This document shows positions 1 to 64,000 of a DNA stretch of 64,000 bases, piece by piece. The number at the start of each line of letters is the position of its first letter. Position 1 is the first letter of the stretch. Source of the DNA: a virus; the IMG/VR virus record IMGVR_UViG_3300045988_171089, one strand, 5' to 3'. Both the position numbers and the translations under genes were made by a program. The notes under the pieces are model-generated. The model saw only the letters and a list, made by a program, of their open reading frames with translations, had not been told where the DNA came from and made no database searches.

Positions 1-891
1 ATCAATTCATCAAACTCTTCTTCAGTAAGTAGGAAGAAACCTGTAGTTGCCAAGATGCCAGATAGGAGGAATAGACCTAGTGCTGTCCAGCCAGCAATCT
101 GATTACCAAATAGGAGCCAAATTGCAACAAAAAGAAAAGCGATAGGAGTGAAGACAAGTGTACTATTGATACCAAAAACACCAACAGCATACCTAATGGT
201 GTACTTTTCACTGTCGGACGTGTCGTAGGATAGTTCCACGCCTGACTCTCCGCTGTAGCGTTTAGGTGTTTCTGTATTTGCGGCTGTCGCAGGGTCGCCT
301 ACATATGTGATGGTGTGGTAGTCCCCGTACCCTTCGAGCATGGTTAGCACGTCGTCTAGGGTGGGAATGTCATTGCGTGTAGGCTGTGCCCCTGAGTGCT
401 TGTGTGACATGTACAGTAGGGTGATAGTATTATATGCTCGAAGGAACAAGGTTCCCTTATAGGCTTCGTTAAGCGCTTCCACATAATTAGGGACACATAG
501 GTTGGCGGGTATAACGTTGCCATTAGCGGTGTGTACGTTATTCTGCTGAGCGTTTGTGATTAGCCGCTCACCCTTTGGTACATGGCGCACACTAATCTGG
601 ATACTGTACCGCACATCACGACCTTGTTGCTGTAGGTAGGTGCCATTTGAGTTGGTGCTGGTGCCCCAGAGAAGAGGGATTTCGCTTGAGAGTAGCTTGA
701 GTAGGTTTACCTCATTGAGGGGCTTAGTTATGAACCCCATATAAGGTGCGGGGCTTCCTACGTTAGGCATAAACCTGAAGCTTGTATCACCTGTCCAGCG
801 GGCGGTTGTGATGTTTGCTAGTAGTGCTTCTAGGTATACGTATTGGTTACGGGTGAGCCCATGAAGGTCTAGGGCTTCGGTATTGTTCATG
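1..891 (-). CDS. hypothetical protein, 3'-truncated by the window edge (N-terminal ~297 aa visible; hydrophobic segment near window start)
   Basis: Open minus-strand frame from ATG (cat at 889-891) running off position 1; not in ORF track because its stop lies outside the window. Confidence 0.45.
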
Positions 892-899
892 CTGTCTGC

Positions 900-1736
900 C
901 TACTCTTTATTGTTGTGGGTATTGCGCAGTTCGGTAATTTCTTGCTCTAGGGTTAGGGAGTCGAAGATGCGGTCGTTATCTTCGACCTCGCTGTTATAGA
1001 TTCCTTCGAGCATACCTGCTACGTCTACGGTGTCGCCGGTGGGTGCTTCGTTTCCGATGCCTTTGAGGTATTCTTCGATTTCCTTGTTCTGCTTGTCTAC
1101 GGAAGCGATTTCACGGGCGCAGTGTTCGGCGTGGATTCGGTCACGGGTTACCTGTACGGCATTATTGAGTTTCTGGTGAGCGAGAATCAGCTTGTCGTAT
1201 AGGTTCTTGTTGGAGGCGATGATATTCTGGCATGACTTGTATTCACGCATGACTTGCTGAAGTTCAAAGTCCGATGCAGGTGCGGTGCTCTGGCGGATTC
1301 GCTCGCTCAATAGTTCCGCTTCTTCGGTCTTGCTTTCATTGAGCTTGCGGTATTCCTGTAGGCGCAGGGCGATTTCTGCTAGTTTAGCTTCGTTAGCTTC
1401 CTGCTTCTTTGCTAGTTCCGCTAGTTCAGGCTGGGTGGTTGCGTTGATGGTAGGCATCGGGTGTCCTTTCAGGATGAGCTGTGCTTCTTCTTCTGTGGTG
1501 TTGAGCGTGTCCGCGTATGCTAGGGTGGTTGCCCTGTCAATCTTTGCGATTTGGGCTCCGGTGTAGGTTCCATCCTCACTGGGGGTGATGTTGAGGTTCA
1601 CGATTCGGGGGTGAACTTCACCATTGAGGGCGCTGGTTAGCTGTGCCACGTTTTCTAGGTTGATGATAGCTTGGTTGCTTACTTGGGCAGGTACTGGGGT
1701 GTTCCAGTTTCGGACAACATGTGTCGGGTTTGTCAT
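900..1736 (-). CDS. coiled-coil hypothetical protein (278 aa)
   Basis: ORF track; heptad-like charged/Leu-rich segments (EEAELLSERIRQ, KQNKEIEEYLK). Confidence 0.6.
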   Translation of the reverse strand: MTNPTHVVRNWNTPVPAQVSNQAIINLENVAQLTSALNGEVHPRIVNLNITPSEDGTYTGAQIAKIDRATTLAYADTLNTTEEEAQLILKGHPMPTINATTQPELAELAKKQEANEAKLAEIALRLQEYRKLNESKTEEAELLSERIRQSTAPASDFELQQVMREYKSCQNIIASNKNLYDKLILAHQKLNNAVQVTRDRIHAEHCAREIASVDKQNKEIEEYLKGIGNEAPTGDTVDVAGMLEGIYNSEVEDNDRIFDSLTLEQEITELRNTHNNKE

Positions 1737-1851
1737 GCGGGGCTTCCTTTTCGTCTTTCAGGGGGTAGGGCTTTAGCCCCGGTAGTAGTAGCTATTTTAC
1801 CATATTTCAGGTGCCGCTAATACTGTTACCGGGGTGTTTTAGGTGTTGCGC

Positions 1852-2358
1852 CTAGTTGAAGATGAGGTCAAAACCGGACGCTACATTGTTCTTCGTAAGG
1901 TATACGGTGCCACCAACGCGGGACATGCCGCGTGCTACAGAGGTGTCGTACATGCGTGCGCCCTGGGTTACCTTTGCGTATTCGAGTACGCGGGTGCTGT
2001 CGCCTACGATTGCGTTACCTGCTACTACAGCGTGTCCGGTGACCCATGCGTTGCCGGTTACTAGCGCCTGGTTGGTGATGCACGCTTCACCGCTTACGCG
2101 GGCGTTACCGTTCACTACAGCATCTTCGAGTACGCGGGCTTCACCGGATACGATGGCGCTATCTGCTACCCATGAGCCGCCGCTGTGGGACAGGTTGCGT
2201 TCGTTTTCAATCCAGCCGCCTAGTTCACCGGCACGGGCGATGGTTACGCCTTCGCTGTTGATGATGTCTTGCAGGGCTTGGATTCGGCGGACGATAGTGC
2301 CGTTCGTGCTCTTAATGGCGATGTTGAGTAGTTCGTACTTCTTAGTGAACGGGCTCAT
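1852..2358 (-). CDS. hexapeptide-repeat (left-handed beta-helix) protein, paralog 1 of 3
   Basis: Clear 6-residue periodicity AxVxGx over ~60 aa (AIVSGE ARVLED AVVNGN ARVSGE ...); N-terminal KYEL...RIQALQD motif shared with 14349..14906. Confidence 0.65.
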   Translation of the reverse strand: MSPFTKKYELLNIAIKSTNGTIVRRIQALQDIINSEGVTIARAGELGGWIENERNLSHSGGSWVADSAIVSGEARVLEDAVVNGNARVSGEACITNQALVTGNAWVTGHAVVAGNAIVGDSTRVLEYAKVTQGARMYDTSVARGMSRVGGTVYLTKNNVASGFDLIFN

Positions 2359-2411
2359 AGTATTTCCTTCTTTCGTGTGTCTTAGGGGGTGTTGAGGGTT
2401 AAGGGTTTGGG

Positions 2412-2738
2412 TTAGTGTTCGAGGGTTACACTCAGCCCGCCGGTGGAGTCATGGAAGCTGTCAGTGATTTTTACCTGGGTGTTGTGGTGCATGTTCTTAG
2501 TGAACTCTTCGAGTGCTTGGATTTCTTCCCCCTCAGCAACGCCGCCAATGATAAAGGTTCCATCTACAGGTTGGTTACTAGGTACGACCTGCCAGCTAGT
2601 GTCGCCGGTGCGTTCAAAGTCGCCGCGCGTTACGGTAATGTTCTTGAATGACACGGGGATAGTAATTTCGCTTACTTCATTACCGTTTTCGTAGGTGTCG
2701 ATAATGACTGCGTATGCGCCGAGGGTAATTCGTGCCAT
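2412..2738 (-). CDS. hypothetical protein (108 aa)
   Basis: ORF track; promoter motif immediately upstream (2797-2825). Confidence 0.55.
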   Translation of the reverse strand: MARITLGAYAVIIDTYENGNEVSEITIPVSFKNITVTRGDFERTGDTSWQVVPSNQPVDGTFIIGGVAEGEEIQALEEFTKNMHHNTQVKITDSFHDSTGGLSVTLEH

Positions 2739-2796
2739 TTGAGTACTCCTTACATGGGGTATTGCCTTATAGGGGCTAACTAATTGTTATGCAACC

Positions 2797-2825
2797 ATTA
2801 TGACACACTATAGCGGGGTGTGCAA
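2797..2825 (-). promoter_or_regulatory. sigma70-like promoter TTGCAC-N17-CATAAT (member of conserved promoter family)
   Basis: Minus strand reads TTGCAC(2820-2825)-17 nt-CATAAT(2797-2802) preceded by TGTGT; directly upstream of gene 2412..2738. Confidence 0.6.
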
Positions 2826-2915
2826 CTCAAAATCATGTGAAATAGGTAACAAGGTATAAAAAATACCCCCCTGAGTCATACGACCCAGAGGGGTAACCGA
2901 AAGGTTAGGGGCTAA

Positions 2916-4517
2916 CTAGCCCTTGTTTTCCCACGGCCAGCCAGCCGAGGTGCCACGCTCAAGAAGCGGGATAAGCTCGAAACCCTTATCAGTCAGACCA
3001 CCAAGCGACCAACGGCGCTCCTTAGCCTCCATATGTGCCGCCTCATAGCCTGCAAGGTTCCAGGTGAAGACGTTCACGTGCGCCGGTACATAGCGGTCAA
3101 GAACATCATCGACAGTGTACTCAGAACCCCACCACTTACGGGCACCGAGGCTCTGCTCATCACTAATGATAAGGATACGGTCATGACCAGCATAAGACTC
3201 ACGCAGAGCCTTAGCGGTATCAGTACCACCACGAGCCTCCGGCATGTCATTATCAACAACACGCAACAGGTCATTAGAGGTAATCTTAACCTTCTCAACC
3301 TGAGTATCGAACGCCACAACATCAACGCGACCCTTATTCTTCAGAGCAAAGGCGGCGGCGAACATGTTAGCGGCATCCTGACGCGACAGAGAGCTACGCT
3401 CAGACAGGCGGCAACCCATAGAGCCGGAACGGTCAAGAAGAAGCAGGGTACGACCCGGCAACTCCGGCACATTATCCAGCACACTATTAGCACCCGCCTG
3501 TAGTGCGGCGGCAAAATCAAGCGGCGCGTTCTTGTATGCGGCAAGGAAGTTAATCGGCATAGTCTTCGCACGGACAATAGCTTCCTCATCACGCAACTTA
3601 CGGTTAATCTTCTCGATAGTATCGTAAGACACACCCGCGTTGCTGATACGGCTCAGGTTCATACGAAGCGCCTGGTAACCCATATGGTCAATAAGATTAT
3701 CCCAAACCTCAGCCGGGATAACACCAATAGTACCCGCAATTACCTCATGGGTAAGACGCGCATCCTTGATGATACGGTCTGCGGATTCCTTATCGGAAAG
3801 AACCTTAATCTTCTCGTCCTTGGTGAGGTTCAAGAAGTCACGGCGTGCCTTCATGACGGACAGCTCTTCAAGGTTCGGCTCACGACCGTAAGCAGAATCA
3901 ATGATAGTGCCGTACAGGTTCTCGCGGTACTTATCAGACGGCTTCGGGTGGACAAGGTTCACCACGTCAGCAAGAGTGAAAGCACCCTTAGCCATACGAC
4001 CCTGCCACTTCAAAACACTGTTCTCAGTAACAGACTTATTCAGGGCATCAGCAATACCACGCTTCACAGCAGACGGCACCTTACGACCAAAACGGGTAAA
4101 CCAGTAAGCAAGGAACTCGCTAGACTCATCCAGACGACCAATAGCGGCGGCAACAAGGGCACGGTTACCACCAGTCAAACCAGCCTCCAGGCGTGCATGA
4201 ACAGCTTCAGCGGCAATCATTGCCGGTACAGCACGAAGACCTGCCTCCTGACGAAGCCAACCAATCAGACCCTCAAGCCAAACATTATCGTCTGCAACCT
4301 TCTTCACAAGACCAGCGATACGGTCAGCACGCGCGTCAGCCTTCTCATAGAACGTATCCTCATTCAGCGAGGTAACGGCGGCTAGGAACAGCTCAGCCTT
4401 CGGGGTACGCTTCCAGCCGGTACCACCCTCAAAGGTACTGATACGCTCGCCGGTAGTGTCAATCTTATTAGTCGCCTTATTAGCGGTCACATGGTTCTTA
4501 GTGTTGAATCGTCCCAT
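2916..4517 (-). CDS. rsr: Ro60/TROVE-domain protein with C-terminal vWA domain (Rsr-like, 533 aa)
   Basis: N-terminal FEGGTGW (Ro60 EGGtyy-like) TROVE region; C-terminal vWA with MIDAS DRSGSMG ... GGTDT ... ILIISDEQS; size matches Ro60 (~530 aa). Confidence 0.85.
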   Translation of the reverse strand: MGRFNTKNHVTANKATNKIDTTGERISTFEGGTGWKRTPKAELFLAAVTSLNEDTFYEKADARADRIAGLVKKVADDNVWLEGLIGWLRQEAGLRAVPAMIAAEAVHARLEAGLTGGNRALVAAAIGRLDESSEFLAYWFTRFGRKVPSAVKRGIADALNKSVTENSVLKWQGRMAKGAFTLADVVNLVHPKPSDKYRENLYGTIIDSAYGREPNLEELSVMKARRDFLNLTKDEKIKVLSDKESADRIIKDARLTHEVIAGTIGVIPAEVWDNLIDHMGYQALRMNLSRISNAGVSYDTIEKINRKLRDEEAIVRAKTMPINFLAAYKNAPLDFAAALQAGANSVLDNVPELPGRTLLLLDRSGSMGCRLSERSSLSRQDAANMFAAAFALKNKGRVDVVAFDTQVEKVKITSNDLLRVVDNDMPEARGGTDTAKALRESYAGHDRILIISDEQSLGARKWWGSEYTVDDVLDRYVPAHVNVFTWNLAGYEAAHMEAKERRWSLGGLTDKGFELIPLLERGTSAGWPWENKG

Positions 4518-4626
4518 GATAGGGGTTCCTTCCTATAGTTACTGTTTAGGGTGGCTGGTTGGTGCCCCTGTTCTGTTGTGTTTGCTTGTTTTTGGGTAAA
4601 AGAAATGGGGGTGCGGAGAACCAGCC

Positions 4627-5470
4627 TTGTCGAGGGTAGTTACTAGCCGACAAAGGCGACCAGTTTCGTTGCAAATTTACAGATTTGTTTGAAGTAACTC
4701 GACAAATTCACATCCACACCCCCAAAGGGGAGCAAATATATCACACTATATTCGCTAGTGCCCGTAGCAGGTTCGACCCTGCGTGCCAGCCTTTCGGTGC
4801 AACACCCCCTATTGGGGTGCGGGCTTTGAAGTGTTGGAATTGTAGAGAATGGAGCTTATCGAGGGTGTTTGACTAGTCTAAAGGCGACCAGTTCATGATT
4901 CTAAGCAATTCCCAAAATTGTTGAAGTAACTCGATTGAATCGCTTCTATAGGTTTAAATGGCGTATCGAATTGTTGCAAGAACAACTATCCGTTGCATTT
5001 AATTCATAACAGGCACACCTGTTATAGGCACCCTACGACACCTCTAGCCCCTCGCGAAAACGCTTAGGGTTACATGTAACCAAACCGGATTAGCTAACCA
5101 TTACTTCCAGTTTTTGTTACCCCGCAAGAATGATGCCAGTCTGCATCTCGTCAAAAATAAGGGGGTGGTTACGGAAGCTTGTAACCGGACGGTGGATGCA
5201 TTAGTTCACCTTCTTGAGGGTGCTGACAGCAACGATTTTGCCTTAGCCTTGGTTCGATTATGACTCGTTCATTAGAACCTATACTCATAGTGTACCATAA
5301 GCTGTCGATTTTAGCAACAGCTAACGACAGAAACATACAAACTTGTACAGATTTGATTAACGGTTAATCATACTCTCAAGTTATTATAGCAAACCTTGTT
5401 TAGGCCTGCAAGTGCCTGTAGCAGGTTCGACTCTGCGTGTCGCTTACCACCCACCCTTATGGTGGTACAG
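4627..5470. ncRNA. candidate Y-RNA / tRNA-like non-coding region adjacent to Ro60 gene (strand not resolved)
   Basis: 1.1-kb ORF-free gap next to rsr containing two paralogous ~80-nt hairpins (4627-4705, 4858-4935) with a covarying closing stem (TTGTCGAG/CTCGACAA vs ATCGAG/CTCGAT) and shared loop motif AAAGGCGACCAGTT; two T-arm-like hairpins GCAGG-TTCGAC(C/T)-CTGC (4767-4782, 5421-5436). Confidence 0.4.
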
Positions 5471-5621
5471 GCTCCATTGGGCTCGCGCCACCCTTTGAAA
5501 TATCCATATTGTAAAGTCTTCAGGTTTCCCTGTCGCCCCTACATATATAACTATAACGTACCTGCGCGGGGTATGCAAGTCGAAAACCAACTATTTTCGC
5601 GGGGGCTTCATCACACCCGTT

Positions 5622-5972
5622 CTACTGAGTGATATATGCTTCGATTCGACCGTTGCCACAGTGGACAATATGAGTATCCTTAGCCTTGACGCGGGTGTTA
5701 GTGGTGTTGGTGTACATGTTGGTGGTTGCCGCGAGGTTGTATCGGAGCCAGTGGGTAGCGTTGCCGCCCTTTTCCATGTTTCGGATTACGGGCTTGAGGT
5801 TGCTTGAGTTGAGGCGTTCTAGTGTTGCGCGGCGGGTGATGGTGGTGGTGGGTCGCCCCTTTTTGTCGTTGAGTCGGAGGGCGGTGATGGTGCCGGTCTT
5901 CTTGTCGTATTCGATGGTGATGCGCTGGCGGGTTCGCTTGTTGCGGCGGCTAAAGAGCTTGAAGATGTCCAT
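5622..5972 (-). CDS. hypothetical basic protein (116 aa)
   Basis: ORF track; Lys/Arg-rich N-terminus. Confidence 0.5.
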   Translation of the reverse strand: MDIFKLFSRRNKRTRQRITIEYDKKTGTITALRLNDKKGRPTTTITRRATLERLNSSNLKPVIRNMEKGGNATHWLRYNLAATTNMYTNTTNTRVKAKDTHIVHCGNGRIEAYITQ

Positions 5973-6054
5973 GAGGGTTCCTTTCGGTGTGTCGTGGTTT
6001 GGGTTACCTACCCCCTATGGGTGGTTTGTGTACCCATAGGGGGGGTCTTTGGGG

Positions 6055-6414
6055 TTAGGGCTTCTCTACTACTTCTGCGACCAGGTAGAAGATGCCGATG
6101 TTATCTTCTTCAACCTTGACATTCTGGAAGCCGTATCGCTTACCGTCACCAAGCGGGTTATCTAGAGTGACTGCGAGAAGCTGGACAATAATGTTGGTTC
6201 GTGCGATTACTACCCAGGTTTCCATGTCACTATCAGTCATATTGTCGCTGTAGTATTCGACTACGGGGTTAGGGATAGGAAGAATGAACTCGCCGTATTC
6301 CTCCCAGGTGTCAGTGTCTAGGATGGTAGCGGTTGCAATGCGCGCACCGTTGCCGTTCTTTTCGTCAAACTCGTAGGTAATGTTTGCGATAGCGTCCATG
6401 ACGGTTCCTTTCAC
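6055..6414 (-). CDS. hypothetical protein (119 aa)
   Basis: ORF track; promoter-family motif upstream (6470-6560). Confidence 0.55.
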   Translation of the reverse strand: MKGTVMDAIANITYEFDEKNGNGARIATATILDTDTWEEYGEFILPIPNPVVEYYSDNMTDSDMETWVVIARTNIIVQLLAVTLDNPLGDGKRYGFQNVKVEEDNIGIFYLVAEVVEKP

Positions 6415-6605
6415 AGGTGGTGAATCCTATAGGGGTTCCTATAGGGGGGTTTCAGGGTTTCCCCCTTTGCTTATGTAACTATTATGCCACACTCTAGCGG
6501 GGTACGCAAGTCGAAACAATGTGAACCTGGTCACATTCTATTTGTGAGTACATAAAACCCCCTAGCGGAACTATTACTAGGGGGTTTCTAGGACTACCTA
6601 TAAGG

Positions 6606-7025
6606 TTAGGCGGTTAGCTCCAGCGGCTCCGGGTCAGCGTACCGCATAACAATGTTGCCACTGTAACGCTCAAGGTGGGTAATCTTGAACTCAAGCGGGA
6701 AAGTCTGAGCATCAACCATAAGAGCCGCAATGTCACGAAGGATAGGTGAGGTGAGCGGGAACTCTGCCTCAAACTCATAACCGCCGGTGCTAATCGTCAC
6801 AAACAGGGACTTCATGGAATTACCAACGCCGTCCGGGTCTTCGTCCTGTCGAATCTGGAAGCCGGTAGCGGTCAAGTCCTGGTCGTTGATAGTGGCAATA
6901 TCTTCAGGGTCGAACTTACCGTCAAAGAAGCCGAGGATAGTGAAACCGGAAACGAAAATACTGTTTTCGTACATGATAGGGGGGGTTCTCCTTGTGATTG
7001 GAAAGTCTGACATGTACCACCCCAT
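6606..7025 (-). CDS. hypothetical protein (139 aa)
   Basis: ORF track. Confidence 0.55.
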   Translation of the reverse strand: MGWYMSDFPITRRTPPIMYENSIFVSGFTILGFFDGKFDPEDIATINDQDLTATGFQIRQDEDPDGVGNSMKSLFVTISTGGYEFEAEFPLTSPILRDIAALMVDAQTFPLEFKITHLERYSGNIVMRYADPEPLELTA

Positions 7026-7189
7026 CAGGTTATATGCCTAGGCGTTCAAGGTAGCACACACCCAGTGTATCAGTAATTCCGAATGGGTGCCAACTTGCTT
7101 GCGTGCCCCGTATCTGGTTAGTAGGTGTAGAAAGTCGCATATCTTACGGCTCGTTATGGACACTCACGAGTTAGCACAACGTGATTCAT

Positions 7190-7225
7190 GGCACTTATTT
7201 TTTATTCTTCAAAAATCCACCCCTA
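7190..7225. other. AT-rich tract (possible DNA-unwinding element) adjacent to the iteron array
   Basis: gcacttattttttattcttcaaaaatcc, unusually AT-rich for this genome. Confidence 0.35.
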
Positions 7226-7712
7226 GAGCCCTTATAGTCCCCGTCAAGGTAACCACCCATTAGCTATCAACAATCACCCCCCCTACCTAATCTCATAGTG
7301 AACCTACATGACCATCTCACGCGCGCGTAATAATCTTTATCTCTATCTATAGTCATTATGCCCCAAATACCCCGTTCTGCCCCGGTATTTCAAGGAAGAA
7401 CCACCCCCAAGTCGGGACGGAAACTCCCAAATAGTCCCCGGTAGAGCCCTTATAGTCTCCCCCTAAAAGTCCCCGCAAACTCCCAAATAACCACCCCCAA
7501 AGAGCCCTAATAGTCCCCGGTGAATCCCCTATAGTCACCCAAGAGCCCTAATAGTCACCATAGGCGCTCTACTGGTTGCCTTTAGAACCCTTATAGTCCC
7601 CGTGGTACCCCCCCCGCATTGATTGAGTGCTTCCATGCCTTACTACTAGAGCCCTTATAGTCACCCCCATATTGGTTCACATGAATCCCCTATAGTCACC
7701 CTCCCTTGAAAG
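7226..7712. repeat. iteron-like array: ~8 direct copies of a 15-18-bp motif AGAGCCCTTATAGTC(C/A)CC in a ~490-bp ORF-free region
   Basis: Copies at ~7230, 7437, 7501, 7521, 7541, 7578, 7648, 7688 with core CCYTWATAGTC; no convincing ORF. Confidence 0.6.
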
Positions 7713-7763
7713 CTTCTTTAGGTGGACTAATTGAGTCATACTCTAAACTGCCCACAACGCAGA

Positions 7764-7810
7764 AATAAACCCCACAGAGAGCCATGCATGGCTTCCTATG
7801 GGGTTTATTT
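7764..7810. terminator. bidirectional intrinsic-terminator-like hairpin (15-bp stem) with T-runs on both sides
   Basis: AAATAAACCCCACAG ... CTATGGGGTTTATTT inverted repeat enclosing palindrome GCCATGCATGGC; TTTATTT follows on both strands. Confidence 0.55.
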
Positions 7811-7880
7811 GGGTATACTAATACCCCCGCAAGATTTAATAACCTTACGGGGGTATCGTTTACAGATTGGGCGCTAGGGG

Positions 7881-8678
7881 CTAGTTGCTCTTCTTGATGT
7901 ACTTCTGGGCTTCACCCTTGGGTACATGGAACGCAATTTTTGCGCGTCCAGCATCCCAAGCGTTCACAGTACAGCCGGTGTCTCGACCTTCTACACAGAG
8001 CGGCTGACCATCAAAAACAGTTAGCCGAGTGTGATACAAGGGCGTGTACTCTACATACGCCTTACCCGGCTCTTGGTCTTCAATAATAAAGTACTTATCA
8101 GGCGTGTAGGTGACTTCCTGCTTAGCCGGTGATTCACCTTCCTGCACCCAAGCATACAGGGGCTTTGTGGGCTTATTGGCACTCTTGGCACTATCAAGTA
8201 GAGTATCGCTAGGGGTGCCGCCTGTGTTTTGGATTTCATGAGCTACCTGCTGTTGCTCATTATTACTATCCAGCTCTCGTAGCGGATACTTAATGGTTAC
8301 GGTCTGGTGCGTGCCATTTTCAACCTTCGTATCAGGCATCAGCTCCAACGCCTTAACATTAGGGCTTACCACTGCAAGGACTACCAGAACAACGCTGACA
8401 ATAATCTTTAGGATTGAGCTGACCATAATCTTGCCGTATTCCTTGTAACCGTATCCCCATAGGGCGGTTGGGTTTTCATGAACCCACCAATCATAGGTGA
8501 GACGGTCGCACCCGAACAGCATTTCAAAACCTTCAAAACCTGGGTCTTCCGGTACACCTTCGGGAATATCCTTGTTGAAGAAGAACGCCGGTATGATTCC
8601 GGAAATAATTAGCCCACCAATAACGTAAGGGACAACCTGAGTATCTAGCTTTAGAGCCACCGCAACAGCAACAAGCAT
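7881..8678 (-). CDS. membrane protein (2 predicted TM helices); start moved to internal ATG at 8678
   Basis: ORF track lists 7881..9014 but the first ~110 codons read through the tRNA/repeat element (VGSNPTGA signature of tRNA T-arm); hydrophobic stretches MLVAVAVALKL and IMVSSILKIIVSVVLVVLAVV. Confidence 0.45.
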   Translation of the reverse strand: MLVAVAVALKLDTQVVPYVIGGLIISGIIPAFFFNKDIPEGVPEDPGFEGFEMLFGCDRLTYDWWVHENPTALWGYGYKEYGKIMVSSILKIIVSVVLVVLAVVSPNVKALELMPDTKVENGTHQTVTIKYPLRELDSNNEQQQVAHEIQNTGGTPSDTLLDSAKSANKPTKPLYAWVQEGESPAKQEVTYTPDKYFIIEDQEPGKAYVEYTPLYHTRLTVFDGQPLCVEGRDTGCTVNAWDAGRAKIAFHVPKGEAQKYIKKSN

Positions 8679-8754
8679 GAAGATGACACGGAAACGGTTC
8701 AATGCTGAAGGTACTGGGTCAAAAGGTGGTAGAGGCCCCTTGAAGTTTCGTTCT

Positions 8755-8926
8755 GAGTCATCCCCGTGTGCACGGTAGATGAGCCAGGGCTTCGCCCTGA
8801 CGGTAACCCTCAAATCAGTATTAGCCGATTCTCCTGGTCTTGACATGCAACCCCGAAAGGTTGTCTGTCCGTTTATACTCTCCCGTCTCTCACAGGCGAG
8901 GGCAATACACCCAAAAAGTGTGTTAC
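8755..8926 (-). repeat. tRNA-linked structured repeat element, copy A
   Basis: Conserved core (minus strand) CTCGCCTGTGAGAGACGGGAGAGTATAAACGGACA-[variable hairpin]-GTCAAGACCAGG...CTTGAGGGTCACCGTC-[variable hairpin]-GGCTCA.CTACCGT...ACGGGG.TGACTC shared with copies at 18158, 20115, 20776, 23130. Confidence 0.7.
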
Positions 8927-9000
8927 GTGCCCCCGTGGGATTTGAACCCACGACCTGCGGATTAAAAGTCCGTAGCTCTGACCTGACTGAGCTAAAGGGG
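8927..9000 (-). tRNA. tRNA-Lys(TTT)-like, probably chimeric/pseudo (acceptor 5' strand ACCCCTT does not pair with 3' strand GGGGGCA)
   Basis: D-arm GCTC/GAGC, anticodon loop CTTTTAA, T-arm GTGGG-TTCAAAT-CCCAC; the 3' end GGGGCAC is the sequence that precedes repeat copies C and E, suggesting replacement of the native 3' end. Confidence 0.5.
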
Positions 9001-9013
9001 TCTACAAGGAACA

Positions 9014-9042
9014 AGTATACAGTACTCGTTTCTGTTTTGCAA
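9014..9042 (-). promoter_or_regulatory. promoter TTGCAA-N17-TATACT driving tRNA-Lys copy at 8927
   Basis: Minus strand TTGCAA(9037-9042), 17-nt spacer, TATACT(9014-9019), ~12 nt before tRNA 5' end; near-identical copy at 23015-23043. Confidence 0.6.
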
Positions 9043-9224
9043 ATTCATTATTTCTAGGGGGTCTATATGTGGGGCAATATCTCATTACGCCTATAACCAT
9101 TAGGGCACACCCCTAATCCTAATGCAAGCCGAAATAGCATGAAATAGGTCATATAAAGAATTGGGCAAAGTGAAACCCCCTAGAGGAAATACCACTAGGG
9201 GGTTTTATTCAGTAGTTCAAACTA

Positions 9225-10010
9225 CTACTTCTTATTGTTCGCCTTCAGCTTTTCCAGCTCATCATCCAGAGCGGAATCAACAGCCAGAGAGTCCAGCTCA
9301 TCGAAGCCGTCCTTTACCGGGTCAGCCATAATCTCCTGACGACCCTGAAGACGTGCCTCCTCACGGGCGATACGCTCTTCCCACTCATTCATAGGCGAGC
9401 TCAGGTTAGTACCATTAACATTGATGCTCTCAGTAGCGTCAAGGATACGACCCATAGCCTCATTAGTCTTATGACGTGCCAGAAGCTCATCACGCTGGTG
9501 GTGAGCCGCCGCCAGCTTCTCACGTGCATCATTTAGCTGACCCTTCAGAGATTCAACACGCGGGGTAGCAACCTTAATCTGCTCCTCAAGCTTCTCAGTG
9601 GTCTTCTCAGCGTTAGTACGGTTCTTCAGGGCGATACGTGCCAGACCGTCAAACTTATCAGCCTTAGCCTCTGCTTCAGCCTTAGCCTTAGCCTGCTCCG
9701 GGTCTTCCGCGTCAAGCTTCTCAGCCTGCGCACGGAACTCATCAGCCTTATTAGAAGCCGCCTGAGCCTTAACCTGCCACTCCTGAATCTTAGCCTGTTC
9801 CTTCTTATGGTCGGACTCCATGATGCGCAGGTTGCCGATAACCTCAGCAACATTACCCTCCGCTACTCGAATTTCTTCCTTGTAGTCACGGATAAGCTGG
9901 TTCAGCATCTCCTGCGGGTCTTCCGCCTTGTCAATTGCGGTGTTAATCTTTGCGCGAATGAGGTTGTTGAAGCGTGCAAAAATGCTGTTCTTGTTCTGGT
10001 TCTTACCCAT
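9225..10010 (-). CDS. pspA: PspA/IM30/Vipp1-family protein (phage shock protein A-like, ~261 aa from ATG at 10010)
   Basis: N-terminal SIFARFNNLIRAKINTAIDKAEDPQEMLNQLIRDYKEEI matches PspA signature (S-IF-RF-DI-NINALLDKAEDPEKM-Q-IRDM); long coiled-coil; SD AAAGG upstream of 10010. Confidence 0.8.
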   Translation of the reverse strand: MGKNQNKNSIFARFNNLIRAKINTAIDKAEDPQEMLNQLIRDYKEEIRVAEGNVAEVIGNLRIMESDHKKEQAKIQEWQVKAQAASNKADEFRAQAEKLDAEDPEQAKAKAEAEAKADKFDGLARIALKNRTNAEKTTEKLEEQIKVATPRVESLKGQLNDAREKLAAAHHQRDELLARHKTNEAMGRILDATESINVNGTNLSSPMNEWEERIAREEARLQGRQEIMADPVKDGFDELDSLAVDSALDDELEKLKANNKK

Positions 10011-10183
10011 TGTGGGTTTACCTAACCTTTCGTTGGTTAATGTTGTGGAACATGATTCACGGTTGCCCATCCTGTAGGGCTTCCTGTCCTTTGCGTGACC
10101 TTTAATGGTCACACTCAGAATATCATGCTCCGGGGTTTAAATCTAGTGGGTTAGCGTTTTGTGGCTAACTGTTTACCTGCTAT

Positions 10184-10690
10184 TCACAGGCGGCGGGTTT
10201 CGATAACTGCTTCCGCCGGTTCGCCTTTGATAACGTTCAGGGTGTCGATAATAAGCTTAGCATATGCGGCAACATTGTCAATGTTGCGGGGACACGGGAC
10301 AAGTCGCCCTGTAACCTTACCTTGAGGGGCGGGGTCATCTACTAGGCGCGTTCGTGTTTCGCCGTCATTGGTGTACACCTCAGCTAGGAACATGAGGCGT
10401 TCCAGCTTCTCAGGGTACTCGGTCGCCCGGTCAGCAATCTGTTCAGGTCGCTGGTCGGTGAACCATGTGTAGTGGAAACATGGAAAGCCGGGGTGTTCCA
10501 GTACGCTTCGCTTCACCTCGAACGGGGGAATATAGATACCTTCGCCACCTGCGTCGGTTTCTGAGTATTTCCAGGCTACCCATTCTAGGTCTTCGATAAT
10601 CTGTTCGATAGTTCCTACGAGGGGGCGGATATTACCTGCCGGGTCGGTCAGTTGGTATAGCTCTTGGCTTGTGGGGGAATATTCTTTCAC
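10184..10690 (-). CDS. hypothetical protein (168 aa)
   Basis: ORF track. Confidence 0.55.
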   Translation of the reverse strand: MKEYSPTSQELYQLTDPAGNIRPLVGTIEQIIEDLEWVAWKYSETDAGGEGIYIPPFEVKRSVLEHPGFPCFHYTWFTDQRPEQIADRATEYPEKLERLMFLAEVYTNDGETRTRLVDDPAPQGKVTGRLVPCPRNIDNVAAYAKLIIDTLNVIKGEPAEAVIETRRL

Positions 10691-10803
10691 TTATACCCTT
10701 ATTGACAGTGGGTTCATGCGGGTGCTTGCACCTTTGTGTTGTACCGATTATAGCATATTTTCTGTCCGGTAGCACTTATTGGCGTTCTTACCTTTTTTCG
10801 GGT

Positions 10804-11154
10804 TTATGCACTGGGTGCCTTGGCGTATCGACCTGTGAGGCAGACGTGAAGCATCAAGTTCAGTAGGTGTGAAACCATGAGTACGGTACTGTCTGTAATG
10901 TTAGCACCTGCAAGAGCTTTGGACACAGCAAAGACGGATACGATAACACATGCCACCTCGAAGGCGATAGTGAAAACAAAAATTATTACCGCAGGGACAC
11001 GGTGATGCTTAAAAAGGTACGTCCGCCAAAGCTGGACAGAAAAGGTGTACCCTAAAGCACTACCGATAGACCTACAAGCGGTAGGGATGAAGATTGCCGA
11101 GGTTAGCACTAGGAGCCAGTGCATAATCTGCTCGGGGTGGCTCCACATTTCCAT
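10804..11154 (-). CDS. small membrane protein (116 aa, ~3 TM)
   Basis: Hydrophobic segments WLLVLTSAIFIP, AVIIFVFTIAFEVACVIVSVFAV. Confidence 0.5.
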   Translation of the reverse strand: MEMWSHPEQIMHWLLVLTSAIFIPTACRSIGSALGYTFSVQLWRTYLFKHHRVPAVIIFVFTIAFEVACVIVSVFAVSKALAGANITDSTVLMVSHLLNLMLHVCLTGRYAKAPSA

Positions 11155-11239
11155 ATATGCGTACTCCTGTCTAGTAGATAGGGGGTGGTAGCTTGGTTTA
11201 TGCCACCACCCCCCCTGTGCTGTTGGGCTGGTTGCCTGT

Positions 11240-11791
11240 TTAGTTGTTTACGTCTCGAACGTTCACCTTGAACTCACCCTTTACGTTTACGCCGTCCTTG
11301 GGTGCAACGATGGTGATTTCACCGTTCCGGTACTGTTCCTTGGTGCCGAGGGCGTAGGCGTAATCAATATCTTCAACAATGATACGCACCTTGGAGCGGG
11401 GTACGGTGTTGCTGTACAGTTCGCCTTCCTGGGTTCGCAGGGTGTAGTTTAGGTACACTTCGTAGCTGGTGTTCAGGGTAGCGTCCTGTGCTGAGGCTTG
11501 ATAGTCGGCTGTAAGCTTTCCCTTCAATTCGTGGTATCGCGTGTCGGTATCACTATTGACGTGGGGGTGCTCTTCACCCGTAATGTGCTGACGGGTCGTA
11601 AGGTTAGCGTTGATTACTACGGCTTCCTTAGCCTTCTCAGTAGGTTCAGGGCTAGGGGTAGTAGTACTAGTAGGGGTGCTAGTAGCGGTGGTAGTGGTTT
11701 CTTCTACCTTGTTTGCAGTATTTGTGCTGGAACAGCCGGTGAACGCGATAGCACCAATGAGGGCGGCGGCGGTCAGCTTGGAGAATTTCAT
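11240..11791 (-). CDS. lipoprotein (signal peptide + lipobox AFTGC, Thr/Ser/Pro-rich linker)
   Basis: MKFSKLTAAALIGAIAFTGCSS... followed by TTTTATSTPTSTTTPSPEP. Confidence 0.6.
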   Translation of the reverse strand: MKFSKLTAAALIGAIAFTGCSSTNTANKVEETTTTATSTPTSTTTPSPEPTEKAKEAVVINANLTTRQHITGEEHPHVNSDTDTRYHELKGKLTADYQASAQDATLNTSYEVYLNYTLRTQEGELYSNTVPRSKVRIIVEDIDYAYALGTKEQYRNGEITIVAPKDGVNVKGEFKVNVRDVNN

Positions 11792-11826
11792 TATTTAGGT
11801 TCCTTCCAAAGGGTTACGTTAGGGGG

Positions 11827-12078
11827 TTATCGGGTCTGAATGGAAATGCAGGGGGAATCTACGAAAGCTTCCAGGGCGCGCTTAGGGCTTCCCGCGTCAG
11901 CGGTACGGTCAAGGTAGATAGGATATTCCTTCACGCCGCGTGCATGGTATGCGAAAGTGCCAGGGCGCAACTTCCAGTCCTTATTATAGGTAATGATGCC
12001 TACTCGCTCATGGTTACCGTTCATGATTCGGTAAGTATCGTTTTGTACCTTCACTAAGTGAAGACCCTTGTATGCCAT
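11827..12078 (-). CDS. hypothetical protein (83 aa)
   Basis: ORF track. Confidence 0.5.
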   Translation of the reverse strand: MAYKGLHLVKVQNDTYRIMNGNHERVGIITYNKDWKLRPGTFAYHARGVKEYPIYLDRTADAGSPKRALEAFVDSPCISIQTR

Positions 12079-12177
12079 TATAACGCCTTCTTTCCGTTCT
12101 AATTAGTGGTTAGTGGTATTTGCCCCGCTAGGCGCTTAGGTGGTCACCTAGCGGGGTTTCATTGGGTGTTGCGGGGC

Positions 12178-12429
12178 TTAGTAGTCCTCTTCGTCTTCCT
12201 CGTCATCGAGTCCGAAACCACCATTGACACAGTAGGAGCACAGGGTTGCGAGCAGGTGGTCATAGTCGCCACTCATTGCTTCATTGATTACCTTATCAAT
12301 ATCCGCCTTATCCCAACCATCACGTCGCGCCTGCTGTGCAAAGCCACCCATAAGGTTAAAGGCGTTACCATCCTGGCCAACCATTACATAATTGACCTTG
12401 CAGACGGGAGTGAAGTTTTCAATAGCCAT
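12178..12429 (-). CDS. hypothetical acidic protein; start moved to ATG at 12429 (MAIENFTPV...) with SD GAAAGGAAG
   Basis: ORF track 12178..12534; internal ATG preceded by strong SD. Confidence 0.5.
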   Translation of the reverse strand: MAIENFTPVCKVNYVMVGQDGNAFNLMGGFAQQARRDGWDKADIDKVINEAMSGDYDHLLATLCSYCVNGGFGLDDEEDEEDY

Positions 12430-12663
12430 TTGGTGTACTTCCTTTCTAGAAGTGGTAGTGGATGCGGTGCCTAGTCTTGTCCGGCTAGTACCTTTGAGGT
12501 TCCCCCTCTTGCTTATGTAACCATTATGACACACCCCTAACCCTTATGCAAGTCAGATTCACGTGAATTAGGTCACATAGGGGATTACGGGGTGTAAAAA
12601 TAGAGTGTGCGAGAGGTTGCCAATTCATCTCCCGCACACCCTGGCTTATCACATGTTCGATTA

Positions 12664-13731
12664 CTAGCGGCGCTTACCGCGAGTCAAGAAGGCATTAGAA
12701 ACAACCTTGAAATGTGCGCGGTTAGCGAGTTCACGGCGCGGCTTACCATCTTTAAAGTACCATACGATACCTTCGGCGGTCTGACCGGGCGCTACCTGAG
12801 ACTCTACAGAGTCAGCCTGCTCAAGGGCGGCAAAGCCGTTACCCACCCATTCAATATCGAGGATAGGTACCCAGAGGTTCGCTTCCTTGAACAGGGATTC
12901 CACTTCGGCGTTAGATGCGTGGAAGGCACGGAAATCGGGCTGGTCGCCGGTGCTGAACTTGAAGTTACCCCCGATGCGGTTACAGAACAGTTCGCCCTGC
13001 ACCCATTCGCCTGGCTTGAGCTGGTCAAACACATAGGCGTGACGGCGGTAACCGTCAAGGTACTGCTTCCAGTTCTTACTATCCATTGCGTCTACCTTGA
13101 TGGAGCGGTCACGGTTAGCAATACGAATCTCTTCGGTGTCAATATCACGCCAAACGGTCATAGAGGTGCCGTCAATCTTCTCAGTAGCGTACACATCATT
13201 TGCAGTGACACTGCTCAGGAAGTCGATAGGGATATTCTGGACGCGCTCAGCGTCGGTCTTGGTAATGAAGTTGGGGAAAGCTTCTAGACCGTAGTCACCA
13301 CCGGTGAGAATCTTCTCCTCGACATGCTTAGTGACAATGCCATCGAAGTAAGTATCCACTTCTTCCTGAGTAGCATCTTCACTCAAACCTTCAAACTCAG
13401 AGACGGGCAAGATAAGACCCTGCGACAGGGTTTCACGCAGGTACATGGTGCGCAGTACTACGCCTTCAATATAGTGTCCATTGACAACGCGGGTTGCCTT
13501 CTTGCCACGGATAGGCTCAAACGCCGGGTGCTTGGTGTTGAGGATTGAGTCAATCTCAAAGTAAACACCCTTATCGCCTTCGGTCATGGTCTTGGGTGCT
13601 ACAACCCACCACAGGGTGCCTGCGGGTCGGACGGCGTGAATCTTATCTGCCGGGTTATTACATTCCTTCACTTCTTCAATGGTGGTAATGTGTGCGAGGT
13701 GTCGGATACCGTCTACAGCGGTAGAAGTCAT
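12664..13731 (-). CDS. ATP-dependent RNA ligase-like nucleotidyltransferase (355 aa)
   Basis: Covalent nucleotidyltransferase motifs in order: motif I KIDGTS (ATEKIDGTSMTVW), motif IV EGIVWYF, motif V FKVVS; KxDG(T/S) spacing typical of Rnl-type RNA ligases. Confidence 0.7.
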   Translation of the reverse strand: MTSTAVDGIRHLAHITTIEEVKECNNPADKIHAVRPAGTLWWVVAPKTMTEGDKGVYFEIDSILNTKHPAFEPIRGKKATRVVNGHYIEGVVLRTMYLRETLSQGLILPVSEFEGLSEDATQEEVDTYFDGIVTKHVEEKILTGGDYGLEAFPNFITKTDAERVQNIPIDFLSSVTANDVYATEKIDGTSMTVWRDIDTEEIRIANRDRSIKVDAMDSKNWKQYLDGYRRHAYVFDQLKPGEWVQGELFCNRIGGNFKFSTGDQPDFRAFHASNAEVESLFKEANLWVPILDIEWVGNGFAALEQADSVESQVAPGQTAEGIVWYFKDGKPRRELANRAHFKVVSNAFLTRGKRR

Positions 13732-13814
13732 AGTAGTGTTTTCCTTTTTGTTGGAGTTTGTATGGGTTTACCCCCCGGTGGTGTGGAACATCGGGGGGGG
13801 GTAAGAATTTTGGG

Positions 13815-14141
13815 TTAGTTCATTTCAATCCTATTGTCCTTGAGGGTCAGGATACCGTCTTCAAAGTCTACCTCGCCAATGTCATCGGCGTTTACGCGAA
13901 TAATCTTCAGGAGAGCAAAGAAGTCGGGGTCATAAGTCGTAAGGTCGATAGTAAATCGGGATTCCTCTACAGCCGCCACAATGTGCGCACCGAGGGTACC
14001 ATCTTCTTCCACGTGGGTATCAATGGCGATTGCCTCGGGGACAAAGCCTTCAAACATGAGGTCGGAAAGCTCATCGGGGGTTTCAAAAGAGAACGAGATA
14101 CCTTCCCAGGCGATAGTGGGGGTCTGAAGTTCAATAGTCAT
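13815..14141 (-). CDS. hypothetical acidic protein (108 aa)
   Basis: ORF track. Confidence 0.5.
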   Translation of the reverse strand: MTIELQTPTIAWEGISFSFETPDELSDLMFEGFVPEAIAIDTHVEEDGTLGAHIVAAVEESRFTIDLTTYDPDFFALLKIIRVNADDIGEVDFEDGILTLKDNRIEMN

Positions 14142-14348
14142 TGGGTGCTTCCTTTCGGTAGGTCTATTGTAGCGGGTTTAGCGCCTTACTGGAAGTCATC
14201 TATCACTTCCTCGCTACATTTCTATTATGACACACTCTAAGTAGGTGTGCAACCTGAAATCATGTGAAATAGGTCACACGCATAATAAAGGTACAGGAAA
14301 GCCCCTAGCGCACACAATCACACTAGGGGCTTCTTAGTTACATATGGT

Positions 14349-14906
14349 CTACCAGTTAGAAGCAAACGCAGGCAACTCACGGGCAACACTCTCAAAATCC
14401 GTACCAACGAAAGAGCCAGCACCATTCATCTTAGTATCGCCTTCCACCTTCTTATTCATAAGGCGAACAGAGCCATACACCCACGCCGTATCACACACAG
14501 TACAGGAACCATCTAGGCGGGATTCACCGAACACCTGCGCCTTATCGTAGACCCATGACGTGCCACTAACCCAGGTGCGCCCGTGTATCTTAGCTTCACC
14601 ATAGATGAGAGGTGAACCGTACACGAAAGCGTTACCGGAAACTTCCGCCTGCTGTGCCACCTGTGCATCATCTTTAACTACAGCTGAACCGTACACAGTA
14701 GCATCATCATGAACCCATGCACCGCCGTCCTGTGACAGGTTGCCGGTTCCTTGAACCCAGCCGCCTAACGCACCCTTCGGGGCGATAAGCTTACCGTCGC
14801 TAGTGTACACATCTTCCAACGCGCGGATACGGTAGACAGTCACCCCGTTATCGAGTTGCTTGCTAATATCCGTCAGCTCATATTTCCTACTTGTTTCATT
14901 AGTCAT
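14349..14906 (-). CDS. hexapeptide-repeat (left-handed beta-helix) protein, paralog 2 of 3
   Basis: N-terminal KYELTDISKQLDNGVTVYRIRALEDV and GALGGWVQG...GGAWVHDDATVYGSAVVKDDAQVAQQAEVSGNAFVYG hexapeptide periodicity; paralog of 1852..2358. Confidence 0.65.
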   Translation of the reverse strand: MTNETSRKYELTDISKQLDNGVTVYRIRALEDVYTSDGKLIAPKGALGGWVQGTGNLSQDGGAWVHDDATVYGSAVVKDDAQVAQQAEVSGNAFVYGSPLIYGEAKIHGRTWVSGTSWVYDKAQVFGESRLDGSCTVCDTAWVYGSVRLMNKKVEGDTKMNGAGSFVGTDFESVARELPAFASNW

Positions 14907-15179
14907 AGTAATTACTGTATTCCTTTCGTACCCCCCATGTGCTGAGCTTTCCTAGAGCCAGGTTCAACCTCGCGGTTTCGTGGTCTATCACTGAATCTGG
15001 GTGCAATGCAAACATGGTGACAGTAGCACGCCTTATCTCTGTGGGGCTGGCAATAGGGGTATAGTAGTGAATATTAAGAAAATCTGTAAAGTAGTACCAA
15101 TTTTGGATAATCCCCTGGGGTTTTACCTTACATTGGTACTACTTTTACCGTATTTCACCTTTAGTGGTCTAAAGTGGTA

Positions 15180-16469
15180 TTAGCCGCCGGAGGTGCCGCC
15201 GCCGGACCTGGAACCGCCACCAAAGCCACCCTTAGAGCCACCGCTAGAGGAACCACCAGACTTGGAACCACCACCACCCGATGAGCCAGAACCACTGTTG
15301 CTACCGCCACTCTTAGAGCCAGAGTTAGAGTTACCACCATTATTGGAGGAGCCACTGTTGCTACCGGACTTGCTATCACTCTTGGAGTTATTAGAAGAGC
15401 CGTTACTGTTGCCGTTGGAGCCGCCACCGTTATTGTTCTTGTTAGCGTTATTGTTGTCGTTGTTCGGCTTGTTGTTATTGGTATCCTTACCGGCGTTGTT
15501 GTTATTGCCGGTATTGCTGTTGTTGCCGGACTTGTTGGCGGCTACAGCACCTGCCGCCGCTCCAGCCGCCGCACCTGCACCCGCCGCCGCCGCCGCGTTA
15601 CCACCATTATTGTTAGTGGTGCCACTATTACCGCTAGAAGAGCTGTTGCTACCGTTAGAGGTACCGGAATTAGACTTAGTGCCGTTACTAGTGGTCGGCT
15701 TATAGTTGTAACGCTCAATGGTTGCAACCTTACCGTCCTTCATGCCAGCCTTAGCTTTAGCGGCGCGGTAAGAATCAGCGAAAGAACCACCACTAGAAGG
15801 CAAGCCCTGGTAGACAGTACCCTTATTAGGGGTACTAGTACTACCACCATGCAGGGGTGCACCTACGGCGGGCACATTACCATTATTACCATTATTGATG
15901 TAGGTGGTGCCACCGGAGCCGTTCTGACCCATCATGTACCCGATGTAGTACCAGATAAACATGCTGGTGCCACTATTACTACCGTGGGTATCACCACCGC
16001 CGCCGCCACTATTGCCACCATTGTTAATATTGATATTCGTGCCACCATTATTGGAGGGGCTACTAGTAGGCGAAGCCGAAGGGGTAGCACTAGAAGACGC
16101 GGACGGGGAAGCGCTCGCGGTTGCAGACTCAGACACGGAAGGCGACGGGGAAGGCGAAGCCGATTCGGTAGCTTCACAGCTAGTATCCTCAGCGCGGGTA
16201 CCATCTTCAACCTTCTGGCACACACGGACATACTCAATGCCCTGCGTACTGAACGGAGTCTCACTAGGGGTAGGCTGAGTATTAGTCTCAGGGACACTAC
16301 AGCCCGAAAGGATTAGAGCACCAGCACCAGCGGTAGCAATAGCCTTTAGAAGCCTATTAGGGCGCGGACTCTTACCAATAGTGGGTGCGTCTTCATTCCA
16401 GGCGTGCAGGGCGCTCTGTGCGACTTCCTGAACATCTGGAATATCATTACGGCATGAAGAGGTATTCAT
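15180..16469 (-). CDS. lipoprotein with long Gly/Ser/Asn-rich low-complexity C-terminal region; start moved to ATG 16469 (strong SD AAGGAG)
   Basis: Signal peptide with lipobox ALILSGCS; ~300 aa of G/S/N/T low complexity; ORF track 15180..16523. Confidence 0.55.
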   Translation of the reverse strand: MNTSSCRNDIPDVQEVAQSALHAWNEDAPTIGKSPRPNRLLKAIATAGAGALILSGCSVPETNTQPTPSETPFSTQGIEYVRVCQKVEDGTRAEDTSCEATESASPSPSPSVSESATASASPSASSSATPSASPTSSPSNNGGTNININNGGNSGGGGGDTHGSNSGTSMFIWYYIGYMMGQNGSGGTTYINNGNNGNVPAVGAPLHGGSTSTPNKGTVYQGLPSSGGSFADSYRAAKAKAGMKDGKVATIERYNYKPTTSNGTKSNSGTSNGSNSSSSGNSGTTNNNGGNAAAAAGAGAAAGAAAGAVAANKSGNNSNTGNNNNAGKDTNNNKPNNDNNNANKNNNGGGSNGNSNGSSNNSKSDSKSGSNSGSSNNGGNSNSGSKSGGSNSGSGSSGGGGSKSGGSSSGGSKGGFGGGSRSGGGTSGG

Positions 16470-16659
16470 ATGTATATGGCTCCTTAGATAGAAGATAGGG
16501 GGTGTCTTGGTTGTATAACACAACCACTTTGCAAAACATTATAACACACCCCCCTTACCTGCCGCTAATCACGACAAATAAGGGGGGTGTACCAGAACTT
16601 CCATTCCTCAGTATATCACTACTACAGGTGAAATGCATAATTGCCTACACGGTAGCACT

Positions 16660-17463
16660 TCACACTGATTCGCTACCCGCTTCATGGTCAAGCTGTTTAG
16701 CAGGCAACGAGTTTAGATACCTGAATGTCTCAATAATGGCTTCAAGTTCCCTGAAATTCTCAGCTGTAATAGGTGCCTTACCAGCGTGCAGACCAGCACC
16801 CATATACACATAGAAGTCACCACGCCTAATCTTATAACAACTCACAGTGAACCTTGTTCCAGACGCACCCGTGAAGCTAATGAGCGTGTCATCCCATCCC
16901 CAATAGCCGTTTTCGTCATCAATGAAAACATCATGAAAAAGACCGGGGTTAGTAGCTTCGAGTGCTTCAGTAAACTCTGCCTTCTCGAAACGGTTAGCCG
17001 GGTCACAGTGAACCCAAACCGAAACAGTATCTTCCGCACCCTTATCGCCTCGATGGTTAAGGTCATACACTAGGTGGTCACCCTTAGCCCAACGTGATTT
17101 GAGGTAAGTATCAATATCTTCCCGCGTGATAGGGATACCCGACAGCTTAGCCGACTCCTCATGAAGGCGCGCCTTTTCCAGCTTCTCAGCCTCAATCTTT
17201 GCGCGTTCCTCAGCGGTAATAGGCGGCAATTTCATGCACGCCTCCTGCGGTAGGGTTTTACCCCTGCCGGTAGGCATCATCAAAGCCATAAGTCCCTTGA
17301 ATTTCTGTGGGGGTTGCGGCGCTTGAGGCTTATGCGTATAAACGACCTCAACTAGCCCATCATGCTCCCCAAGAACCGTGATACTCACTATATCACCATT
17401 ATGGCAATGTTCCTCGTTTGCGTCGTTTGCGTCTTCGCTATTTTCCCAAAACGGTAGCTTCAT
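16660..17463 (-). CDS. hypothetical protein, paralog pair member (267 aa)
   Basis: Shares NPG(L/M)FHDV and VSCYKI(R/H)RG motifs with 17482..18030. Confidence 0.55.
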   Translation of the reverse strand: MKLPFWENSEDANDANEEHCHNGDIVSITVLGEHDGLVEVVYTHKPQAPQPPQKFKGLMALMMPTGRGKTLPQEACMKLPPITAEERAKIEAEKLEKARLHEESAKLSGIPITREDIDTYLKSRWAKGDHLVYDLNHRGDKGAEDTVSVWVHCDPANRFEKAEFTEALEATNPGLFHDVFIDDENGYWGWDDTLISFTGASGTRFTVSCYKIRRGDFYVYMGAGLHAGKAPITAENFRELEAIIETFRYLNSLPAKQLDHEAGSESV

Positions 17464-17481
17464 CAGTATTACCTTCCTTAA

Positions 17482-18030
17482 TTAGCTATCCGAAACGCCC
17501 TGTGTGGGGGTCAAAGAATCAACGTACATAAACGCATCAAAGACAGCTTCCAACTCCTTGAGGCTCTGCTCCGTAACAAACAATGCACCACCATGCTTGC
17601 CGGTGGACATGCGTATATCAAACCCACGGTGAATCTTATAACAGGACACATGGAAACCGGCACCAGACTCGCCCCTGAAATCAACCCACGTTTCTTCCCA
17701 GTAGTCATACTGCTCCAAGCCCCAACCGCCAAGAGTTACATCATGGAACATTCCAGGGTTGCGGTCAATGAGCGCCCTCATGAAACCTCGCGGGTTAGGG
17801 TGGTTCTCCAAATTGCGGCAATGAACCATAACAGTAACAATGTCACCCTTATCCTCATGCTCATCATACTCAAAATCTCGCACAGTACCATCAGGGTAAC
17901 GTTCAGTCAGATACGCCTCAACCTGCTCCCCTGTAAAACGAACAGGCGACACAGCAACCGGCGCATCCTCATACACCTTCTTACTCTTAGAGGTTAGCGA
18001 CTCCAAAGCACGCTTGATTAGGCTCTTCAC
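17482..18030 (-). CDS. hypothetical protein, paralog pair member (182 aa)
   Basis: Paralog of C-terminal half of 16660..17463. Confidence 0.55.
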   Translation of the reverse strand: MKSLIKRALESLTSKSKKVYEDAPVAVSPVRFTGEQVEAYLTERYPDGTVRDFEYDEHEDKGDIVTVMVHCRNLENHPNPRGFMRALIDRNPGMFHDVTLGGWGLEQYDYWEETWVDFRGESGAGFHVSCYKIHRGFDIRMSTGKHGGALFVTEQSLKELEAVFDAFMYVDSLTPTQGVSDS

Positions 18031-18157
18031 TTGACTAATTTCCTATCAGTAAATGTAAATGAAACGTAAACACTCAATGTCTAGCACACCTGCAAAAGGT
18101 ACAGCTACACACCACTAGTATACAAGAAAAGCCCTCCCCAAGTCCAGCAAGGCAATA

Positions 18158-18356
18158 GAGTCACCCCACATGTACGGGGAGTACTTTGGCACTTTCAAGC
18201 ACGCAGGAGACGATATGTGAGCCAAACCCCCATATGGGGTGGGTCTGACATTTTATCAGACGGTGACCCTCAAGCAAGTTCTAACTATCCTGGTCTTGAC
18301 ATGTAACCCCGAAAGGTCACCTGTCCGTTTATACTCTCCCATCTCTCATAGGCGAG
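18158..18356 (-). repeat. structured repeat element copy B, abutting the 3' end of tnpB (candidate IS right end / omega-RNA scaffold)
   Basis: Same conserved core as copies A, C, D, E, but instead of a tRNA the 5' side joins tnpB stop codon within ~25 nt. Confidence 0.65.
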
Positions 18357-18380
18357 TTTCCCCTTATTGCTAAGGTGGTT

Positions 18381-19946
18381 TTATGCTTCCGCGTGTAGGC
18401 GTTCTGCTTCACACTGGATGTTGATTGCCGCGTTGAGGTCGCGGTCAATCACAGCGTGGCAGTGCCCACACTTATATACACGGTCGCTTAGAGTAAGCTT
18501 AGTGTCAGGTCGCTTACCACAGTTGCTACATGTCTGCGAGGACGGGTAATAGCGGTCGATAACCTGAATAACTGAACCATACCAGGCGGCTTTGTATTCA
18601 AGCTGAGTTCGGAATATACCGAAGGATACGTCGAGTACAGCTCGGTTGAGCCTGGCTTTCTGTGCAACGTTCTTACCAGGCTTTTTGATAGTACCTGATG
18701 CGGATGCGGTCATTCCAGTAACGTTAAGGTCTTCAATACCGATAAGTGTGTATCGGGTGGTTAGGTTTTTAGTGAGCTGATGCAGTCCAGTTTCACGGCG
18801 TAGCGCTGTGAGGTGGTGGGTTTTTGCCAGCTTACGGGCGGTCACCTTGCGGCGATTGGAACCCTTAACCTGTCGTGCAATTTTCTGCTGAAGCTTAGCG
18901 ATACGCTTCTCAGTGTGCTTGAGCCAGCGGGGGTTTTCGACGGTAGGGTTGGTTCCGTTGGTGAAGTTCACGCCACTATCGGGGTTGAAACGCTTAGGTG
19001 CCTTCGTGTCAGAGAGTGCCGCCATATACTTAACACCAAGGTCTACACCTACCGCACCCGCGTTCTTCTGCTTACGAGTAGGCTTAGGGGCGGGTACAGT
19101 TACTTCGACAAGGAAGGATACATACCAGCGGTCAGCTACCTGGGACACGGTGAAAGACTTGATTACACCACCCTTGCGGATAATACTCATCATGTGGCAG
19201 GTATTGCCGTGAATACGGAAAGTTCCAAGGTGCGCGAGGCGGACGTGACGGTAATCACTGATAGTAGGGGTGCTCTTGTCGCCGCGACGCTTCATGTTTT
19301 CTTTGACGCGCTTATATGCCGGTTCACCACGCAGGTACGCGGTTCCGTAACCACCCATAACTTCGGGTGCGTAAATAGTGAAAGAGTCACTATTAGATGC
19401 GCGACTTTTAAACTTAGGGGTACCCATCTTACCACCCGCACGCTTACCAGTACGCGAATCAAAAAAGTTCTTGAGTGCCTTATCAGCAGACTGTAGACCA
19501 GACATGAGGACACGACGCTTCGCAGTATGAAGCCACGGCTCCCTAGAACGCTCCTCGTCGCCCCACACTTCCTCCACAGGTGCACCTTCTTCGATAGCCT
19601 TAGCACAGGCGCGATGACGGGCAACCTCAGCAGTCAGCATCTTACTACTAAACGCCATATAACCCAGTGTCTTGAACTTAGGGTCTTCCTTGGTGAGAGT
19701 CTTAAGCTCAGCCTTAATCTCGTCATCAGACGCGCCCTCTTCGCGGCGCTTAGCCCAATACTTGTTGCGGGTGTGCATAACCTCAGTGTTATAACCAACA
19801 AGCATATTATAGGCATAACGAGAAGCACCACCATCACGCGCCAAAGCAACCAACTGCTCCTGAGTAGGGTCAAGGCAAAACTTAAACGCAACATGACGCT
19901 CAACGGTATCCGGCGACGTGCCGGTAGATTCAACAGTAGTGGGCAT
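18381..19946 (-). CDS. tnpB: TnpB (IS200/IS605-family OrfB, RuvC-like RNA-guided nuclease), ~521 aa from ATG 19946
   Basis: N-terminal AFKFCLDPTQEQ...ASRYAYN (OrfB_IS605 HTH); RuvC-I GVDLGV, RuvC-II IGIEDLNV, C-terminal zinc finger CSNCG...CGHC and RuvC-III RDLNAAINI; ORF track start 20045 includes a 33-codon upstream artefact. Confidence 0.85.
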   Translation of the reverse strand: MPTTVESTGTSPDTVERHVAFKFCLDPTQEQLVALARDGGASRYAYNMLVGYNTEVMHTRNKYWAKRREEGASDDEIKAELKTLTKEDPKFKTLGYMAFSSKMLTAEVARHRACAKAIEEGAPVEEVWGDEERSREPWLHTAKRRVLMSGLQSADKALKNFFDSRTGKRAGGKMGTPKFKSRASNSDSFTIYAPEVMGGYGTAYLRGEPAYKRVKENMKRRGDKSTPTISDYRHVRLAHLGTFRIHGNTCHMMSIIRKGGVIKSFTVSQVADRWYVSFLVEVTVPAPKPTRKQKNAGAVGVDLGVKYMAALSDTKAPKRFNPDSGVNFTNGTNPTVENPRWLKHTEKRIAKLQQKIARQVKGSNRRKVTARKLAKTHHLTALRRETGLHQLTKNLTTRYTLIGIEDLNVTGMTASASGTIKKPGKNVAQKARLNRAVLDVSFGIFRTQLEYKAAWYGSVIQVIDRYYPSSQTCSNCGKRPDTKLTLSDRVYKCGHCHAVIDRDLNAAINIQCEAERLHAEA

Positions 19947-20067
19947 AATAAAAAACTTCCTAAAATGGATGTGGACAATAAAAGCCCACCCCAAACCTAA
20001 CACTGGAAAACCAGCACCAGACCCAGGGAGGGCTTCAAAAAACAATAGTCACAATAAGGTGTAAAAG

Positions 20068-20114
20068 TAACCCCGGCGGGAATCAAACCCGCACAATCTG
20101 TGTAGGAGACAGAC
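20068..20114 (-). pseudogene. 3' fragment of a tRNA-Arg(CCT)-like gene (anticodon arm + T-arm + acceptor 3' strand; no D-arm/5' acceptor)
   Basis: TCTGT-CTCCTAC-ACAGA, GCGGG-TTTGATT-CCCGC then CGGGGTTA; closely resembles the 3' half of intact tRNA-Arg(CCT) at 20302-20373. Confidence 0.55.
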
Positions 20115-20301
20115 GCTCTAGAGTCACCCCCGCGTGCAAGTCATACAAGCCTTACAGTTTTGCGGATAGGCGAGCCAAAGCTTTACTTTGACGGTGACCC
20201 TCAAGCCGGTTACCCAGCTATCCTGGCCTTAACACGTTAATGTCCGTTTAACCTCTCCCGTCTCTCACAGGCGAGGGTGACACACCCTAGAGTGTGCTAC
20301 G
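20115..20301 (-). repeat. tRNA-linked structured repeat element, copy C
   Basis: Full-length copy between intact tRNA-Arg(CCT) and its displaced 3' fragment. Confidence 0.7.
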
Positions 20302-20373
20302 TGCCCCTGGCGGGAATCGAACCCGCACGACTTGTGTAGGAGACAAGTGCTCTATCCGTTAAGCTACAGGGGT
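20302..20373 (-). tRNA. tRNA-Arg(CCT)
   Basis: Acceptor ACCCCTG/CAGGGGC (A1-C72 mismatch), D-arm GCTT/GAGC, anticodon stem CTTGT/ACAAG loop CTCCTAC, T-arm GCGGG-TTCGATT-CCCGC. Confidence 0.7.
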
Positions 20374-20548
20374 GAAAGACGGGTGAAGGTATCAACACAC
20401 CAAAAGGTGCCGTCTGCATCAACCTCCACCCAACCGAGGTATAAAAACTAGCCGTATCACCGCTAGTGCTCAAACCCGAAAGAATGGACACAAACAGCCC
20501 TACTGACCTGTCAAATAAAGTTGAACCACCACTTTAGCAGTCCAACCG

Positions 20549-20623
20549 CACCCCCAACGGGATTTGAACCCGCGACCTCCGCCGTGAGAAGACGGTATCC
20601 TAGACCAACTAGACCATAGGGGC
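20549..20623 (-). tRNA. tRNA-Glu(CTC)
   Basis: Acceptor GCCCCTA/TGGGGGT, anticodon stem CCGTC/GGCGG loop TTCTCAC, T-arm GCGGG-TTCAAAT-CCCGT. Confidence 0.7.
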
Positions 20624-20662
20624 AAAACATAGGCAATAACCCATAATAGGTTATTACCCCAG

Positions 20663-20737
20663 TACCCCTCGCAGGATTTGAACCTGCAACCTGGCGGTTC
20701 GTAGCCGCCTGCTCTATCCACGTTGAGCTAGAGGGGT
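20663..20737 (-). tRNA. tRNA-Arg(ACG)
   Basis: Acceptor ACCCCTC/GAGGGGT, D-arm GCTC/GAGC, anticodon stem GGCGG/CCGCC loop CTACGAA, T-arm GCAGG-TTCAAAT-CCTGC. Confidence 0.75.
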
Positions 20738-20741
20738 TTAT

Positions 20742-20775
20742 GAAGCTCTCCAGGAAGGAGTCGAACCTGGAACCA
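20742..20775 (-). pseudogene. 3' fragment of a tRNA-Asn-like gene
   Basis: gaagctctccaggaaggagtcgaacctgg closely matches the 3' end of tRNA-Asn (gaagctctcccggaaggactcgaacc) at 20950. Confidence 0.5.
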
Positions 20776-20911
20776 GAGCCTACCTCATGAGTATGAGGAG
20801 GGCCTAACATTTTGTTAGACGGTGACCCTCAAGCCGGTAACCCAGCTATCCTGGTCTTGACACCACCCGAAAGCAATGTCCGTTTATACTCTCCCGTCTC
20901 TCACAGGCGAG
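20776..20911 (-). repeat. tRNA-linked structured repeat element, copy D
   Basis: Conserved core between tRNA-Asn(GTT) and the displaced tRNA-Asn 3' fragment. Confidence 0.65.
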
Positions 20912-20949
20912 ATATATAACACGCCACCAAAAAATGGTGAAGAGTGAAG

Positions 20950-21021
20950 CTCTCCCGGAAGGACTCGAACCTTCAACCAATCGCTTAACAGGCGACCGCT
21001 CTGCCATTGAGCTACGAGAGA
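20950..21021 (-). tRNA. tRNA-Asn(GTT)
   Basis: Acceptor TCTCTCG/CGGGAGA, D-arm GCTC/GAGC, anticodon stem GTCGC/GCGAT loop CTGTTAA, T-arm GAAGG-TTCGAGT-CCTTC. Confidence 0.75.
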
Positions 21022-21112
21022 ATATAGAGAAACAACCACTAGTCAGGTACACGCACACGGAAAGAAAGATTAAGAAACGTGGAGTGTAACCAAAACAAGG
21101 GGTATATTTCCC

Positions 21113-21150
21113 TTAGAAGCCTGGGGCGGAATCGAACCACCCTCTCCCGG
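21113..21150 (-). pseudogene. isolated tRNA 3' fragment (T-arm GGTGG-TTCGATT-CCGCC + CCAGGCT) with no matching 5' acceptor strand
   Basis: No complementary AGCCTGG found within 150 nt upstream on the minus strand. Confidence 0.4.
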
Positions 21151-21359
21151 CGACGAAGTAACAAGTACTGTAACACCAACTTTGGAAAGGTAACCAGTCA
21201 TGTATACTAAGTCGTTCAGGCGCATCACCAGATGCTACCAAGCCAAACGTGGAAACGTGCAGGTACCGAGCCTGCACCCACCGCAAAGGGTCGCTCTTCC
21301 TTGGAGACGTAACGCTTCCACTTATAAACACTAGAACAAAATCAACTAGTATTATCCGT

Positions 21360-21432
21360 TCTAGTGAAGAGCCTCCTACCGGACTTGAACCGGTAACCTC
21401 CTGTTTACAAGACAGGTGCTCTACCAATTGAG
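21360..21432 (-). tRNA. tRNA-Thr(TGT)
   Basis: Acceptor GCCTTCT/AGGAGGC, D-arm GCTC/GAGC, anticodon stem CCTGT/ACAGG loop CTTGTAA, T-arm ACCGG-TTCAAGT-CCGGT. Confidence 0.8.
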
Positions 21433-21434
21433 CT

Positions 21435-21506
21435 AAGAAGGCGGGGTGTGTGACGGGACTCGAACCCGCTACTACTTGCGCCACAAGCAAGCGCCTCGCT
21501 ATTCGG
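21435..21506 (-). tRNA. tRNA-His(GTG)
   Basis: Acceptor GTGTGTG/CACACAC, discriminator C, anticodon stem CTTGC/GCAAG loop TTGTGGC, T-arm GCGGG-TTCGAGT-CCCGT; no encoded G-1 (base -1 is T). Confidence 0.7.
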
Positions 21507-21508
21507 CT

Positions 21509-21582
21509 TCACACACAGTGCCCCCTACTGGACTCGAACCAGTGACCCACGCCGTGTAAAGGCGGCACTCTAACCAACTGAG
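21509..21582 (-). tRNA. tRNA-Val(TAC)
   Basis: Acceptor GCCCCTT/AGGGGGC, D-arm GCTC/GAGT, anticodon loop TTTACAC, T-arm ACTGG-TTCGAGT-CCAGT; only 2 nt from tRNA-His. Confidence 0.7.
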
Positions 21583-21682
21583 CTAAAGGGGCGAAACGCA
21601 TACTATGTCCACTATCTTCCATCAACCAGTGAAGGAAACCGCGCCCATTACCCGTATGCGAGAGGCAAAGAACCCGGTACAG

Positions 21683-21756
21683 TAGTCCCTGCTGGACTTG
21701 AACCAGCGACACCCACCGTATCAGAGTGGTGCTCTAACCTGCTGAGCTAACAGACC
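21683..21756 (-). tRNA. tRNA-Ile(GAT)
   Basis: Acceptor GGTCTGT/AGGGACT (one G.G mismatch), D-arm GCTC/GAGC, anticodon stem CCACT/GGTGG loop CTGATAC, T-arm GCTGG-TTCAAGT-CCAGC. Confidence 0.65.
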
Positions 21757-21849
21757 AGGGTACGCCACTATGAGTGGCATATATACTATCCACTTAGGAT
21801 AGTAGCTCACGTTCGAGGGTGGTACACCCTAGAAGAACGTGTTACGCAC

Positions 21850-21912
21850 AGCCCGCCGGATTTGAACCGACACCTCCGTCACCCAGCGCACTACCCGATT
21901 ATACTAAGGCTG
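21850..21912 (-). ncRNA. non-canonical tRNA-like element (good 7-bp acceptor ACAGCCT/GGGCTGT and T-arm GTCGG-TTCAAAT-CCGGC, but only 35 nt between them and no recognisable D/anticodon arms)
   Basis: Acceptor/T-arm complementarity unlikely by chance; middle region cannot be folded into a standard cloverleaf. Confidence 0.35.
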
Positions 21913-22038
21913 TTGCCGCACCCCTACAAGCCGTTCACGTGATTAACTCGTATGATGCCCCTCAAGGCTCATGACAACCTCAAGGCACGACATGCTTTAA
22001 AGAAAAATGTACAGCCAACATGCCAAAACTGCACATAG

Positions 22039-22113
22039 TGCACCCTGTGGGGCTCGAACCCACGACCCGGCGGTTAAGAGCCGCCTGCTCTACCTGCTGA
22101 GCTAAAGGTGCGC
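22039..22113 (-). tRNA. tRNA-Lys(CTT)
   Basis: Acceptor GCACCTT/AGGGTGC, D-arm GCTC/GAGC, anticodon stem GGCGG/CCGCC loop CTCTTAA, T-arm GTGGG-TTCGAGC-CCCAC. Confidence 0.8.
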
Positions 22114-22227
22114 GGCGTACTGGCTGAAAGGGCTCGAAAGCACCAGTACGCCTTAATCAGTATTATTCGACTTTTGTCTTTAGTAAGCTTCCTGAAAGGA
22201 GTTAAGTAAAAAAGGAAGCTTACCGAG

Positions 22228-22297
22228 CATCTTACAGGGCTCGAACCTGTGACCTCCACACCAAAGTGCGGCGCTCTACCAACTGAGCTCAAGATGC
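22228..22297 (-). tRNA. tRNA, anticodon uncertain (possibly TTG/Gln); anticodon stem poorly paired
   Basis: Perfect acceptor GCATCTT/AAGATGC, D-arm GCTC-AGTTGGTA-GAGC, T-arm ACAGG-TTCGAGC-CCTGT; candidate loop CTTTGGT. Confidence 0.45.
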
Positions 22298-22439
22298 CGT
22301 CACAGCACAAATCAACTATGTGCACAGGTTTCACTGTACTATGACACCCCAGAGAGGATTCGCGAGTTCCACTCAAGAGGTCAGGGACTTTCGCGTTTAC
22401 ACCCCTGAATAATTGTAACGCACCATATAGCGCGTTCAG

Positions 22440-22517
22440 TACGCCCTACGGGACTCGAACCCGTGCCACTTGTCCCAGTCGGTGACTCCAGGGCTCTACC
22501 ATCTGAGCTAAGGACGT
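22440..22517 (-). tRNA. tRNA, anticodon undetermined (78 nt; extra nucleotides between D-arm and T-arm)
   Basis: Acceptor ACGTCCT/AGGGCGT, D-arm GCTC-AGATGGTA-GAGC, T-arm ACGGG-TTCGAGT-CCCGT; middle region CCTGGAGTCACCGACTGGGACAAGTGGC does not give a standard 17-nt anticodon arm. Confidence 0.4.
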
Positions 22518-22679
22518 TACCGCACCCTAAGTAACCACCAAAGGGTACACCTAAAGGCTCGCGACTTCCTCTAGGTTACTCAAAGAAGGTGAATAGGTAA
22601 AAGCCCTCCTTTGAGAAGTATTGACACATACGTTACAGCAATGTTTAAAAGTGTAGTTGATGTGTCTAAACTACACTAG

Positions 22680-22761
22680 TACGCCCGGAGGGACTTGAAC
22701 CCTCACGTCCGAAGACACAGGAACCTAAATCCTGCGTGTCTGCCAATTTCACCACGGGCGC
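22680..22761 (-). tRNA. tRNA-Leu(TAG) (type II, long variable arm)
   Basis: Acceptor GCGCCCG/CGGGCGT, 3-bp D-stem, anticodon stem CAGGA/TCCTG loop TTTAGGT, variable arm GTC-TTCG-GAC, T-arm GAGGG-TTCAAGT-CCCTC. Confidence 0.8.
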
Positions 22762-22790
22762 TTATACAAGATAGTGATTATCTTGCAGAG

Positions 22791-22863
22791 TGGACCGTAT
22801 GGGAATCGAACCCATGACCTCCTGCTTGCAAAGCAGGCGCTCTACCAATTGAGCTAACAGCCC
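22791..22863 (-). tRNA. tRNA-Ala(TGC)
   Basis: Acceptor GGGCTGT/ACGGTCC (G3.T70 wobble, Ala identity-like), D-arm GCTC/GAGC, anticodon stem CCTGC/GCAGG loop TTTGCAA, T-arm ATGGG-TTCGATT-CCCAT. Confidence 0.8.
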
Positions 22864-22929
22864 TCACCCTTCAGTGTTATATATGACTGAAGGGGTGTTT
22901 GTTAAGAAGTGTTTTAGGCTTCTTGTTTG

Positions 22930-23002
22930 TGCGCCCTACGGGGCTCGAACCCGTGACCCGAAGATTAAAAGTCTACTGCTCTACCAACTGAGCTAAAGGC
23001 GC
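22930..23002 (-). tRNA. tRNA-Lys(TTT)
   Basis: Acceptor GCGCCTT/AGGGCGC, D-arm GCTC/GAGC, anticodon loop CTTTTAA, T-arm ACGGG-TTCGAGC-CCCGT; preceded by promoter 23015-23043. Confidence 0.8.
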
Positions 23003-23014
23003 TTACAAGGAACA

Positions 23015-23043
23015 AGTATATCATGTTCCTTTGTGTTTTGCAA
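23015..23043 (-). promoter_or_regulatory. promoter TTGCAA-N17-TATACT immediately upstream of tRNA-Lys(TTT)
   Basis: Near-identical to the element at 9014-9042. Confidence 0.6.
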
Positions 23044-23113
23044 AATTCACTATTTAGTGTTGTCAATTATCTAGTGTCTAAGTAAACAGTGTTTTGCTGT
23101 CTTCTTGACTTGC

Positions 23114-23131
23114 GTACTCCCAACGGGATGA
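23114..23131 (-). pseudogene. short tRNA-Glu-like 3' fragment (ATCCCGTTGGGAGTAC) flanking repeat copy E
   Basis: Resembles T-stem 3' half + acceptor 3' strand of tRNA-Glu. Confidence 0.35.
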
Positions 23132-23297
23132 GTCACCCCCGTATATACGGTAGGTGAGCCAAAGCTTTACTTCGACGGTGACCCTCAAGCCAGCCTAAGC
23201 TGACCCTGGTCTTGACACGTGAATGTCCGTTTAGATTAGCCACCTCTCCCAGTCTCTCACAGGCGAGGTGAGTGAACACACCCTAGAGTATGTTACG
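23130..23297 (-). repeat. tRNA-linked structured repeat element, copy E
   Basis: Full-length copy directly 3' of tRNA-Glu(TTC). Confidence 0.7.
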
Positions 23298-23370
23298 TGC
23301 CCCTAACGGGATTTGAACCCGTGTTACCGCCGTGAAAGGGCAGTGTCCTTGGCCGCTAGACGATAGGGGC
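23298..23370 (-). tRNA. tRNA-Glu(TTC)
   Basis: Perfect acceptor GCCCCTA/TAGGGGC, 3-bp D-stem, anticodon stem CTGCC/GGCGG loop CTTTCAC, T-arm ACGGG-TTCAAAT-CCCGT. Confidence 0.8.
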
Positions 23371-23409
23371 TTGTGTTGCATACCAGCTTCTCAGCTGAGT
23401 ACATGTTTT

Positions 23410-23438
23410 ATTATAGCACTCCCTCTCGGGGTATGCAA
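23410..23438 (-). promoter_or_regulatory. promoter TTGCAT-N17-TATAAT at head of tRNA array
   Basis: Minus strand consensus hexamers with 17-nt spacer. Confidence 0.55.
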
Positions 23439-23537
23439 CTCGACTTTCTGTGTTTCGTGCCACATTTAGTCGTTTGCTAATATTCCTCATTATATAAGCT
23501 GTCGGGGCTCTCGATAACCCCGGCGGCTTATATAACT

Positions 23538-23566
23538 ATTATGGCACAGTATTTTCTGTGTTGCAA
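23538..23566 (-). promoter_or_regulatory. promoter TTGCAA-N17-CATAAT (conserved family) at head of tRNA array
   Basis: Includes family flanks TATATAACTATTATGGCACA. Confidence 0.6.
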
Positions 23567-23655
23567 GTCGATTTCATGTGATGTGCATCACTTTTTGGCA
23601 TACATGCATGATAGGCTATTGCCCCAATGAGTATCGCTCAAGGGAATAGTGTCAC

Positions 23656-23943
23656 CTACCATGCGTATACAGCCCAGCAAGAGTCACAGCCTTTGTACCT
23701 ACAGCCTTCGGGGTGGGGTCGGTAGTGGCGGCGTGTTGCGCGGTCTTCGTAGTTCTCATCAACTTCACCCGTGGCATTGTATGCCTGGGCGATAATTGCA
23801 AGGTCTTCACCATTACGCCAGGGATAGTATACCCTCCGCTTCTCTGCCTCTTCTAGGACGAGGCGCTTACCACCTTTCCAGTGCCAATGGCTGTAGCGCC
23901 CATCGCGTGCCTTATGCTTTTTGGTTACTGACTTGCGCTTCAA
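23656..23943 (-). CDS. hypothetical basic protein (95 aa)
   Basis: ORF track. Confidence 0.45.
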   Translation of the reverse strand: MKRKSVTKKHKARDGRYSHWHWKGGKRLVLEEAEKRRVYYPWRNGEDLAIIAQAYNATGEVDENYEDRATRRHYRPHPEGCRYKGCDSCWAVYAW

Positions 23944-24091
23944 GGTAGTTGAACCTTTCTATCTAATAGGTTAGTGGCATACTGTCTTCGTATGCTGTTG
24001 CTACAGGTGACGACCTGTGTATCTCAATTATATCAAATATACCCCCGGTTAGGTGCTGTTTGACCTGCGCGGGGGTATATTTCCTGTTGTG

Positions 24092-24670
24092 TTACGAGGT
24101 GGTTAGCTTTCCGGTGATGAAGTCTACAGTCAGGTTGCCGGTGTGCACCTGGGTTGTTCCGTCTTCGTTGCGGGTGTCGTAGGTGCACAGCGCATGGTAT
24201 ACACCATCTTCTACGTATTCCTTGTATGCTTTGAGGTTGCTACAGGGCTTGCCGATAACCTTGGTGGCTTCTTTGAGTACACGTTCTTCTACGGCGTGCA
24301 CGTTGAAGTGGATGGGTACCTGCGGGTTATCAATCTCGAAGAACTTTCCCTTGAAGTTGAAAGCGACTGCGGGGGTTTTGCGCTCCGGGTGGTTCCAGAG
24401 TTCGCCGGGGTTGTTCTTTACGCCGGTGCTGTGGAACGGTAGCGCATAGAGGAAGTCGAAATTCTTTTCTACATAGTGGATAGCGTCGCCACATGCGAGG
24501 GCAACACCAATGTCGCACGCGCCTTCACTATTGAGGTATCCGAGGCGGGTGATGCGGAAGCCGCTACGGTAGAGCATACTGATGGGCTTACCTGCTTCGG
24601 CTTCCTTAATGAAATCGGGGTTATTCTCGATGGGGAAAGCAATGTATTCGACTACGGTTTTAAACAGCAT
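24092..24670 (-). CDS. hypothetical protein (192 aa)
   Basis: ORF track. Confidence 0.55.
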   Translation of the reverse strand: MLFKTVVEYIAFPIENNPDFIKEAEAGKPISMLYRSGFRITRLGYLNSEGACDIGVALACGDAIHYVEKNFDFLYALPFHSTGVKNNPGELWNHPERKTPAVAFNFKGKFFEIDNPQVPIHFNVHAVEERVLKEATKVIGKPCSNLKAYKEYVEDGVYHALCTYDTRNEDGTTQVHTGNLTVDFITGKLTTS

Positions 24671-24846
24671 GTATGGACTCCTTTACGGCGTATTAGTACC
24701 CGTTATAGGGTTACCAGGAAAGTGGATACTTCAATTATGGCACACTCTAGTATGGATTGCAAACCAAGACACTATGGAATAGGTCACACGATACGGATAT
24801 ACCCCCTAACCGTAAGTAAAGCACCTACAGATAGGGGGTATACACC

Positions 24847-25248
24847 TTAGAGAGTTGCCGTCAAAGAAGCCAGAATAGCGCATACGATAATAGATGCACC
24901 CAAACCGGCAAACATTAGCGTTGCCGTCTTACCGACAGCAACCGGCGGTTCGCAGTGCCTCGACAAGAAGCTCAGGGTAAACATCATAATAACCAAAGAT
25001 GTAGCACCCATAAAAAGCCCCTTAGTGAAACTAGGCTGAGTACCCAGAATGATAACAGCAACACCAATAGCAATACTAGGGGCGACATTATAGATAATGC
25101 CCAGCTTATCAATCGTCTTGCCCCTCTTCACGAGCCATATGATACCCGTATAGGCGGCAAGCACCAAGAACAAGGCACCAAAAAATATCAGTATCACTAG
25201 AATCGTCATAGGGTCTTTCGTATCCGCATTAGCGGCGGCAAGAACCAT
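24847..25248 (-). CDS. membrane protein (133 aa, ~4 TM)
   Basis: Hydrophobic helices throughout. Confidence 0.5.
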   Translation of the reverse strand: MVLAAANADTKDPMTILVILIFFGALFLVLAAYTGIIWLVKRGKTIDKLGIIYNVAPSIAIGVAVIILGTQPSFTKGLFMGATSLVIMMFTLSFLSRHCEPPVAVGKTATLMFAGLGASIIVCAILASLTATL

Positions 25249-25317
25249 AACGTATCACCTTTCGTTAGCGGATTTCTTTACTGTAGCGTATTCACCTTCT
25301 AGAGCACATATCACACT

Positions 25318-26073
25318 TTATCGCGTGAAGAAGAGTAGGAATAGTAGAGCCATGACGAGTGCAATCACTACCCATGTTATCGCAACGCTTTTCGGGTCAA
25401 TACGCTCCTGTGTTCCCCATTCAGGTTTCCCCGAGGTGCTGATTAGTTTCTTGGAGCCCCTTGGGGGTTTTAGTGCCTTTACATCTTTCTGGTAGTCGCT
25501 AAAGCGTGCACATTCAATAAGATGCTGGTCAGTGAACTTCCAGTCGCTCGCGGGTAGCACGCCAGCATCAAACATTGCGCTTAGCACAATTTTTTGGGCT
25601 TGCTTGCGGGTAATATTTCCACCCTTGGTGGTCGCGACATATTCGGTGATTCGCTTGAGTACCCTATCGCCGTCGTCTTCTACACAGAAGTACTTGGGGC
25701 GCTCTGACTTCTGTTTACTGTAGAACTTACTCAGAGCGTCGCTGATGGTTTCCGGCATAGGGTCGTACATCATTCCGCGAATATTGTATGATGCTAGGTG
25801 CCTCAAGTAGTCACGGGGCTCGGCGGGTTTGAGGGGTAGGTTGATTTCCTTGTAGATACCATCTTGTGAAGAACTGACGGTAATATCGCATTTGTATTCA
25901 TCCATACTGAGCCGCATTTTTTCGCCGCCCTCATCTACGAACTGAGGGTAAATATCCTTGAAGGTTCGCCGGAACTCTGGAACCTGGTTTGCGATTCCAG
26001 TCATGAGCATTAGCGCCTGGGTGTAGTATGCGTAAAACTCAATCTTAGAGTCGTTCAGGGTTGCCCTACGCAT
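25318..26073 (-). CDS. hypothetical protein with C-terminal TM anchor (251 aa)
   Basis: ORF track; C-terminal WVVIALVMALLFLLFF. Confidence 0.55.
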   Translation of the reverse strand: MRRATLNDSKIEFYAYYTQALMLMTGIANQVPEFRRTFKDIYPQFVDEGGEKMRLSMDEYKCDITVSSSQDGIYKEINLPLKPAEPRDYLRHLASYNIRGMMYDPMPETISDALSKFYSKQKSERPKYFCVEDDGDRVLKRITEYVATTKGGNITRKQAQKIVLSAMFDAGVLPASDWKFTDQHLIECARFSDYQKDVKALKPPRGSKKLISTSGKPEWGTQERIDPKSVAITWVVIALVMALLFLLFFTR

Positions 26074-26932
26074 TGTGTGCCGCCTTAATTTTCTTAACCT
26101 TTTCCACTAGCATAAGGTTAGTTAGCGCCTTCTCATCAAGCGTTTCCCCGGCAAGCTCAGCGGCGGCTTCTAGCCGCGCCTGGAGGGTCTTAATGTTTCG
26201 GCTAACATCACCATTATCAAGGTTGCTTGAAATACTTGACACGATAGCGGCACTATTAGCGATTCCGCCCAGGGCTTCTAGCTGATTGAGGTTAATCTCG
26301 ATGGTGTTGATGTTCGCATCAAGTGACTGTACGTGCTTTTGAATCTCAAGGATGGAGCTTTCCGCGTGCTTGATGTCGTCTTCTACACGGGTGAGGCGTG
26401 CCGCAAGCTCTAGAACTTCCGCATCTTCAGGGCTACCTGAATATTTGTGGATTTGGTAGTTCAGGTTGTTCTTTTCGGCGTTGTAGTTTGCCAGTAGAGC
26501 ACGTAGGTTATTGAGTGGTTCTGCTACTTCTCCTAGTTCCTGTCGTGCTTTGGCGTGCTGGTGCTTTAGGTGCTTGGTGTCCGGGTGGGTTTCTCGCATG
26601 TCGTATACGTGCTTTCCTTTGAAAAATTTGTACTGGTCGATGATGTCTAGGCTTCGGGCTGTTCGTCCCCTATATGCTTGAAATGCGGGGCGGAGTAGCT
26701 TCTCTAGGTCTTCCTCTGTGATTCCCTGTGCATTGGTCTTGAGCTTCGCGTAGTAGTCCCGCATGGACTTTTTGAGGACTGCTCGCTGGTTTGGGTCTGT
26801 GGTGTGTAGCAAGGTGCGTTCTGTGTCACCTTGTGCGAAGCGCCTTACTTGAATGTTTACACTCATTATATTTTTCCTGTCTTCTAGGGGGTATTGTCGT
26901 ATTGTGGATACCCTGCTTTTGGGGGCAACCAA
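26066..26932 (-). CDS. coiled-coil hypothetical protein (288 aa)
   Basis: ORF track. Confidence 0.55.
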   Translation of the reverse strand: MVAPKSRVSTIRQYPLEDRKNIMSVNIQVRRFAQGDTERTLLHTTDPNQRAVLKKSMRDYYAKLKTNAQGITEEDLEKLLRPAFQAYRGRTARSLDIIDQYKFFKGKHVYDMRETHPDTKHLKHQHAKARQELGEVAEPLNNLRALLANYNAEKNNLNYQIHKYSGSPEDAEVLELAARLTRVEDDIKHAESSILEIQKHVQSLDANINTIEINLNQLEALGGIANSAAIVSSISSNLDNGDVSRNIKTLQARLEAAAELAGETLDEKALTNLMLVEKVKKIKAAHNA

Positions 26933-27093
26933 TTGTTAGTTGCTATTATACCACACTCAAGCCTGGTTTTATGACATGAGGATAGCCCCTAATAGTATTT
27001 CATTAGGGGCTATCCATATTATACAGTTTTCCACCCGCACCCTTGGGGGGTGGCTATCGGCTCTTACTATCCGGGCTCCACACTGTAAACGAA

Positions 27094-28371
27094 TTACTTA
27101 CCAGAGACACCATGAAACTCATACACGGGCTTATTTCCCTTATCGTCTAGTTTGCCCTCTAGCGAGTCGTACAGTTCGTACCCGCCGGTAGAGTTTACGG
27201 TCATTGAACCGGTTAGGCTAATGTTGTTGGCGATAGTCAGGTCACCGTTAATTTCAATGTCGCCGCTAATGGTTGCTTGTGCAATGCATTTAACATTGTC
27301 ATCAATGGTTACCTTACCGTCTACTGTCGCATAGTAGAGTGTCAGCTCTTCACTGCTTAGGGTGGGCTTGGTGCCGATAGTGACTTCACCCGTGATATTG
27401 GAGCCTGCAACCTTTGTTTTCCTATTGATTCGCACGTCACCTGAGATGATGGAGCGGGCTAGGACGGTAGTGTATTCGCCAATATAGGCGTTACCTGCTA
27501 CTAGTGAACCATCACTGACTTTACCTTTTACGTGTGCGGTGCCTGCTACCCAGCTGTAAGGTTCGAGGTTGTCGTATTCTTTGACGTATCCGCCTTGTTC
27601 ACCGGCGCGAACTTTCCAATCGTCTTTACCGTATGGTTGCGTGAAGTCGTGGATAGCTTCTACGGGGTAGTATTTTTCCCCTTCGTAGGTTTCCGGCTTG
27701 TCCCACACAACCCTGTGTGTCCTTGCGGAGGTGCGAGGGTATGCTAGTAGGTGCTTGTGCGCTTCGCGGTATTTACGTCCGAACCGTAGTGTCTTGCCTG
27801 TGTAGCGGCTAAACACGGTTCCGGGTAGAACTTGGTAGCTTTTACTGATTCCTGGGTCTAGGTCGTAGCGGGGCGGCTTCTTGTAGTCGTAGTATTTTTT
27901 GATGACTACCCCGGCAACTTCCAGGTATCGGCATGATTCGTTGATGCGGGCGTACTCTGCTAGGGATACCCACCCGAGGTCGGGGCGGGGCATCATTATT
28001 TCCGTATAGTCGAGGTCACGGAATGTCTCGTGCGCATATTTTTCCAAGGCTTCAACTATTGGCTCAAGAGGTGGAAGGCACCTTACCCGTGCTTGCATAG
28101 GTAGGTAGCCGTCTATGAAGTTAGGGTGGTTCTTGATTCGGTTCCAGCGTTTAGCTAGAACGTCTTCGGGTACTTCTAGGATTTCAGCTAGTGCCCTTGT
28201 TCCACCTTCGACCCATAGGTTCATGAGGCGCTGTTCTTGCCCGATGAGAGCTACCACTGTTTTTGGGTCTGGAACGTTTTTAGCTGTTACACTGCCTTGA
28301 GGCTCGGGGGTAAGGCGCACGGGGACTAGCGGCTTCTTGCTGGAGCCGGTGGTGGTTTTATGTTTGGTCAT
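27094..28371 (-). CDS. hypothetical protein with C-terminal hexapeptide/beta-helix repeat domain, paralog 3 of 3
   Basis: C-terminal ~150 aa (WVAGTAHVKGKVSDGSLVAGNAYIGEYTTV...) homologous to 1852..2358 and 14349..14906. Confidence 0.6.
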   Translation of the reverse strand: MTKHKTTTGSSKKPLVPVRLTPEPQGSVTAKNVPDPKTVVALIGQEQRLMNLWVEGGTRALAEILEVPEDVLAKRWNRIKNHPNFIDGYLPMQARVRCLPPLEPIVEALEKYAHETFRDLDYTEIMMPRPDLGWVSLAEYARINESCRYLEVAGVVIKKYYDYKKPPRYDLDPGISKSYQVLPGTVFSRYTGKTLRFGRKYREAHKHLLAYPRTSARTHRVVWDKPETYEGEKYYPVEAIHDFTQPYGKDDWKVRAGEQGGYVKEYDNLEPYSWVAGTAHVKGKVSDGSLVAGNAYIGEYTTVLARSIISGDVRINRKTKVAGSNITGEVTIGTKPTLSSEELTLYYATVDGKVTIDDNVKCIAQATISGDIEINGDLTIANNISLTGSMTVNSTGGYELYDSLEGKLDDKGNKPVYEFHGVSGK

Positions 28372-28412
28372 GGTTATAGGGGTTCACCTTTCTGTGGGCT
28401 TACGGCTGGCTT

Positions 28413-28775
28413 TTAGTTGTATCGTTCCTTGTACTTTGTAACAGCCCAGGGTACTAGGTTGGAAATTAGCATCATTGCGCCCCAGCCGAAGGTGCCGGAA
28501 ATGATTAGGGGGTTCCCTTCAATGACTCCATGTGCAGTGAACGCGGGTGTAACAACGATACCCCAATAGACAGTGGCGACAGCCTGGATTACCCCAATAA
28601 TGATTGAGGTGCCGCCCTTGAATGTGGCTTCCCACACGGGACACCCTAGCCGCCACCACACTAGAGCCACAGGCACGGCTGTGATAACCCCTGGTATCAC
28701 GAAGGCTAACCATAGGGGTGCGGTACTAAAGAACCCAGTCGGGTCTGAGAACATGTTTACAAAATCAACGAACAT
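28413..28775 (-). CDS. membrane protein (120 aa)
   Basis: Hydrophobic helices. Confidence 0.5.
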   Translation of the reverse strand: MFVDFVNMFSDPTGFFSTAPLWLAFVIPGVITAVPVALVWWRLGCPVWEATFKGGTSIIIGVIQAVATVYWGIVVTPAFTAHGVIEGNPLIISGTFGWGAMMLISNLVPWAVTKYKERYN

Positions 28776-28953
28776 GGCGGGCTACTTCTTTCGTTTGTAT
28801 AGTATTCATTCTTTTATTCTACCAGTGGTGCTATTGCTGGGTCTAGTAAGCTGGGTTACTGCATCTTGCGGGTTCCCCTATGTGCATACTGAAGCGCCGT
28901 AAGAGCACTCTTTAGTGGTTATGCTCTTACGGCGCTTCGATATTCCTATATGG

Positions 28954-29658
28954 TTATTGCTGTTCGTTGTGTAGTTCTGCCTGTCGTAGGCTTCCAGTAT
29001 CCACAGGAACGGTAATACCGGACGAGGTGATGGGCGGCGGCTCTGTGGTACGCATACGTTGCCATACGCTTAGTGCTACACCGACGAGGACTAGCATGTT
29101 ACCGATGATGTTGGTGTAGCTACCTACTAGGAGGTAGTAGCTGACCCAGCACGCTACGTTGAGGACTGTTACGGTTTTGAGTGCTACAAAGTTTTCTAGT
29201 AGCGCCATAATGAGTCCTGTTAGTCCACCTAGTAGTGCTAGGGTGCCGGGTGACCATAAGCCCCAGCCTAGTACGCCGTACTGTGTGACGGCGGCGGTAC
29301 CGACTGCTACACTCATTGATGCGGCACGGTAGATGGGTGATTGAACGAACGTTAGCCGGTTCTCGAATAGTAGCATGATGTAGTATGCGAGGTTTACTAG
29401 GTTCATGGCTAGAACGCCTGTTTGTCCTAGTAGGAATGATTGGGCGGCGGTTAGTGCGCACATTCCGAGACTAATGTTTCTGACCCAGGTGCGGTTTGCG
29501 TACCCGATAAAGAACAGTCCGGCGCTCACGCCTAGACCAAGTATCTGCACAGTGATGTTTGCTGGTGCTGTTAGCATCTTCGCCTGTGTCCTTTCTGTTT
29601 GTTTGGTGGGTGCGTTTTCCGTGTTGTGGGCAAAAATGCACCCTCCCCCGGCGAACAA
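28954..29658 (-). CDS. polytopic membrane protein (~7 TM; possibly PnuC-like transporter, low confidence)
   Basis: 234 aa, multiple TM helices; functional call is by size/topology only. Confidence 0.45.
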   Translation of the reverse strand: MFAGGGCIFAHNTENAPTKQTERTQAKMLTAPANITVQILGLGVSAGLFFIGYANRTWVRNISLGMCALTAAQSFLLGQTGVLAMNLVNLAYYIMLLFENRLTFVQSPIYRAASMSVAVGTAAVTQYGVLGWGLWSPGTLALLGGLTGLIMALLENFVALKTVTVLNVACWVSYYLLVGSYTNIIGNMLVLVGVALSVWQRMRTTEPPPITSSGITVPVDTGSLRQAELHNEQQ

Positions 29659-29712
29659 AACATTACTGTTTATTGCCCGCTAATGGAGGGGTGCTTTAGT
29701 TGGTTGTTTTAG

Positions 29713-30501
29713 TTACTTGAGAGTAATCTTAGCCTTCTTGGAGCGGCGCTCATCAACCTCTACCGATTCAATAATGAAGGTGTGCCCTGCAAGACCTGAA
29801 GCGATAGACTCAGGTGCAGTGAGGATAATTAGCGGCTCGCGCCTGTTGTACTTGCTGGGGATACAAACGGCAATGTTGTCACTAATGAAGACGACTTCAC
29901 GCTCTGTGATGTGCTTATTGGCAAGGTACTCTGCGGGGTTCTTATCCTTGAAGCTGTAGAGCGGGGAATAGTCGTAGAGGAACTCTTCAAATTCCCAGTT
30001 GTCACCCTTGCTGAAGTTTACGGTCACCTCAATGGGGTGTTCCGGGGTGAAGCTGGTTGCCAGATGTCGCTTCTCCTTGGCGTACCACGTGATAGCTTGC
30101 TTAGCTTCTTCGCTCTTGTCGTGGTTTCGTGGCTTGTGAGGGCGGCTGGAGCCATCGAGTACGACCGCCTCACCTTTCTTTGTCCAGCCGTAGAGGGTGC
30201 TGTGGTCCCAGTAACCCATGAGGCTGTTCTCCCGCTTCTTCACGTCATAGTCGCGGTTCAGCAAGATAGTAAGTGAAGCCGCGCCATAGGTTTCAGGGAA
30301 GTGGATACCTACGGGGTCTTCTATGTAGAGGTAACAGTCATCAAGGAAGGAGGGGTTCTCATCCTTCAGATAGGGGTGCTTCTTGAGGTCGGCGGGGGTC
30401 ATGCGTCGAACCTGTCCCGTGTCAATAGTGTTCTGTACTAGGTGCTTGTTGTAGTTCCAGACGATTTCCCAGATGAGGTGTCCTGCGTCGGTGATGCTCA
30501 T
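29713..30501 (-). CDS. hypothetical protein (262 aa)
   Basis: ORF track. Confidence 0.55.
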   Translation of the reverse strand: MSITDAGHLIWEIVWNYNKHLVQNTIDTGQVRRMTPADLKKHPYLKDENPSFLDDCYLYIEDPVGIHFPETYGAASLTILLNRDYDVKKRENSLMGYWDHSTLYGWTKKGEAVVLDGSSRPHKPRNHDKSEEAKQAITWYAKEKRHLATSFTPEHPIEVTVNFSKGDNWEFEEFLYDYSPLYSFKDKNPAEYLANKHITEREVVFISDNIAVCIPSKYNRREPLIILTAPESIASGLAGHTFIIESVEVDERRSKKAKITLK

Positions 30502-30523
30502 GATGTGTCCTTTCTTAGGGGGG

Positions 30524-30991
30524 TTAGTTTACGGCTTTGGTTGCTTCTTTGAGCTTGTTGCGTCCGTAGTTGTATAGGGTGATTGAGCGGTCGAGGAAGT
30601 TTTTAGCTTCCTGGAGTCGTTTCATTTGAATATCGTAGGTGGTTAGCTCTTCGATTCCTTCGTAGGGGATTGCTGTGAAGTCTTCGTTGAGGGTTTGGGC
30701 TACGTCGTTTGTGAAGGCGAACCTGTGGGTGTCGATGTCGTTTGAGAGCTTAACCAGGTCAGCGTATAGTGACTGATTGGTTTTGGCTAGGGTGCCGTCA
30801 TTGATTTTCTCTTCAATGTTGATGGTGTTGAAGTTCGTGTATGCCTCTGTTACGGCTTCTACACGCTTCGTGTCAAGCTCTTCTTGCTTGAGGGCGACTA
30901 GGGTACGGTCTGCTTCAAGCTGTAGCTCATATAGGGCTTCAAGCTTTACACCAATGTTCGCTAGTACTTCGTCCATTTCAGGGGTATTCAT
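30524..30991 (-). CDS. coiled-coil hypothetical protein; start moved to ATG 30991 (SD GGAAAGGAAAAGG)
   Basis: ORF track 30524..31147; internal ATG with strong SD. Confidence 0.5.
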   Translation of the reverse strand: MNTPEMDEVLANIGVKLEALYELQLEADRTLVALKQEELDTKRVEAVTEAYTNFNTINIEEKINDGTLAKTNQSLYADLVKLSNDIDTHRFAFTNDVAQTLNEDFTAIPYEGIEELTTYDIQMKRLQEAKNFLDRSITLYNYGRNKLKEATKAVN

Positions 30992-31196
30992 TGTGCGCCT
31001 TTTCCTTTCCTGTAGTGGCTTGGGTGTCTTGTAATAACTTCTATAACTATTATGCCACACCCTATAGGTGTGTGCAAGCCTGAAACCGTGATTTATGCCA
31101 CACCCTAAATTTGACATAAAGGAAACCCCTAACCTAAGAGAGTTCATGCTCTATAGGTTAGGGGCTTATGTGTGCCGTGCTCTACGCCATTACATG

Positions 31197-32732
31197 CTAG
31201 AGGTAGTTTTCCTCAGCATCTAGAGGCTCTAGGGTAGGCTCAGCTTCCTTCTTAGTATCCTTAGCGGCGTTATTGATTCCGCTACCAATAGCTCGACCGG
31301 TTACGGTTGCCTGAATCAGGTCACGAACGTCAAGTCCTAGACCGGCGGTTACCTTGTCCATGCTGGTCATGATGTCTCCAACCATCTGCCCGGCATTACC
31401 TTCACCGTACATGGTGATGCTATCAACATTGTTCAGTGGCTCAGATACGGCGCGTGCAACTTCAGGTAGGACATTGACAAGCATCTCGATAACAGCGGCA
31501 TCCTTCATCTTGAGCATTGCCTCTGCCTTCTTGTCTAGACCGTCTGCTTCTGCTTCAAGCTTGAGGCGCACTGCTTCTGCTTCAGCTTCACCACGTAGGC
31601 GGATTGCGTCTGCTTCTGCTTCTGCCGTCATCTTGAGAGCTTCCGCTTCCTGCTGGCGGCGGTAAGCCTCAGCTTCAGCGGTCATCTTCAGCACTTCTGC
31701 TTCCTGCTGGCGGCGGTACGCTTCAGCTTCGGACTTCTTCATGCTCTCGAACAGTTCAGCCTGTGCGCGCTGTTCACGTGCTCGACGTTCAGTGTTCGCG
31801 GTTTCTTCAACCTCAGCGACTAGGGTCTGCTTTCGGACTTCGACTTCCTTAGCCTTGACCTGTGCTTCCTTTTCCTGCCGGACAATGTTAGCGTTAGCGC
31901 GGGCGGCTTCGGTTCGGCTTCGCTGGTTCTCGTACTCAGTCTCGAACGCGGCTTCAGCGATTGCTCGTTCCTTCTCAGCTTCAGCCTTGAGCTGACTCTT
32001 AGAAATTTCGAGCTCGTTCTGCCTCTTAGCGATTTCCTTATCAGCGGCGACACGTGCGTCGTTTGCCAGCTTTTCAGAGCTTGCCTGCTGTTCCTCAATC
32101 TTCTGGGTTGCGATAGCCTTAGCGGTTGCCGCTTCCTGTCGAATCTTCTCGGTATTGTCAGCACCAAGGTTGTCGATAACACCCTTATCGTCACGGACGG
32201 TCTGGATGTTGAACGCTACGATTTCTAGACCCATTTCCTCTAGGTCGTTCGTTGCGTTTTCCTGAACCTTGTTAGCGAGCTGTTGCCTATCTTGGACGAT
32301 AGCCTTCAGCTCCATTTCACCAATGATGGAACGCAGGTGACCTTCAAGGGTTTCACGTACCGAGTCAGCGATTTCAATATCAGTCCTGCCGAGGAAGTTT
32401 CGGGCGGCAACCTCGAACAGTTCCTTACGGTCTAGACCAATACGTACCTTCACTTCAGCTTCAGCCTGCACATTGATAAAGTCGTTAGTAGGGGTGCTAC
32501 CGTTCGTCTTCACATCAATAGATACCATGCTTGCGGTCATGGAGTCTACACGCTCAATGAACGGGACACGCCAACCAGTCTTACCCTGTAGTACACGGAT
32601 ACCACGGCGACCTGAGATGACCTTCACCTCACCGGGGCTTGCCGATACGATACCTGCCATGAAGATTGCCACACCGATACCAATGATGATGAGTGCGGCT
32701 ACGGCGATAATTAGTAGGTTCGCTACTTGCAT
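31197..32732 (-). CDS. SPFH/band-7 (flotillin-like) membrane protein with long coiled-coil tail
   Basis: N-terminal TM (LLIIAVAALIIIGIGVAIFMAGIV) then SPFH-like core (EVKVISGRRGIRVLQGKTGWRVPFIE...) and EA-repeat coiled coil; start moved to ATG 32732 (SD GGAAAG). Confidence 0.75.
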   Translation of the reverse strand: MQVANLLIIAVAALIIIGIGVAIFMAGIVSASPGEVKVISGRRGIRVLQGKTGWRVPFIERVDSMTASMVSIDVKTNGSTPTNDFINVQAEAEVKVRIGLDRKELFEVAARNFLGRTDIEIADSVRETLEGHLRSIIGEMELKAIVQDRQQLANKVQENATNDLEEMGLEIVAFNIQTVRDDKGVIDNLGADNTEKIRQEAATAKAIATQKIEEQQASSEKLANDARVAADKEIAKRQNELEISKSQLKAEAEKERAIAEAAFETEYENQRSRTEAARANANIVRQEKEAQVKAKEVEVRKQTLVAEVEETANTERRAREQRAQAELFESMKKSEAEAYRRQQEAEVLKMTAEAEAYRRQQEAEALKMTAEAEADAIRLRGEAEAEAVRLKLEAEADGLDKKAEAMLKMKDAAVIEMLVNVLPEVARAVSEPLNNVDSITMYGEGNAGQMVGDIMTSMDKVTAGLGLDVRDLIQATVTGRAIGSGINNAAKDTKKEAEPTLEPLDAEENYL

Positions 32733-32982
32733 TATGTAGTTATTCTTTCCGTCGTGGGACATTGCAGATTCACAGACCACTACCCCCGGCGGGTTCGTGT
32801 CTTAAACCTTTAGGGGCGTGTTCATGGTGCCCTGTGAATCTTTGATGTTTCCCAGTGTACACGTGAAGCCGTAGGTTTATCAACTCAGCGGGCGTGTTTC
32901 ATGACTTGATAATAAAAAGAAAGGGGCACCTACCTGCTACTGTTAGCGAGTAGGTGCCCCTCACGCGGGTGCATATGTGCAG

Positions 32983-33429
32983 TTAGATGAAGAAATATTC
33001 TTCCACAACATGCTTGGTGATTTTACCGTTCACACCTGCGTGCTGTTCGCGGCTATCACATACCTGCTGGTCATAATGAGTGAACCTGTGGTACGGGTGG
33101 CTGTTATTCTTACCCGTGGGCTTACCCTCATGCTTAGCCCACGCCTGTGTACCTTCGTAACGCCATTCAAAGCTTTCGGCACGGTGGGTAGGCATCATCT
33201 TCATGCACGGCTTATAGGTGCCGTCTTCAGTACAGAACGTATGCTGTAGCGTTTCGCTGTTAAATTCTTCTACATAGTTTTGCACCTGAATAGGGGTGTC
33301 GTCATTATGCTCATTGACACGGCATGTATGCGGTGTAATGTAATCCACCCCGGCAATGATTCCAATGAGGGCGGCTAGAAAGCCGGTGGTCAGGAAGAAG
33401 AGCTTAGCGCGCCGGATTAGATTTTCCAT
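32983..33429 (-). CDS. exported Cys-containing protein, family member 1 of 3
   Basis: N-terminal TM/signal; conserved W..Y...G.(T/A)..W...G and CD(G/S)RE..(D/N)G..(K/A)H(N/V)V motifs shared with 39168..39641 and 46031..46462. Confidence 0.55.
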   Translation of the reverse strand: MENLIRRAKLFFLTTGFLAALIGIIAGVDYITPHTCRVNEHNDDTPIQVQNYVEEFNSETLQHTFCTEDGTYKPCMKMMPTHRAESFEWRYEGTQAWAKHEGKPTGKNNSHPYHRFTHYDQQVCDSREQHAGVNGKITKHVVEEYFFI

Positions 33430-33447
33430 TTCAGCTTATTCTTACGT

Positions 33448-33954
33448 CTAGTAGGAGCCGCGGGATGCCATGTACCCCATTGCGCCCGGAAGCTCCTTAG
33501 AGCGCTTCGCCTCACGTTCAGCTTCCTTAGCTTCACGTTGTGCGCGGTGTTCGGGCATTTCTGCATCTAGCCAGAAACCGGAACCGTAGTAGTCCTCGTA
33601 CTCTTCGTATGCGTCCGTGCCTTCAATGTTGATAACTTCATTCTTCATGTAGACAAAGATTCGGAAACCGGTATGGTGACGCTCGTCGTAGTCCTCAATC
33701 TCCTCATATTTGACGTTCATAACGGCGGCATCTAGCGGCTTATCGACGTAATCCGCTTCGATTTCGGCGCTACCGTTACCACAGTCGCAACCCCAGTTGG
33801 GGCGAATCTTAACGGTGTACCCGTTATCAAGCTCAATGTAGGTAGAGCTGAACTTAATGATGCGGCGACCAATGAGGGCACTCTTGAGGAACCTATAGAA
33901 CTCGCCTGAATCAAAATTATCTCCCCCGAGTAGAGGGTACTTCTCGTCTGACAT
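33448..33954 (-). CDS. hypothetical acidic protein (168 aa)
   Basis: ORF track. Confidence 0.5.
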   Translation of the reverse strand: MSDEKYPLLGGDNFDSGEFYRFLKSALIGRRIIKFSSTYIELDNGYTVKIRPNWGCDCGNGSAEIEADYVDKPLDAAVMNVKYEEIEDYDERHHTGFRIFVYMKNEVINIEGTDAYEEYEDYYGSGFWLDAEMPEHRAQREAKEAEREAKRSKELPGAMGYMASRGSY

Positions 33955-34071
33955 GTGGTTTAGTGTCCTTTCTTTACCTAATGACTGTTGGTTATGTCAG
34001 TTAGGGGGTATTTGTAGCCCACAGCCCCTAACCTTACCTACATAGGGGTTAGGGGTTTGGTGGGGTGTGTT

Positions 34072-34485
34072 TTAGAATCGGTGGATATTGCGGTCGATAA
34101 CAGAGTTGATAGTGACCCACACCCAGCCGTCTTCCTCTACGGTGAACTCAAGGTCAGTACCTAGATATTCACCTTCCTTGAGTGCTTCGTGACCTTCTCG
34201 CTGTCGTGCGTCAATGTCGTTAATGTAGGCGGTAACGTCCTGGGTGAGCTCTAGTGGGTCTTCGGGGTCGATAACACCTACGGAGTAGCCGTCTTCGTCG
34301 CAGAAGTCCACCATAGGAAGACCGTCGTCTTCGCCGTCTTCTTTCACGGCATCAATGTAAATCACATCCTTGTCCATTGCACGCTCTGCAAGTTCTTCAT
34401 AGGGAATGTTACGGACGTGCTTAAAGCTGAGCGAGAAGGTGATAGGTTCGATAGCACGCTTTTCAATCGGGGGCAGTTCAGTCAT
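34072..34485 (-). CDS. hypothetical protein (137 aa)
   Basis: ORF track. Confidence 0.5.
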   Translation of the reverse strand: MTELPPIEKRAIEPITFSLSFKHVRNIPYEELAERAMDKDVIYIDAVKEDGEDDGLPMVDFCDEDGYSVGVIDPEDPLELTQDVTAYINDIDARQREGHEALKEGEYLGTDLEFTVEEDGWVWVTINSVIDRNIHRF

Positions 34486-34566
34486 GGGTGATTCCTTTCA
34501 GTTGATGGGCGGCAACCCCCGCCCACCTCATTTGGGTGCGGGGGGGTGCACGGGTGGGTTAGAAGT

Positions 34567-34773
34567 TTAGTTCCGGGGTGATAAAGTCAATGCGGGTATC
34601 TTGGGTGGTGAAGGTAGAGTCAGTATGCACATAGTAGCGGTCATCTCATAATTGGTTTCCAGGGAGGCGTTATGGACATCCCTATTGGTACTACCTTCGG
34701 GACGCATCTTACCGGTGGTGTACTTACGGGTGTGCAGGCGGGCGTATAGCAGGTCATAAACAGTGTTGCTCAT
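34567..34773 (-). CDS. small hypothetical protein (68 aa)
   Basis: ORF track; promoter motif upstream at 34850-34930. Confidence 0.35.
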   Translation of the reverse strand: MSNTVYDLLYARLHTRKYTTGKMRPEGSTNRDVHNASLETNYEMTATMCILTLPSPPKIPALTLSPRN

Positions 34774-35006
34774 TGGTGGCTACTTATCCTTTCGGTCTTT
34801 GTGATAAGGGCTAGATAGTGAACTTGTTGCTAGGGGCTAACCCCTCGGTACACTTCTATTATGACACACCTATAACCCCTATGCAAGCTGAAAATGTGTG
34901 AAATAGCTCACATAGGGGTTTAGTGTCATGCTGGGCTGTCCATCTAATCAGATAACCCCCTGGTGTAATACACCCCCTAACTACTAGCAGTGGGGCGTAT
35001 TGCGCT

Positions 35007-35465
35007 TTACAGGTAGTGCTCCCGCCAAGCTTGACGAGACATAATATAGGCTTCAACGCCCGACCCGTAACCAGCCTTAAATGCCCGGAGCGGCTTCTTG
35101 AGGTTGCGAACGTCCCAGCTGTAATCGTCTAGCTGTCTACCTTCATACCCTTCAACTATTACAAAGTCGTCATGGTCTTCGGTTTCCATGATGTCGCGTT
35201 GAGCTCGGTCGCGTGCCCGCTCAACACGGGGAATAAGATTGCTAATATCGCGGGCAATAAACTGTGCTGTCTGAATGGGCGTAAGGCTCTGGTTAGCATC
35301 ACCGCACTCAATGGCGACGTATCCCTTATAATCCCCCTGAAGGTCGCGTTCTAGCTTGTGTGCCCTGTTGAGCATCTTGTTTAGCTTGGTGATGCGCTTG
35401 TTGTAACGCCCGGTAATCTTTTCAACAGCCTGGAGCTTGAGGGTTTCAAGGTCGGTGTTTTCCAT
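35007..35465 (-). CDS. hypothetical protein (152 aa)
   Basis: ORF track. Confidence 0.5.
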   Translation of the reverse strand: MENTDLETLKLQAVEKITGRYNKRITKLNKMLNRAHKLERDLQGDYKGYVAIECGDANQSLTPIQTAQFIARDISNLIPRVERARDRAQRDIMETEDHDDFVIVEGYEGRQLDDYSWDVRNLKKPLRAFKAGYGSGVEAYIMSRQAWREHYL

Positions 35466-35554
35466 AGTTATCTTCCTTTTTTATTGGGTGTATATTGGCT
35501 AGGTGAAGCCCCACACCCTGCATGTTTAGCAAGGCGCGGGGTAGTATTGAGGGG

Positions 35555-35884
35555 TTAGCGGTAATTCTCAAACTTCTTGAGAAGTGCCCTGTTCAGGTCG
35601 CTAAAGTCCATCTCCGTGGCATAGTGCACGTTACCTTCTTCGTCAATTACGCCTTCACTCGAAACTTCGAGCGTGCGGTGGCTGTAGGGGAACCCGCCGC
35701 TAAGCCTGATACCAAGAATCTGCTTACGCCTGAATCGGGAAACCTGAATATAGTCACCATACATGACCGTTTCCTTACCAATACAGAGCTTCTTCTTGTT
35801 CGCGGTCAGGAACCCCATTACGTCTTGAATCTTGAGAGCGTCAGAAACGGTCATCTCGACAACATAATCTTCCACCAGGTACAT
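35555..35884 (-). CDS. hypothetical protein, tandem paralog 1 of 3
   Basis: Shares MTVSDAL...EDFSDL(T/N)(D/N/R)ALL(E/K)(K/E)FE with next two genes. Confidence 0.55.
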   Translation of the reverse strand: MYLVEDYVVEMTVSDALKIQDVMGFLTANKKKLCIGKETVMYGDYIQVSRFRRKQILGIRLSGGFPYSHRTLEVSSEGVIDEEGNVHYATEMDFSDLNRALLKKFENYR

Positions 35885-35932
35885 GATTAAATCCTTTCGA
35901 GTAGGTAGGTGTAGTGGGGTGGCTTGAAGGGG

Positions 35933-36298
35933 TTATGGGGTAATCTCAAACTTTTCGAGAAGAGCGTTGGTTAGGTCGCTAAAGTCTTCGCTAGGGATGT
36001 AGTACTCGTTGTACTCTTCATCAATCATTGCCAAACTTGCAATTTCGAGTACCTTACCACCCCATGAGTAGCGGTCATGGAACCTAATATTAAGTCCCTG
36101 TTCACCCTTGAGTCGGTGAACGTCGATAGACTCGTTGCCGGACGTGTACATGTATAAGCCACTATCAATGTTGTACTTACCGTTTGCGGGGAAAATATTA
36201 AGCTTCTCCCTATTCGCGGCAAGGAAGTCCTTTACTTCCTGAAGGGTAAGAGACTCGGGAACGGTCATGTATGCGTCAAATTCATCAATTCGGTGCAT
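35933..36298 (-). CDS. hypothetical protein, tandem paralog 2 of 3
   Basis: Paralog of 35555..35884 and 36344..36697. Confidence 0.55.
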   Translation of the reverse strand: MHRIDEFDAYMTVPESLTLQEVKDFLAANREKLNIFPANGKYNIDSGLYMYTSGNESIDVHRLKGEQGLNIRFHDRYSWGGKVLEIASLAMIDEEYNEYYIPSEDFSDLTNALLEKFEITP

Positions 36299-36343
36299 GG
36301 TTACAGTCCTTCCAATAAGGGGTGGTAGAGTGTTGCTTGAGGG

Positions 36344-36697
36344 CTAGTGAATGTCAGTCTCAAACTCTTCAAGAAGAGCGTCGGTCAGGTCGCTAAAGTC
36401 TTCGCAGGGAATAAGATACCCATAACCGTCTTCGTTGTACATGTCTTCACTCGAAAGTTCGAGCACCTTGTACTTTCCGCTGGGTGCGTTATTGGGTGCG
36501 AGGTATCGCGCTTTAAAGGTGATACCAAGCATCTGCTCACCATTGAAGCGGGGAACCTGGAGGTAGTTATCCGACAGGTGCAACTCGTCATCAATACCGA
36601 GCTCATCCTTGTTTTCGGTAAGAAACTCGATTACGTCCTGAAACTCAAGAGCATCGGAGACAGTCATACGGGCATCATAGTTATCAATCAGGTACAT
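36344..36697 (-). CDS. hypothetical protein, tandem paralog 3 of 3
   Basis: Paralog of 35555..35884 and 35933..36298. Confidence 0.55.
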   Translation of the reverse strand: MYLIDNYDARMTVSDALEFQDVIEFLTENKDELGIDDELHLSDNYLQVPRFNGEQMLGITFKARYLAPNNAPSGKYKVLELSSEDMYNEDGYGYLIPCEDFSDLTDALLEEFETDIH

Positions 36698-36774
36698 AAT
36701 TAAAACCTTTCGAGTAGGTAGGTATAGGGTGTAGGTAGTACCCCTTAGCGGGATACCCCCTTGCTTACATTTCT

Positions 36775-36803
36775 ATTATGGCACACCCATAACCCCTATG
36801 CAA
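36775..36803 (-). promoter_or_regulatory. representative of the conserved promoter family (TTGCAT-N17-CATAAT) with flanking dyad AACCCCTATG / CATAGGGGTT
   Basis: Dyad arms at 36791-36800 and 36828-36837 bracket the -35; downstream transcribed motif TATATAAGCAAGGGG. Confidence 0.55.
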
Positions 36804-36860
36804 GCCAGAATCACGTGAAATAGCTCACATAGGGGTTACGGGTTCTACTTATAATCTGGT

Positions 36861-37217
36861 TTAGTAATCGTCGTCGTCATGCTCTGTAAACATGACCAAA
36901 CTAAAGTTGTCATCATCATCGTAAGAGCCTCGCCGCCCAAATTCGGTCACACTATAGGAACCATCATCAGCGTCATATTCTTCGTGATAATATTCCCCAG
37001 CGGGGTCATATTCCTCATAATCATCATCGTGATACCCGTCATGTGGTTCACGGCTCCATGATTTATCCTCGTGATACTCTTCGCCGTAATCATCATGCCC
37101 CTCAGAATCAGGGGCGGGCTTTTCACCCTTATTACCAAGGGCGCTACCCCAGAGGGGAATACTATTCTTGATGCTGTCGATAATCTTGGTAATTGTGTCG
37201 ATTCCAAAAAGTGCCAT
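36861..37217 (-). CDS. hypothetical highly acidic protein (118 aa)
   Basis: ORF track; D/E/Y-rich. Confidence 0.45.
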   Translation of the reverse strand: MALFGIDTITKIIDSIKNSIPLWGSALGNKGEKPAPDSEGHDDYGEEYHEDKSWSREPHDGYHDDDYEEYDPAGEYYHEEYDADDGSYSVTEFGRRGSYDDDDNFSLVMFTEHDDDDY

Positions 37218-37248
37218 AGGTAAGTAACCTTTCGTTAGTGGGTGCTTT

Positions 37249-37641
37249 TTATCCTTCGTGGATAGCTAGGAACACGTCTCCAAGCCGGGTTACTCGAACA
37301 GCCGCGATTTTTCCTACACGCGCCCCGTCCTTACTTGTAATAGTCTTATTGACAAGGTACCGCTGGTTCATCATTGACTGCTCATTGATTGAAGCAATAA
37401 GCTCTGCATCACTATACAAGAACACCTTACCATTGACAGGTGCCCCGAATTGTGCGCGTCCAAATACGTAACCCGCTGTTGTTAGCAGGTGTTCTTTATC
37501 CATATTTTCAAGAACTTCTAGAATATCCTCTAGGGCGTACTTATCTCCAGTGACAGGTTTGCATGTTGCCTCAAGTACCCGTGCGACTTTCTTGCTCTTA
37601 ATCTTACTTACTGAAATTCCATGACAAGTGAAATATGCCAT
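37249..37641 (-). CDS. hypothetical protein, cassette gene A (130 aa)
   Basis: Paralog of 38209..38601 (same length). Confidence 0.55.
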   Translation of the reverse strand: MAYFTCHGISVSKIKSKKVARVLEATCKPVTGDKYALEDILEVLENMDKEHLLTTAGYVFGRAQFGAPVNGKVFLYSDAELIASINEQSMMNQRYLVNKTITSKDGARVGKIAAVRVTRLGDVFLAIHEG

Positions 37642-37666
37642 TAGCTTATCTTCCTATCTTCTAGCT

Positions 37667-38104
37667 TTAGGCACCACTAGCATCATACATAACGTACATG
37701 CTTCCAGTGTCCGATACGTAAACGTCACCAATCCTGAAAGTTGGGTTACGTGGCTCACCCCAATTGAACCGCTTGCCCACTAGTAAGCGAGGGTTCTTCA
37801 CGACTTCCAACGGTACATCAAGAATCTTCTCACCAAGCATGATGAGCGGCGCGGTCATCTTGATAGGGTCTACCACACCAAAGCTTACGTGAGCAAAAAT
37901 ATCGGCGTCAATGAAAGGTTCTACCCCATAACGACGATAGGCGCTTGATTCTTCCAGTAGGGCAAGACCCTTCATGATATTTTGTGGTGTGGCATACGGC
38001 TTATTGTCGTGATAGATAACATCTTTACCGATACAGCCCTTCAGCTCTTGGTTGCTCTTACTGTCAAGGGTGACCTTCGTGATGGGGATTTGGTTAAAGC
38101 CCAT
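37667..38104 (-). CDS. hypothetical protein, cassette gene B (145 aa)
   Basis: Paralog of 38617..39042. Confidence 0.55.
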   Translation of the reverse strand: MGFNQIPITKVTLDSKSNQELKGCIGKDVIYHDNKPYATPQNIMKGLALLEESSAYRRYGVEPFIDADIFAHVSFGVVDPIKMTAPLIMLGEKILDVPLEVVKNPRLLVGKRFNWGEPRNPTFRIGDVYVSDTGSMYVMYDASGA

Positions 38105-38208
38105 GATTTTCTACTTCTCTTTCTCTCAGTATATAGGTGTGTTGGTTACCTTCAAATGGAGACCGTGCGGTGTGCCCTGTCAAGCACCCCGCTACATGGC
38201 GTAACCTG

Positions 38209-38601
38209 TTATTCTTCGCGGATAGCTAAGAGTAGCCCTCCGTACTGGGTGACACGAATACTTTCAATGGTTCCTTTTCCACCGGCTTTTAGGGTCACCT
38301 CTTCGCCTAGTAGCTTGTTGGGGTCAAGCATTGCTCCTGCATCAAAAGTGCCTAAAACGTGCAAGTCGTCATTTAGGGTCACCTTTCCGCGATTCACTAC
38401 ACCGAATAGTGCGCCCTTGAAGGTGTAGCGGTACTTACTACCTCCATCATTGGAGGAGAACGCTTGAGTTTTCTCAAGTTTTTCAATGGCTGATAGGACA
38501 TCTTCTAGAGTGTACCCGCCATTGACCGGCTTGTACATTACTTGCAGTAGCTCTCCAACCTCAGTGGAGATGGTGAACGCTTTTGAGGGAATGGTTTCCA
38601 A
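38209..38601 (-). CDS. hypothetical protein, cassette gene A' (130 aa)
   Basis: Paralog of 37249..37641. Confidence 0.55.
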   Translation of the reverse strand: METIPSKAFTISTEVGELLQVMYKPVNGGYTLEDVLSAIEKLEKTQAFSSNDGGSKYRYTFKGALFGVVNRGKVTLNDDLHVLGTFDAGAMLDPNKLLGEEVTLKAGGKGTIESIRVTQYGGLLLAIREE

Positions 38602-38616
38602 GGTGTTTCCTTTCTA

Positions 38617-39042
38617 TCATCTAGCTATTCCGTATGCAATATATAGGGCACTCTGCCCTGTTGTATATACGCTGGTAATCTCGCATGTGTAGGTGGCACC
38701 TTCATACTTGAATTTCTTACCGACTAGGAGGGTGGGTTCTTTCAGAGCTTCTAGGGGTGCGTTTAGTAGCTTACGCCCGTCCGCAATAAGCGGCACGGTT
38801 TTCGATTCAGTATTTACTACACCAAATCCTGCAACCCTGAATGAGGGTACTGATGGTTCGTTCCAGTAATCGACGTATGCGTTATCTTCTCCAATGGCGG
38901 CGAGTCCGCGTAGAATGTCCTTCACAGCGCAGTATTCTCTGCCGTCCTTACGGATAATATTGTCGCTCAGGTATGCCTTGAGTACCCTGTTCGACTTCGT
39001 AGCTAAATGTACCTTCATGATGGGAATGAGGGGTGCACTCAT
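38617..39042 (-). CDS. hypothetical protein, cassette gene B' (141 aa)
   Basis: Paralog of 37667..38104. Confidence 0.55.
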   Translation of the reverse strand: MSAPLIPIMKVHLATKSNRVLKAYLSDNIIRKDGREYCAVKDILRGLAAIGEDNAYVDYWNEPSVPSFRVAGFGVVNTESKTVPLIADGRKLLNAPLEALKEPTLLVGKKFKYEGATYTCEITSVYTTGQSALYIAYGIAR

Positions 39043-39167
39043 GGTTTACGTTCCTTTACTCTTATAGGGGCGGGTAGGGGGTTGTTCCGTAACGGCACCC
39101 CTGGGGTGTTGGTGGCGTACCCCTAGTGCCTTTCTGGTTAGCTCTAGGGGTATGCCTGCGGGGTGGG

Positions 39168-39641
39168 TTATGCCATATAGAACGTGTCACTCACGTTGTG
39201 CTTGATGACCTGTCCGTCTTTGTCCTTGAACTCTTCACGCCCATCACAGACTGCTGTGTCGCTTTCTTTGTGGAGGAAGTACGAATATCCGGTGCTGGAC
39301 TTTTCAGGGTCACCGCTCCAGTTCGTCCAACCTTCCTCGGGGTCTGTGTACTTGTCAGCGTATCGCCACTGGTAGCTACCGCTGTGCCATTCTGAGCCGT
39401 CATAGGGGCATGAGCCCATAGAGCCGTCAGCGTTTAGGCACGGGCGCATTTCGTGGACGCTTTCATAATATCCGGGGCTGTAGTTTCGGATTTCTACACG
39501 GACTTCCTGGCTGGTTTCGTTCCTAATGCACGTATTAGGTTTTTCGGTGGCACTCATAACCCCGACTACGCCTAGACTAACCACCATTGCGGTTACCGCT
39601 TTACCGATTATACTACCAATGGTTTCTTCTTCGTCACTCAT
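39168..39641 (-). CDS. exported Cys-containing protein, family member 2 of 3
   Basis: See 32983..33429. Confidence 0.55.
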   Translation of the reverse strand: MSDEEETIGSIIGKAVTAMVVSLGVVGVMSATEKPNTCIRNETSQEVRVEIRNYSPGYYESVHEMRPCLNADGSMGSCPYDGSEWHSGSYQWRYADKYTDPEEGWTNWSGDPEKSSTGYSYFLHKESDTAVCDGREEFKDKDGQVIKHNVSDTFYMA

Positions 39642-39677
39642 TAGCTTTTCTTTTCGTAGTAGGTGTATTGGCGACGA

Positions 39678-40043
39678 CTACCGTTCTAGTTCCTTGAGGC
39701 AATTAACTACCGACTCGAAGGTGTCTACGCTTGCATCTGACCATTCAAAGTAATCTTCATGAATGGCTTCACCGTCTACCACGAGGGAGTTCTTAGAGTC
39801 CACACCCTCATAGATATACACTTCCATCTGCTGTTCTTGGTCGCCAAACTCAAGGTTGATGATACCAATCTGCTTACCCATAGGCTTACCAATCCAGCCG
39901 CCGGTGTACTCTCGAACGTTTTCGTTCTTCATGCTCTTCATAGTGTGCTCAATATGTGCGAAAATATCCTCGACGGTGTAAGTATTGGGGATGAAGATAT
40001 GGCGCTCGCGGCTAAACTCTTCGTTCATGAAGTCCCAGGACAT
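39678..40043 (-). CDS. hypothetical protein, paralog pair (121 aa)
   Basis: FSRERHI(F/Y)(I/L)P(N/D)TYTVEDIF(A/N)HIE shared with 40241..40561. Confidence 0.5.
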   Translation of the reverse strand: MSWDFMNEEFSRERHIFIPNTYTVEDIFAHIEHTMKSMKNENVREYTGGWIGKPMGKQIGIINLEFGDQEQQMEVYIYEGVDSKNSLVVDGEAIHEDYFEWSDASVDTFESVVNCLKELER

Positions 40044-40240
40044 GGTATCTATTCCTTTCAGGGGATAGTGGATAGTGGGTAGGTATCGGGGCGTTTCCCC
40101 GCTTACTTAATATACTTCCATTATGGCACACTCTAGTATGAGGTGCAACCTAAAACACTGTGATTTAAGCAACACTGCAATAAGAAACAGTAAACCCCTA
40201 GGCGCTCATTCACCTAGAGGTTTAATGTTACGTGCAACGC

Positions 40241-40561
40241 CTAGTCATTGAGTTTACCAAGGCACTCGATTACACTTTCAAAGGCGTTCACGCTTGCAGA
40301 CGACCAGTCTTCATAATCTTCACCGACGGTTTCACCGTCTACTACGAGGTGGTTGGATTCATAGATGCACACCTCAATTTCCTGTTCATTGTCGCCAAAC
40401 ACGAAGTGGATAATTCCAATCTGTTCACCGGCGGGTTCACCAAGGTTGCAGGAGGTGTATTCTATGGTGTCTTCGCTGGCTTCGATGTGGTTGAAAATAT
40501 CTTCAACGGTGTAGGTGTCAGGGAGGTAGATGTGGCGCTCGCGGCTAAAGAACTCGGTCAT
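40241..40561 (-). CDS. hypothetical protein, paralog pair (106 aa)
   Basis: Paralog of 39678..40043. Confidence 0.5.
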   Translation of the reverse strand: MTEFFSRERHIYLPDTYTVEDIFNHIEASEDTIEYTSCNLGEPAGEQIGIIHFVFGDNEQEIEVCIYESNHLVVDGETVGEDYEDWSSASVNAFESVIECLGKLND

Positions 40562-40886
40562 GATGTCATTCCTTTACAGTAGTGGGTAATAATGTTCGCG
40601 TGCGGGGTATATTCCCGCCCTATTGGTATATAACTATTATGGCACACTATATAGTTACTTGTAAGCTAAAGTCATGTGATTTACGGCACTTTTAGCAATA
40701 TGAAACCCTTAGAAGCATAAAAGCCACAGAAACCCCTGTGTTGCCCATTATTTTTACAGGGGTATAATTATGCCGCCTATACCCCCGAGTGCTTCTAGAG
40801 CCCCCTAGAGGGCTTCCAGGGGGTGTTTAGAGGCAATAGTGAAGCCCCTTAGCTTTATCTGTAGCTAAGGGGCTTCAATATTAGCC

Positions 40887-41345
40887 TTAGTGCTCTTCGT
40901 ATTCGCCTTCAATGTCCATGATTTCGTAGGAAGAGGAGGGGGACTCTTCAAGCTCAATGTCACCGAACAGGTATTCAGTCCATGCGGCTACCATGTCTTC
41001 AATCTTTGCGTCTACTTCATCCTGCACTTCCTTGAGATTGGCACCGGCGGGAATTTCCTGGGTGTGCTCAAAGTAGAGCTTTCCGTCCTTAATGGCTTCA
41101 CTGAACGCTTCAAGCTCTTCACCTGCAAGGTAGTAGATAGCCTCATCAAAACCGATAATGATACCGTCTTCGAGCTCCCACTCAACAGTTACGTAGTTGC
41201 TGATGTTAGTGAAGTCCTTGCTGTATGCGCCACATTCAAGCTCGGTACGGTTCAGGGTTTCAAAGCGTGCTACGAGCGGGGTTGCATGACCCTCGTCCTG
41301 AAGGGTTGCAAAAGCATTGCGGAGGTTAGCAATAGATACGGTCAT
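40887..41345 (-). CDS. hypothetical acidic protein; start moved to ATG 41345
   Basis: ORF track 40887..41474; conserved leader CTATCTACCGAAAGGG precedes 41345. Confidence 0.5.
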   Translation of the reverse strand: MTVSIANLRNAFATLQDEGHATPLVARFETLNRTELECGAYSKDFTNISNYVTVEWELEDGIIIGFDEAIYYLAGEELEAFSEAIKDGKLYFEHTQEIPAGANLKEVQDEVDAKIEDMVAAWTEYLFGDIELEESPSSSYEIMDIEGEYEEH

Positions 41346-41485
41346 GATGGTTACCCTTTCGGTAGATAGATAGATAGTGGAACTGGCATCAGGGGTAGCA
41401 CCCCTTTGCTTTATATAACTATTATAACACACTCTAGTAGAGTATGCAAGCTGAAACCATGTGAAATGAGCCATGTGACTAACGG

Positions 41486-41884
41486 CTAGTAGTCACAAAT
41501 ACCGCAATCGTTAGCATATTTAACAATCAGCTCACGGATAGCTGTACCGTCTTCATCAAATGCACAGCCGTAGCGGTGGAAGTCGTTCTCGCACATACAC
41601 TTATCTACTGGATGGTCTTTTGCGTCTTCGGGGTTCACGTATTCCAGTTCGTCGCAAATCTGCTCGTCGTCAAATCCAAAAAAGACAAACTTACCGTTTG
41701 TGTTAGGTGTATATTCTAGGCAGAACCAATGACCATTATTGAGCTCAAACTCAATGCGTTCACCATTGCGCTCTATAGTAGCTTGCTTGATAGAGTGGGT
41801 ACCCATGCCCTTGATATACTCAAAGATGCTACTGAACTTCACGTCGCCGTGTAGCTGATACTCCCAAACGGGATTGATAAACAT
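41486..41884 (-). CDS. hypothetical Cys-rich protein; start moved to ATG 41884 (SD AGAAGGGG)
   Basis: ORF track 41486..41959. Confidence 0.5.
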   Translation of the reverse strand: MFINPVWEYQLHGDVKFSSIFEYIKGMGTHSIKQATIERNGERIEFELNNGHWFCLEYTPNTNGKFVFFGFDDEQICDELEYVNPEDAKDHPVDKCMCENDFHRYGCAFDEDGTAIRELIVKYANDCGICDY

Positions 41885-42072
41885 TGGATTCCCCTTCTTG
41901 CTAGGTAGATACTGAATACTTGAGGGAATACCCCTCGGCGTATTCCTATTATGACACACCTACACCCCCCATGCAAGCTGAAACTATGTGAATTAGCTTA
42001 CATAGGGGGTGTTTTGGGGATATTCTCAGTATTGCCACCTAATCCGGGTCGCTCAAACATTTCATTCCATGT

Positions 42073-42459
42073 TTACTTATCCGCATTACCCCGCTCTTTG
42101 CTTTTAGCGATTTCCTGAATAAGTTTCTCGACACTAGCTTCCCCTTCTTGAATCATGCGGTTAGCTTCACCAAGGGTTACCTGACCATCACACACAATTA
42201 CTTCTAAGGACTTAACGCCCGTCTTTCCGGTCGGTGACTGTAGGGCATGTTCGAGTTCGTCGGTCATACCCCTAAGTGTGAGTCCTAGATTTTCGAGCTT
42301 ATAGGTAATGGTATCCATTTCACTAAAGATGGGATTATCTTTAGGTAGTTCGTCGGTAAGGTTGCATATGCGGACGTTACGCCTCATTTCCCGAATGGTC
42401 GCCCAAACCTTATCGCCGGTTTCACGCAACATTTCGGGGGTTACATTGACTTCTTCCAT
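42073..42459 (-). CDS. hypothetical protein (128 aa)
   Basis: ORF track. Confidence 0.5.
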   Translation of the reverse strand: MEEVNVTPEMLRETGDKVWATIREMRRNVRICNLTDELPKDNPIFSEMDTITYKLENLGLTLRGMTDELEHALQSPTGKTGVKSLEVIVCDGQVTLGEANRMIQEGEASVEKLIQEIAKSKERGNADK

Positions 42460-42673
42460 TATCTAGTCTTTCTGTGTGATTGGTTATAGGGTTACATTCA
42501 CAGCCTACCATACGCCTAGTGGCGCGGGGCATGACATGGCGATGATTACTAGGAGCATGTTCTACTGTTCCTGTTGATTTAAGGTGTAAGGGGTGTGTCT
42601 ATTCCCCGCCTGATAAGCTAGACAAGCGGGGAATAGGTGGGTTTACAAAGCTCAGCCGCTACATGTTCCCGCA

Positions 42674-43057
42674 CTAGCTCTTGGAGCTTAGGTGCGCTTG
42701 GATAAACCCGTGGGCGGCAAATACGGTGCGGGCAATAATGGCTACTACAAGAATGTTTGAAATTACGCCAACAATGACCGCTAGAACTAGCGGATAACCT
42801 TCATTAACCCCGGCGTGTTTAAATACTTCCGTGAGAGTTGCCAGCTCCCAAATCCCGCCAAACACGACTAGTACAGCACTCACAGCCATAGTGAATCCTA
42901 TCCTCGCCTCTTTATCACGAATAATTAGTGCAATTACAGCAGTAGAAAGCCCGAGGCATATAACGAACATAATACCATGTGCAATGAAAGAAACCCATAG
43001 TGGGGAGTCAATCAAAAACTGGGTGGGGTTGAAAGAGTTGAAAATATTTACAAGCAT
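42674..43057 (-). CDS. membrane protein (127 aa, 4 TM)
   Basis: Hydrophobic helices. Confidence 0.5.
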   Translation of the reverse strand: MLVNIFNSFNPTQFLIDSPLWVSFIAHGIMFVICLGLSTAVIALIIRDKEARIGFTMAVSAVLVVFGGIWELATLTEVFKHAGVNEGYPLVLAVIVGVISNILVVAIIARTVFAAHGFIQAHLSSKS

Positions 43058-43111
43058 TTCGAGGGTTTCCTTTCATTGAAAGTGCCTGTTTGATTGTTGC
43101 GCATGTGACTG

Positions 43112-43504
43112 TTATACGATTTCGCGAAACGTCAAGTATCCAGAATCACTGGTTCCGTCAGCTTCGATGGTGTATTTCTTGATGGTTCGTTTCATCATGC
43201 CTGCGCCTGCCAACAAGTAGCTCAAGCCTTCGTTATATTCAGTGTTGATGCGGGTGATAATTTTGGTGCCGTCTTCATAGGTGAAGGTGCCTCCAGGGGT
43301 GGTTTCGATAACCTTTTCAGCCGTCTGGATTTCCTCAAAGCCGTCGTAGTCGTAATACTCTTCTTCTTCGATTTCAACCTTGCCCCACAAGTGGATAGTT
43401 CCCTTGTTCTGGGCGATGTATTTGACCGCTTCCTTATTGGTCATTTTGGCGTTGTTGTAGATGACCGTGAAAGCTACGGTTACATCTTCGTTAGAGGTAA
43501 ACAT
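43112..43504 (-). CDS. hypothetical protein (130 aa)
   Basis: ORF track. Confidence 0.5.
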   Translation of the reverse strand: MFTSNEDVTVAFTVIYNNAKMTNKEAVKYIAQNKGTIHLWGKVEIEEEEYYDYDGFEEIQTAEKVIETTPGGTFTYEDGTKIITRINTEYNEGLSYLLAGAGMMKRTIKKYTIEADGTSDSGYLTFREIV

Positions 43505-43664
43505 GTGGGTTATAGACCTTTCATAGAGGGGTATAGGGTAGTTGTTTAATGGGGTGCCCCTAGTGCAGGTCGGCTACTAGGGGCATGTTTGGGTGTTTTA
43601 GGCGGTTACGGTCAGGTGACATGTCGCCCAGTATACACTCTGGAGAGCGTGGGTGCCAGGTGGC

Positions 43665-44030
43665 TTAGTAGATGAACTTATGGAACGTTACGGTTGCCGT
43701 ATTGTCATCCTTGACCTTGATTTCAAACTCTTCAATGCGCGCTTCATTGTACCCAGCACTCAAAAGAAAGTATTCAACACTCATAGGGGTATCTACATCT
43801 AGACGCGGGCGAAAAACAGTATTGCCTTCATGGTCTTCAAAGTACATAGTAATATCAACCGTTGCACCGTAATGACCGTAAGACGATTCGGCATAGATGC
43901 AACCATCAAGGCTAATAATGAGATTATCATCCTTGATTCGTTTCACTACTTCTTCACAGGGCAAACCGAAGCCAATATCAAAAGAAATAGGCTCAGAAAA
44001 AGTGCAAGTAGAGTTAGACATTTGGGGCAA
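43665..44030 (-). CDS. hypothetical protein (121 aa)
   Basis: ORF track. Confidence 0.5.
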   Translation of the reverse strand: MPQMSNSTCTFSEPISFDIGFGLPCEEVVKRIKDDNLIISLDGCIYAESSYGHYGATVDITMYFEDHEGNTVFRPRLDVDTPMSVEYFLLSAGYNEARIEEFEIKVKDDNTATVTFHKFIY

Positions 44031-44105
44031 CCTTTCGGTAGGTAGGTGTTAGTGTAGTTCTAGGCACCCCCAATGGGAGGGGTGCTGATAGGGGTTAGAG
44101 TAGGG

Positions 44106-44531
44106 CTATTCGGCTACTTCTTCGAGGATGAGGGTCATGCCGTCGCAGTAGTATGCACCTTCATCGCCGCCGGTACGCACCCATTCCTCGTCTTCGGACT
44201 TGATGACCTTGTAGTGACCAGGCTTAGGGGTTTCGTATCCACGGTTAGACCAGGACTCAGCGACTTGGTTGCGGGTGCTAGGGTCGTATTCCCACTCATC
44301 ACCCGACTTCATGAGGCGGGTAACAGGGTACTCGATTAGTACGGCATCTTCGCCGTAGCGCTGATTTGCCTTCTTGACCGTGATAATGCTACCGGGGCGG
44401 GTTGCAAGGAAGAAAGAGTTTGCCATCTTCATAATGGCTTCATTATGTTCTTCCTGGGTTTCCCATTCGCTCTTTGCAATGCTCTTAGACATAAAGAGCG
44501 GGGAAACCTTGTAGGTCTTCTTTGCGGTCAT
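44106..44531 (-). CDS. hypothetical protein (141 aa)
   Basis: ORF track. Confidence 0.5.
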   Translation of the reverse strand: MTAKKTYKVSPLFMSKSIAKSEWETQEEHNEAIMKMANSFFLATRPGSIITVKKANQRYGEDAVLIEYPVTRLMKSGDEWEYDPSTRNQVAESWSNRGYETPKPGHYKVIKSEDEEWVRTGGDEGAYYCDGMTLILEEVAE

Positions 44532-44675
44532 AGTGTCCAGCCTTTCGGTAGGTAGTTAGTGGATTACGTGTTAGGGGTGATTCCCTAACGGCTTATATAA
44601 CTATTATGGCACACCCCTAACCCTTACGCAAGCTAAAATCATATGAAATAGCTCACATAAGGGTTATTTAAGGGG

Positions 44676-45905
44676 CTACTTATTAAATTCGGCAATGACT
44701 TGCAGGTTACCCCACAGCTCTAGTCGATTCGCCCCGGCTTCCTTCATATGGTATTCACGTTCGCGTTTCACCAGCTTGTGTACGTATTCCTTGAGGTTCT
44801 GAATACGGAAGATGTTTCCGTCTTCATACGATAGCTTACGGACTTCAGCGCCAATGCTAGACGTAAGCGCATGGAGCCAACCTGTATCCTTACTAGGGTC
44901 ACGGAAGTTTAGAAGCTCTTCAAACATCGTTTCACGCTGTCCCATAATGAGCTTATGGTAATCATCAACTAGTGCAGTGTCAGAGCTAGGCAAGATAGCA
45001 TAATCAAACACAGGAATAACGGTACCATCTTCCCAGATGAGCTGTAGAGACACGTTATAGTGGAACTCATGGTCACAGCCTGGCTGACAGTACGTGCCAT
45101 ACTCATCGTCATGCACAGAGACGACGGCTAGAGTGCTCGTTTCGCCGGTACTGAGGTCATTTAGTGTTACCTTTTGGCTAGTGCCGCCGGTGACCTGCAT
45201 GTATTGGGTTGCTACCCTTAGAATGTCACCAACCATAACACCAAGGTCTTGGGTTCCTACGATTCCGTCCTGTAGGTAGATGAACTCATTGCTCGGTTCA
45301 ACCTTGCTTGCTCGCACCTTATCCATGTAGGCGTTTACTCGCTTCTCGTCCTGCTGGGTGATGCGGTTAATAATGTGGGTTACTTCTTGGGTTGCCTTGT
45401 CATACTCAGCGGCAAGGTTACTAGTTTCTTCACTGAGGCAACGCATAATGTCATCTATAGTGTGTTCACTGTTCACTACATGCGGGTTGTTGTGGTACTG
45501 ATTCAAGGGTGCGGCGGGGTTACTGTGCTTAATCATTCGTCCACCGTCGGTCAGAATGTCATGCGCCTCATGTAGTGCGGCGTAGTACTTGTGGATATTA
45601 CGCTTAGTGGCTTCTTCCTTGCTGAAGTGCCCAATAATGTTTACCGGAGTGGACTTTGACGGCTTCGGGTCACGCTTCATCCACTTAGGGGAACTGTGAA
45701 TGATGTGCGTATAGTCGAAACCTTCAGCAGTAGTTCCGGGCTTGTATTCGATTGCGGTGCGGGTATCCCAGTAGGGGCTATCCTTCGTAGTGGAAATATT
45801 GCCGCTAGTGCCCGTGATAGTGTGCATACTGTAGGTGCCCCTCTTAGCATCACTAGCAATGATGGTATCACCAGGCTTCAGGGTGGGGTTATTGAGGTTG
45901 GTCAT
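44676..45905 (-). CDS. hypothetical protein (409 aa)
   Basis: ORF track; largest gene of the small-gene block. Confidence 0.55.
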   Translation of the reverse strand: MTNLNNPTLKPGDTIIASDAKRGTYSMHTITGTSGNISTTKDSPYWDTRTAIEYKPGTTAEGFDYTHIIHSSPKWMKRDPKPSKSTPVNIIGHFSKEEATKRNIHKYYAALHEAHDILTDGGRMIKHSNPAAPLNQYHNNPHVVNSEHTIDDIMRCLSEETSNLAAEYDKATQEVTHIINRITQQDEKRVNAYMDKVRASKVEPSNEFIYLQDGIVGTQDLGVMVGDILRVATQYMQVTGGTSQKVTLNDLSTGETSTLAVVSVHDDEYGTYCQPGCDHEFHYNVSLQLIWEDGTVIPVFDYAILPSSDTALVDDYHKLIMGQRETMFEELLNFRDPSKDTGWLHALTSSIGAEVRKLSYEDGNIFRIQNLKEYVHKLVKREREYHMKEAGANRLELWGNLQVIAEFNK

Positions 45906-46030
45906 AGTAGTTTAGGTTCCTTATCTTAGTGGGTGGGGCAGGGGTGTGGTACCCCTCTAAAGGTAGAAGCTTTCAGTGGTTGTGTAATCTTCATTCCCTT
46001 AGAGGGGTTACTGTGTGGCGCTGGTGACTG

Positions 46031-46462
46031 TTAGTTACGTACATAGAACTTGGAGTACGTGTTGTGGGCTACGATTTCGCCGTCGCGCGCCTTATGGTTC
46101 TCGCGACCGTCACAAATCATGTCGTCACTCTCAACGTCCAGCTTATATGCTTGGTCTAGGTTATCTACCCGTTTAGCGTCGCCTACCCAGTGAGTCCACC
46201 CCTCGTCGGGGTTGTCGTACTTACCGGCTTCACGCCAATCTAGACCGCCGTCCTCCCAGTGTGGGTCTTGACGACTACATACGCCTTTACCGTCGGGGCA
46301 GGTGTAGTACTCGGTACTGTACCATGTGTAGCTAGATGAGACGTTACGAACCTCAACATTGACTCGCGTCTCGTTGATGTTCACTTCACACAGGTTAGGG
46401 GTATCACACCCGGTCAGTAGTACTATGGGTAGTGCTACTAAGGTGGCTAGTTTCTTACGCAT
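46031..46462 (-). CDS. exported Cys-containing lipoprotein, family member 3 of 3
   Basis: Signal peptide with lipobox LLTGC; see 32983..33429. Confidence 0.55.
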   Translation of the reverse strand: MRKKLATLVALPIVLLTGCDTPNLCEVNINETRVNVEVRNVSSSYTWYSTEYYTCPDGKGVCSRQDPHWEDGGLDWREAGKYDNPDEGWTHWVGDAKRVDNLDQAYKLDVESDDMICDGRENHKARDGEIVAHNTYSKFYVRN

Positions 46463-46503
46463 ATAGTGTTACTCCATGCTCTTCTATGGGGTCTGGGTTA
46501 TAG

Positions 46504-47028
46504 TTACGATTGCTCTAGGGTTTTAAGGTGTGCGAGTGATACTAGGGCATTAACGCTTTCTGCAAGAATAACCCATGCTAGACCAATAAGGTTTAGGAGC
46601 AAGGAGATACCCCAAAAACCCAAGGTTCCGCCATTTGCGGAAGATATTACACCAAAGGCTCCAGTTACAATAACATTCATAATAAACCCTAGTCCTACAA
46701 CTGCCCACATACCATCTTCGTTTTTAAATACGCAGATAGTAGACTTATTGTTTCGGCAACCTATAAAGTTCACAACACCCCAATCAAGAAGCACCCAAAC
46801 AAAAATCATTAGCGGGGCAAAGATAAGCAATAAGGCGGACGTTATAGCCTGAAACACTGGGAGGTCTTCTCTATTCATATACTCTCCGTAGTCCACAATA
46901 TAACCTGGACGCTCAAACCCAGCCTTACCTTCATTCCACAGTAGGGCTGTGTACTGGTTTACGGGCTGGTCTTTATTCTGTTGAATAATGATGTTTTCTA
47001 GGTGCTCTTGTGGGGTAAGTTTCCGCAT
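46504..47028 (-). CDS. membrane protein (174 aa)
   Basis: Several TM helices. Confidence 0.5.
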   Translation of the reverse strand: MRKLTPQEHLENIIIQQNKDQPVNQYTALLWNEGKAGFERPGYIVDYGEYMNREDLPVFQAITSALLLIFAPLMIFVWVLLDWGVVNFIGCRNNKSTICVFKNEDGMWAVVGLGFIMNVIVTGAFGVISSANGGTLGFWGISLLLNLIGLAWVILAESVNALVSLAHLKTLEQS

Positions 47029-47054
47029 TGTGGGGTTCCTTTTTAGGTGAGTGG

Positions 47055-47618
47055 TTACCGTGCTAGTAGTTCCTTGATGTATGCTTCGTCGTCTAGCTTG
47101 TCTAGTTCTTTGTATTCGCCCTGAATTTCATTGTATGCCTTGAGGGTTTCGTGGCTGAGGTTCAGGTCGGTGTCGTCTACATTGGGTAGCGCGTTGATGC
47201 GTTGTACGTTGCTAATTAGGGATTTGGTGGCGGCGGTGAGGCGCTTGTTGCGTAGGGCTTCGTTGAGTTTGGTTGCGGCTTCTTGTCCGGCGCGTACCAT
47301 TTCGGTTGGCTGTTCAACGGTTTTTTCCTGTGCGGGGATGATTTGCTTGTCTAGTACCTTTGCGGTGCGGATTAGGTCGCTCTTGTAGGGATTGGTGCTT
47401 TCGTTGCCGCCTATGGCGCGCAGGGCTTCGATAATTTCTTCGAGGTCTTGACGGGTTGCCGTTAGGGTTGCTTTCGCCTGATACTGTAGGGCAATGTTGA
47501 TACCGTTTGCTTTGTTGATTTTTTTGAGCTCACGGTTTATCTTGCGGTCGCTGAGCATGAGGCGGATTCCTTTACGGGCGGGCTTTGAGGTGTTGAACAT
47601 TGGGCGTGTTCCTTCCAT
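47055..47618 (-). CDS. hypothetical protein (187 aa)
   Basis: ORF track. Confidence 0.5.
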   Translation of the reverse strand: MEGTRPMFNTSKPARKGIRLMLSDRKINRELKKINKANGINIALQYQAKATLTATRQDLEEIIEALRAIGGNESTNPYKSDLIRTAKVLDKQIIPAQEKTVEQPTEMVRAGQEAATKLNEALRNKRLTAATKSLISNVQRINALPNVDDTDLNLSHETLKAYNEIQGEYKELDKLDDEAYIKELLAR

Positions 47619-47634
47619 TAGGGGGGTCTGTTGT

Positions 47635-47985
47635 TTAGGGAATGTAGATAGTGTAGGTGTCGCTTTTTCCTAGATTTTCGAGGCGTAGGGCATGTTTGGC
47701 TAGTGCCTTGTAGTAGGCTGTTCGTCCGCGCTTATTCCAGCGGCGGGCGGCTCGACCTTCCTGTGTGATGGTTTTGATAGCGCCCAGCATAATATTTTGT
47801 GCATTTTGGCGTACCTGTGGGTATTCGGTGGTCATGATTACGGTTGAGGCACGCTTTTCCATGCAGGACAGTAGCCAGCCTACCTCTGGGGTAATGAGGC
47901 GGTTTAGGTTGTGTCCGCTTAGGGCGGGCTTACCGTAGTCTTTACTGTTGATTTTGGCGATAAGTTCTTGAATGTCCTTGTTCAT
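47635..47985 (-). CDS. hypothetical protein (116 aa)
   Basis: ORF track. Confidence 0.5.
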   Translation of the reverse strand: MNKDIQELIAKINSKDYGKPALSGHNLNRLITPEVGWLLSCMEKRASTVIMTTEYPQVRQNAQNIMLGAIKTITQEGRAARRWNKRGRTAYYKALAKHALRLENLGKSDTYTIYIP

Positions 47986-48341
47986 TGCTAGGTCTTTCCT
48001 TTCCTGTTGTGTGGCACTCTTCTTCTATATGGGTGCGTACTGATTATACCACCTTCGGGTGGTTTTACCCGCCTATTTGGGGTGATGTTATATGGGTGTG
48101 GGTTTGCCCCGCGTGTACCTTACGGATTGCACGCGGGGCGGGTGACTAATTGGGGCTAGTCTTCCTTGTATGCGCCGTCAATGAAGATAATGCCTTCGTC
48201 AATGCTTTCAATAGCCCAAAGCTACAGGTTGCCCCTATTGCGCCCAGGGTTCTAGGCACTCAACCACCCGAAATTAGCACCACCCAAAGCCCCTAGCGGC
48301 TAATTCCTTTAGCTACTAGGGGCTTTTTAGATAAATGCTTA

Positions 48342-48797
48342 CTAAGAGCCGTGCGCCTCATGTGCCTTATGGTATTCTTCAATGTCAGCAATGACTCCAA
48401 GACCTGAAACCATTGCCAGGATTCGCCCCAGCACCTGTGTAACAGTCTGGTCAATCACAATAGCACCATCAGAAGTAGACTCAGTGTTCTTAGGGCTAAC
48501 AAGGCACGCAATAGCACCCTCGGAATGATAACCCCATGAGGTGTCCTCGTCGTAGGTGTCGTACCCGTCGGTATCCCAAGTAATTTCTATAGGAGTGTCT
48601 TCAACCTCAAAGCAGATGCGGTTAATCTTATCAAGGCGCGGTAGGGTTACCTTGGTCTTGCTACTGTCTAGCTCAGATGCCCTGTGGAGTAGAATGATTT
48701 CATTAATGATGATGCCTGCGGGTCGCGGACTCGACAGATAGGTAACGAAACCTACCTTCTTGTTTCCGTATTCCATGATTCCCAGAGTCATGACCAT
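48342..48797 (-). CDS. hypothetical protein; start moved to ATG 48797
   Basis: ORF track 48342..48911; SD AAGAAAGGGG before 48797. Confidence 0.45.
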   Translation of the reverse strand: MVMTLGIMEYGNKKVGFVTYLSSPRPAGIIINEIILLHRASELDSSKTKVTLPRLDKINRICFEVEDTPIEITWDTDGYDTYDEDTSWGYHSEGAIACLVSPKNTESTSDGAIVIDQTVTQVLGRILAMVSGLGVIADIEEYHKAHEAHGS

Positions 48798-48841
48798 ACC
48801 CCTTTCTTGTGGGTGCTTGATGTTGTGGTTACTATGTAACG

Positions 48842-49306
48842 CTAGATGGATTCGCCAGAGATAGGCGTTAGGTGCTCTAGAAGGTTCGACCATTCCATAT
48901 TGCCCGCCCATTCCATAATGTGCCTGCGGGTATCCTCAAGGGTCTTACCGCGCCCCTGAAGCCTCTTAGCCAGGTAGGTGTCGTAAATGATGCACCACCA
49001 ATCCCACGACCCCTCTACGGGCGATTCCGTAAGTGCTTCTGCAAGTTCACCCGTAGTACAGTCGGTAAGCGCCTTATGAATCAAGGCGAACTGTGCCTCT
49101 CGAACATCCTTAGCGGTAGAGTCGCTAGGTAGTTCAGTGTCGATAAGTTGCCACGCCCCATGTAGGTTGCGGTCAGCCGTTATGCCGCGCGGCGTGATAG
49201 CCATTAGCTTATAGGTATCGCCCTTGGTTTCTACGGGTGCTAGGGCGTTCAGGAATACATCTAGGGCTTCCTGACTAGGTGCCCCGTTGCTAGTGAAGAT
49301 GGGCAT
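48842..49306 (-). CDS. hypothetical protein; start moved to ATG 49306
   Basis: ORF track 48842..49387; SD AAGAGGAAACC before 49306. Confidence 0.45.
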   Translation of the reverse strand: MPIFTSNGAPSQEALDVFLNALAPVETKGDTYKLMAITPRGITADRNLHGAWQLIDTELPSDSTAKDVREAQFALIHKALTDCTTGELAEALTESPVEGSWDWWCIIYDTYLAKRLQGRGKTLEDTRRHIMEWAGNMEWSNLLEHLTPISGESI

Positions 49307-49414
49307 AATGGTTTCCTCTTTCTGTGTTGCTAGAGTTGAAAATGGGTGCCCATATAGGGGGTGGTGCATAGTGAAAGTATGTACCATCCCCTATATGCTT
49401 GCATAGTTTAGGTA

Positions 49415-49798
49415 CTAGTGTGCTCGCCAATCCATGCGCTCACGTGTCGCCTTATCAACATTCTTTACAAGCTTATCAATCTTCTTGCCCCAGATGGTAG
49501 TTATCATGCCGCGCTTGTTCGGGTGAAGAGCCATATGACGGATAGGGTTAGGGTCAGTGAGAGCCTTGTTTAGCTCGATAATAAGGTTAGTCGCTTTCTT
49601 AATGAGGTTAAGGTGCTTATTGGCAATCTTATTTGCTTCACGCTCACCCTCCACGGTCAGCGTGTCATCACCCTTAGCGTCATTAATGTAAACAGCCAGG
49701 AGGAAGTTACCTTCCTTGAGGACGTTGAGGGCGCTCATAACGCGGTCAATATCTGAGAGAAGCAGGTCAGCAAGCTTATTCTTAGTAATAACGGACAT
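49415..49798 (-). CDS. hypothetical protein (127 aa)
   Basis: ORF track. Confidence 0.5.
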   Translation of the reverse strand: MSVITKNKLADLLLSDIDRVMSALNVLKEGNFLLAVYINDAKGDDTLTVEGEREANKIANKHLNLIKKATNLIIELNKALTDPNPIRHMALHPNKRGMITTIWGKKIDKLVKNVDKATRERMDWRAH

Positions 49799-49901
49799 GA
49801 TATAGTTTTCCTTTTCTTGTTTAGTAGTTGTTTGGTCTGTTAGCCCCGCCCCTGTGGTTAGGGGCGGGGTGCTAAGGGGGGCGGACTAGTTGAGCGGCTT
49901 A

Positions 49902-50219
49902 CTACTCTTCATCTTCATCTTCATCATCCCAGTATTCGTCTTCGTCTTCCTCAATTTCAGCGGTCAGATAACCTTCTTCCCAGTTGATTTCAAGGTCGTA
50001 ATAACCGTTCTTAATGAGGGCGCGCTCTTCGTCATAGGAACCGTTCACCTCAACCTCGACCGACTCAACGGATTCACCGTCTTCACTCCAGCGTGCGAGG
50101 ATATTGAGCCAATGGTTGCTGTTTTCGTAAATCTGGCTGGTACGGATTTCGTAACCCGCTTCGATTGCCTCGATAACTTCCTCGTGGTTCTTGAGTTCAA
50201 AGTATGCCATGATGGTCAC
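49902..50219 (-). CDS. hypothetical acidic protein (105 aa)
   Basis: ORF track. Confidence 0.5.
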   Translation of the reverse strand: MTIMAYFELKNHEEVIEAIEAGYEIRTSQIYENSNHWLNILARWSEDGESVESVEVEVNGSYDEERALIKNGYYDLEINWEEGYLTAEIEEDEDEYWDDEDEDEE

Positions 50220-50396
50220 CCTTCCGGTAGATAGGTAGTGGACTAGCTCTAGGGTGGTTTCCCCGTCGCCTTATATAACTATCATACCACACCCTAGCGG
50301 GTATGCAAGTCAGAATCATGTGAACCTAGTCACATTAGACCCTCTATAGGGAAAGACCCCCTATAAGCATTTCCTTATAGAGGGTCTTTCTTGCTC

Positions 50397-50684
50397 TTAG
50401 CTTTCCGCTTCTTCTGATAGCGAGTTTACAGCCCGCCCCTTCTCCCTAAGCTCATCATAGTACCGCATGGCATAACCAACGTAGGCGACGAATACAAAGA
50501 AGTAAACCTTGGTTACATAGATGATAACATTATTGACCACCGATAGGGCAGGGTCAGTTACCCAAGTTATAAAGATTGAGCTGATAACCATCAATGCAAG
50601 TAGTGTCGTGAATGTGTGGAGCATCTTACCGACCGGCGCGTTCTTACTGAATTTCCAACGCACACCACAACGGTGCGCGAACAA
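50397..50684 (-). CDS. small membrane protein (95 aa)
   Basis: ORF track; TM helices. Confidence 0.45.
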   Translation of the reverse strand: MFAHRCGVRWKFSKNAPVGKMLHTFTTLLALMVISSIFITWVTDPALSVVNNVIIYVTKVYFFVFVAYVGYAMRYYDELREKGRAVNSLSEEAES

Positions 50685-50756
50685 GAATACACCTACGGTA
50701 ATTAGTGCAAGGATAGCTACGCTAATAATGTTCGGAATGTCTATTTGGTGTGATTC

Positions 50757-51128
50757 CTACTCTTCCTCTGCTAGTTCTGCGAGATGCTTATCTAGCTCTT
50801 TCTCCATCTCTTCCGTAGTGTACTTTATACCAGAGGCATACCCGAGCATAAAACCAATAACCACGCCATAGGCAAGCATGGCAAGCAAGTTAATAGCTTC
50901 ACCTACGCCACCAAGCCCGTTAGCCTCGAGCCAATGGCGGAAAATAATCCTGGCGATAAGAATAAGGTTGATAAAGGGTACGACATAGAGGCATTTATCT
51001 AGTGTTGAGTTTTCACTGAACTTTAGGGAAACATTATTCTTAACGCATCCCACAAGCGATACTATAAGCCCTAGTGCAACAAAGGTAATGCTGAATACAT
51101 CACCTGATGTTAGGTGTAGTTCATTCAT
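50757..51128 (-). CDS. membrane protein (123 aa)
   Basis: ORF track; TM helices. Confidence 0.5.
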   Translation of the reverse strand: MNELHLTSGDVFSITFVALGLIVSLVGCVKNNVSLKFSENSTLDKCLYVVPFINLILIARIIFRHWLEANGLGGVGEAINLLAMLAYGVVIGFMLGYASGIKYTTEEMEKELDKHLAELAEEE

Positions 51129-51151
51129 GGTTCAGGTTTCCTTACTGTTTC

Positions 51152-51418
51152 TTAGCGGTCTTCGTCTAGACACCAACACTCATTATTGATGCAGTCTTCT
51201 TCGTCTTCTTCGAGCTTGCAGGTGTTGCCGGTGACAGTGGCGTAGAACGTGCGGTGGTATTCGTATTCCCCGAGGGTGTTTTCGTAGGTGACGAAGACCT
51301 TAATGGGGCTTCCTTCACCGTCGATAGGCTTACCGATTTCAATTTCGATAATGCGGTTATCCTTGTTTGAGTATTCGCTCTTGATTGCTTCTTCAATAAG
51401 GGTTGTAGTGGTGCTCAT
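51152..51418 (-). CDS. hypothetical protein (88 aa)
   Basis: ORF track. Confidence 0.45.
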   Translation of the reverse strand: MSTTTTLIEEAIKSEYSNKDNRIIEIEIGKPIDGEGSPIKVFVTYENTLGEYEYHRTFYATVTGNTCKLEEDEEDCINNECWCLDEDR

Positions 51419-51518
51419 TGGGCTCAGGTTCCTCTCTAAGGGACTTTCTATGGATTAACTAGTACTTGTTCCCCCTATACGGTTATTGCGCCTTATAGGG
51501 GGTACTAGGGGCTTTGGG

Positions 51519-51845
51519 TTAGATTTCCCATTCGCCGCTACTAATAGATACGGTGCCGGTCACCCAGTCGATTGACTCGAAGGCGGCGTTATAGTCACCA
51601 CCGAAACCGCTAAGGATATTATATGCATCGAAGCTGTCGCCGCGTAGTTTAATCTTGAACTTTTCGCCGCCTGCAAGAACGGTCATGCGCGCCTTGGAGG
51701 TCTTAGCGTCGGGCTTGAAGCTGGGGAGGTGTAGCTTAACCTTGAGCTTGCTAACTAGCGGCTTATTACCTTGTGCAATGAGCTGGGTGAGTCGCTTAGG
51801 GGTGTTGAAATAGAACTCTAGCCCGTAAAATTCCATGATGCCCAT
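51519..51845 (-). CDS. hypothetical protein (108 aa)
   Basis: ORF track. Confidence 0.5.
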   Translation of the reverse strand: MGIMEFYGLEFYFNTPKRLTQLIAQGNKPLVSKLKVKLHLPSFKPDAKTSKARMTVLAGGEKFKIKLRGDSFDAYNILSGFGGDYNAAFESIDWVTGTVSISSGEWEI

Positions 51846-51941
51846 GATGGTTACATTCCTTTCAATGTGTGTTGTAAAAAGGGGTTCCGGTTTCCCCTGT
51901 AGTGCTTGTTTACTACAGGAGAAACCGCTTAGGGGTTTGGT

Positions 51942-52337
51942 TTAGAACCAGCCGGTATCCTGCGGGAAATTCTCGATATTGATGTACAGGTAGAATCCGG
52001 CGGTGTCAAACTCTGCATTGTAGCCAACAAGGTTATGAACGTCCATTAGGTCGTAGATTGCGGCTTCACCACGGTCGGGGTACTGCAAGTAAGCGGATAC
52101 CTCATACGACTCACCCTTATACTCGATTTCCAACGGTACACCATTGCCGTCGTGGAAGGTGAAGCGCCGCTTCTTATCGTCCGGCGTGTAGGTGGTGGTT
52201 ACATGCTTTGCGTTCTCAACAATGAAGTCACGCACATCCTTTTCAGCCATGCCGGGCACAATATCAACGAGGGCGTGGAACTCAACGCCGCCGGGAAAGT
52301 TGATTACGGATTCGCGGATGGTGTTCATGATTAGCAC
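51942..52337 (-). CDS. hypothetical protein (131 aa)
   Basis: ORF track; conserved leader and promoter upstream. Confidence 0.5.
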   Translation of the reverse strand: MLIMNTIRESVINFPGGVEFHALVDIVPGMAEKDVRDFIVENAKHVTTTYTPDDKKRRFTFHDGNGVPLEIEYKGESYEVSAYLQYPDRGEAAIYDLMDVHNLVGYNAEFDTAGFYLYINIENFPQDTGWF

Positions 52338-52506
52338 CTTTCAGTAGATAGATAGTGAAAGTAGTAGTAGAGGTTTCCCTCTTGCTTATATAACTATTAT
52401 GACACAACCGTTAGGGGTATGCAAGTTAGAATAATGTGAATTACCTCACATAGGGGCTAGGGGTGAGACAGGGTTAGGGGGATTACTCGCCCTATTTGCA
52501 AAATAC

Positions 52507-52968
52507 CTAAATGAATGTAATGCTCATGCGTTCCTTATCGAACTTAACGGGTTGCTCAGTCTGATTTTCCATCATCTCACGGAAACGTTCTGCCTGTTCG
52601 CCTTCCTTGACATGGATAAGTGCTGAAATATCATAATTATATGCATAGTAATAATCATGAACCTCGGCGGCAATGAAGCAATGGTCATCAGGGTTGTTCG
52701 GGTTGCTACTATCAAGTAGTGCAATTTCAAATACCTCAAAACCCTCGGGGATTTCATGGCTTTCCGTAAGGCTGTGGAAGCCAAGGTATTTATAGACATT
52801 CTGGTTGCCAAATTCTTCCATAACGCCAATATGGGTGATATTGTCTGCAATGAGGTCTGCGAGGTATTCAGTGGGAAGCGAGTCATACAGGGGGTCGCCC
52901 CATTCGCGCATAGGATTGTAAAAGAGTGAGCAAGTTCCGTGATAGCCCTGCATCTTATAGGTTTCCAT
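52507..52968 (-). CDS. hypothetical protein (153 aa)
   Basis: ORF track. Confidence 0.5.
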   Translation of the reverse strand: METYKMQGYHGTCSLFYNPMREWGDPLYDSLPTEYLADLIADNITHIGVMEEFGNQNVYKYLGFHSLTESHEIPEGFEVFEIALLDSSNPNNPDDHCFIAAEVHDYYYAYNYDISALIHVKEGEQAERFREMMENQTEQPVKFDKERMSITFI

Positions 52969-53062
52969 GAATGTCTTTCCTTTCTGAAAGTAACGGGGTT
53001 AGGGGATTCCCTAACCCCTATCTTCCATTCAGATAAACGTTAGGGGTGTTATGGGTTGCTGT

Positions 53063-53467
53063 TTAGCGGTATTCTACGCGCTCATTTTCCCAATATAGGG
53101 CGACGGTACAGAAGATAATACTCTGTGCTTCCTCGTCAATGTCTCGCACCAGAACGGTTCCTCCTGATACGTTACGGGTTGCCATGTACTCAATAAGCTT
53201 CGGGTCTTCACTAAGTACCGCAATTTCGCCGGTAATCCGCTCATATGTTTCATCATTGCTTACAGACAGGCGGAAGTCGTCTTCGTTGAGTAGGATTCCG
53301 TCGTAGCGTTCCTTCTCTTCGTTCCAGCGGACAATGAAACAGGCAATATAGGTGCCCTTGAATACCTGGGCGACTTCCTCGAAAGTGAACCCGTCGATTG
53401 AGTCTGGAGTGAACCGGAAGAAAATGCCGTTTGTTTCGTACTTTTCGGTGTAGTTAATATTGTTCAT
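53063..53467 (-). CDS. hypothetical protein (134 aa)
   Basis: ORF track. Confidence 0.5.
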   Translation of the reverse strand: MNNINYTEKYETNGIFFRFTPDSIDGFTFEEVAQVFKGTYIACFIVRWNEEKERYDGILLNEDDFRLSVSNDETYERITGEIAVLSEDPKLIEYMATRNVSGGTVLVRDIDEEAQSIIFCTVALYWENERVEYR

Positions 53468-53548
53468 TGTTGGTGTCCTTTGTTGCGTATAGGGTTACCC
53501 CCCTATGGTGGGTAGAAACCATAGGGGGGGTGGTACTGGGGGTTTGGG

Positions 53549-54067
53549 TTACTCAGTACCCAGCACTTCGTTGCCCTGTCGCTTGGTGTCTTCGTAGCGG
53601 TGCATGAGGGTGACGAACTCACGCTCGAAGATGCGTGCCTTCTTCTTGTGTGCGTTCAGGGCGGCGGTGAGGCGTGCTACCTTCATTTCTTCGAGGTTGG
53701 TCATACCCTTCTCTTCGTAAGGTTCGGTAGCGAAGTCGCCGCTACGGATTTCCTTAATGTCGTCGGTTGCAACCACGCGGTAGAGGTTTACACGGTTTGC
53801 GAACTTGTGGAGGTCGGTTACAAGCTGGCTGGATTCGATAGAGTGCCCCAGCTTGTCATCACTGAAAATGTCGCCGTCGATAGTGTCTGCAAAGCCCTTG
53901 CCGTAAGAGCGAATCATCACGTCCAACTGCATACGGTTAGGCTGGCGCTGGAATACGTTAGCGTGTGCGCGGCTCATGATTTCCCAGTCAGCCATACGCT
54001 TCAGGGCTTCAGCACCAATACGGTCGGTGAGGGTGTTGATGGTGTCGTTCAGGTTTGCGGTGGTCAT
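53549..54067 (-). CDS. hypothetical protein (172 aa)
   Basis: ORF track. Confidence 0.5.
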   Translation of the reverse strand: MTTANLNDTINTLTDRIGAEALKRMADWEIMSRAHANVFQRQPNRMQLDVMIRSYGKGFADTIDGDIFSDDKLGHSIESSQLVTDLHKFANRVNLYRVVATDDIKEIRSGDFATEPYEEKGMTNLEEMKVARLTAALNAHKKKARIFEREFVTLMHRYEDTKRQGNEVLGTE

Positions 54068-54217
54068 GATGTCCAGCCTTCCAGTTGGTAGATAGTGAAC
54101 TGTGCTCTAGGGGTTATCCCCTTGCTTATGTAATTATTATGACACACCCCTAACCCCTACGCAAGCTGAAACTGTGTGAAATAGCTCACATGGGGGTTAG
54201 GGTGGTGAGTCATAGGG

Positions 54218-54655
54218 CTAAAGCAATTCCCTGGCGGCAGGCACAAACTTAGCCGTGAACGCTAGAATCAAACTGTAACCGATAGCAAAGTTTGTAACAT
54301 AAGAAGCAATTACAAGAGGAGGTGCAATGAGTATATTACCCAGCCCAACGCAACCCAGCGCCCCAAGAGTTATCGGGGTAAGGGTAACAAATGAAAGAAT
54401 GGCAACCAAAAAAGCTAGGAATAGTGAAGTAAACCCAAGAAGTTTAAACTTACCCCCCCCCGCCTTATCATCAACCAAAAAAGCTAGGCACCCAAATAGG
54501 GCGACGACTAGACCGGGAATTACAAAAACAAGCCATGCAAGAAAATTCATGGGGAAACTTGCAGGGTGTACAGTAGTTACAGCATCTATCAATATGTTCA
54601 TACGGTATATGATGCCCGAAAAGCACTTATGGGCGCTAGGTATAGTACCTAACAC
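54218..54655 (-). CDS. membrane protein (145 aa)
   Basis: ORF track; TM helices. Confidence 0.5.
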   Translation of the reverse strand: MLGTIPSAHKCFSGIIYRMNILIDAVTTVHPASFPMNFLAWLVFVIPGLVVALFGCLAFLVDDKAGGGKFKLLGFTSLFLAFLVAILSFVTLTPITLGALGCVGLGNILIAPPLVIASYVTNFAIGYSLILAFTAKFVPAARELL

Positions 54656-54679
54656 CCATAAGGGGGGGATGGGGGGGTA

Positions 54680-54979
54680 TTAGCCCTGAAGCTTTTCCAG
54701 GTGCTTAATGAACGCCCGCGCTACTCCATTCGCCTGCATGTCGATAAGTTCGCCACCCTTACCCCAGCCGTATGCGGCGAGCTTGCAGTTTTCGTTATCG
54801 CCCTTGATTACCTCTACTTCCAGGGTAATATCTGCAAAATCGGTGCGGACATGGCACTCGCCAATGGACTCTGCGGGGTTGAACTTTGATACGTGCTCTT
54901 CCAGCTTGTCAATGCCACGGATTGCGCGGTTAGGAACCATGATAATAACTTCGTGGTTTGCGTTGGTCATGATTAGCAC
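54680..54979 (-). CDS. hypothetical protein (99 aa)
   Basis: ORF track. Confidence 0.5.
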   Translation of the reverse strand: MLIMTNANHEVIIMVPNRAIRGIDKLEEHVSKFNPAESIGECHVRTDFADITLEVEVIKGDNENCKLAAYGWGKGGELIDMQANGVARAFIKHLEKLQG

Positions 54980-55152
54980 CTTTCGGTAGATAGTGGACTG
55001 TTTGAGGGGCTAAGCCCTCGGTACACTTCTATTATGGCACACCTATAACCCTTGTGCAAATCTAAATCACGTGAAATAGGTCACATAGGGGTTAGTCGTA
55101 GGGGGTTACCCATAATAAGGGTGAAACACAGCGGAATATATATGTTTAGCGC

Positions 55153-55890
55153 CTAAAAGAACAGGTCATCATCATAATCACCCTCAAAGGCACCCAGCAA
55201 CACCTGATACACACGAAGCGTTTCCTTACATGCTTCCAGGTGCTCATCACTCAAGGCGGCGTAGGATACCGGGCTAACATACCCCAGAATCATTTGGGGT
55301 ATGAACACATCACCGTAGAAACTTTCTTCTTCTGAGTAATATTCTACAGCTTCTTGAATGTACTTACCTTTACGTTCGTTGAGTGTCCCGTCTGGGTTGA
55401 ATTGCTCTGAGTAGAAACGCGGCGGTTCGTCGCTGTCAAAATCTTCCTCCGCCGGGTCTGTAATGAACCGCGAATAGCACGAGTCCGCTTGACGTATTAG
55501 CTCATCTTCCGGGATTCCAGTATTTCGGGAAACCTCACCAACCGTAAGCAAAGTACCGCTAAAGAACGCAGGGATATTACCCGATAGGTGGTCCACACGC
55601 CCAGCCTGCATCTCATGCTTACAGTAGTTGATGCGTGCTTCAAGAATCTCACGGCTAGGTAGCGCCTTCAGCAACTCCAGGGCATCATATGGTGCCTTAC
55701 GATAGTCGGGGTATGTTCCCCAGTCTAGGGCTTCCTCGATAGCCTTCAATCGCGGGTCTTTAGTGGGTTCATATGCCCTCATAGTGTTATACACAAGGTT
55801 AGCCACTCGCAATAGGTCTGCGGGCGGGGTGACCGTTTCAGGTGTGACTTCTACCCAGGTAGGCTCTTCTTTGTCGCTCTTCTTGGGCAT
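55153..55890 (-). CDS. hypothetical protein (245 aa)
   Basis: ORF track. Confidence 0.55.
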   Translation of the reverse strand: MPKKSDKEEPTWVEVTPETVTPPADLLRVANLVYNTMRAYEPTKDPRLKAIEEALDWGTYPDYRKAPYDALELLKALPSREILEARINYCKHEMQAGRVDHLSGNIPAFFSGTLLTVGEVSRNTGIPEDELIRQADSCYSRFITDPAEEDFDSDEPPRFYSEQFNPDGTLNERKGKYIQEAVEYYSEEESFYGDVFIPQMILGYVSPVSYAALSDEHLEACKETLRVYQVLLGAFEGDYDDDLFF

Positions 55891-56115
55891 AGTGTTATTT
55901 CCTTCCAGGTGGGAAATGGTGGATTATGTGGCTAGATGGGTTTTCTAGCGCCTATGTAAGCCATTATGTCAGGCTTAACCGGGGGCGTGCAACTCTCAAA
56001 GCCAAACACGCCTAATTATACAGGTGCCCCGGTCTATAGGGGTACAGTAGCACCCCGCCCTGCATGTCTCACGCTAGGGCGGGGTGTTTGTCATAGGGTT
56101 ACCCCTATGGGGTGG

Positions 56116-56451
56116 TTACATGAAGGTCACACAGGGGACTTCGTTCACACCCAGGGTTACAGCCTGTGAATCAAAAGCAGGACTTGCAGGCTCTTCGATA
56201 AGAACATCAAGCCCAATGTACTTGGTGCACGCCTTATCGGTGAAAAGCTCAAGGGTTACACTGCTTACGCCATACTTATTAATCTTGTAGTAAAGAACCG
56301 TGTCGGGGGTAATACCCAGACCCATCATAACACGCTTGAAGATGTAGCTAAAGTTTTCGCGTCCATCGTAGTTTACATCTTCGAGTGCGTTCAGCATGTA
56401 AGACTTAGCGTTGCTCTCGGTGAAGATGTCCTGAATTGCGTAGGTGCTCAT
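56116..56451 (-). CDS. hypothetical protein (111 aa)
   Basis: ORF track. Confidence 0.5.
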   Translation of the reverse strand: MSTYAIQDIFTESNAKSYMLNALEDVNYDGRENFSYIFKRVMMGLGITPDTVLYYKINKYGVSSVTLELFTDKACTKYIGLDVLIEEPASPAFDSQAVTLGVNEVPCVTFM

Positions 56452-56675
56452 GGTCGGTAACCTTTCGGTAGATAGATAGTGGATTCATTGCTAGGGGCTT
56501 TCCCCCTTGCTATACTTCTATTATGACACACCCATAACCCCTATGCAAGTTAAAAACGTGTGAATTAGGTCACATAGGGGTTATGGGGCGTGTTCTACTA
56601 TCTTCTACCTACAGGCCTTAGTGTCTCTAGGGGTCTATCAATCTATCGAGCGGTTCGCAGTCTAGGTAAGACTCC

Positions 56676-57092
56676 CTAGTAGACGGCAACCTCAATCTTC
56701 CTGATAATCATTTGCGCTGACTCTTCAGATTCACCGCCCTGCACTTGGTAGGAAGTAATATAGGCATCTGCAACCCCAAAGCCAGCCAATAGGTACATTA
56801 CCCGCCAATTTTCCACCTCCAAGGTTCCACGGATGAGGGTGCCATCTTCACGCCTGAAGTAAACTTCAAGGCTCGGGGTAAGCTCACATTCCATATCCGA
56901 GTCATACGCTTGCACTAAGGCGATAGGGTAGACACTCTTCCTTACTTCTTCTACCGTGATGTATCCGTCTAGGCTGGCGGGTGGCTGTTCCAAGGAAAGA
57001 TACTCTACGACTTCCTTACGCTTATCGGGGGCGACACTAAGGGTTAGGTGCGCCTTAATTTCTTCATCTAATTCAATGATGGTGGCTGACAT
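56676..57092 (-). CDS. hypothetical protein (138 aa); last gene before the compositional island
   Basis: ORF track. Confidence 0.5.
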   Translation of the reverse strand: MSATIIELDEEIKAHLTLSVAPDKRKEVVEYLSLEQPPASLDGYITVEEVRKSVYPIALVQAYDSDMECELTPSLEVYFRREDGTLIRGTLEVENWRVMYLLAGFGVADAYITSYQVQGGESEESAQMIIRKIEVAVY

Positions 57093-57121
57093 GTTGATTC
57101 TTTCTAGGGGTCATGTATTGC

Positions 57122-57141
57122 GGGGGGGGCACTCCCCCCCC
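57122..57141. other. G8-CACT-C8 perfect hairpin / homopolymer pair
   Basis: gggggggg cact cccccccc directly upstream of gene 56676..57092. Confidence 0.5.
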
Positions 57142-57299
57142 TGTTCGCTCCAAAGAGGTGGGGGCCTTATGGGTCTTACGGTGCGACTGAGATGGTATAG
57201 TTCTGGTACATTGCCGCAAGGCGCTCGCAAACCACCCAAAAACAACCCCTACAGGTTGATTATAGACCCCAAAAATGAAGAAAATGCACCCCAGTGCAT

Positions 57300-58440
57300 A
57301 ACGCACTGACAAGGGAAAAGGCTACTTTCCACACAGGGCCAGATACCCAAAAAACCACCCAAAACCATTATACCAAAAAACAACCCCAAAAACAGGCAAA
57401 AACCACCCCCAAAAACCCAAAAAAAACACCCAAAACAGACCACACCCCACCAACAACACCCCCAAAACACCCACCACAAAAACACAAAACCCCCCGACAA
57501 GGCAAAAGACACAAAAACATACACACAGACACAACACCAAAAAACAAAAAAGAACAACAGAACACCAGGGCACCTAACCACCCGGCACCCACCACACTAC
57601 CCCGCCCTACCTTACCCTACCGCCCTCCTTTAACCTCCTCTACCCCTCCACCCTTTCTAGCCCTTACCCCTACCTTACCCTTTATTACCCTGCCCCCTGT
57701 CTAGCCTTCCTTTACCCTTGTTCCCTTACTGTGTGTGTCTGTGTGTTCTCTCTATGTATGTGTTCTGTCTAGCTGTTCTTTTGTTCTGTATGTGTGTTCT
57801 CTTTCTGTCTAGCTTTTGTGTTGTTCTGTCTAGCCTGTTGTTCCCCCCTGTGTGTGTTCGTCTGTTATGTATCTGTGTCTATTGGGTCTGTGTTCTGTGT
57901 CTGCTGTGTGTCTGCTTATTGTGCCCCCTTGTGTGTTCTCTTATGTGTGTCTACTGTATGTGTCTTATATATGTGTGGCGTGTATCTGTTATTGGTCTGT
58001 GTGTCTGTGCTTGTGTCTTGCTTACTGTGTCTGTGTGTACTGTGTACTGTGTACTGTGTATCTGTGTCTCTTATATGTATGTGTGTGTTATTCCTGTGTG
58101 TACTGTGTCTGTGTTCTATGTGTGTTATGTATCCTCTCTATTCTGTATGTGTATCTGTGTGTCTGTGTTCCTTATTTCTTGTGTATGTTCTCTGTTCTTG
58201 TTCTGTGTTTGTGTTGTTGGTTACCCTGTTGGTGTGGCGTTTATCATGGTGGTGTGATGGGCGCTTGTTTTTTGGGTTTGGTGGTTTTGGTTTTTTGGGG
58301 GGTGTGGCGTGTGTGGAATTTTTTTATTTTTTTATTCACGGTTCCTGGTGGGTGGTCGTCTTTTGCTAGGTTTTTGTTATCGCACATTTTTTTGCGGGCT
58401 CCCCTGGGGTTTGTGTCGCGCCCGAAATTTTTTTAAAGAT
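57300..58440. repeat. extreme low-complexity, strand-asymmetric non-coding island: top strand A/C-only (57300-57590), C/T-only (57590-57720), then G/T-only with TG/TCTG microrepeats (57720-58440)
   Basis: Near-total absence of G/T then of A/C on the top strand; all six frames open (no stop codons possible), so ORF-track entries here are compositional artefacts. Confidence 0.7.
58395..58435 (+). terminator. plus-strand intrinsic terminator candidate (hairpin CGGGC...GCCCG + TTTTTTT)
   Basis: gcgggctcccctggggtttgtgtcgcgcccg followed by aaattttttt. Confidence 0.4.
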
Positions 58441-58846
58441 ATAACACACTCATACTGTGGTTATGTGATACTTGTGATGAGCTTATATATGCCTCTGTTG
58501 GCGTACTTATACCACACCCTGCATTGTTCTGATATTGCACCCGTTTATACTTGTGCCCGTGTCTGCCTTTGCCTGTGTTCGTATCTGCTTGCGTCTATGT
58601 CACCCCCGTGTTTCATTCCATGTTGCCCCGGTATTGTGTCTACTCTTATACCTTGTCTTGTGTCTACTTGTGCTTGTAGTATGTTTTAGTATGCCGTGGG
58701 TTACACCCTGTGTTGTGTGCCTACCTCTAGTGTTTAGTGGGTGTGCCGTATAGGGTGTGTTACTTGTTGTGGTGTGTTTCACTTGCTGGTTTTATACCCC
58801 TTTTTTCTTATGTCTGTTTGTTCTTTTGGAAGGATTGTGTTTACTG

Positions 58847-60430
58847 ATGTCTACCCGCCTTATTGATGCTGATACCCCTAGTGTTGGTGGTTCTGTTATT
58901 GAGTCTACTGGTGTTGGTGCTGATGCTACTTTTGTTAATGCTTGGTGCCCTGGTAGTGTTGCTTCTGCCCCTGATGGTGTTCTTTCTGGCGGTGGTGTTC
59001 TTTACACCCCTTCTACCCCTGCTGGGTCTGGTGATGGTGTTTCTGGGGGTGTTCTTTCTGTGCCTGGTTTTGTTCAGGTGGGGTGGGGTTCTTCTGGGTG
59101 GGGTGTGTCTTCTAGTGGTAGTATTTTGTCTCATGTGGAGGAGGCTTGGGGGTATGGTTACTCGTTTGTACCCCCTGTAGACCCTGTAGAGTCTTCTGTG
59201 GGGTCTTTTATGTCTGGGGTGGGTGATTGTGCCTCTGGTGTGTTTGAGCGCCACCGTGAGCCGTCTGTGGGTTCTGGGTCTGTTTTGGGTGTTGAGGTGC
59301 CTGTTTCTAGTGTTTGGGATGGGTTTTTGGTGTCTGTTGGTGGTGTGTCTTCGGGTGGTGGTGTTGTGTCTACTAGTGGTGGTGTGCCTTTGTCTTTTGT
59401 GGAGGGGGCTTCGGGTGTTTTGGGTTGTGTTTCTGGTGGTGGTTTGTCTGTTGTTGGTGGTGTTGGTGTGCCTTTGTGGGAGGGTTTTGTTGCTGATTTT
59501 TCGGGTTTGAGTGTTACGTCTGCTGGGTTTGGTGCGTTGCCTTTTGGTGGTGGTTCCACTTCTGGTGGGTCTGCTAGTGGTGATGCTTTGGTGGGTTGTT
59601 TTCCTTTGAGTGTTGATGTGTGCCCTAGTGTTGGGGCTGGTGTTGTTGGTGTTTCTGGTGGTTCTGTGGGTGTGTCTTTGGCGGGTGTTCCTGTGGTGTA
59701 TGGTGTGTCTGGTTTTGGTGGTTTTTCTGTGTCGTGGGGTTTGTCTTCGGCTTCTTTGGGTGTTTTGTCTGTTGGTGGTGGGGGTTCTGGTTGGCGTGGT
59801 GTTTTGGGTGTTTCGGGTTTGGGTGCTGGTGGTTTTGTGCCTGGTGTTGTTGGTGTTTCTGGTGGTGTTGGGGTTGGTTCTGAGGTTGTTGTTGATGGTG
59901 TGACTCATAGGGGTTTGGTGTTTGGTTCGCGTTTGGCTCCTGGGGGTTTTGTTGATGTGGCGGGTTCTGTTGGGGTTGGTGCGTCCGGGTCTGTTGATGG
60001 TGTTGCATTGGTTGATGTGTCTGATGTTGAGTTTGGTTCTGTTGGTGGTTTGGGTGGTGTTTCGCCTGTTGGTGGTAGGGTTGCTGGTTTGGGCCGTTTC
60101 GCCGGTTGGTGGCTTGTTCGTAATTGGGTTGGGTCTGTTGTTGGTGGTGTGGGTCGTGCCGCTTGGGGTGATGTTGTAGGGTCTGTTGGTGTGGGTTCTG
60201 TGCCTGGTTCTACTGGTTTGGGTTTGGGGTTTGTTGCTGGTAGTGAGGGTTATGGTTCGCCGGTTGGTGTTGTGAATGGTGGTGGTGGTTCTGCTGGCTT
60301 GTTTGGTGGGTCTGTTGGGGTTGGTGCCGGGTTTGTTGGTGGTGTTGTTGATGTTCCGGTTGGTTCGCCAGTGGTGGGTTTGGGTGTTGATTTGGTGGAT
60401 GTTGCCGGGTTTGTGTCTGACCTATTGTAG
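58847..60430 (+). CDS. Gly/Val/Ser-rich low-complexity protein (528 aa) on the opposite strand to all other genes; codons almost exclusively NNT/NNG
   Basis: ATG 58847 preceded by SD GGAAGGA; strong 3-nt periodicity with T at third positions (ggt gtt tct gct gat ...); terminator hairpin 60486-60530 directly downstream; ORF track extends upstream to a GTG at 58757. Confidence 0.5.
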   Translation: MSTRLIDADTPSVGGSVIESTGVGADATFVNAWCPGSVASAPDGVLSGGGVLYTPSTPAGSGDGVSGGVLSVPGFVQVGWGSSGWGVSSSGSILSHVEEAWGYGYSFVPPVDPVESSVGSFMSGVGDCASGVFERHREPSVGSGSVLGVEVPVSSVWDGFLVSVGGVSSGGGVVSTSGGVPLSFVEGASGVLGCVSGGGLSVVGGVGVPLWEGFVADFSGLSVTSAGFGALPFGGGSTSGGSASGDALVGCFPLSVDVCPSVGAGVVGVSGGSVGVSLAGVPVVYGVSGFGGFSVSWGLSSASLGVLSVGGGGSGWRGVLGVSGLGAGGFVPGVVGVSGGVGVGSEVVVDGVTHRGLVFGSRLAPGGFVDVAGSVGVGASGSVDGVALVDVSDVEFGSVGGLGGVSPVGGRVAGLGRFAGWWLVRNWVGSVVGGVGRAAWGDVVGSVGVGSVPGSTGLGLGFVAGSEGYGSPVGVVNGGGGSAGLFGGSVGVGAGFVGGVVDVPVGSPVVGLGVDLVDVAGFVSDLL

Positions 60431-60485
60431 GGTTCGTGTCCGGTTTTGGGTTGGTGTTTTATTTGGTGTTTTGGGTGTTAGTAAA

Positions 60486-60530
60486 CCCCCGGTGCCTGTG
60501 TTGTTCAGGTTGCCGGGGGTTACTTTGTAC
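60486..60530. terminator. hairpin (CCCCCGGTGCC...GGTTGCCGGGGG) + T-rich tail; terminator for plus-strand gene and probably for minus-strand gene 60559..61152
   Basis: 36-nt core identical to the hairpin at 61269-61301. Confidence 0.5.
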
Positions 60531-60558
60531 CTAGAGGGGGTAATGGTTAGTGTATTGC

Positions 60559-61152
60559 CTAGTGTAAGGCGGTGCTGATGTCTAGGTATAGTAGTAGGTT
60601 GTTGATTTCTTCGTCTAGTTTTTCGGGGTATTCGTTGAGGTATTCCATGATGCTGTACCCGCCATGTTGTAGGCTTTGGCGTGTGAGGCGTATTGCTACT
60701 TCCCAGGGGTAGCAGTAGATTTTTCCGGGGCTGGGGTAGTCTAGGTGGGTTTTGATGATTTTCTGGATTGCGTGGTCGATAGTTCCGTCTTTGAACTGGA
60801 AGGCGGGGTAACCTTTGGGTTTATTGTGGTCGTCAAGTTTGAGGATGAGGTGGTCATTTACTAGCTGATTCAGCTCTTCTTTGGTGATGTTGAGGTATTT
60901 ACAGGTAGTGGTTGTATTGTAGAGTTTGCCTACGGTGTTGAGGATTTGTTCTTTAGGGGTTTGTTGGGGTTGGTGCTGGTATTCGAGGACGTATTTTGCA
61001 ACGGTGGCTTTTAGTTTGAAGGCTAGGTCGTTGCAGTTTTCTGTGGTGATATTGAGGTTGCCGTGGGTGGTTAGGCAGTCGATGTATTCGGTGATTTCTT
61101 TCTTTACGATTTCGGTGGGTGCGGGGTTGTTGTTTGCTTCCGCGTGGGTCAT
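60559..61152 (-). CDS. hypothetical protein (197 aa)
   Basis: ORF track. Confidence 0.5.
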   Translation of the reverse strand: MTHAEANNNPAPTEIVKKEITEYIDCLTTHGNLNITTENCNDLAFKLKATVAKYVLEYQHQPQQTPKEQILNTVGKLYNTTTTCKYLNITKEELNQLVNDHLILKLDDHNKPKGYPAFQFKDGTIDHAIQKIIKTHLDYPSPGKIYCYPWEVAIRLTRQSLQHGGYSIMEYLNEYPEKLDEEINNLLLYLDISTALH

Positions 61153-61268
61153 TAGGGTTCCTTTCAGGTAAGTTTAGGGGTGTCGGTGTGACACTTATAG
61201 GTGTAGATTACCACACTGGATAGGTGTGTACAACTTTCTTGTTCTTGGTGTGGCTGGGTGCCGTGAAT

Positions 61269-61311
61269 CCCCGGTGCCTGTGTTGTTCAGGTTGCCGGGG
61301 GTTTCTTTTTG
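61269..61311 (+). terminator. hairpin + TTTCTTTTT (plus-strand intrinsic terminator form); second copy of the repeated hairpin
   Basis: ccccggtgcctgtgttgttcaggttgccgggggtttcttttt. Confidence 0.45.
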
Positions 61312-61341
61312 CGTATGTGGCGTGGTGTTGATTGCGCCTGC

Positions 61342-61566
61342 TTATTTGCTGTTTTCGAGTGCCACAGAGACACTTTCGTATGGTGTGTTGGGGTGGTTTT
61401 CGTACTCGTATTCTGGGGGTTCTGACATTGCGATGTTGTTTACCCAAGCCCTCCAGTCGTATTCCTCTTCGTTGGTTTGCCAGCCTGGTTCCCCTGGGTA
61501 TTGTTCTGGTTCGTTGCCTATGGTATCGGTGGGCTCGTAGCTACAGTTGATGTGGTAGAAGCTCAT
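61342..61566 (-). CDS. small hypothetical acidic protein (74 aa)
   Basis: ORF track. Confidence 0.4.
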   Translation of the reverse strand: MSFYHINCSYEPTDTIGNEPEQYPGEPGWQTNEEEYDWRAWVNNIAMSEPPEYEYENHPNTPYESVSVALENSK

Positions 61567-61627
61567 GGTGGGTGTTCCTTTTCTGGGTGTGGGATACGTG
61601 GTTTCTGTGTTGAAAAGGTAGTATGAA

Positions 61628-61675
61628 GCCCCGGTAACCTGTGTTTTGTTTGGGTTGCCGGGGCTTATTGTATTT
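61628..61675. terminator. third copy of hairpin family (11-bp stem CCCCGGTAACC/GGTTGCCGGGG) with T-rich tail
   Basis: Variant of the 60486 and 61269 hairpins. Confidence 0.4.
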
Positions 61676-61678
61676 GGG

Positions 61679-62239
61679 TTACTTTCCCTGTTTGGGGTCG
61701 ATGAGGATTTCGATTCGGTTGCCCCAGTCAGTCCAGATGAGGTTTCCTACGGGGTAGGTCTTACTGTCTAGGTTAAGCCATTCTTTCATGGTTAGCCCTC
61801 CCCATCCACCCTCTAGGTAGGTTGTCATTGACGCACCTACAGGGTTTTTGCCTTCGGGGTCGTTGGTGAAGATTGCGTCAATTCCGATTTCACCAATGCC
61901 GTTTTCGATTTCGTCTTCATCACCGGAGTTTACCCATACGTTGAGGTGGGCGTACATCTTGTAGGGGGTGTTGTTCACCTTTTGGTGTTTGCTTGCATGG
62001 AACGCCATGAGGAGTGCTAGGTGCCTGGCGGCCTCGGAGTATGGTTCGGCTTTGACGAATTTTCGTTGGGGTTCGTCTAGGTTAAAGTGTCCGGGTAGAT
62101 TGACCCAGCCTGCTTTGTGGAGCTCGATGTCTCGCTTGATGATGTTGTTGAAGCTGGGGTTGTCGGTGGCATTTTCGTTGCCTCCCCAGAAAATGTAGCT
62201 GGCGAGGGTGTCTTCGTAGGTGATGGGTTTCTGTGCCAT
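61679..62239 (-). CDS. hypothetical protein, paralog of 63329..63892 (186 aa from ATG 62239)
   Basis: Both end ...I(E/T)ILIDPKQGK and share PYKMYAHL(N/D)VW; ORF track start 62722 adds a 160-aa His/Arg/Pro/Gln low-complexity artefact from the C/A-rich strand. Confidence 0.55.
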   Translation of the reverse strand: MAQKPITYEDTLASYIFWGGNENATDNPSFNNIIKRDIELHKAGWVNLPGHFNLDEPQRKFVKAEPYSEAARHLALLMAFHASKHQKVNNTPYKMYAHLNVWVNSGDEDEIENGIGEIGIDAIFTNDPEGKNPVGASMTTYLEGGWGGLTMKEWLNLDSKTYPVGNLIWTDWGNRIEILIDPKQGK

Positions 62240-62322
62240 TTTGTCTTTCTTTGTTGGGTGTTTTGGGGTACCGGTGTGGCACCTGTAGGTATAGGTTACC
62301 ACACCGGCTAGGGGTATGCAAA

Positions 62323-63219
62323 CTATTCGGTGTAGGGTATGGTGTAGTCTTCGGGGTCGGGTTCGTACCATTCGGATTGTTCGAGTTTTTTGATGACGTT
62401 GTTTAGCATTGTGGTGAGTTGTTTTTGTTGTTTGGGTGTTAGGTTTTTGCTGTTTGGGGTTTGGGGGTCGGTGCTGTTGGTGAGGTGTTTTAGCTCTTCT
62501 GCGTAGTCGATGGTGTAGTCGATGATGAGGTCGTAGGAGACTCCCCATGCGTAGCCGTCGCTGTAGTCGGTGCTGATTTGTTCCCAGTATGTGTCGGTTA
62601 GGTAGTCGGTGGTTAGGGTGGTTTCCCAGTCTTCGCCTTTGACGGCTTTTTGTTTTAGGGTGTTCCAGTGGGGGTGGTTGATGATGGTTTTTAGGGCTTT
62701 TGCCGCGTCGTGGGGTACACATTCTGTGTTGTTGTTGTTTAGGTAGAATGTGTGGATGGGGGTTAGGCTGTTGGTGTTCGTGTTGATTTCTTTTTGTAGT
62801 TGGGGTGTTAGGTGTACTCGTTTTTGGGTGGGGCTGGTTTGTGATTGTACTAGGGTTACGTCTGGGTTGATGGTTTCTATGGTCTTCCAGATGTTGATGT
62901 CTTCGTCGTTGTTTTTGGTGATGATGGTGTATTCGGGTTTGTTGGTGGTGGCTTTTATGGTGTTGTTGTTGTGGGAGTTGAGGTCGATGATTTGGGGTGT
63001 TCGGGTGTTGTGTACTGGTGTGGTGGTGGTTAGGGTTCCGTTGTGTAGGGTTGCGGTGATGGTTTGGGGTGCGGTTGCGCTGTTGGTGGTGTGCTTGCGT
63101 TCGGCGGTGATGGTGTCACCGTCAATGTGGGTTACTTTGTATAGACTTTTTTCGTTGTTGTTTTGCAGGATGAACGCTTCGCTTACGGTTAGGGTGTGGG
63201 GTGCTAGGGGGATTCGCAT
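62323..63219 (-). CDS. Thr/Asn-rich hypothetical protein (298 aa)
   Basis: ORF track; composition mirrors the local G/T enrichment of the top strand. Confidence 0.5.
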   Translation of the reverse strand: MRIPLAPHTLTVSEAFILQNNNEKSLYKVTHIDGDTITAERKHTTNSATAPQTITATLHNGTLTTTTPVHNTRTPQIIDLNSHNNNTIKATTNKPEYTIITKNNDEDINIWKTIETINPDVTLVQSQTSPTQKRVHLTPQLQKEINTNTNSLTPIHTFYLNNNNTECVPHDAAKALKTIINHPHWNTLKQKAVKGEDWETTLTTDYLTDTYWEQISTDYSDGYAWGVSYDLIIDYTIDYAEELKHLTNSTDPQTPNSKNLTPKQQKQLTTMLNNVIKKLEQSEWYEPDPEDYTIPYTE

Positions 63220-63328
63220 AGTGTTTTACTCTCCTTGGGTTTGGTGTTGGTGGTTTAGTGGTGGGTACTGTTTAGGGCACCCCCTACTTGTTAGTTTAAG
63301 GGGGTGCCCTTTGTTGGTTTACAGGGGG

Positions 63329-63892
63329 TTACTTGCCCTGTTTGGGGTCAATAAGAATTGTGATTTCCTTACCCCAGTCAGTCCAGATAGGGGTTCCGAT
63401 GGGGAAGGTTTTACCGTCCAACTTGACCCATTCTTCGGCGGTGAGTCCGGCGTAAGTGTCGTCCCATTCAAAGCCCAGGTAGGTAAACATTGCTACACCA
63501 ATCTTGCGCTTACCTTCAGGGTCACTAGTGAAGGTAACATCAACCCCAAGTTCACCAATACCATCCTCATCTTCGGAGTTCGCCCATACGTCAAGGTGGG
63601 CGTACATCTTGTAAGGGGTGCCAGTTTCCTTCTGATGCTTACTCGCAAGGAACTTGATAAGGTGTGCAAGGTGCTTACCGGTTTCGGTGCCCTGTTCAGC
63701 CTTCACGATTTCTCGTTGGGGTGCATCTAGTTCAAAGGTGCCAGGGATTGATACCCAACCTTCCTCGCGGAGCTCGTTCTCGCGCTCAGCAATGTTCTTG
63801 CCGGTCTGGTCTTCCTTATTAGGGTTGTCGGGTGAGGTGTAGAAGACGTAGTACTTGCTAATGTTTTCGTAGGACAGATGGTTCTTTGCCAT
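63329..63892 (-). CDS. hypothetical protein, paralog of 61679..62239 (187 aa)
   Basis: See 61679..62239. Confidence 0.55.
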   Translation of the reverse strand: MAKNHLSYENISKYYVFYTSPDNPNKEDQTGKNIAERENELREEGWVSIPGTFELDAPQREIVKAEQGTETGKHLAHLIKFLASKHQKETGTPYKMYAHLDVWANSEDEDGIGELGVDVTFTSDPEGKRKIGVAMFTYLGFEWDDTYAGLTAEEWVKLDGKTFPIGTPIWTDWGKEITILIDPKQGK

Positions 63893-64000
63893 GTTTTACT
63901 CCTTGATAGTGGATTTTTGCAGTCCCGTTCTTGGAACCTCTACACATAGAGTAACATACAAGGTATCCCGCGTGCAACAGCAAAGGGTACCCCCTACTAG

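Follow-up and report, generated by a model that had tools for sequence, protein, structure and literature searches.

Two relatives of membrane-maintenance proteins encoded in the window

The DNA analyzed here, referred to as the window, is a 64,000-nucleotide stretch of a large extrachromosomal element. Two of its genes, 21 kb apart on the minus strand, encode relatives of cellular proteins that act on membranes:

9225..10010 (-), pspA, PspA/IM30 (ESCRT-III superfamily), 261 aa, full length
31197..32732 (-), flotillin gene (FloT-like), 511 aa; membrane anchor, SPFH/Band_7, EA-rich coiled coil and Flot C-terminal domain

PspA owes its name to the fact that a phage protein induces it, and it forms the bacterial branch of the ESCRT-III superfamily. 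The assignment of the first gene to this family, made in the initial annotation, was confirmed. The protein matched Pfam family PF04012 with an E value of 2.3e-28 and 99.7 bits (cutoff, 33.9) over profile positions 1 to 218 of 220, and a profile search of the PDB returned Vipp1/PspA structures (8qbw, 6zvr, 7o3w, 7abk, and 4whe) along the whole length at E values from 1e-33 to 7e-13. The protein scored below the NCBIfam equivalog cutoffs for both proteobacterial PspA and LiaH. Its AlphaFold2 model had a mean pLDDT of 75, exceeding 90 in the long hairpin, with helices at residues 10-28, 32-98, 104-198, 204-228, and 231-260; confidence was low in the N-terminal helix and in residues 196-236. The 14 best Foldseek matches of the model in the PDB were all Vipp1/PspA. 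The predicted fold is ESCRT-III-like, with a long alpha1/alpha2-3 hairpin followed by further helices.

As in cellular PspA/IM30/Vipp1/LiaH proteins, of which those of Rothia are the closest, the N-terminal helix, the AEDP motif, and the C-terminal REEA segment are all conserved. Together with the end-to-end alignment with Vipp1/PspA structures, these motifs rule out a chance match to a generic coiled coil, the concern attached to the original assignment. The hydrophobic moment of the N-terminal helix (0.45) was close to that of Rothia PspA (0.43) but lay within the upper range of shuffled controls, whose 95th percentile was 0.52. Unlike its cellular homologues, the element protein has 16 to 27 additional residues, with a high content of Ala, Glu, and Lys, inserted at the hairpin tip (about residues 98-125). 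This insertion could alter PspA assembly or confer a dominant-negative role, and it offers a testable structural variant of PspA. The GTG at 10112 that the ORF tool took as the start of pspA lies too far upstream; the ATG at 10010 agrees with P0001 and other orthologues.

The SPFH/flotillin identity of the second protein was likewise upheld. Both of its Pfam domains scored above the cutoffs (Band_7, PF01145, E value of 5e-21; Flot, PF15975, E value of 6e-9), and the human flotillin-1 and -2 structures matched it at 6e-63. The NCBIfam FloT model aligned over positions 47 to 474 of 477 (E value of 5e-64) with 217 bits against an equivalog cutoff of 700, so that the protein is FloT-like rather than a FloT equivalog. 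It shares with bacterial FloT (YuaG) and eukaryotic flotillin-1/2 the same succession of anchor, SPFH domain, EA-rich coiled coil, and flotillin C-terminal domain. The predicted anchor is a single strongly hydrophobic segment of 19 residues (mean hydropathy, 3.18) near the N terminus. Unlike in FloT, the coiled coil contains an 18-aa repeat whose copy number varies among relatives. A further difference is that no NfeD/YuaF-type partner lies beside the gene, the flanking ORFs having no family; the closest cellular flotillin homologues also occur without this partner.

Gene neighborhood and transcription signals

The surroundings of the two genes contain the following features:

10184..12078 (-), four genes between the promoter and pspA: an 83-aa ORF, a lipoprotein, a membrane protein (10804-11154), and a 168-aa ORF
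11240-11791 (-), the lipoprotein of this run; lipobox read by eye from the translation
12470..12583 (-), conserved promoter element, nearest copy upstream of pspA
15180-16523, ORF with lipobox read by eye from the translation
30524..31147 (-), 207-aa helical ORF, 49 nt downstream of the flotillin gene
32854..32883 (-), TTGATA-18-TACACT, resembling a sigma-70-type promoter, immediately ahead of the flotillin gene; consensus match only
about 32915-32960, GC-rich hairpin with T-run ahead of that site; consensus match only
32983..33429 (-), 148-aa single-pass membrane ORF upstream of the flotillin gene
46031-46462, ORF with lipobox found by regex
50757-51128, ORF with lipobox found by regex

Fifteen copies of a conserved promoter element occur in the window, all on the gene strand. 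The element is of a strong, sigma-A type and consists of the palindrome TGTGA-N6-TCACA, TTGCAT, a 17-nt spacer, and TGTGyCATAAT. The motif is specific to a family of 215- to 306-kb contigs and can thus be used to search metagenomes specifically for members of this element family. From the copy at 12470..12583, pspA is the last gene of the ensuing run; no convincing terminator was found between the two, and none of the four intervening genes has a detectable family. The flotillin gene has separate signals. It is preceded by the promoter-like site at 32854..32883, and the hairpin ahead of this site looks like the terminator of the upstream gene. The 207-aa ORF, for which no family was detected, is possibly cotranscribed with the flotillin gene. 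The 148-aa membrane ORF upstream has no NfeD domain and belongs to no other Pfam, NCBIfam, or PADLOC family. The two genes are therefore neither an operon nor a module by position.

Among the 67 window ORFs searched, 91% have no Pfam family. Transmembrane segments were predicted in about 17 window ORFs and lipobox-type signal peptides in at least four (two found by regex and two by eye), which bears out the abundance of small membrane proteins and lipoproteins noted earlier. No Psp or Lia regulators or partners (PspF/B/C, LiaIFSR, PspM, TPM, and Toastrack) and no flotillin partner domains were found among the 67 ORFs. In contrast, at the Rothia-type chromosomal locus, pspA is immediately preceded by a TPM_phosphatase gene. 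Since no host regulators accompany either protein and the TPM-domain partner of Rothia is absent, the element copies would act outside the host stress circuitry. The element may thus offer a natural setting for studying PspA uncoupled from its host regulators.

Conservation and origin of the two genes

Both genes are under purifying selection (dN/dS of 0.14-0.28 for pspA and 0.03-0.09 for the flotillin gene). Orthologues of pspA with 88 to 96% identity are found on contigs of 215 to 310 kb, and synteny is kept in relatives down to 57% protein identity. The two genes recur jointly on metagenome contigs of 215 to 310 kb (ODJI01000013.1, QWBZ01000001.1, and contigs of 286,469 and 309,856 bp).

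The nearest cellular PspA proteins, those of Rothia, are only 43 to 48% identical to the element protein. Searches of 50,697 phage genomes, PHROGs, and BFVD yielded no PspA, which is thus not known from any phage catalogued there so far. The nearest flotillins (60 to 64% identity) are encoded on unrelated giant elements with 24 to 30% GC, on contigs of about 245 to 516 kb. The flotillin falls in a clade (neighbor-joining bootstrap of 90) whose members come from giant contigs that resemble mobile elements and differ widely in GC, and its nearest relatives come from low-GC elements as well as from Streptococcus, Alloscardovia, and Actinomyces. No Rothia sequence was present among the best 80 genome matches, and the few matches in phage records were mostly unannotated fragments. 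This pattern suggests that, within the oral microbiome, a flotillin lineage is passed among giant elements that are not related to each other. Since the evolutionary origins of the two genes differ, the pair was not acquired as a unit.

Nature of the carrier element

The window is part of an extrachromosomal element of about 260 to 310 kb that recurs in human-mouth-type metagenomes. The likeliest identity of this element is a jumbo phage with an oral actinobacterium, at best guess Rothia, as its host. Several of its features are of the phage type. Its tRNAs number 16; the best matches of its RNA ligase are in large Arthrobacter and Microbacterium phages; Ro60/TROVE, Pnkp, ThyA, and DHFR are present; and IMG/VR includes one 56-kb fragment of the family, classed as viral. 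The description of the two genes as phage-encoded is thus probable but not proven, since no virion gene was recognized and plasmid-like genes are present. Capsid, portal, terminase, and tail genes were not recognized in the window, and no virion or packaging genes were recognized among 71 representative proteins of at least 220 aa, drawn from about 195 kb of element-family sequence that was sampled by promoter motif, is hence skewed toward early-type regions, and covers about half of each genome.

These absences invite a different reading, which we consider possible but rather unlikely: the carrier may be plasmid-like, a giant element that resembles the Inocles of oral Streptococcus and resides in an oral bacterium, with PspA and flotillin as envelope-stress-tolerance cargo. 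Tolerance to lantibiotics, host antimicrobial peptides, or pH would then favor the cells that retain the element. Such a carrier would account for the RepSA-like and membrane-anchored FtsK/SpoIIIE-like genes on one contig of the family and for the T2SSE ATPase gene located 3 to 4.5 kb beyond the window end. PspA is also found on Micrococcaceae megaplasmids of 375 to 440 kb, and the size and GC content of the contigs that carry the closest flotillins fit those of published Inocles, which carry stress and cell-wall genes (PMC12340149). However, FtsK-like and Rep-like families are also present in PHROGs, late genes may have been missed by sampling on the promoter motif, and only size and GC provide the link to Inocles. 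Neither PspA nor flotillin is mentioned in the Inocle paper (PMC12340149). Also against a plasmid are the 15 near-identical strong promoters that drive short runs of ORFans on one strand, the preponderance of ORFs with no Pfam family, and a set of genes characteristic of large lytic phages, namely the tRNA array, RNA ligases, Pnkp, Ro60, ThyA, and DHFR. In either case the two genes resemble the auxiliary genes of large phages and the stress cargo of Inocles (PMC12340149) in that a very large mobile genome has taken up housekeeping or stress genes of cellular origin and retains them under selection, although PspA sets the element apart from the known phage examples.

One ORF of 542 aa past the window end (L114:4534-6162), with no precomputed Pfam match and no annotated homologue, resembles the Inocle marker InoC (replication-relaxation domain, PF13814) by eye only.

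A proposed role in maintaining the host membrane

That the element manages the envelope of its host, as the initial annotation suggested in general terms, is the most reasonable reading of these data. We lean toward the view that the element, most likely a jumbo phage, gained and keeps two stand-alone membrane-homeostasis effectors that sustain the host membrane. Their function would most likely be to keep the cytoplasmic membrane sealed and energized for the benefit of the element. Both genes would be transcribed by the host RNA polymerase from a promoter-dense, ORFan-rich, single-strand region that looks like one for early expression or host takeover. PspA would bind stressed or leaky patches of the cytoplasmic membrane via its putative N-terminal amphipathic helix and then polymerize as an ESCRT-III-type lattice, sealing proton leaks. 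Flotillin, held by its N-terminal hydrophobic segment, would build SPFH scaffolds that keep the membrane fluid and organized, and PspA may be drawn to or enriched at these scaffolds, as happens with the SPFH protein YdjI/SamI in Bacillus subtilis. Membrane potential and integrity would thereby be held through a long replication cycle against such possible threats as the many membrane proteins of the element itself, membrane-depolarizing defense effectors, and antimicrobial peptides of the mouth. Conservation of the pair on a large mobile genome suggests that a sealed, energized host membrane can be limiting for very large phages or giant plasmids.

SPFH/flotillin proteins are partners of PspA in cells (PMC8581546, PMC11237479). 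In B. subtilis, an SPFH protein is required for the recruitment of PspA to the membrane (PMC8581546), and PspA occurs in operons with proteins that combine TM, band-7, and flotillin (PMC11237479). By analogy, this partnership favors a functional pairing on the element, where PspA and an SPFH protein share one genome as they do in pspA-ydjGHI (samGHI) and in these operons. Unlike in pspA-ydjGHI, the element genes are far apart, the SPFH protein is of the membrane-anchored FloT type rather than the cytosolic YdjI type, and no YdjG/H-like genes were recognized in the element. The joint function of the two proteins is thus an assumption, because the genes are nonadjacent and have different promoters. 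Similarly, the framing in terms of an infection cycle may be wrong, because no virion genes were seen. A more specific suggestion, that the proteins delay lysis, found no local support: neither a holin nor an endolysin gene was found near pspA or the flotillin gene.

PspA has also been linked to antiphage defense. When B. subtilis carries a Bacillus cereus CBASS, PspA is the specific target to which Cap2 attaches the cyclase; PspA slows cyclase activation and lowers immunity at low CBASS expression (PMC11153139). Given this precedent, the element PspA might be a counterdefense decoy that acts as a conjugation sink to keep a type II CBASS cyclase inactive or that interferes with PspA-linked sensing of infection by the host. 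Its divergence from the host type, its tip insertion, and the lack of host regulators would suit a decoy. Nevertheless, we regard this role as improbable: neither a type II CBASS in the presumed host nor the use of PspA by one has support, the protein keeps all sequence features for membrane binding and assembly, none of which a pure decoy would need, and the flotillin is left unexplained.

A still fainter prospect is that the pair remodels the membrane for structures of the element, such as an intracellular membrane compartment or vesicle or a platform for assembly, or for its release or transfer in vesicles, with PspA as an ESCRT-III-type scission and tubulation machine and flotillin as the scaffold. 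The fold of PspA/Vipp1, the match of the model to membrane-tubulating Vipp1/PspA assemblies, and the richness of the region in small membrane proteins are consistent with this role, and the element-specific insertion could change the polymer geometry. If so, and we think it very doubtful, a giant bacterial virus or virus-like element would actively reshape the host membrane with its own ESCRT-III-superfamily PspA and a flotillin scaffold, whether to form or maintain a membrane-enclosed structure inside the cell or to open a route by budding or vesicles, in a bacterial parallel to the use of ESCRT by eukaryotic and archaeal viruses. However, the domain content of both proteins is ordinary, the window contains no Vps4-like ATPase, lipid-synthesis gene, or second PspA-like (ESCRT-III-like) protein, and the two genes cluster neither with each other nor with a structural gene. 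The idea that the element builds a compartment, put forward at the outset, is left without support by the absence of a second PspA-like protein or any other remodeling component. For maintenance of the host membrane, the reading we prefer, a further gene is of interest: a Bax-inhibitor-1-like membrane protein is encoded elsewhere in the element family, which fits the theme of membrane protection.

Identity of the PspA and flotillin proteins

The initial annotation placed a PspA/IM30 gene and an SPFH/flotillin gene on a phage. Both genes were confirmed at the two ends of the 9225-32732 interval, on the minus strand and with full-length family matches.

9225-10010 (-): pspA, 261 aa, with an ATG start at 10010 that agrees with the orthologs
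31197-32732 (-): flotillin gene, 511 aa, with Band_7 and Flot domains

The ORF lister gave a GTG start at 10112 for pspA; the ATG was preferred, as in the orthologs. A chance match to a generic coiled coil, which the annotation had named as the refuting outcome, was ruled out by four comparisons. PspA matched the Pfam PspA_IM30 model (E = 2.3e-28) over 218 of its 220 positions. Aligned with cellular PspA proteins (14 sequences in all), it was colinear along the whole stretch between the N-terminal helix (SIFARFNNLIRAKINTAIDKAEDP) and the C-terminal REEA/LKA segment, and 43 columns were invariant. A PDB search with a 65-sequence PspA profile returned Vipp1/PspA chains over the full length (E = 1e-33 to 7e-13). 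Finally, AlphaFold2 predicted an all-helical hairpin protein (mean pLDDT of 75, >90 in the hairpin), and the best 14 PDB matches to this model were all Vipp1/PspA assemblies. Judging from the alignment, the sole structural peculiarity of the element PspA is an Ala/Glu/Lys-rich insertion of 16 to 27 residues at the hairpin tip, present in all element-borne orthologs and in no cellular ones. No further PspA-like protein was found when the coiled-coil ORFs at 26066-26932, 900-1736, and 30524-31147, and that at 1490-2428 of L114 (a locus overlapping the window end), were compared by hhalign; the best match covered 42 C-terminal residues (E = 0.011, probability of 4%).

The flotillin aligned to nearly the whole NCBIfam FloT model, with a score under the equivalog cutoff of that model, and matched the human flotillin-1/2 structures with an E value of 6e-63. 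One strongly hydrophobic segment is predicted at its N terminus. An 18-aa unit, AEAEAYRRQQEAEvLKMT, recurs in its EA-rich coiled coil (residues ~345 to 395); the window protein has two copies, and close relatives have one to three. The flotillin gene had pairwise dN/dS values of 0.03 to 0.09; those of pspA were 0.14 to 0.28 among close relatives and ~0.4 to a distant relative. A PADLOC search for known anti-phage defense families gave no match for flotillin and only weak coiled-coil noise (LmuB, JetC, and PbeC), which was discarded.

Linkage and genomic context of the two genes

Orthologs of pspA and the flotillin gene were found on many independently assembled contigs of 215 to 310 kb, and the two occur together on ODJI01000013.1, on QWBZ01000001.1, and on contigs of 286,469 and 309,856 bp. 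In the window they lie 21 kb apart and form no operon. The pspA gene is the last one after a repeated-promoter copy at ~12,533, and the stretch between them lacks a convincing terminator. The neighborhood of pspA (RNA ligase, lipoprotein, and small ORFs) is kept even where the PspA of a relative is only 57% identical. The flotillin gene lies behind a terminator-like hairpin, with a TTGATA-18-TACACT site to itself.

None of the Psp/flotillin partner domains (TPM, PspB/C, LiaF/Toastrack, and NfeD) was detected among the 67 ORFs of the window, and the search for an NfeD partner of flotillin likewise yielded none. In a genuine Rothia-type chromosomal locus, by contrast, a gene for a 689-aa TPM_phosphatase protein lies directly upstream of pspA; the element pspA lacks it.

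Origin of the genes

Rothia mucilaginosa and Rothia sp. gave the best cellular matches to PspA (43 to 48% identity); Streptomyces and other actinobacteria ranked next. The branch leading to the element clade is long in the PspA phylogeny, and rooting at the midpoint was uninformative. Because of this long branch, Rothia is named here as the source of the nearest cellular PspA by sequence similarity only; descent from Rothia is not claimed.

The nearest flotillins (60 to 64% identity) were encoded on ORFan-rich contigs of 24 to 30% GC, beside genes for NrdD, NAMPT, Pnkp-Rnl1, and RecJ or beside those for a G5 protein and a 1,512-aa protease. They clustered with the window flotillin in a neighbor-joining tree (bootstrap of 90), and the next groups outward were Alloscardovia, Streptococcus (56 to 59%), and Actinomyces/Schaalia (49 to 53%). 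No Rothia flotillin was present among the best 80 genome matches. Given these unlike nearest relatives, PspA and flotillin were acquired separately, and the flotillin gene appears to pass between giant elements that share a habitat but are unrelated. A type III CRISPR-Cas locus on a Streptococcus MAG contig (JAUMZQ010000001.1, positions 3566-9637 of locus L088) also encodes a flotillin, 59% identical to that of the window, between cas2 and cas6-cas10/csm1; this gene may be accessory to the locus or inserted there.

Occurrence in phages, viral contigs, and plasmids

The presence of PspA here is notable, since catalogued phages otherwise lack it. A tblastn search with PspA against 50,697 phage records returned nothing, no PHROG family matched it, and Foldseek against BFVD gave nothing below an E value of 1e-3. 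Flotillin had few matches in phage records, mostly unannotated fragments or the SPFH domain alone, at 22 to 27% identity. In IMG/VR, thirteen contigs encoded flotillins at 35 to 44% identity, and six carried PspA relatives. Four of the six (L104 to L107) were Rothia-like; L104 and L105, together with the matching locus L110, had chromosome-like gene content (adhesin, Rce1, and cell-wall hydrolases). The remaining two (L108 and L109) were ambiguous, the gene content having been looked at for L108. PspA is also present on Micrococcaceae megaplasmids of 375 to 440 kb. Text searches of the literature found no paper on phage-encoded PspA or on this element. The case follows a familiar pattern, in which a giant mobile genome captures housekeeping genes of host type.

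A repeated promoter element

A promoter-like element of ~75 nt occurs in 15 copies on the minus (gene) strand and in none on the plus strand. It consists of a TGTGA-N6-TCACA palindrome, which is the CRP/GlxR-type operator consensus, ~10 nt upstream of TTGCAT, a 17-nt spacer, and an extended -10 sequence, TGTGyCATAAT.

Starts of the -10 sequence (-): 56530, 55041, 54146, 52406, 44613, 41958, 40646, 40130, 36785, 34868, 24744, 23548, 14234, 12533, 2807

A 48-nt pattern derived from this element matched at least 115 metagenome-contig stretches, nearly all on contigs of 215 to 306 kb and 46 to 52% GC; it was also found in one 56-kb IMG/VR contig. The repetition suggests that transcription is coordinated, and it may respond to a CRP-family regulator.

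Nature of the carrier

The carrier is probably a jumbo phage, a type of phage common in the mouth (bioRxiv 10.1101/2020.07.06.186817). The window has 49% GC, nearly all of its credible genes are on the minus strand, and only ~6 of the 67 ORFs have a Pfam family. The restriction of the promoter copies to the gene strand, the near specificity of the 48-nt pattern to 215- to 306-kb contigs, and its presence on the 56-kb IMG/VR contig also favor a phage, as do the following features of the window.

2916-4517: Ro60/TROVE protein with a vWA domain
8927-9002: separate tRNA-Lys gene, one of three tRNA-Lys genes in total
12664-13731: PHA02142-type RNA ligase
18381-20045: IS605-type TnpB insertion beside the tRNA array
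20301-23370: array of 15 tRNA genes (16 in the window)

The anticodon loop of one of the tRNAs is odd. TnpB copies are found elsewhere in relatives. The best catalogued relatives of the RNA ligase are in ~190-kb Arthrobacter and Microbacterium phages. One Microbacterium phage record was set aside as the source of the window, its ligase being only 31% identical. With Pnkp and another RNA ligase, both encoded in family relatives, the Ro60/TROVE protein and the first ligase form an RNA-repair set. Phages use such sets against tRNA-cleaving defenses. Family loci further encode thymidylate synthase, DHFR, a UvrD helicase, MoxR plus VWA, and a Bax-inhibitor-1-like membrane protein. The last match (PF12811, E = 6e-42) was assigned by elimination and probably stems from a 244-aa ORF with 6 to 7 transmembrane segments (QWCO01000015.1, locus L123, 3802-4536), which would give the element a third host-type gene related to membranes or cell death. 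Megablast against catalogued phages, in search of close relatives of the window, returned tRNA matches only.

A giant plasmid-like element is a rather unlikely carrier, with several observations in its favor. In ~195 kb of nonredundant family sequence, none of the families recognized was of capsid, portal, terminase, or tail type. One family contig (L163) encodes a RepSA-like initiator and a membrane-anchored FtsK/SpoIIIE-like protein, together with a UvrD-like helicase. L114, which is 100% identical to window positions 61274-64000 and runs 7.2 kb further, adds a T2SSE ATPase just beyond the window end.

L114 40-6162 (1.1 to 7.2 kb past position 64000): T2SSE-family ATPase; two membrane proteins of 180 aa that are paralogs; a coiled-coil protein of 312 aa; and an ORF of 542 aa whose N-terminal half is rich in G, V, and S

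The low-GC flotillin carriers resemble, in size and GC only, the Inocles, which are giant plasmid-like elements found in oral Streptococcus (PMC12340149). No virion genes or phage relatives were found by tblastn against phages with the T2SSE ATPase, the 542-aa ORF, an 1,150-aa ORF, the RepSA-like ORF, and a 1,551-aa concatenate of ORFs without a family, and PDB searches with the large ORFs without a family likewise gave nothing. A search for annotated homologs of the 542-aa ORF, considered as a possible replication-relaxation protein, found none. On a plasmid-like element, PspA and flotillin could be stress-tolerance cargo.

Proposed function

We propose that PspA serves the element as a membrane-sealing protein of its own and flotillin as a membrane scaffold of its own. 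The host cytoplasmic membrane would thereby stay intact and energized while the element makes many small membrane proteins and replicates. Complete effectors without regulators, in a region of strong host-type promoters, favor this reading. A functional partnership of the two proteins is plausible by analogy: an SPFH protein is required for the PspA-membrane link in B. subtilis (PMC8581546), and PspA occurs in operons with TM+band-7+flotillin proteins (PMC11237479). On an unlikely alternative reading, PspA acts as a decoy that keeps a CBASS cyclase inactive (PMC11153139). The interpretation first suggested is partly supported: management of the host envelope is the most reasonable reading, and active membrane remodeling for a compartment has no supporting gene content in the window.

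Other features of the window

The 57250-63250 region shows extreme strand asymmetry: the plus strand is A+C-rich at 57250-57750 and then, over 57750-63250, up to 88% G+T with only 3 to 8% A. Many degenerate short repeats and no credible ORF occur at 57.7 to 60.5 kb. Since gene orientation switches a few kilobases further on, the region may be an origin or terminus.

Three paralogous beta-solenoid proteins, YdcK/bactofilin-like, and a predicted lipoprotein are also encoded.

1852-2358, 14349-14906, and 27094-28371: beta-solenoid proteins, two of which match phrog_5070 and phrog_7964
15180-16523: predicted lipoprotein, lipobox LSGC, mature part almost all low-complexity Ser, Gly, Asn, and Ala

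Related contigs hold more beta-solenoid copies. Three pairs of adjacent or nearby ORFs (16660-17463/17482-18030, 32983-33429/39168-39641, and 61679-62722/63329-63892) resemble paralogs by eye, sharing either C-terminal domains or a transmembrane segment with a Cys-rich ectodomain.

Follow-up and report, generated by a model that had tools for sequence, protein, structure and literature searches.

Five structured repeats of a jumbo phage as probable single-guide RNA genes for its own Cas12n

Five repeats, their tRNA neighbors, and a nuclease gene

The DNA analyzed here, a 64-kb stretch of a jumbo phage genome (IMG/VR record IMGVR_UViG_3300045988_171089; "the window"), carries five copies of a structured element, each 120 to 200 nt long and all on the minus strand. 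Four lie behind tRNA genes, namely, Lys(ttt) for copy A, Arg(cct) for C, Asn(gtt) for D (with a 37-nt linker between), and Glu(ttc) for E; the other (B) lies behind the gene for a 521-aa nuclease. Bit scores marked R1 are from the covariance model described below.

8927-9002, minus: tRNA-Lys(ttt), directly upstream of module A (tRNA call)
8755..8926, minus: module A, trailer hairpin and scaffold (CTCGCC at 8900, tail GACTC at 8759-8755; R1, 119.8 bits)
8734..8754, minus: predicted guide of A, AGAACGAAACTTCAAGGGGCC, the 5' UTR of the next gene (sibling comparison)
18381..19946, minus: cas12n (521 aa), predicted type V-N RNA-guided nuclease (Pfam domains, PDB match)
18158..18380, minus: module B overall (R1, 113 bits, plus repeat units)
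18380-18357, minus: hairpin of B after the cas12n stop codon (sequence reading)
to 18219, minus: scaffold of B, stems 1 to 4 and fused stem 5, tail GGCTC
18218-18185, minus: spacer of B, 34 nt
18184-18158, minus: repeat of B, 27 nt, tail GACTC
18137..18157, minus: predicted terminal guide of B, TATTGCCTTGCTGGACTTGGG, flank of the cas12n cassette
20301-20373, minus: tRNA-Arg(cct), directly upstream of module C (tRNA call)
20121..20300, minus: module C, trailer hairpin (20300-20276) and scaffold (20275-20121; R1, 113.5 bits)
20067..20120, minus: predicted guide region of C, displaced 3' part (D-stem to 3' end) of another tRNA-Arg(cct) allele
20949-21021, minus: tRNA-Asn, upstream of module D
20776..20948, minus: module D, linker with hairpin (20948-20912) and scaffold (20911-20776; R1, 126 bits)
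20743..20775, minus: predicted guide region of D, 33-nt tRNA-Asn-like 3' fragment (alignment)
21806..21913, minus: tRNA-like element (21913-21847; Rfam, 34 bits), trailer hairpin, and truncated scaffold start CCCTCGAACGTGAG
23297-23370, minus: tRNA-Glu(ttc), upstream of module E
23130..23296, minus: module E, trailer hairpin and scaffold (R1, 114 bits)
23110..23129, minus: predicted guide of E, displaced tRNA-Glu 3' end (16 nt, ATCCCGTTGGGAGTAC) and 4 nt of flank (alignment)

A first-pass annotation had placed five copies of a conserved core on the minus strand, and all were recovered by motif counts and by covariance searching. The 16-mer CTTGAGGGTCACCGTC, with up to three mismatches, occurs seven times against 0.51 expected (five of the seven being element copies), and the 23-mer CTCGCCTGTGAGAGACGGGAGAG occurs four times against 0.00 expected. 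A covariance model (R1), of the kind that the annotation had proposed, was built from 37 phage copies only and found exactly five copies in the 64 kb, at 113 to 126 bits. Copy D is full, without truncation, with compensating changes in its last hairpin; copy B contains a pair of guide units, in the order tail, 34-nt spacer, 27-nt repeat, tail. The segment at 21806 to 21913, which the model missed in the window search, is probably an old, decayed sixth copy that retains the leader and half of stem 1; its tRNA-like element is kept in sibling genomes L167 and L173 and absent from L169.

The tRNA calls agree with the adjacency noted at first pass for A, C, and E. Displaced tRNA 3' fragments had been described behind C, D, and E, and these stand (29.6 bits with the Rfam tRNA model for Arg; alignment for Asn and Glu), except that the scaffold of C ends at 20121 rather than 20115, the bases TAGAGC being part of the tRNA fragment. 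The ACACAC/GTGTGT hairpin assigned to the copies is likewise present but is one of the trailer hairpins found after most tRNAs of the phage.

Identity of the nuclease and of the scaffold

The product of the nuclease gene matched Pfam HTH_OrfB_IS605, OrfB_IS605, and Cas12f1-like TNB and, over residues 16 to 520, RdCas12n of Rothia dentocariosa (PDB 9J09/9UDI; E, 3.9e-174). By BLASTP it is 55 to 56% identical to Rothia chromosomal homologues, and its nearest homologues are immobile chromosomal CRISPR-linked cas12n loci. Judged by these matches, the gene annotated at first pass as tnpB encodes a Cas12n (type V-N, formerly V-U4) and not a plain TnpB. Its description as catalytically intact held: the RuvC D/E/D residues (GVDLGV, IEDLN, DRDLNAA) and the CxxC..CxxC zinc finger are kept in the alignment with RdCas12n, and the gene reads as intact and its nuclease looks active.

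Across the 37 copies, 96.8% of cells pair, compared with 27 to 44% when the partners were slid; double changes occur in 16 of 30 pairs, and the observed values were reached by 0 of 500 shuffles. These figures uphold the early reading of conserved segments with variable, paired hairpins as a structured RNA, and we count the conserved, covarying fold, as read from the aligned copies, among the demonstrated steps. Folded as a single sequence, module E gave a linker hairpin and five stems (z, -3.09). The stem-1 loop and the repeat tail change together, as GAG/CUC in the window clade, GAA/UUC in R. dentocariosa, and GGC/GCC in R. mucilaginosa, L177, and L178; in these sequences the predicted pseudoknot co-varies across lineages.

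R1 also picked out the tracrRNA region published for the Rothia cas12n loci, with scores of 61.5 bits (E, 1e-14) and 46.6 bits (E, 1e-10). The phage copies and the cas12n loci of R. dentocariosa and R. mucilaginosa have in common CTCGCC..GGGAGAG, AAACGGAC, GTCAAGACC, and GGGTCACCGT, and in Rothia these motifs stand at the 3' end of cas12n and are followed by CRISPR arrays. The published RdCas12n single-guide RNA (sgRNA) has five stems and a pseudoknot in which repeat positions -4 to -2 pair with the stem-1 region, and the RdCas12n PAM is 5'-AAC/AAH (PMC12216341). At the level of sequence, then, the repeat is shown to be homologous to the characterized Cas12n tracrRNA/sgRNA scaffold; it is not the undescribed family first proposed, and the match of R1 to the Rothia tracrRNA regions agrees with the suggestion that the copies are an omega-RNA-like partner of the adjacent TnpB-type gene. 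The phage tracrRNA is predicted to be fused to the CRISPR repeat as a natural sgRNA, and we consider it very probable that the five repeats encode natural single-guide RNAs for the Cas12n of this phage.

Relatives carry short CRISPR arrays in which the last hairpin returns with a 61-nt period as a 28-nt repeat, separated by 33-nt spacers, the geometry of the Rothia arrays. Of the 32 positions in a spacer of contig 174689, 26 match the tRNA-Asp locus of contig 179268, where the target adjoins AAC; the match is unbroken over the first 19, and the tRNA-Asp of contig 174689 itself differs from this target. Searching gave no convincing target for the only true spacer in the window (B, 18218-18185), no match in INPHARED for 18 spacers from relatives, and nothing beyond self in IMG/VR for two spacers.

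Gain and loss of modules among sibling phages

Empty sites, whose existence had been raised at first pass, were found for all five copies in sibling phage genomes of ~290 kb. Homology to the siblings resumes exactly at the scaffold 3' end in all five cases, module presence is polymorphic at orthologous tRNAs among five sibling genomes, and the displaced tRNA fragments belong to tRNA alleles that sibling genomes carry. These genome comparisons show that the cassettes are gained and lost between siblings, with the scaffold 3' end as the exact boundary; given that boundary and the origin of the fragments, each guide would read the cassette-less allele. In L173 the guide-A sequence is present (1 mismatch) without tRNA or module, and homology begins exactly at the scaffold end. 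The terminal guide of B differs at 1 of 21 positions from the uninterrupted terminator hairpin of L169. Guide C carries the anticodon stem of the L169, L173, and L175 alleles (TCTGT/ACAGA); in the rebuilt gene this stem reads CTTGT/ACAAG. The module D segment is wholly absent from L169, where tRNA-Asn adjoins tRNA-Arg(acg); guide D has 2 mismatches in 21 to the tRNA-Asn of module-less L175 and 3 (positions 6, 7, and 16) to the phage's own. Module E is missing from L167, L173, and L169; compared with the intact tRNA-Glu 3' end at the empty sites of L167 and L173, guide E differs at 2 of 21 positions, and it has 5 mismatches to the phage's own rebuilt tRNA-Glu.

Many dispersed scaffold copies occur across three phage lineages, and full-length copies score 104 to 126 bits in several genomes. 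In close relatives, some modules are equipped with a promoter-like -10 box in place of a tRNA, and two other phage lineages carry 6 to 7 scaffolds per 17 kb, dispersed and away from any tRNA, which shows that tRNA genes, first taken as the target, are not obligatory. The mobile element and the RNA co-opted into tRNA operons, offered at first as alternatives, are not exclusive: the modules, as predicted guide-RNA genes, are gained and lost as cassettes within tRNA operons. Our literature search found no description of guide-RNA scaffolds as gain-and-loss cassettes behind phage tRNA genes.

Proposed function and alternative readings

We propose that the stem 5 hairpin links the Cas12n tracrRNA scaffold (stems 1 to 4) with the 3' portion of the CRISPR repeat, that the pseudoknot forms by pairing between the repeat tail G(G/A)CUC and GAG of the stem-1 loop, and that the guide is whatever sequence stands 3' of the tail, which would make the RNA equivalent to a TnpB omega-RNA. 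The modules would be cotranscribed with the upstream tRNA, and tRNA 3' processing, presumably by RNase Z because no CCA is encoded, would set their 5' ends. In engineered polycistronic tRNA-gRNA arrays (Xie et al. 2015), a tRNA directly upstream of the guide RNA is reportedly processed in a way that defines the guide 5' end; those arrays are a laboratory design, whereas the phage counterpart would be natural. Cas12n from 18381-19946 would load the modules in trans (orphan loading being assumed) and cut DNA that matches the ~20-nt guide beside an A-rich PAM. Since the guides would match cassette-less sibling alleles (variant tRNA-Arg, tRNA-Asn, and tRNA-Glu 3' parts and the unoccupied A and B flanks), their likely use is against coinfecting relatives. 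The phage's own genome would be spared because the scaffold tail replaces the PAM at the guide loci and the rebuilt tRNAs carry 3 to 5 mismatches.

The guide-allele pattern fits RNA-guided competition or homing between phages, but the inconsistent PAMs leave this step unproven. Read unshifted/with a 1-nt shift, the trinucleotides upstream of the targets are TAA/AAA for A, CAA/AAA for E, GAT/ATT for D (GAA/AAT in the L167 and L169 alleles), GGA/GAT for C, and GTT/TTT for B; at best, an AAH PAM stands beside the targets of some of the flank-derived guides only. In homing, the guide would cut the cassette-less allele in a coinfecting sibling, and repair templated by the cassette-bearing genome would transfer the cassette, along with the rebuilt tRNA 3' end, to the rival phage. 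This would add a layer to the sgRNA explanation and not replace it, and we hold it possible but somewhat doubtful. In its favor, guides A, B, D, and E correspond to empty-site alleles with 1 to 2 mismatches in 21, and the exact boundaries and the presence/absence polymorphism described above, together with rebuilt tRNA parts that correspond to other sibling genomes, are as homing would leave them; TnpB offers a precedent in promoting transposon retention through cleavage and recombination (PMC13565253). Against it, besides the PAMs, even the closest matches to sibling alleles retain 1 to 3 mismatches, the seed of guide C is mismatched at 3 positions with every allele seen, and plain recombination between flanking direct tRNA repeats could make or remove the same structures. 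Such homeologous recombination is evident here in an Asp/Ile tRNA fusion that deleted a module.

An origin of the modules as right ends of a PATE/MITE-like, IS200/IS605-type TnpB transposon served by TnpA in trans is unlikely. The OrfB_IS605 architecture, the boundary at the scaffold end with a flank-derived guide, as in omega-RNAs, and the dispersed copies in three lineages would suit such an origin, but the ORFs scanned near the modules include no tnpA, no target motif is common to the left junctions (TTCAA, CGGA, CGA(T/A), GGTT, TTAA), the left ends are heterogeneous, some with tRNA pieces, and the nearest homologues are the immobile loci noted above. We also give little credence to orphan copies being functionless tracrRNA-region duplicates, spread by tRNA-array recombination and slowly decaying. 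The evident tRNA-gene recombination and truncated copies (window 21806-21845, L173 9097, L002 3459) point that way; however, every stem is kept in the 37 copies by compensatory changes, the pseudoknot partners are invariant, full-length copies persist in several genomes, and several copies have regular repeat-spacer units, and we read the alignments as strong evidence for purifying selection on structure. An integrase-type element that targets tRNA genes, rebuilds their 3' ends, and uses the RNA structure as attachment site is highly improbable: the rebuilt ends and displaced fragments resemble attL/attR, but the inserts are only 170 to 250 nt, neither integrase nor transposase was found among the ORFs scanned near the modules, the junctions fall at three tRNA positions (D-stem, variable loop, T-loop), and the same module occurs without any tRNA.

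As predicted Cas12n sgRNA genes, the modules share scaffold motifs, stems, the repeat-tail/stem-1-loop pseudoknot, and, in relatives, the 28-nt repeat and 61-nt period with RdCas12n (PDB 9J09/9UDI; Fu et al. 2025, PMC12216341), for which tracrRNA and repeat were joined artificially by a GAAA loop. Characterized Cas12n has separate tracrRNA and crRNA, one scaffold copy, acquired spacers, and a bacterial chromosomal location; the phage has a predicted fused RNA, five copies in the window and at least 12 in a relative, mostly flank-derived guides, and most copies far from the gene, behind tRNAs. TnpB omega-RNAs resemble the modules in combining scaffold and guide in one RNA, in an insertion boundary at the scaffold end with neighboring DNA as guide, and in orphan copies without a nuclease gene, and standalone omega-RNAs work in trans (summarized in Altae-Tran et al. 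2023, PMC10691335). Unlike those systems, the phage modules have no TnpA, IS ends, or common target motif that we found, the nuclease falls in a CRISPR-associated clade, and some modules have true repeat-spacer arrays. In RpoE-associated (sigma-factor-associated), inactivated TnpB, tracrRNA and half repeat were re-fused into an omega-RNA and multiplied into omega-RNA arrays (PMC10691335), the same evolutionary move from CRISPR tracrRNA and repeat to a multicopy fused guide RNA; those proteins are nuclease-dead bacterial regulators, whereas the phage nuclease looks active and its copies are dispersed behind tRNAs.

In type V-K CAST (Cas12k), homing guides are reported to target tRNA genes (bioRxiv 10.1101/2021.02.06.429022) and, as in the phage, a type V guide beside a mobile element matches the tRNA gene at the insertion site; there, inactive Cas12k directs transposition by Tn7 machinery, which the phage lacks, so that the phage would have to rely on cleavage and recombination. 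Free-standing homing endonucleases of phages, T4 SegB among them (PMC2330249), are a further precedent for homing: a nuclease-linked element in a phage tRNA gene cluster reportedly targets the tRNA region of related phages, with recognition by protein where Cas12n would use RNA. If homing by Cas12n is true, a single nuclease gene would suffice for many homing sites, each at little cost.

The nuclease and its guide RNA scaffold

The minus-strand gene at 18381-19946, next to copy B of five structured minus-strand repeats (copies A to E), was read in the first-pass annotation as an intact tnpB. Its 521-aa product had a TnpB-type domain architecture (Pfam), and its closest solved relative was the Cas12n of Rothia dentocariosa, RdCas12n (PDB 9J09/9UDI; 583 bits over residues 16 to 520). 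Aligned to RdCas12n residues, the RuvC D-E-D triad (GVDLGV, IEDLN, DRDLNAA) was intact and the CCCC zinc finger (CSNCG..CGHCH) was conserved. Among the PAM-reading residues, in an alignment counted by hand, R140, P189, and E190 were kept, and T95 was changed to S, R247 to K, K102 to V, and P187 to Y. The catalytic residues were thus intact as claimed, but the match to RdCas12n (E value, 3.9e-174) argues against a plain TnpB, and by homology the nuclease is Cas12n, a type V-N effector (gene cas12n). The "Cas12 hacker" family, which was suspected first (structures 9JFS and 9JG3; pseudoknot motif AAAC:UUUG), was rejected. Type V-N has been accepted as a subtype and is seldom found in complete genomes, and Cas12n has been portrayed as an early form intermediate between the TnpB of transposons and CRISPR Cas12. 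The Cas12n of 9J09 is a nuclease of type V-N (formerly V-U4) that is monomeric and has the PAM 5'-AAC/AAH; its tracrRNA overlaps the 3' end of the open reading frame, and its five-stemmed single guide RNA also forms a pseudoknot by pairing of repeat positions -4 to -2 with the stem-1 region (PMC12216341).

A protein search yielded two groups of homologues, one on Rothia chromosomes (56% identity to the window protein in R. mucilaginosa and 55% in R. dentocariosa) and the other a clade, 82 to 91% identical, on contigs of ~290 kb (up to 379 kb). Because of this split, we assign the window to a jumbo phage clade. No fewer than eight additional homologues were located on contigs of 133 to 379 kb. 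The host of the clade is probably Rothia, the sole basis being the similarity of nuclease, scaffold, and repeat; the Rothia spacers compared with the window gave no match. A megablast search of the region against INPHARED returned tRNA matches only, indicating that there is no cultured relative. A peptide-pattern scan of contigs recovered only relatives of ≤39% identity and missed Rothia, the patterns being too specific, and the Rothia loci came from the protein search.

At and past the 3' end of cas12n, the Rothia loci carried CTCGCCTCAGAAAATGGGGAGAGTCTAAACGGAC...GTCAAGACCA...GAGGGTCACCGTAGATGAGTAATCATC, the same motifs as the window repeat, followed by an anti-repeat, a leader, and then a CRISPR array (28-nt repeats, 61-nt period). 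Searches with nhmmer and by other means gave 37 distinct scaffold copies in the window and in four related phage genomes; we aligned these, and RNAalifold returned stem 1, a stem 2 of variable length, stem 3, and stem 4. Compensatory double changes were present in 16 of the 30 pairs, and 96.8% of cells paired, compared with 27 to 44% when partners were slid by 1 to 3 columns; none of 500 shuffles reached the observed pairing or covariation. The pairing that had been proposed from alternative hairpin sequences was therefore borne out. A covariance model trained on the phage copies only (R1) also scored the R. dentocariosa tracrRNA region at the cas12n 3' end (61.5 bits; E value, 1e-14), the corresponding R. 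mucilaginosa region (46.6 bits), and the equivalent position of a Nonomuraea homologue (21 bits). The pseudoknot between the stem-1 loop and the repeat tail covaries between lineages, being GAA/UUC in R. dentocariosa, GGC/GCC in R. mucilaginosa and two other phage lineages, and GAG/CUC in the window clade. Folded as a single sequence, module E formed a trailer hairpin and all five stems (z, -3.09). Rfam held no family for the repeats at the gathering threshold or at E values up to 10.

Judged from these sequence comparisons, the repeat is the guide RNA scaffold of Cas12n. It shares with the characterized scaffold sequence and structure homology, the multistem fold, and the pseudoknot of repeat tail and stem-1 loop. 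The earlier suggestion of an omega-RNA-like partner of the adjacent nuclease holds to this extent, but the family is not an undescribed one, given its homology (model R1, Rothia loci) to a known Cas12n scaffold.

Several other genes of the phage and its relatives were recorded. A Ro60-like protein of 533 aa is encoded in the window and also in two sibling ~290-kb phage genomes, L169 and L175; no convincing Y RNA partner was found with Rfam, in which a YrlA (Y RNA-like) match over tRNA-Thr/His scored 28.6 bits against a gathering score of 69 and is probably mere tRNA likeness. An RNA ligase gene is found in the neighborhood of the tRNA array and cas12n cassette; in L175, cas12n directly follows this gene. 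Related contigs also carry extra TnpB/Cas12-like genes besides cas12n.

Other genes and matches in the window and related contigs
Window 2916-4517, minus strand: Ro60-like protein (TROVE and Ro60 vWA domains)
Window 9225-10112, minus strand: membrane-stress protein, PspA/IM30 family
Window 12664-13731, minus strand: RNA ligase (Pfam PHA02142 OB-fold and RNA_ligase)
Window 21391-21497, minus strand: subthreshold YrlA match
Window 31197-32780, minus strand: membrane-stress protein, flotillin/SPFH family
L174 3777-4478, plus strand: 233 aa, Cas12f1-like TNB match
L174 19388-21040, minus strand: 550 aa, Cas12f1-like TNB match
L178 11181-12320, plus strand: 379 aa, Cas12f1-like TNB match

Fused guides and their link to tRNA genes

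The covariance model found exactly the five annotated copies in the 64 kb, at 113 to 126 bits. A core 16-mer had 7 matches, all five copies among them (0.51 expected), and a core 23-mer had 4 (0.00 expected). Every copy ended in G(A/G)CTC; the places assigned to the copies stood, and their boundaries needed small corrections, such as that of copy C.

Tail ends, G(A/G)CTC, of the five copies in the window
8755, minus strand: copy A
18219 and again 18158, minus strand: copy B, two units
20121 (not 20115), minus strand: copy C
20776, minus strand: copy D
23130, minus strand: copy E

Copy D was complete, its last hairpin, CCTCATACTCATGAGG, being a compensated version of the hairpin of copy E, CCGTATATACGG.

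Beside cas12n in contig 174689 and in L169, the layout was classical, with a scaffold, a leader-like stretch, and 4 to 7 repeats (GTTTTCCCCGTACACGCGGGGGTGGCTC) at a 33-nt spacing; cas12n is thus array associated in relatives. All five window copies, and most other copies, lacked the stretch from the anti-repeat hairpin to the end of the first repeat, so that stem 5 would be a simple hairpin and the RNA a natural single guide. Whereas the tracrRNA and crRNA of characterized Cas12n are separate and pair through an anti-repeat:repeat duplex, the window copies have one hairpin and no leader or array, except for a two-unit remnant of a CRISPR array in module B only. Several fused modules in relatives were followed by one to three further repeat-spacer units, and all 12 unique 37-nt inter-repeat units began with C. 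Type I-E-like arrays have a palindromic repeat of 28 to 29 nt and spacers of 32 to 33 nt, the first spacer base coming from the PAM. The repeats and spacers of the relatives and of Rothia have this geometry and may belong to a type I-E-like family. Neither cas1 nor cas2 was seen in the phage. In sigma factor-associated inactive TnpBs, a tracrRNA is known to have fused with a half repeat and then multiplied (PMC10691335); we found no description in the literature of such fusion in Cas12n or in phages.

All genes in this part of the window are on the minus strand. Of the 16 tRNA genes called by ARAGORN, 15 form an array (20301-23370) and the other lies at 8927-9002; Rfam added a weak tRNA-like element at 21847-21913 and scored 20068-20125 as a partial tRNA. 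Among 38 modules from the first eight sequences, 24 started 6 to 35 nt past an ARAGORN-called tRNA on the same strand, 2 followed tRNA-like ends, 5 followed the cas12n stop codon, and the remainder followed promoter-like -10 boxes. The tRNA genes of the phage encode no CCA, a small hairpin opens the tRNA trailer, and, by reading of the sequence, similar trailer hairpins stand behind module-less tRNAs. It is therefore plausible that the modules would be cotranscribed with the upstream tRNA and that tRNA 3' processing would form their 5' ends. A scan for promoters and terminators gave nothing above background. The ACACAC/GTGTGT trailer hairpin was rejected as a module part, since other tRNAs have trailer hairpins and the tRNA-Tyr of L173 has one without a module. 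The link to tRNAs is not obligatory: in two more distant phage lineages, 17 kb contained 7 and 6 scaffolds, respectively, which lay between protein genes and away from any tRNA, and a Rothia chromosome had a single scaffold.

Three features of the tRNA genes themselves were also seen. A near-identical promoter-like leader, TTGCAAAACA..N..TATACTTGTTCCTTGTA, precedes both tRNA-Lys(ttt) genes, and this near identity suggests a duplication of the Lys(ttt) units as cassettes, promoter included. Two unusual tRNAs occupy positions conserved among the siblings.

Leaders and unusual tRNAs in the window
23015-23044, minus strand: promoter-like leader of tRNA-Lys(ttt)
9014-9044, minus strand: promoter-like leader of tRNA-Lys(ttt)
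22225-22297, minus strand: tRNA with an abnormal anticodon loop (ARAGORN "tRNA-???, anticodon (tt)"; "(gt)" in siblings)
22439-22517, minus strand: 79-nt tRNA-Val(cac), only 45.5 bits

Empty sites and the gain and loss of modules

Four sibling genomes (L167, L169, L173, and L175) were syntenic with the window, and a comparison with them showed an empty site for each of the five copies. At the D site, the tRNA-Asn of L169, ...GGGAGAGCTT|TAAACCCCTC, runs straight into tRNA-Arg(acg), and the window and L167 have an insertion of a linker, module D, and a 33-nt Asn-like fragment; this fragment corresponds to the tRNA-Asn allele of module-less L175 (2 mismatches in 21). At the E site in L167 and L173, the tRNA-Glu end ATCCCGTTGGGGGTAC is followed by AAGTCAAG, which equals the displaced fragment and flank of the window, and the intact tRNA-Glu 3' end of the window, ATCCCGTTAGGGGCAC, is of the L169 type. 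At C, the displaced Arg fragment agrees in its anticodon stem with the alleles of L169, L173, and L175, and the rebuilt gene has a different, compensated stem. The displaced tRNA 3' fragments reported at C, D, and E are thus recognizable in sibling tRNA alleles. At the cas12n/B site, the terminator hairpin of L169 (GAAGCCCTTCC...GGGGAGGGTTTTT) is uninterrupted; in the window, cas12n and module B lie inside the hairpin loop, and the terminal guide of B, a guide being the sequence 3' of the scaffold tail, is the right half of the hairpin (1 mismatch in 21). At the A site, L173 has the post-tail sequence before the orthologous gene, without tRNA-Lys and without a module, and homology starts exactly at the tail. 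From these comparisons, the scaffold 3' end is the indel boundary and the guide is the adjoining DNA in all five window copies.

The five siblings differed in module occupancy at Glu(ttc), Tyr, Asn, Arg(cct), Thr, and Lys(ttt), and cas12n lay at four or more different positions, always followed by a module. Modules behave as gain-and-loss cassettes at tRNA genes. Since direct repeats of tRNA sequence lie on both sides of them, an empty site could be either the ancestral state or the product of a deletion. tRNA genes do undergo plain recombination with each other: an Asp/Ile 5'-half fusion removed Asp, Tyr, and a module from the window, a deletion ascribed to recombination of the similar 5' halves of tRNA-Asp and tRNA-Ile. 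The tRNA-Ile(gat) of the window (21682-21770, minus strand) starts with the 5' end of tRNA-Asp, and the Asp-Tyr-module segment is kept in L167 (7979-8365), L169 (2967-3502), and L173 (7903-8330).

The first-pass annotation had proposed a tRNA-targeting mobile element, and the gain-and-loss part of that proposal stands. A miniature TnpB-type transposon fits less well. As in TnpB omega-RNAs and IS200/IS605 right ends, the element boundary coincides with the scaffold end and the guide consists of flanking DNA (5 of 5 copies), but no tnpA was found among the ORFs scanned near the modules, the left junctions and 5' flanks at the five sites were heterogeneous with no shared motif, and neither a conserved left end nor a target-adjacent motif was found. 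Nor do the modules resemble a tRNA-targeting integrative element: no integrase was found among the ORFs scanned, and there is no fixed attachment position, the tRNA fragments behind modules starting at three conserved positions (D-stem AGAGC, variable loop/T-stem, and T-loop ATCC) and not all being of the same isoacceptor as the upstream tRNA.

Guide targets and what the organization may mean

Of the 32 positions of one spacer of contig 174689, 26, including an unbroken run of the first 19, matched the tRNA-Asp locus of another contig of that metagenome, 179268. The target directly follows AAC, the RdCas12n PAM, and the tRNA-Asp of the spacer-bearing genome itself differs. This match next to AAC favors the view that sibling phages, their tRNA genes included, are targeted. 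The single true spacer of the window had no match in IMG/VR, and its 20-nt match in metagenomes (two homologous low-GC bacterial contigs) was dismissed as chance, having no extension and no AAN PAM. Eighteen spacers of relatives found nothing in INPHARED, and two searched against IMG/VR found nothing or only themselves. Separately, a spacer of contig IMGVR_UViG_3300045988_174689 (1871-1907) resembled a short repeated motif ~800 nt downstream on the opposite strand (26 of 28 positions); at these self-match sites (2668-2695 and 2750-2767), the PAM-proximal 5 nt were mismatched.

The flank-derived guides of the window had 3 to 5 mismatches to its own rebuilt tRNAs and 1 to 3 to cassette-less alleles. 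At the guide loci themselves, the scaffold tail occupies the place of the PAM, which is therefore absent. The 3 nt before the targets, unshifted/shifted by 1 nt, were TAA/AAA for A, CAA/AAA for E, GGA/GAT for C, and GTT/TTT for B; those for D were GAT/ATT (GAA/AAT in other alleles). No uniform PAM or target motif was found at the five empty sites. Since only some of these targets could satisfy AAH, nuclease-driven homing or exclusion is a tentative explanation, which we would not favor.

Under such homing, one Cas12n gene would serve a dozen or so guide cassettes of 150 to 200 nt, each sitting within or behind a tRNA gene, the 3' end of which it would repair with its own copy. The cassettes would be matured by the tRNA-processing enzymes of the cell, as a natural tRNA-guide RNA polycistron, and each would be aimed at the rival-phage allele lacking the cassette. 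The lineage would also be a living intermediate between a CRISPR state (tracrRNA and array) and an omega-RNA state (fused and flank reading). Taken whole, this RNA-guided version of intronless homing in a jumbo phage, including tRNA maturation and the intermediate state, seems to us somewhat unlikely. If it were true, cassettes and their linked tRNA genes would spread, or rivals would be excluded, during coinfection.

As judged by homology, the system is a known one, Cas12n of type V-N. New in its organization are natural fused single guides, many dispersed copies per jumbo phage genome, placement behind tRNAs with rebuilt 3' ends, and guides that read the unoccupied allele. The natural fused scaffolds (~140 nt) are ready-made single guide RNA designs for a miniature nuclease and may be a natural precedent for tRNA-guide RNA polycistrons. 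The system may serve competing jumbo phages as a weapon or a means of homing, with many guides to a single nuclease, and may be a force reshaping phage tRNA arrays. Within one gene family, two RNA states stand side by side, the tracrRNA-leader-array and a compact fused guide that takes as its target simply whatever DNA follows the insertion point, and the transition between tracrRNA/crRNA and omega-RNA, in either direction, can therefore be compared in natural sequences.

Follow-up and report, generated by a model that had tools for sequence, protein, structure and literature searches.

What does a conserved module that stands again and again before small genes do in the genome of an uncultivated phage? 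The 64,000-nt stretch analysed here (the window) belongs to a genome of about 290 kb found in metagenomes of the human mouth or gut. An earlier note on this DNA had described a promoter/dyad module before almost every small gene between 34.8 and 56.6 kb and ascribed the whole early set to one regulator, or to one sigma with one operator-binding protein. Searching the window for TGTGTCATAATAG with up to two mismatches gave 19 matches against 1.4 expected, all 19 on the minus strand, and an 18-base gapped pattern had 13 exact matches where 0 were expected. A profile of the 73-bp module then retrieved 21 full copies (E <= 4e-5), likewise all on the minus strand and all aimed at a gene or tRNA downstream (three of them stand before tRNAs), together with partial matches at 26941 and 5545. 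The 21 comprise all 20 positions listed previously and a copy at 9089-9161 before tRNA-Lys, and the repeat is thus real. Copies align in register without gaps, and 281 further matches occurred in 87 related loci on metagenome contigs of 176-306 kb, giving a family-wide set of 247 unique in-register copies. Related phages carry the module at hundreds of their junctions, so the test of absence from relatives does not refute the promoter reading. The density had been overstated: 13 modules serve about 40 genes in 34.8-56.6 kb, roughly one per three genes. Modules lie 50-78 nt 5′ of start codons bearing a Shine-Dalgarno sequence, within a cassette of about 140 bases that comprises a hairpin, a CRP-type palindrome, a bacterial-type promoter and a structured leader.

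The promoter core reads TTGCA(T), a 17-bp spacer and TGTGnCATAAT(A/G)G, with maxima of information content at TTGCA, TGTG and CATAAT. The gap-free alignment upheld the previously proposed spacing of TTGCAT-N17-CATAAT with its TGTG extended -10, and a pyrimidine-purine step (T/C then A/G, module positions 69/70) falls at the predicted start, 7 nt past the -10. As judged by sequence, the extended -10 and the -35 mirror the Corynebacterium SigA consensus elements, tgngnTA(c/t)aaTgg (PMC1779776) and ttgnca (PMC5483222), respectively. TTGCAT agrees with the E. coli -35 consensus at three of six positions, the C at -12 is unusual, and TTT at 28-30, RR at 32-33 and GRG preceding TGTG are conserved beyond the standard elements. 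A generic sigma-70 scan detected no excess of sites (24 versus 22.9 in shuffles) and caught 2 of the 11 modules in the scanned stretch (at 40.6 and 55.0 kb), both at the minimum score. Nevertheless, the in silico data support the modules as sigma-70/SigA-type promoters heading transcription units, as the earlier note had supposed, with start site and activity as predictions only.

Upstream of this core lies a fixed 16-bp palindrome, TGTGA-NN-TA-NN-TCACA, which had been overlooked when only "TGAGCTATTTCAC" was read. Its centre is a constant 21 bp from that of the -35 hexamer, at about -53.5, and TGTGA carries 1.0-1.9 bits per position although it was absent from the search pattern. The 16-bp GlxR consensus TGTGANNTANNTCACA (PMC4254451) was matched with at most two mismatches by 219 of the 247 copies and perfectly by 48, and all 14 occurrences of TGTGA-N6-TCACA in the window (1.8 expected) were within modules. 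The palindrome fits Rex-type operators in part as well. Upstream CRP sites activate transcription in actinobacteria, for example at -58.5 in whiB1 (PMC2844151, PMC4117774); the -53.5 centre is neither canonical class I (-61.5; -58.5 in M. tuberculosis) nor class II (-41.5), and only about 10 bp separate the palindrome from the -35 for the alpha-CTD. Searches of about 80 window proteins detected no HTH, sigma or CRP domain, and a search of 1.1 Mb of related DNA yielded no CRP homologue; these negatives modestly favour a host factor over a phage-made one. The host itself is suggested to be an actinobacterium or Gram-positive. One trans-acting factor could plausibly serve the whole set, but its likely site would be the TGTGA-N6-TCACA palindrome rather than the dyad, and the phage HTH protein envisaged as dyad binder was not found among the window proteins.

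The dyad flanking the -35, AACCCCTATG/CATAGGGGTT, does exist, but in 6-8 of the 21 window copies and 63 of the 247 unique copies family-wide (class A). As RNA, it folds into a 17-21-bp helix with covarying arms and an energy of -25 to -34 kcal/mol, reached by six window copies; module positions -3..17 pair with 31..51, the -35 region being the 3′ arm, and the helix passes through two invariant G.U-type positions (T.G/G.T) that pair only as RNA. The compensatory changes reported for it were confirmed by covariation: 87 cells were changed on both sides versus 40 in shuffles (0/500), arm pairing was 81.7% versus 28-50% in slid controls, and no single arm sequence was kept, full GGGG/CCCC swaps included. 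The mean folding energy of the module itself was -24.8 kcal/mol for class A (z -6.6) and -8.9 for class B, which lacks this helix, whereas the 73 nt upstream gave -25.0 for class B against -13.6 for class A and -15.6 for controls (p = 1.5e-15). Across copies, the dyad and a strong hairpin just upstream are therefore mutually exclusive. A single upstream hairpin of at least -12 kcal/mol in strength was present in 57 of 136 class B copies, mostly ending within 35 nt of the module (within 20 nt in 47 of the 57), and more than half of these hairpins had at least four U within the 8-nt tail. Class A hairpins are followed by the weak U-tract UUAUAGGUGUG, which makes termination there uncertain. Since copies lacking the dyad have a strong upstream hairpin, each cassette appears to carry a terminator- or insulator-like hairpin, separate or over the promoter, and the class A dyad fits a transcribed stem-loop (terminator, processing site or 3′-end protector) overlying the promoter.

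The leader, about 62 nt long, carries a second hairpin that begins 6-10 nt from the 5′ end (+6..+10). Its sequence varies while pairing is kept, with 80 distinct stem arms, and the mean free energy of the leader was -9.4 versus -5.5 in controls (z -2.6). Because sense and antisense folds are equally stable, we infer an RNA role from the covariation and not from strand asymmetry. The 3′ part consists of a G-poor C/A/U tract, the Shine-Dalgarno sequence GAAAGG, A at -3, C at -1 and ATG. A leader beginning (T)AAGCAAGGGG, described as general, was found in about one-third of window copies, and a second class starts with GTACCGAGGGG or GTAGCGAGGAAG. Likewise, the block said to precede most start codons gave six matches at up to three mismatches, all behind modules, and hence marks cassette-linked genes only. 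A shared leader function, to which the 5′ hairpin, G-poor tract and GAAAGG would contribute, is plausible for those genes alone.

With anatomy, statistics, covariation and conservation across relatives as the observed basis, the cassettes are probably standardised transcription-unit boundaries made of a hairpin, a CRP-type site, a host-sigma promoter and a structured leader (Table 1); promoter activity, the point of transcription start, termination and the bound protein's identity are predictions from these features. The hairpin, 0-35 nt upstream of the module in class B and overlying the promoter in class A, would end, insulate or process transcripts from the upstream unit. The palindrome would be bound by one dimeric CRP/FNR-family regulator, most likely a host CRP/GlxR-type activator, and one factor would thereby gate the whole gene set. 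Host primary-sigma RNA polymerase would then start at TTGCA(T)-17 bp-TGTGnCATAAT(A/G)G, and the 5′ leader hairpin would protect the 5′ end of the transcript.

Table 1. Cassettes in the window, all on the minus strand; starts are predicted and energies are in kcal/mol.
Cassette	Class	Helix or hairpin	Palindrome	Module	-35	-10	Start	Downstream
56449..56586	A, exemplar	helix 56532-56586, RNA fold -25.3, z -6.7	TGTGACCTAATTCACA 56559-56574		TTGCAT 56543-56548	TGTGT+CATAAT 56520-56530	56513	leader hairpin ~56490-56510; G-poor tract 56467-56483; GAAAGG 56461-56466; ATG 56449-56451, 111-aa ORFan
54968..55097		degenerate outer helix, -12.7	55070-55085		55054-55059	55031-55036	55024	gene 54680-54970
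54065..54202	A	helix 54148-54202, -29.1	54175-54190			54136-54141	54129	gene 53549-54067
52326..52458		left arm only, hence no helix	52435-52450		52419-52424	52396-52401	52389	gene 51942-52328
50208..50390	B	separate upstream hairpin 50351-50390, -26.7		50270-50342, register shift 1-2 nt			~50273	gene 49902-50210
44529..44669	A	compensated arms CCCTTATG/CGTAAGGG; helix 44615-44669, -25.7	44642-44657				44596	gene 44106-44531
41882..42014	A	helix 41960-42014, -32.4	41987-42002				41941	gene 41486-41884
41343..41483	B			41411-41483		TATAAT	41414	gene 40887-41345
40559..40776	B	upstream hairpin 40723-40776, -15.6, T-rich tail		40626-40698			40629	gene 40241-40561, paralogue of gene 39678-40043
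40041..40229	B	upstream hairpin 40186-40229, -23.6		40110-40182			40113	gene 39678-40043
36695..36841	A	helix 36787-36841, -33.7, z -7.7	36814-36829				36768	gene 36344-36697
34771..34924	A	helix 34870-34924, -25.1	34897-34912				34851	gene 34567-34773
30989..31110	B			register shift 2 nt			~31041	gene 30524-30991, downstream of flotillin gene
24668..24796	B						24727	gene 24092-24670
23371..23655		hairpin before each module		tandem, 23528-23600 and 23400-23472				directly 5′ of tRNA array (tRNA-Glu 23297-23370 onward)
14139..14333	B	upstream hairpin 14298-14333, -23.8		14214-14286			14217	gene 13815-14141, then RNA ligase gene
12421..12589		degenerate outer helix	12562-12577				12516	
9003..9161				9089-9161, missed in earlier note		CCTAAT		tRNA-Lys 8927-9002, module 90 nt 5′ of it
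6412..6543	B		TGTGACCAGGTTCACA 6520-6535				6474	gene 6055-6414
2736..2895	B	upstream hairpin 2864-2895, -24.8, tail TTTTTTAT		2787-2859			2790	gene 2412-2738

On the model that follows from the earlier note, the outer dyad would be a DNA operator at which a phage HTH repressor clamps the -35 and shuts the early set off. Its arms lie on either side of the -35 and show good conservation across 34.8-56.6 kb, and actinophages provide a precedent in multi-copy operators such as the cluster A stoperators. However, arm sequences change while pairing is kept, the pairing continues over its full length through positions that pair only in RNA, the half-site centres are 37 bp apart and face opposite sides of the helix, and the window yielded no HTH protein. 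The covarying arms, the three-quarters of modules without a dyad and its exclusivity with the upstream hairpin speak against a conserved operator, and we consider this reading quite improbable. It is scarcely credible that the class A palindrome acts as DNA in another way, with supercoiling driving it into a cruciform, which would hide the -35 and render the promoter supercoiling-sensitive. The -35 does lie inside the 3′ arm, but extrusion is disfavoured by the central spacer of 13 nt and by two invariant T.G mismatches, and the fact that this helix and ordinary upstream hairpins occur in complementary sets of copies argues for a role in RNA.

Rather than host CRP, a phage-encoded factor might read the palindrome together with the non-consensus promoter features (C at -12, TTGCAT, AG after -10); it could be an activator, a sigma-appropriating protein or a phage sigma, encoded elsewhere in the genome or injected with the DNA. 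Extreme uniformity across more than 240 copies, a position non-canonical for CRP and the conserved positions beyond the standard elements argue for such a factor, and the part of the genome inspected was 64 kb plus fragments. Yet the palindrome matches the CRP/GlxR consensus exactly, the searches for a regulator domain and a CRP homologue described above were negative, and genes dependent on a phage-made activator could not be expressed first, which together make this somewhat unlikely. Alternatively, the modules might be mainly recombination substrates, movable stretches of homology through which gene cassettes are shuffled or mini-circles formed, with the promoter secondary; promoter-early stem-loops (PeSLs) are the precedent (PMC2839356, PMC4122927). 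Twenty-two of 131 homology breakpoints versus relatives fell inside modules, with 8 expected by length (p = 1e-5), and breakpoints cluster at module edges; the block shared with relative L001, for instance, stops at 55029, in cassette 54968..55097. Neighbouring paralogous genes, moreover, each have their own module. Compared with intergenic background, however, the difference was not significant (6.7 versus 4.6 breakpoints per kb, p = 0.15), several replacements lie in module-free stretches, and BLAST alignments tend to stop at the edge of any conserved repeat. We therefore regard a mainly recombinational role as unlikely.

The proposed transcription-unit boundaries have partial counterparts elsewhere. 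T4 early promoters are present in dozens, very similar and very strong, use host RNA polymerase and are conserved well upstream of the -35. The phage studied here shares with T4 a large lytic genome and many closely similar promoters with conservation extending upstream of the -35, but this conservation is A/T-rich and UP-element-like in T4 and a G/C-containing palindrome here. With CRP/GlxR class I-like promoters, such as CRP1 of M. tuberculosis whiB1 at -58.5 (PMC2844151) and the C. glutamicum GlxR regulon (PMC4254451, PMC10187061), the modules share the 16-bp consensus and a fixed upstream distance, which puts the site two helical turns away from the centre of the -35; the predicted centre is 5-8 bp nearer than in known class I sites, and a site is predicted in each of more than 240 phage promoters instead of a scattered host regulon.

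The closest known systems are the PeSLs of T4-type phages (RB49/phi1, T4/PST and KVP40/nt-1; PMC2839356, PMC4122927), which the cassette resembles with extra parts, and the start-associated sequences (SAS) of cluster K mycobacteriophages with their extended form bearing inverted repeats (ESAS; PMC3203893). Like PeSLs, the cassettes are composites of a stem-loop, a sigma-70-like early promoter, a Shine-Dalgarno sequence and a start codon, occur in many same-orientation copies between small ORFan genes in a plastic, tRNA-bearing region of a large phage genome, and lie at many mosaic boundaries. In contrast to PeSLs, they belong to a phage for which no DNA-level relationship to any INPHARED phage was found and whose host is suggested to be Gram-positive or actinobacterial. 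They are conserved without gaps and over a much longer stretch, reaching about 75 bp upstream of the start; they have a conserved 5′ leader hairpin and a fixed CRP/GlxR-type palindrome, where the papers on PeSLs mention only an AT-rich region upstream (PMC2839356, PMC4122927); the stem-loop overlies the promoter in one-quarter of copies, with the -35 within the stem; and recombination enters only as a rival reading. The SAS motif, GGGATAGGAGCCC, spans 13 bp and lies 3-8 bp from the start codon; an inverted repeat whose spacer varies stands just upstream of about half of its copies, the ESAS arm sequence is conserved, and the function of both is unknown (PMC3203893). Both systems are same-orientation repeats in actinophage-type genomes at the translation starts of some non-structural genes, but the motifs here are of unrelated sequence, the leader hairpin arms are free to vary, and a whole promoter and an upstream palindrome form part of the repeat.

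Using a profile of 73 columns built from 18 copies, we detected 21 full copies of the module, a 73-bp ungapped repeat read as a predicted promoter, in the window (full copies were counted at E ≤ 4e-5), and partial matches at 26941 and 5545. All 20 positions listed in the earlier note were recovered, plus one extra copy at 9089-9161. The extended -10 word TGTGTCATAATAG alone, with ≤2 mismatches, gave 19 matches in the window, all on the minus strand, versus 1.4 expected from shuffles, while the gapped 18-base pattern TCAC-N11-TTGC-N14-TGTGNCATAAT gave 13 exact matches versus 0 expected. The copies can be aligned without gaps from ~60 nt 5' of the -10 to 10 nt 3' of it, and the repeat is real and far above chance. 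In the window, every module reads towards either tRNAs or a gene that lies 50-78 nt further downstream; the tRNA array has two tandem modules in front of it and tRNA-Lys has one. A module had been said to precede almost every small gene, which overstates its frequency: 34.8-56.6 kb holds 13 modules per about 40 genes, because the transcription units consist of one to nine genes.

Searching outside the window, we found the gapped pattern on one IMG/VR contig and in more than 114 metagenome-contig stretches, many of them on 176-306 kb contigs carrying several matches each. The profile then detected 281 copies across 87 of the matched metagenome loci, and 247 were left after filtering for in-register and unique copies. 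At the DNA level, INPHARED phages showed nothing similar: megablast of 8 kb of the window matched none of them. The window's own proteins are present on 260-291 kb contigs from several samples, and module matches cover 75-100 kb of each large contig; therefore, the module is a family trait of ~290-kb phages and marks roughly one third of the genome. Bacterial genomes and MAGs yielded 15 single pattern matches, 7 of them in Clostridia MAGs, with about 17 expected by chance. The Clostridia matches were rejected as a host clue because none of the 15 matches fit the full module profile and their count was at chance level.

Conserved blocks were seen in the module at columns 8-39 (A8-T-G-T-G-A13; T16-A17; T19-T-C-A-C-A24; T28-T30; R32-R33; T35-T-G-C-A39) and at columns 50-65 (G50-R-G52; T53-G-T-G56; any base at 57; C58-A-T-A-A-T63; A64-G65). 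Columns 69 and 70 are T/C and A/G, respectively, each in 239 of the 247 copies, and this usual pyrimidine-purine step places the predicted transcription start at column 70, 7 nt 3' of the -10. Under this predicted start, the 247 unique copies have a -35 of TTGCA(T/A/C), a 17-bp spacer and an extended -10 of TGTGnCATAAT, with C at -12 in 95% of copies. The extended -10 is similar to the SigA consensus of Corynebacterium glutamicum, tgngnTA(c/t)aaTgg (PMC1779776), as is the -35 to the actinobacterial -35 ttgnca (PMC5483222). TTGCAT matches the E. coli -35 at only three of six positions. A generic sigma-70/terminator scan found no excess of sites and recovered 2 of the 11 modules in the scanned stretch; because of the three-of-six score, such a sigma-70 scan is insensitive to the modules. 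A second promoter, with TTCACA in the role of -35, was rejected, as no -10 lies at the correct distance, and a MotA box was rejected for its wrong position. That the modules act as promoters is well supported in silico, and we regard it as very probable.

A site of a different promoter type and a weaker promoter-like site were also observed on the minus strand. At 26,941-27,010, a perfect terminator-like hairpin atagcccctaat...attaggggctat is followed by TGTGGTATAAT; both the TTGCA -35 and the palindrome are missing from this site. At 55,960-56,110, between two cassettes, a G+C-rich hairpin (ccccgccct...agggcgggg) is followed 3' by a weaker promoter-like TTGCAC-N17-GACATAAT, also without palindrome, which precedes a 245-aa gene at 55,153-55,890.

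The arms that flank the -35 were then compared among the 247 copies. The dyad described in the earlier note does exist, with compensatory changes, but in only 63 copies. We assigned these to class A, in which a hairpin overlaps the promoter (≥7 of 8 Watson-Crick pairs between columns 1-8 and 40-47), and 153 copies to class B, in which a separate hairpin lies just upstream of the module (≤4 of 8 pairs). Class A pairing extends inward via TGTGAGCT/AGCTTGCA and outward to position -3, forming a helix of 17-21 pairs with a loop of 13-15 nt. The pairs 11:37 (T.G in 237 of 247 copies) and 12:36 (G.T in 228) can form only as RNA and only from the sense strand. Class A segments had a mean fold energy of -24.8 kcal/mol (z -6.6) versus -8.9 kcal/mol for class B, and six copies in the window fold to -25 to -34 kcal/mol (z -6.3 to -7.7). 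In an ungapped alignment of 66 copies, 81.7% of cells were paired compared with 75.1% in 500 shuffles, none of which reached the observed value; the copies were preselected for pairing at 8 of the 21 helix pairs, and this selection affects neither the two-sided changes nor the other 13 pairs. Two-sided changes occurred in 87 cells versus 40 in shuffles (0/500) and involved 13 of the 21 pairs, and slid-register controls were 28-50% paired. Mutual-information analysis picked up subfamily structure for the most part, instead of pairs. Arm variants included CCCTTATG/CATAAGGG, CCCCCATG/CATGGGGG and CCCCTTTG/CAAAGGGG, as well as complete arm swaps of the GGGG/CCCC type, for example, GGGGTATG.../...CACCCC.

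Class B stood apart in the 73 nt 5' of the module, which folded there to -25.0 kcal/mol, versus -15.6 for random controls and -13.6 for class A (Mann-Whitney p = 1.5e-15). The class B upstream hairpins are long, with a high G+C content; 57 of 136 class B copies have one of ≤ -12 kcal/mol, most ending ≤35 nt from the module (47 of 57 at ≤20 nt), and at least four U occur in the next 8 nt after 33 of the 57. The class A helix is strong, but its tail reads UUAUAGGUGUG. Each cassette (hairpin, palindrome, promoter, leader and start codon) thus carries a single strong hairpin, which either stands apart or overlaps the palindrome and the -35. This pattern is predicted by a terminator, insulator or processing stem-loop and not by an operator. 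The dyad had been taken as an operator; a phage repressor operator is unlikely, since the arms covary and swap instead of keeping a half-site sequence, and we replace it with a covarying stem-loop of a putative terminator-promoter cassette. This hairpin acts on the RNA with somewhat better than even probability.

A different element has the properties of a protein site. Columns 9-24 form the palindrome TGTGA-(C/G)C-TA-TT-TCACA in the 247 copies, and its TGTGA carries 1.0-1.9 bits per position though it was absent from the search pattern. The earlier note had overlooked this TGTGA-N6-TCACA element: 219 of the 247 copies fit TGTGANNTANNTCACA with ≤2 mismatches, 48 of them perfectly. For GlxR of C. 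glutamicum, TGTGANNTANNTCACA is the quoted consensus (PMC4254451); it also forms the core of that of CRP (PMC10187061). In the window, TGTGA-N6-TCACA with ≤1 mismatch occurs 14 times, each time inside a module, versus 1.8 expected. The palindrome halves are constant in sequence and do not covary, as expected of a protein site; a CcpA cre site was rejected on its spacing (5-4-5, not 5-6-5). Binding by a host CRP-family protein is a tentative reading of this sequence match, and its weakest link is position. The palindrome lies 21 bp from the -35, centre to centre, with its centre at about -53.5 for the predicted start at column 70 (-51.5 to -55.5 for columns 68-72), which fits none of the known activating centres (-41.5, -61.5, -71.5 and, in M. 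tuberculosis, -58.5). Activation from an upstream CRP site in actinobacteria has been described, for example, for whiB1 CRP1, at -58.5 (PMC2844151; PMC4117774). Between palindrome and -35, about 10 bp are left for the alpha-CTD, the conserved TTT included. About 80 window proteins were free of recognisable HTH, sigma or CRP-type domains. With E. coli and M. tuberculosis CRP as queries, phmmer gave no match below E = 0.2, and so no CRP homologue, for all window ORFs and those of 1.1 Mb of related loci. The idea of one regulator for the whole set survives, with the palindrome, not the dyad, as its putative site.

The leader has a median length of 62 nt (interquartile range, 59-67). Its first 39 nt fold to -9.4 kcal/mol versus -5.5 for random segments (mean z -2.6; z < -1 in 88% of copies), with a hairpin that begins 6-10 nt from the predicted 5' end and has a core stem of 4-6 bp and a loop of 4-6 nt. 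Pairing is kept and sequence is not, as 80 different 5' arms were found (e.g., AGGGG, GGAAGU, GGUGGU and GUACCC). When the leaders were aligned with MAFFT, RNAalifold predicted no pairs, since the hairpins do not share a register; per-sequence folding against shuffles and controls was used in its place. Fold stability of the leader hairpin did not differ between sense and antisense. It is possible, at a tentative level, that this hairpin stabilises the transcript. In 224 aligned copies, a G-poor tract at -31 to -16 (5-28 G) is followed by GAAAGG at -15 to -10, A at -3, C at -1 and ATG, and ...CACTATCTAYCTACCGAAAGG-N9-ATG is the consensus ahead of the start codon. Gram-positive bacteria have 16S rRNA 3' ends of the ...CCUUUCU type, with which GAAAGG pairs. 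The pre-start block named in the earlier note had been placed before most start codons, which is an overstatement: it has only six matches, always behind a module.

The features of the gene complement are collected in the table.

Annotated features of the window (coordinates in nucleotides)
Feature	Coordinates	Strand	Remarks
Ro60/TROVE + vWA protein	2,916-4,517	minus	
Solitary tRNA-Lys	8,927-9,002	minus	headed by module
PspA/IM30	9,225-10,112	minus	
RNA ligase (PHA02142 OB-fold + RNA_ligase)	12,664-13,731	minus	
TnpB/IS605 OrfB, full-length (HTH_OrfB, OrfB_IS605, Cas12f1-like TNB)	18,381-19,946	minus	adjoins tRNA array
tRNA array, 15-16 genes	20,068-23,370	minus	headed by module
YgjV-like membrane protein	28,954-29,658	minus	
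Flotillin (SPFH/Band 7 + Flot)	31,197-32,780	minus	
ORFan paralogue families	35,555-36,697; 37,249-39,042; 39,678-40,561; 33,429/39,641/46,462	minus	tandem/dispersed, 23-57% identity

Sixteen tRNAs were found in the window, and an Rfam search returned tRNAs only. The anticodon loop of the tRNA at 22,225-22,297 could not be assigned by ARAGORN, and the match at 20,068-20,125 is weak and tRNA-like. Ro60/TROVE-vWA together with the RNA ligase suggests an RNA quality-control or repair set; no Y-RNA-like partner of Ro60 was detected by Rfam at the gathering threshold. The PspA/IM30, YgjV-like and flotillin genes are membrane-stress or membrane-organising genes. About 60 small ORFans have no Pfam family, some being tandem paralogues, and gene replacements were seen between near-identical relatives. 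The paralogues at 40,561 and 40,043 each have their own cassette, which implies that whole cassette-plus-gene units were duplicated.

Several of these genes bear on the host. TnpB is kept at 83-91% identity in related phages; no TnpA was seen, the TnpB region had no blastn match in E. coli genomes, and among named cellular homologues the closest come from Rothia (55-56% identity). For PspA, all of the nearest named homologues belong to actinobacteria (Micrococcus, Catellatospora and Sanguibacter; 37-42%), and the RNA ligase finds its best phage matches in phages of Arthrobacter and Microbacterium. Flotillin was rejected as a host marker, as its homologues of 60-64% identity belong to unrelated 25% G+C phages without modules, where they adjoin NrdD, NAMPT and PNK/RNA ligase. 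One source run, ERR589685, has an accession prefix common to a Chinese dental plaque, saliva and stool cohort, from which oral jumbo phages have been described (bioRxiv 10.1101/2020.07.06.186817); other related contigs are labelled only "human gut metagenome". Judged from the TnpB, PspA and RNA ligase clues and from the style of promoter and Shine-Dalgarno sequence, an actinobacterial host is likely, at about an even chance, with Rothia as one candidate.

Extreme strand-asymmetric DNA was observed at the switch from minus- to plus-strand genes (57,240-58,300 and 58,800-63,200). The plus strand contains almost only A/C at 57,240-57,600, only C/T at 57,600-57,720 and only G/T at 57,720-58,260. 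The following plus-strand coding region is strongly depleted of A (A 3-5%, G about 42% and T about 43% at 59.2-60.4 kb), has ORFs open on both strands and codes for a Gly/Val/Ser-rich protein of about 530 aa with the N-terminus MSTRLIDADTPSVGG. Over 3.9 kb, a relative (L096) matches the asymmetric region at 90% identity, and the region is therefore no assembly artefact. Possibilities are an origin/terminus or transcripts built without A-containing nuclease sites.

Taken together, a cassette of hairpin, palindrome, promoter and leader is the probable architecture. Should the cassettes work in this way, they would provide a transcription-unit map for an uncultivated jumbo phage family, a testable case of dozens of phage promoters wired to a single host global regulator, and a compact portable expression cassette for Gram-positive/actinobacterial hosts that combines insulator hairpin, activator site, strong promoter, stabilising leader and ribosome-binding site. 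Class A illustrates that the same bases can encode a predicted terminator stem and a -35 element, and the palindrome and SigA-like extended -10 offer host clues for phages without a cultured relative. A more specific proposal, which we consider rather unlikely, is that in ~290-kb oral/gut phages of Gram-positive, probably actinobacterial, bacteria the whole early hyperplastic arm (75-100 kb, at least 20-28 promoters per genome) would be tied to one host cAMP-CRP/GlxR-type regulator via the -53.5 palindrome, and that in a quarter of cassettes the upstream terminator and the next promoter would be the same DNA, with the -35 as the 3' arm of the stem. If true, infection would sense the host metabolic state, and phage DNA, once replicating, could titrate this regulator.

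Among known systems, the start-associated repeats (SAS/ESAS) of cluster K mycobacteriophages comprise a 13-bp motif, GGGATAGGAGCCC, which lies 3-8 bp 5' of the start codon and may be accompanied by conserved inverted repeats of 17 bp (PMC3203893). Our leader follows a similar logic, yet differs in both sequence and architecture, since its hairpin arms are not sequence-conserved and its pre-start consensus differs. The closest known system is PeSL, the promoter-early stem-loop cassette of T4-type phages, which combines a sigma-70-like early promoter with a stem-loop terminator before it and a Shine-Dalgarno sequence and start codon after it, recurs between ORFans in hyperplastic regions and is implicated in modular shuffling (PMC2839356; PMC4122927). 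Four of its defining features were found here in silico: a repeated sigma-70-like promoter with a phage-specific consensus (247 copies); a stem-loop at the promoter, directly upstream in class B and over the module in class A, with termination predicted; a Shine-Dalgarno sequence and start codon forming the 3' end of the element; and a location among the small ORFans of a hyperplastic region. Breakpoints relative to related loci were significantly (2.75-fold) enriched in modules against length expectation, and compared with other intergenic DNA the difference was not significant (6.7 vs 4.6 per kb, p = 0.15). No T4 core genes were found in the window, outside which the structural and replication genes fall. 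Compared with PeSL, the cassettes differ in phage lineage and likely host, and add a fixed CRP/GlxR-type palindrome, a conserved 5' hairpin, far longer ungapped conservation, and the class A form, a compaction without a PeSL description in which stem and -35 share bases.
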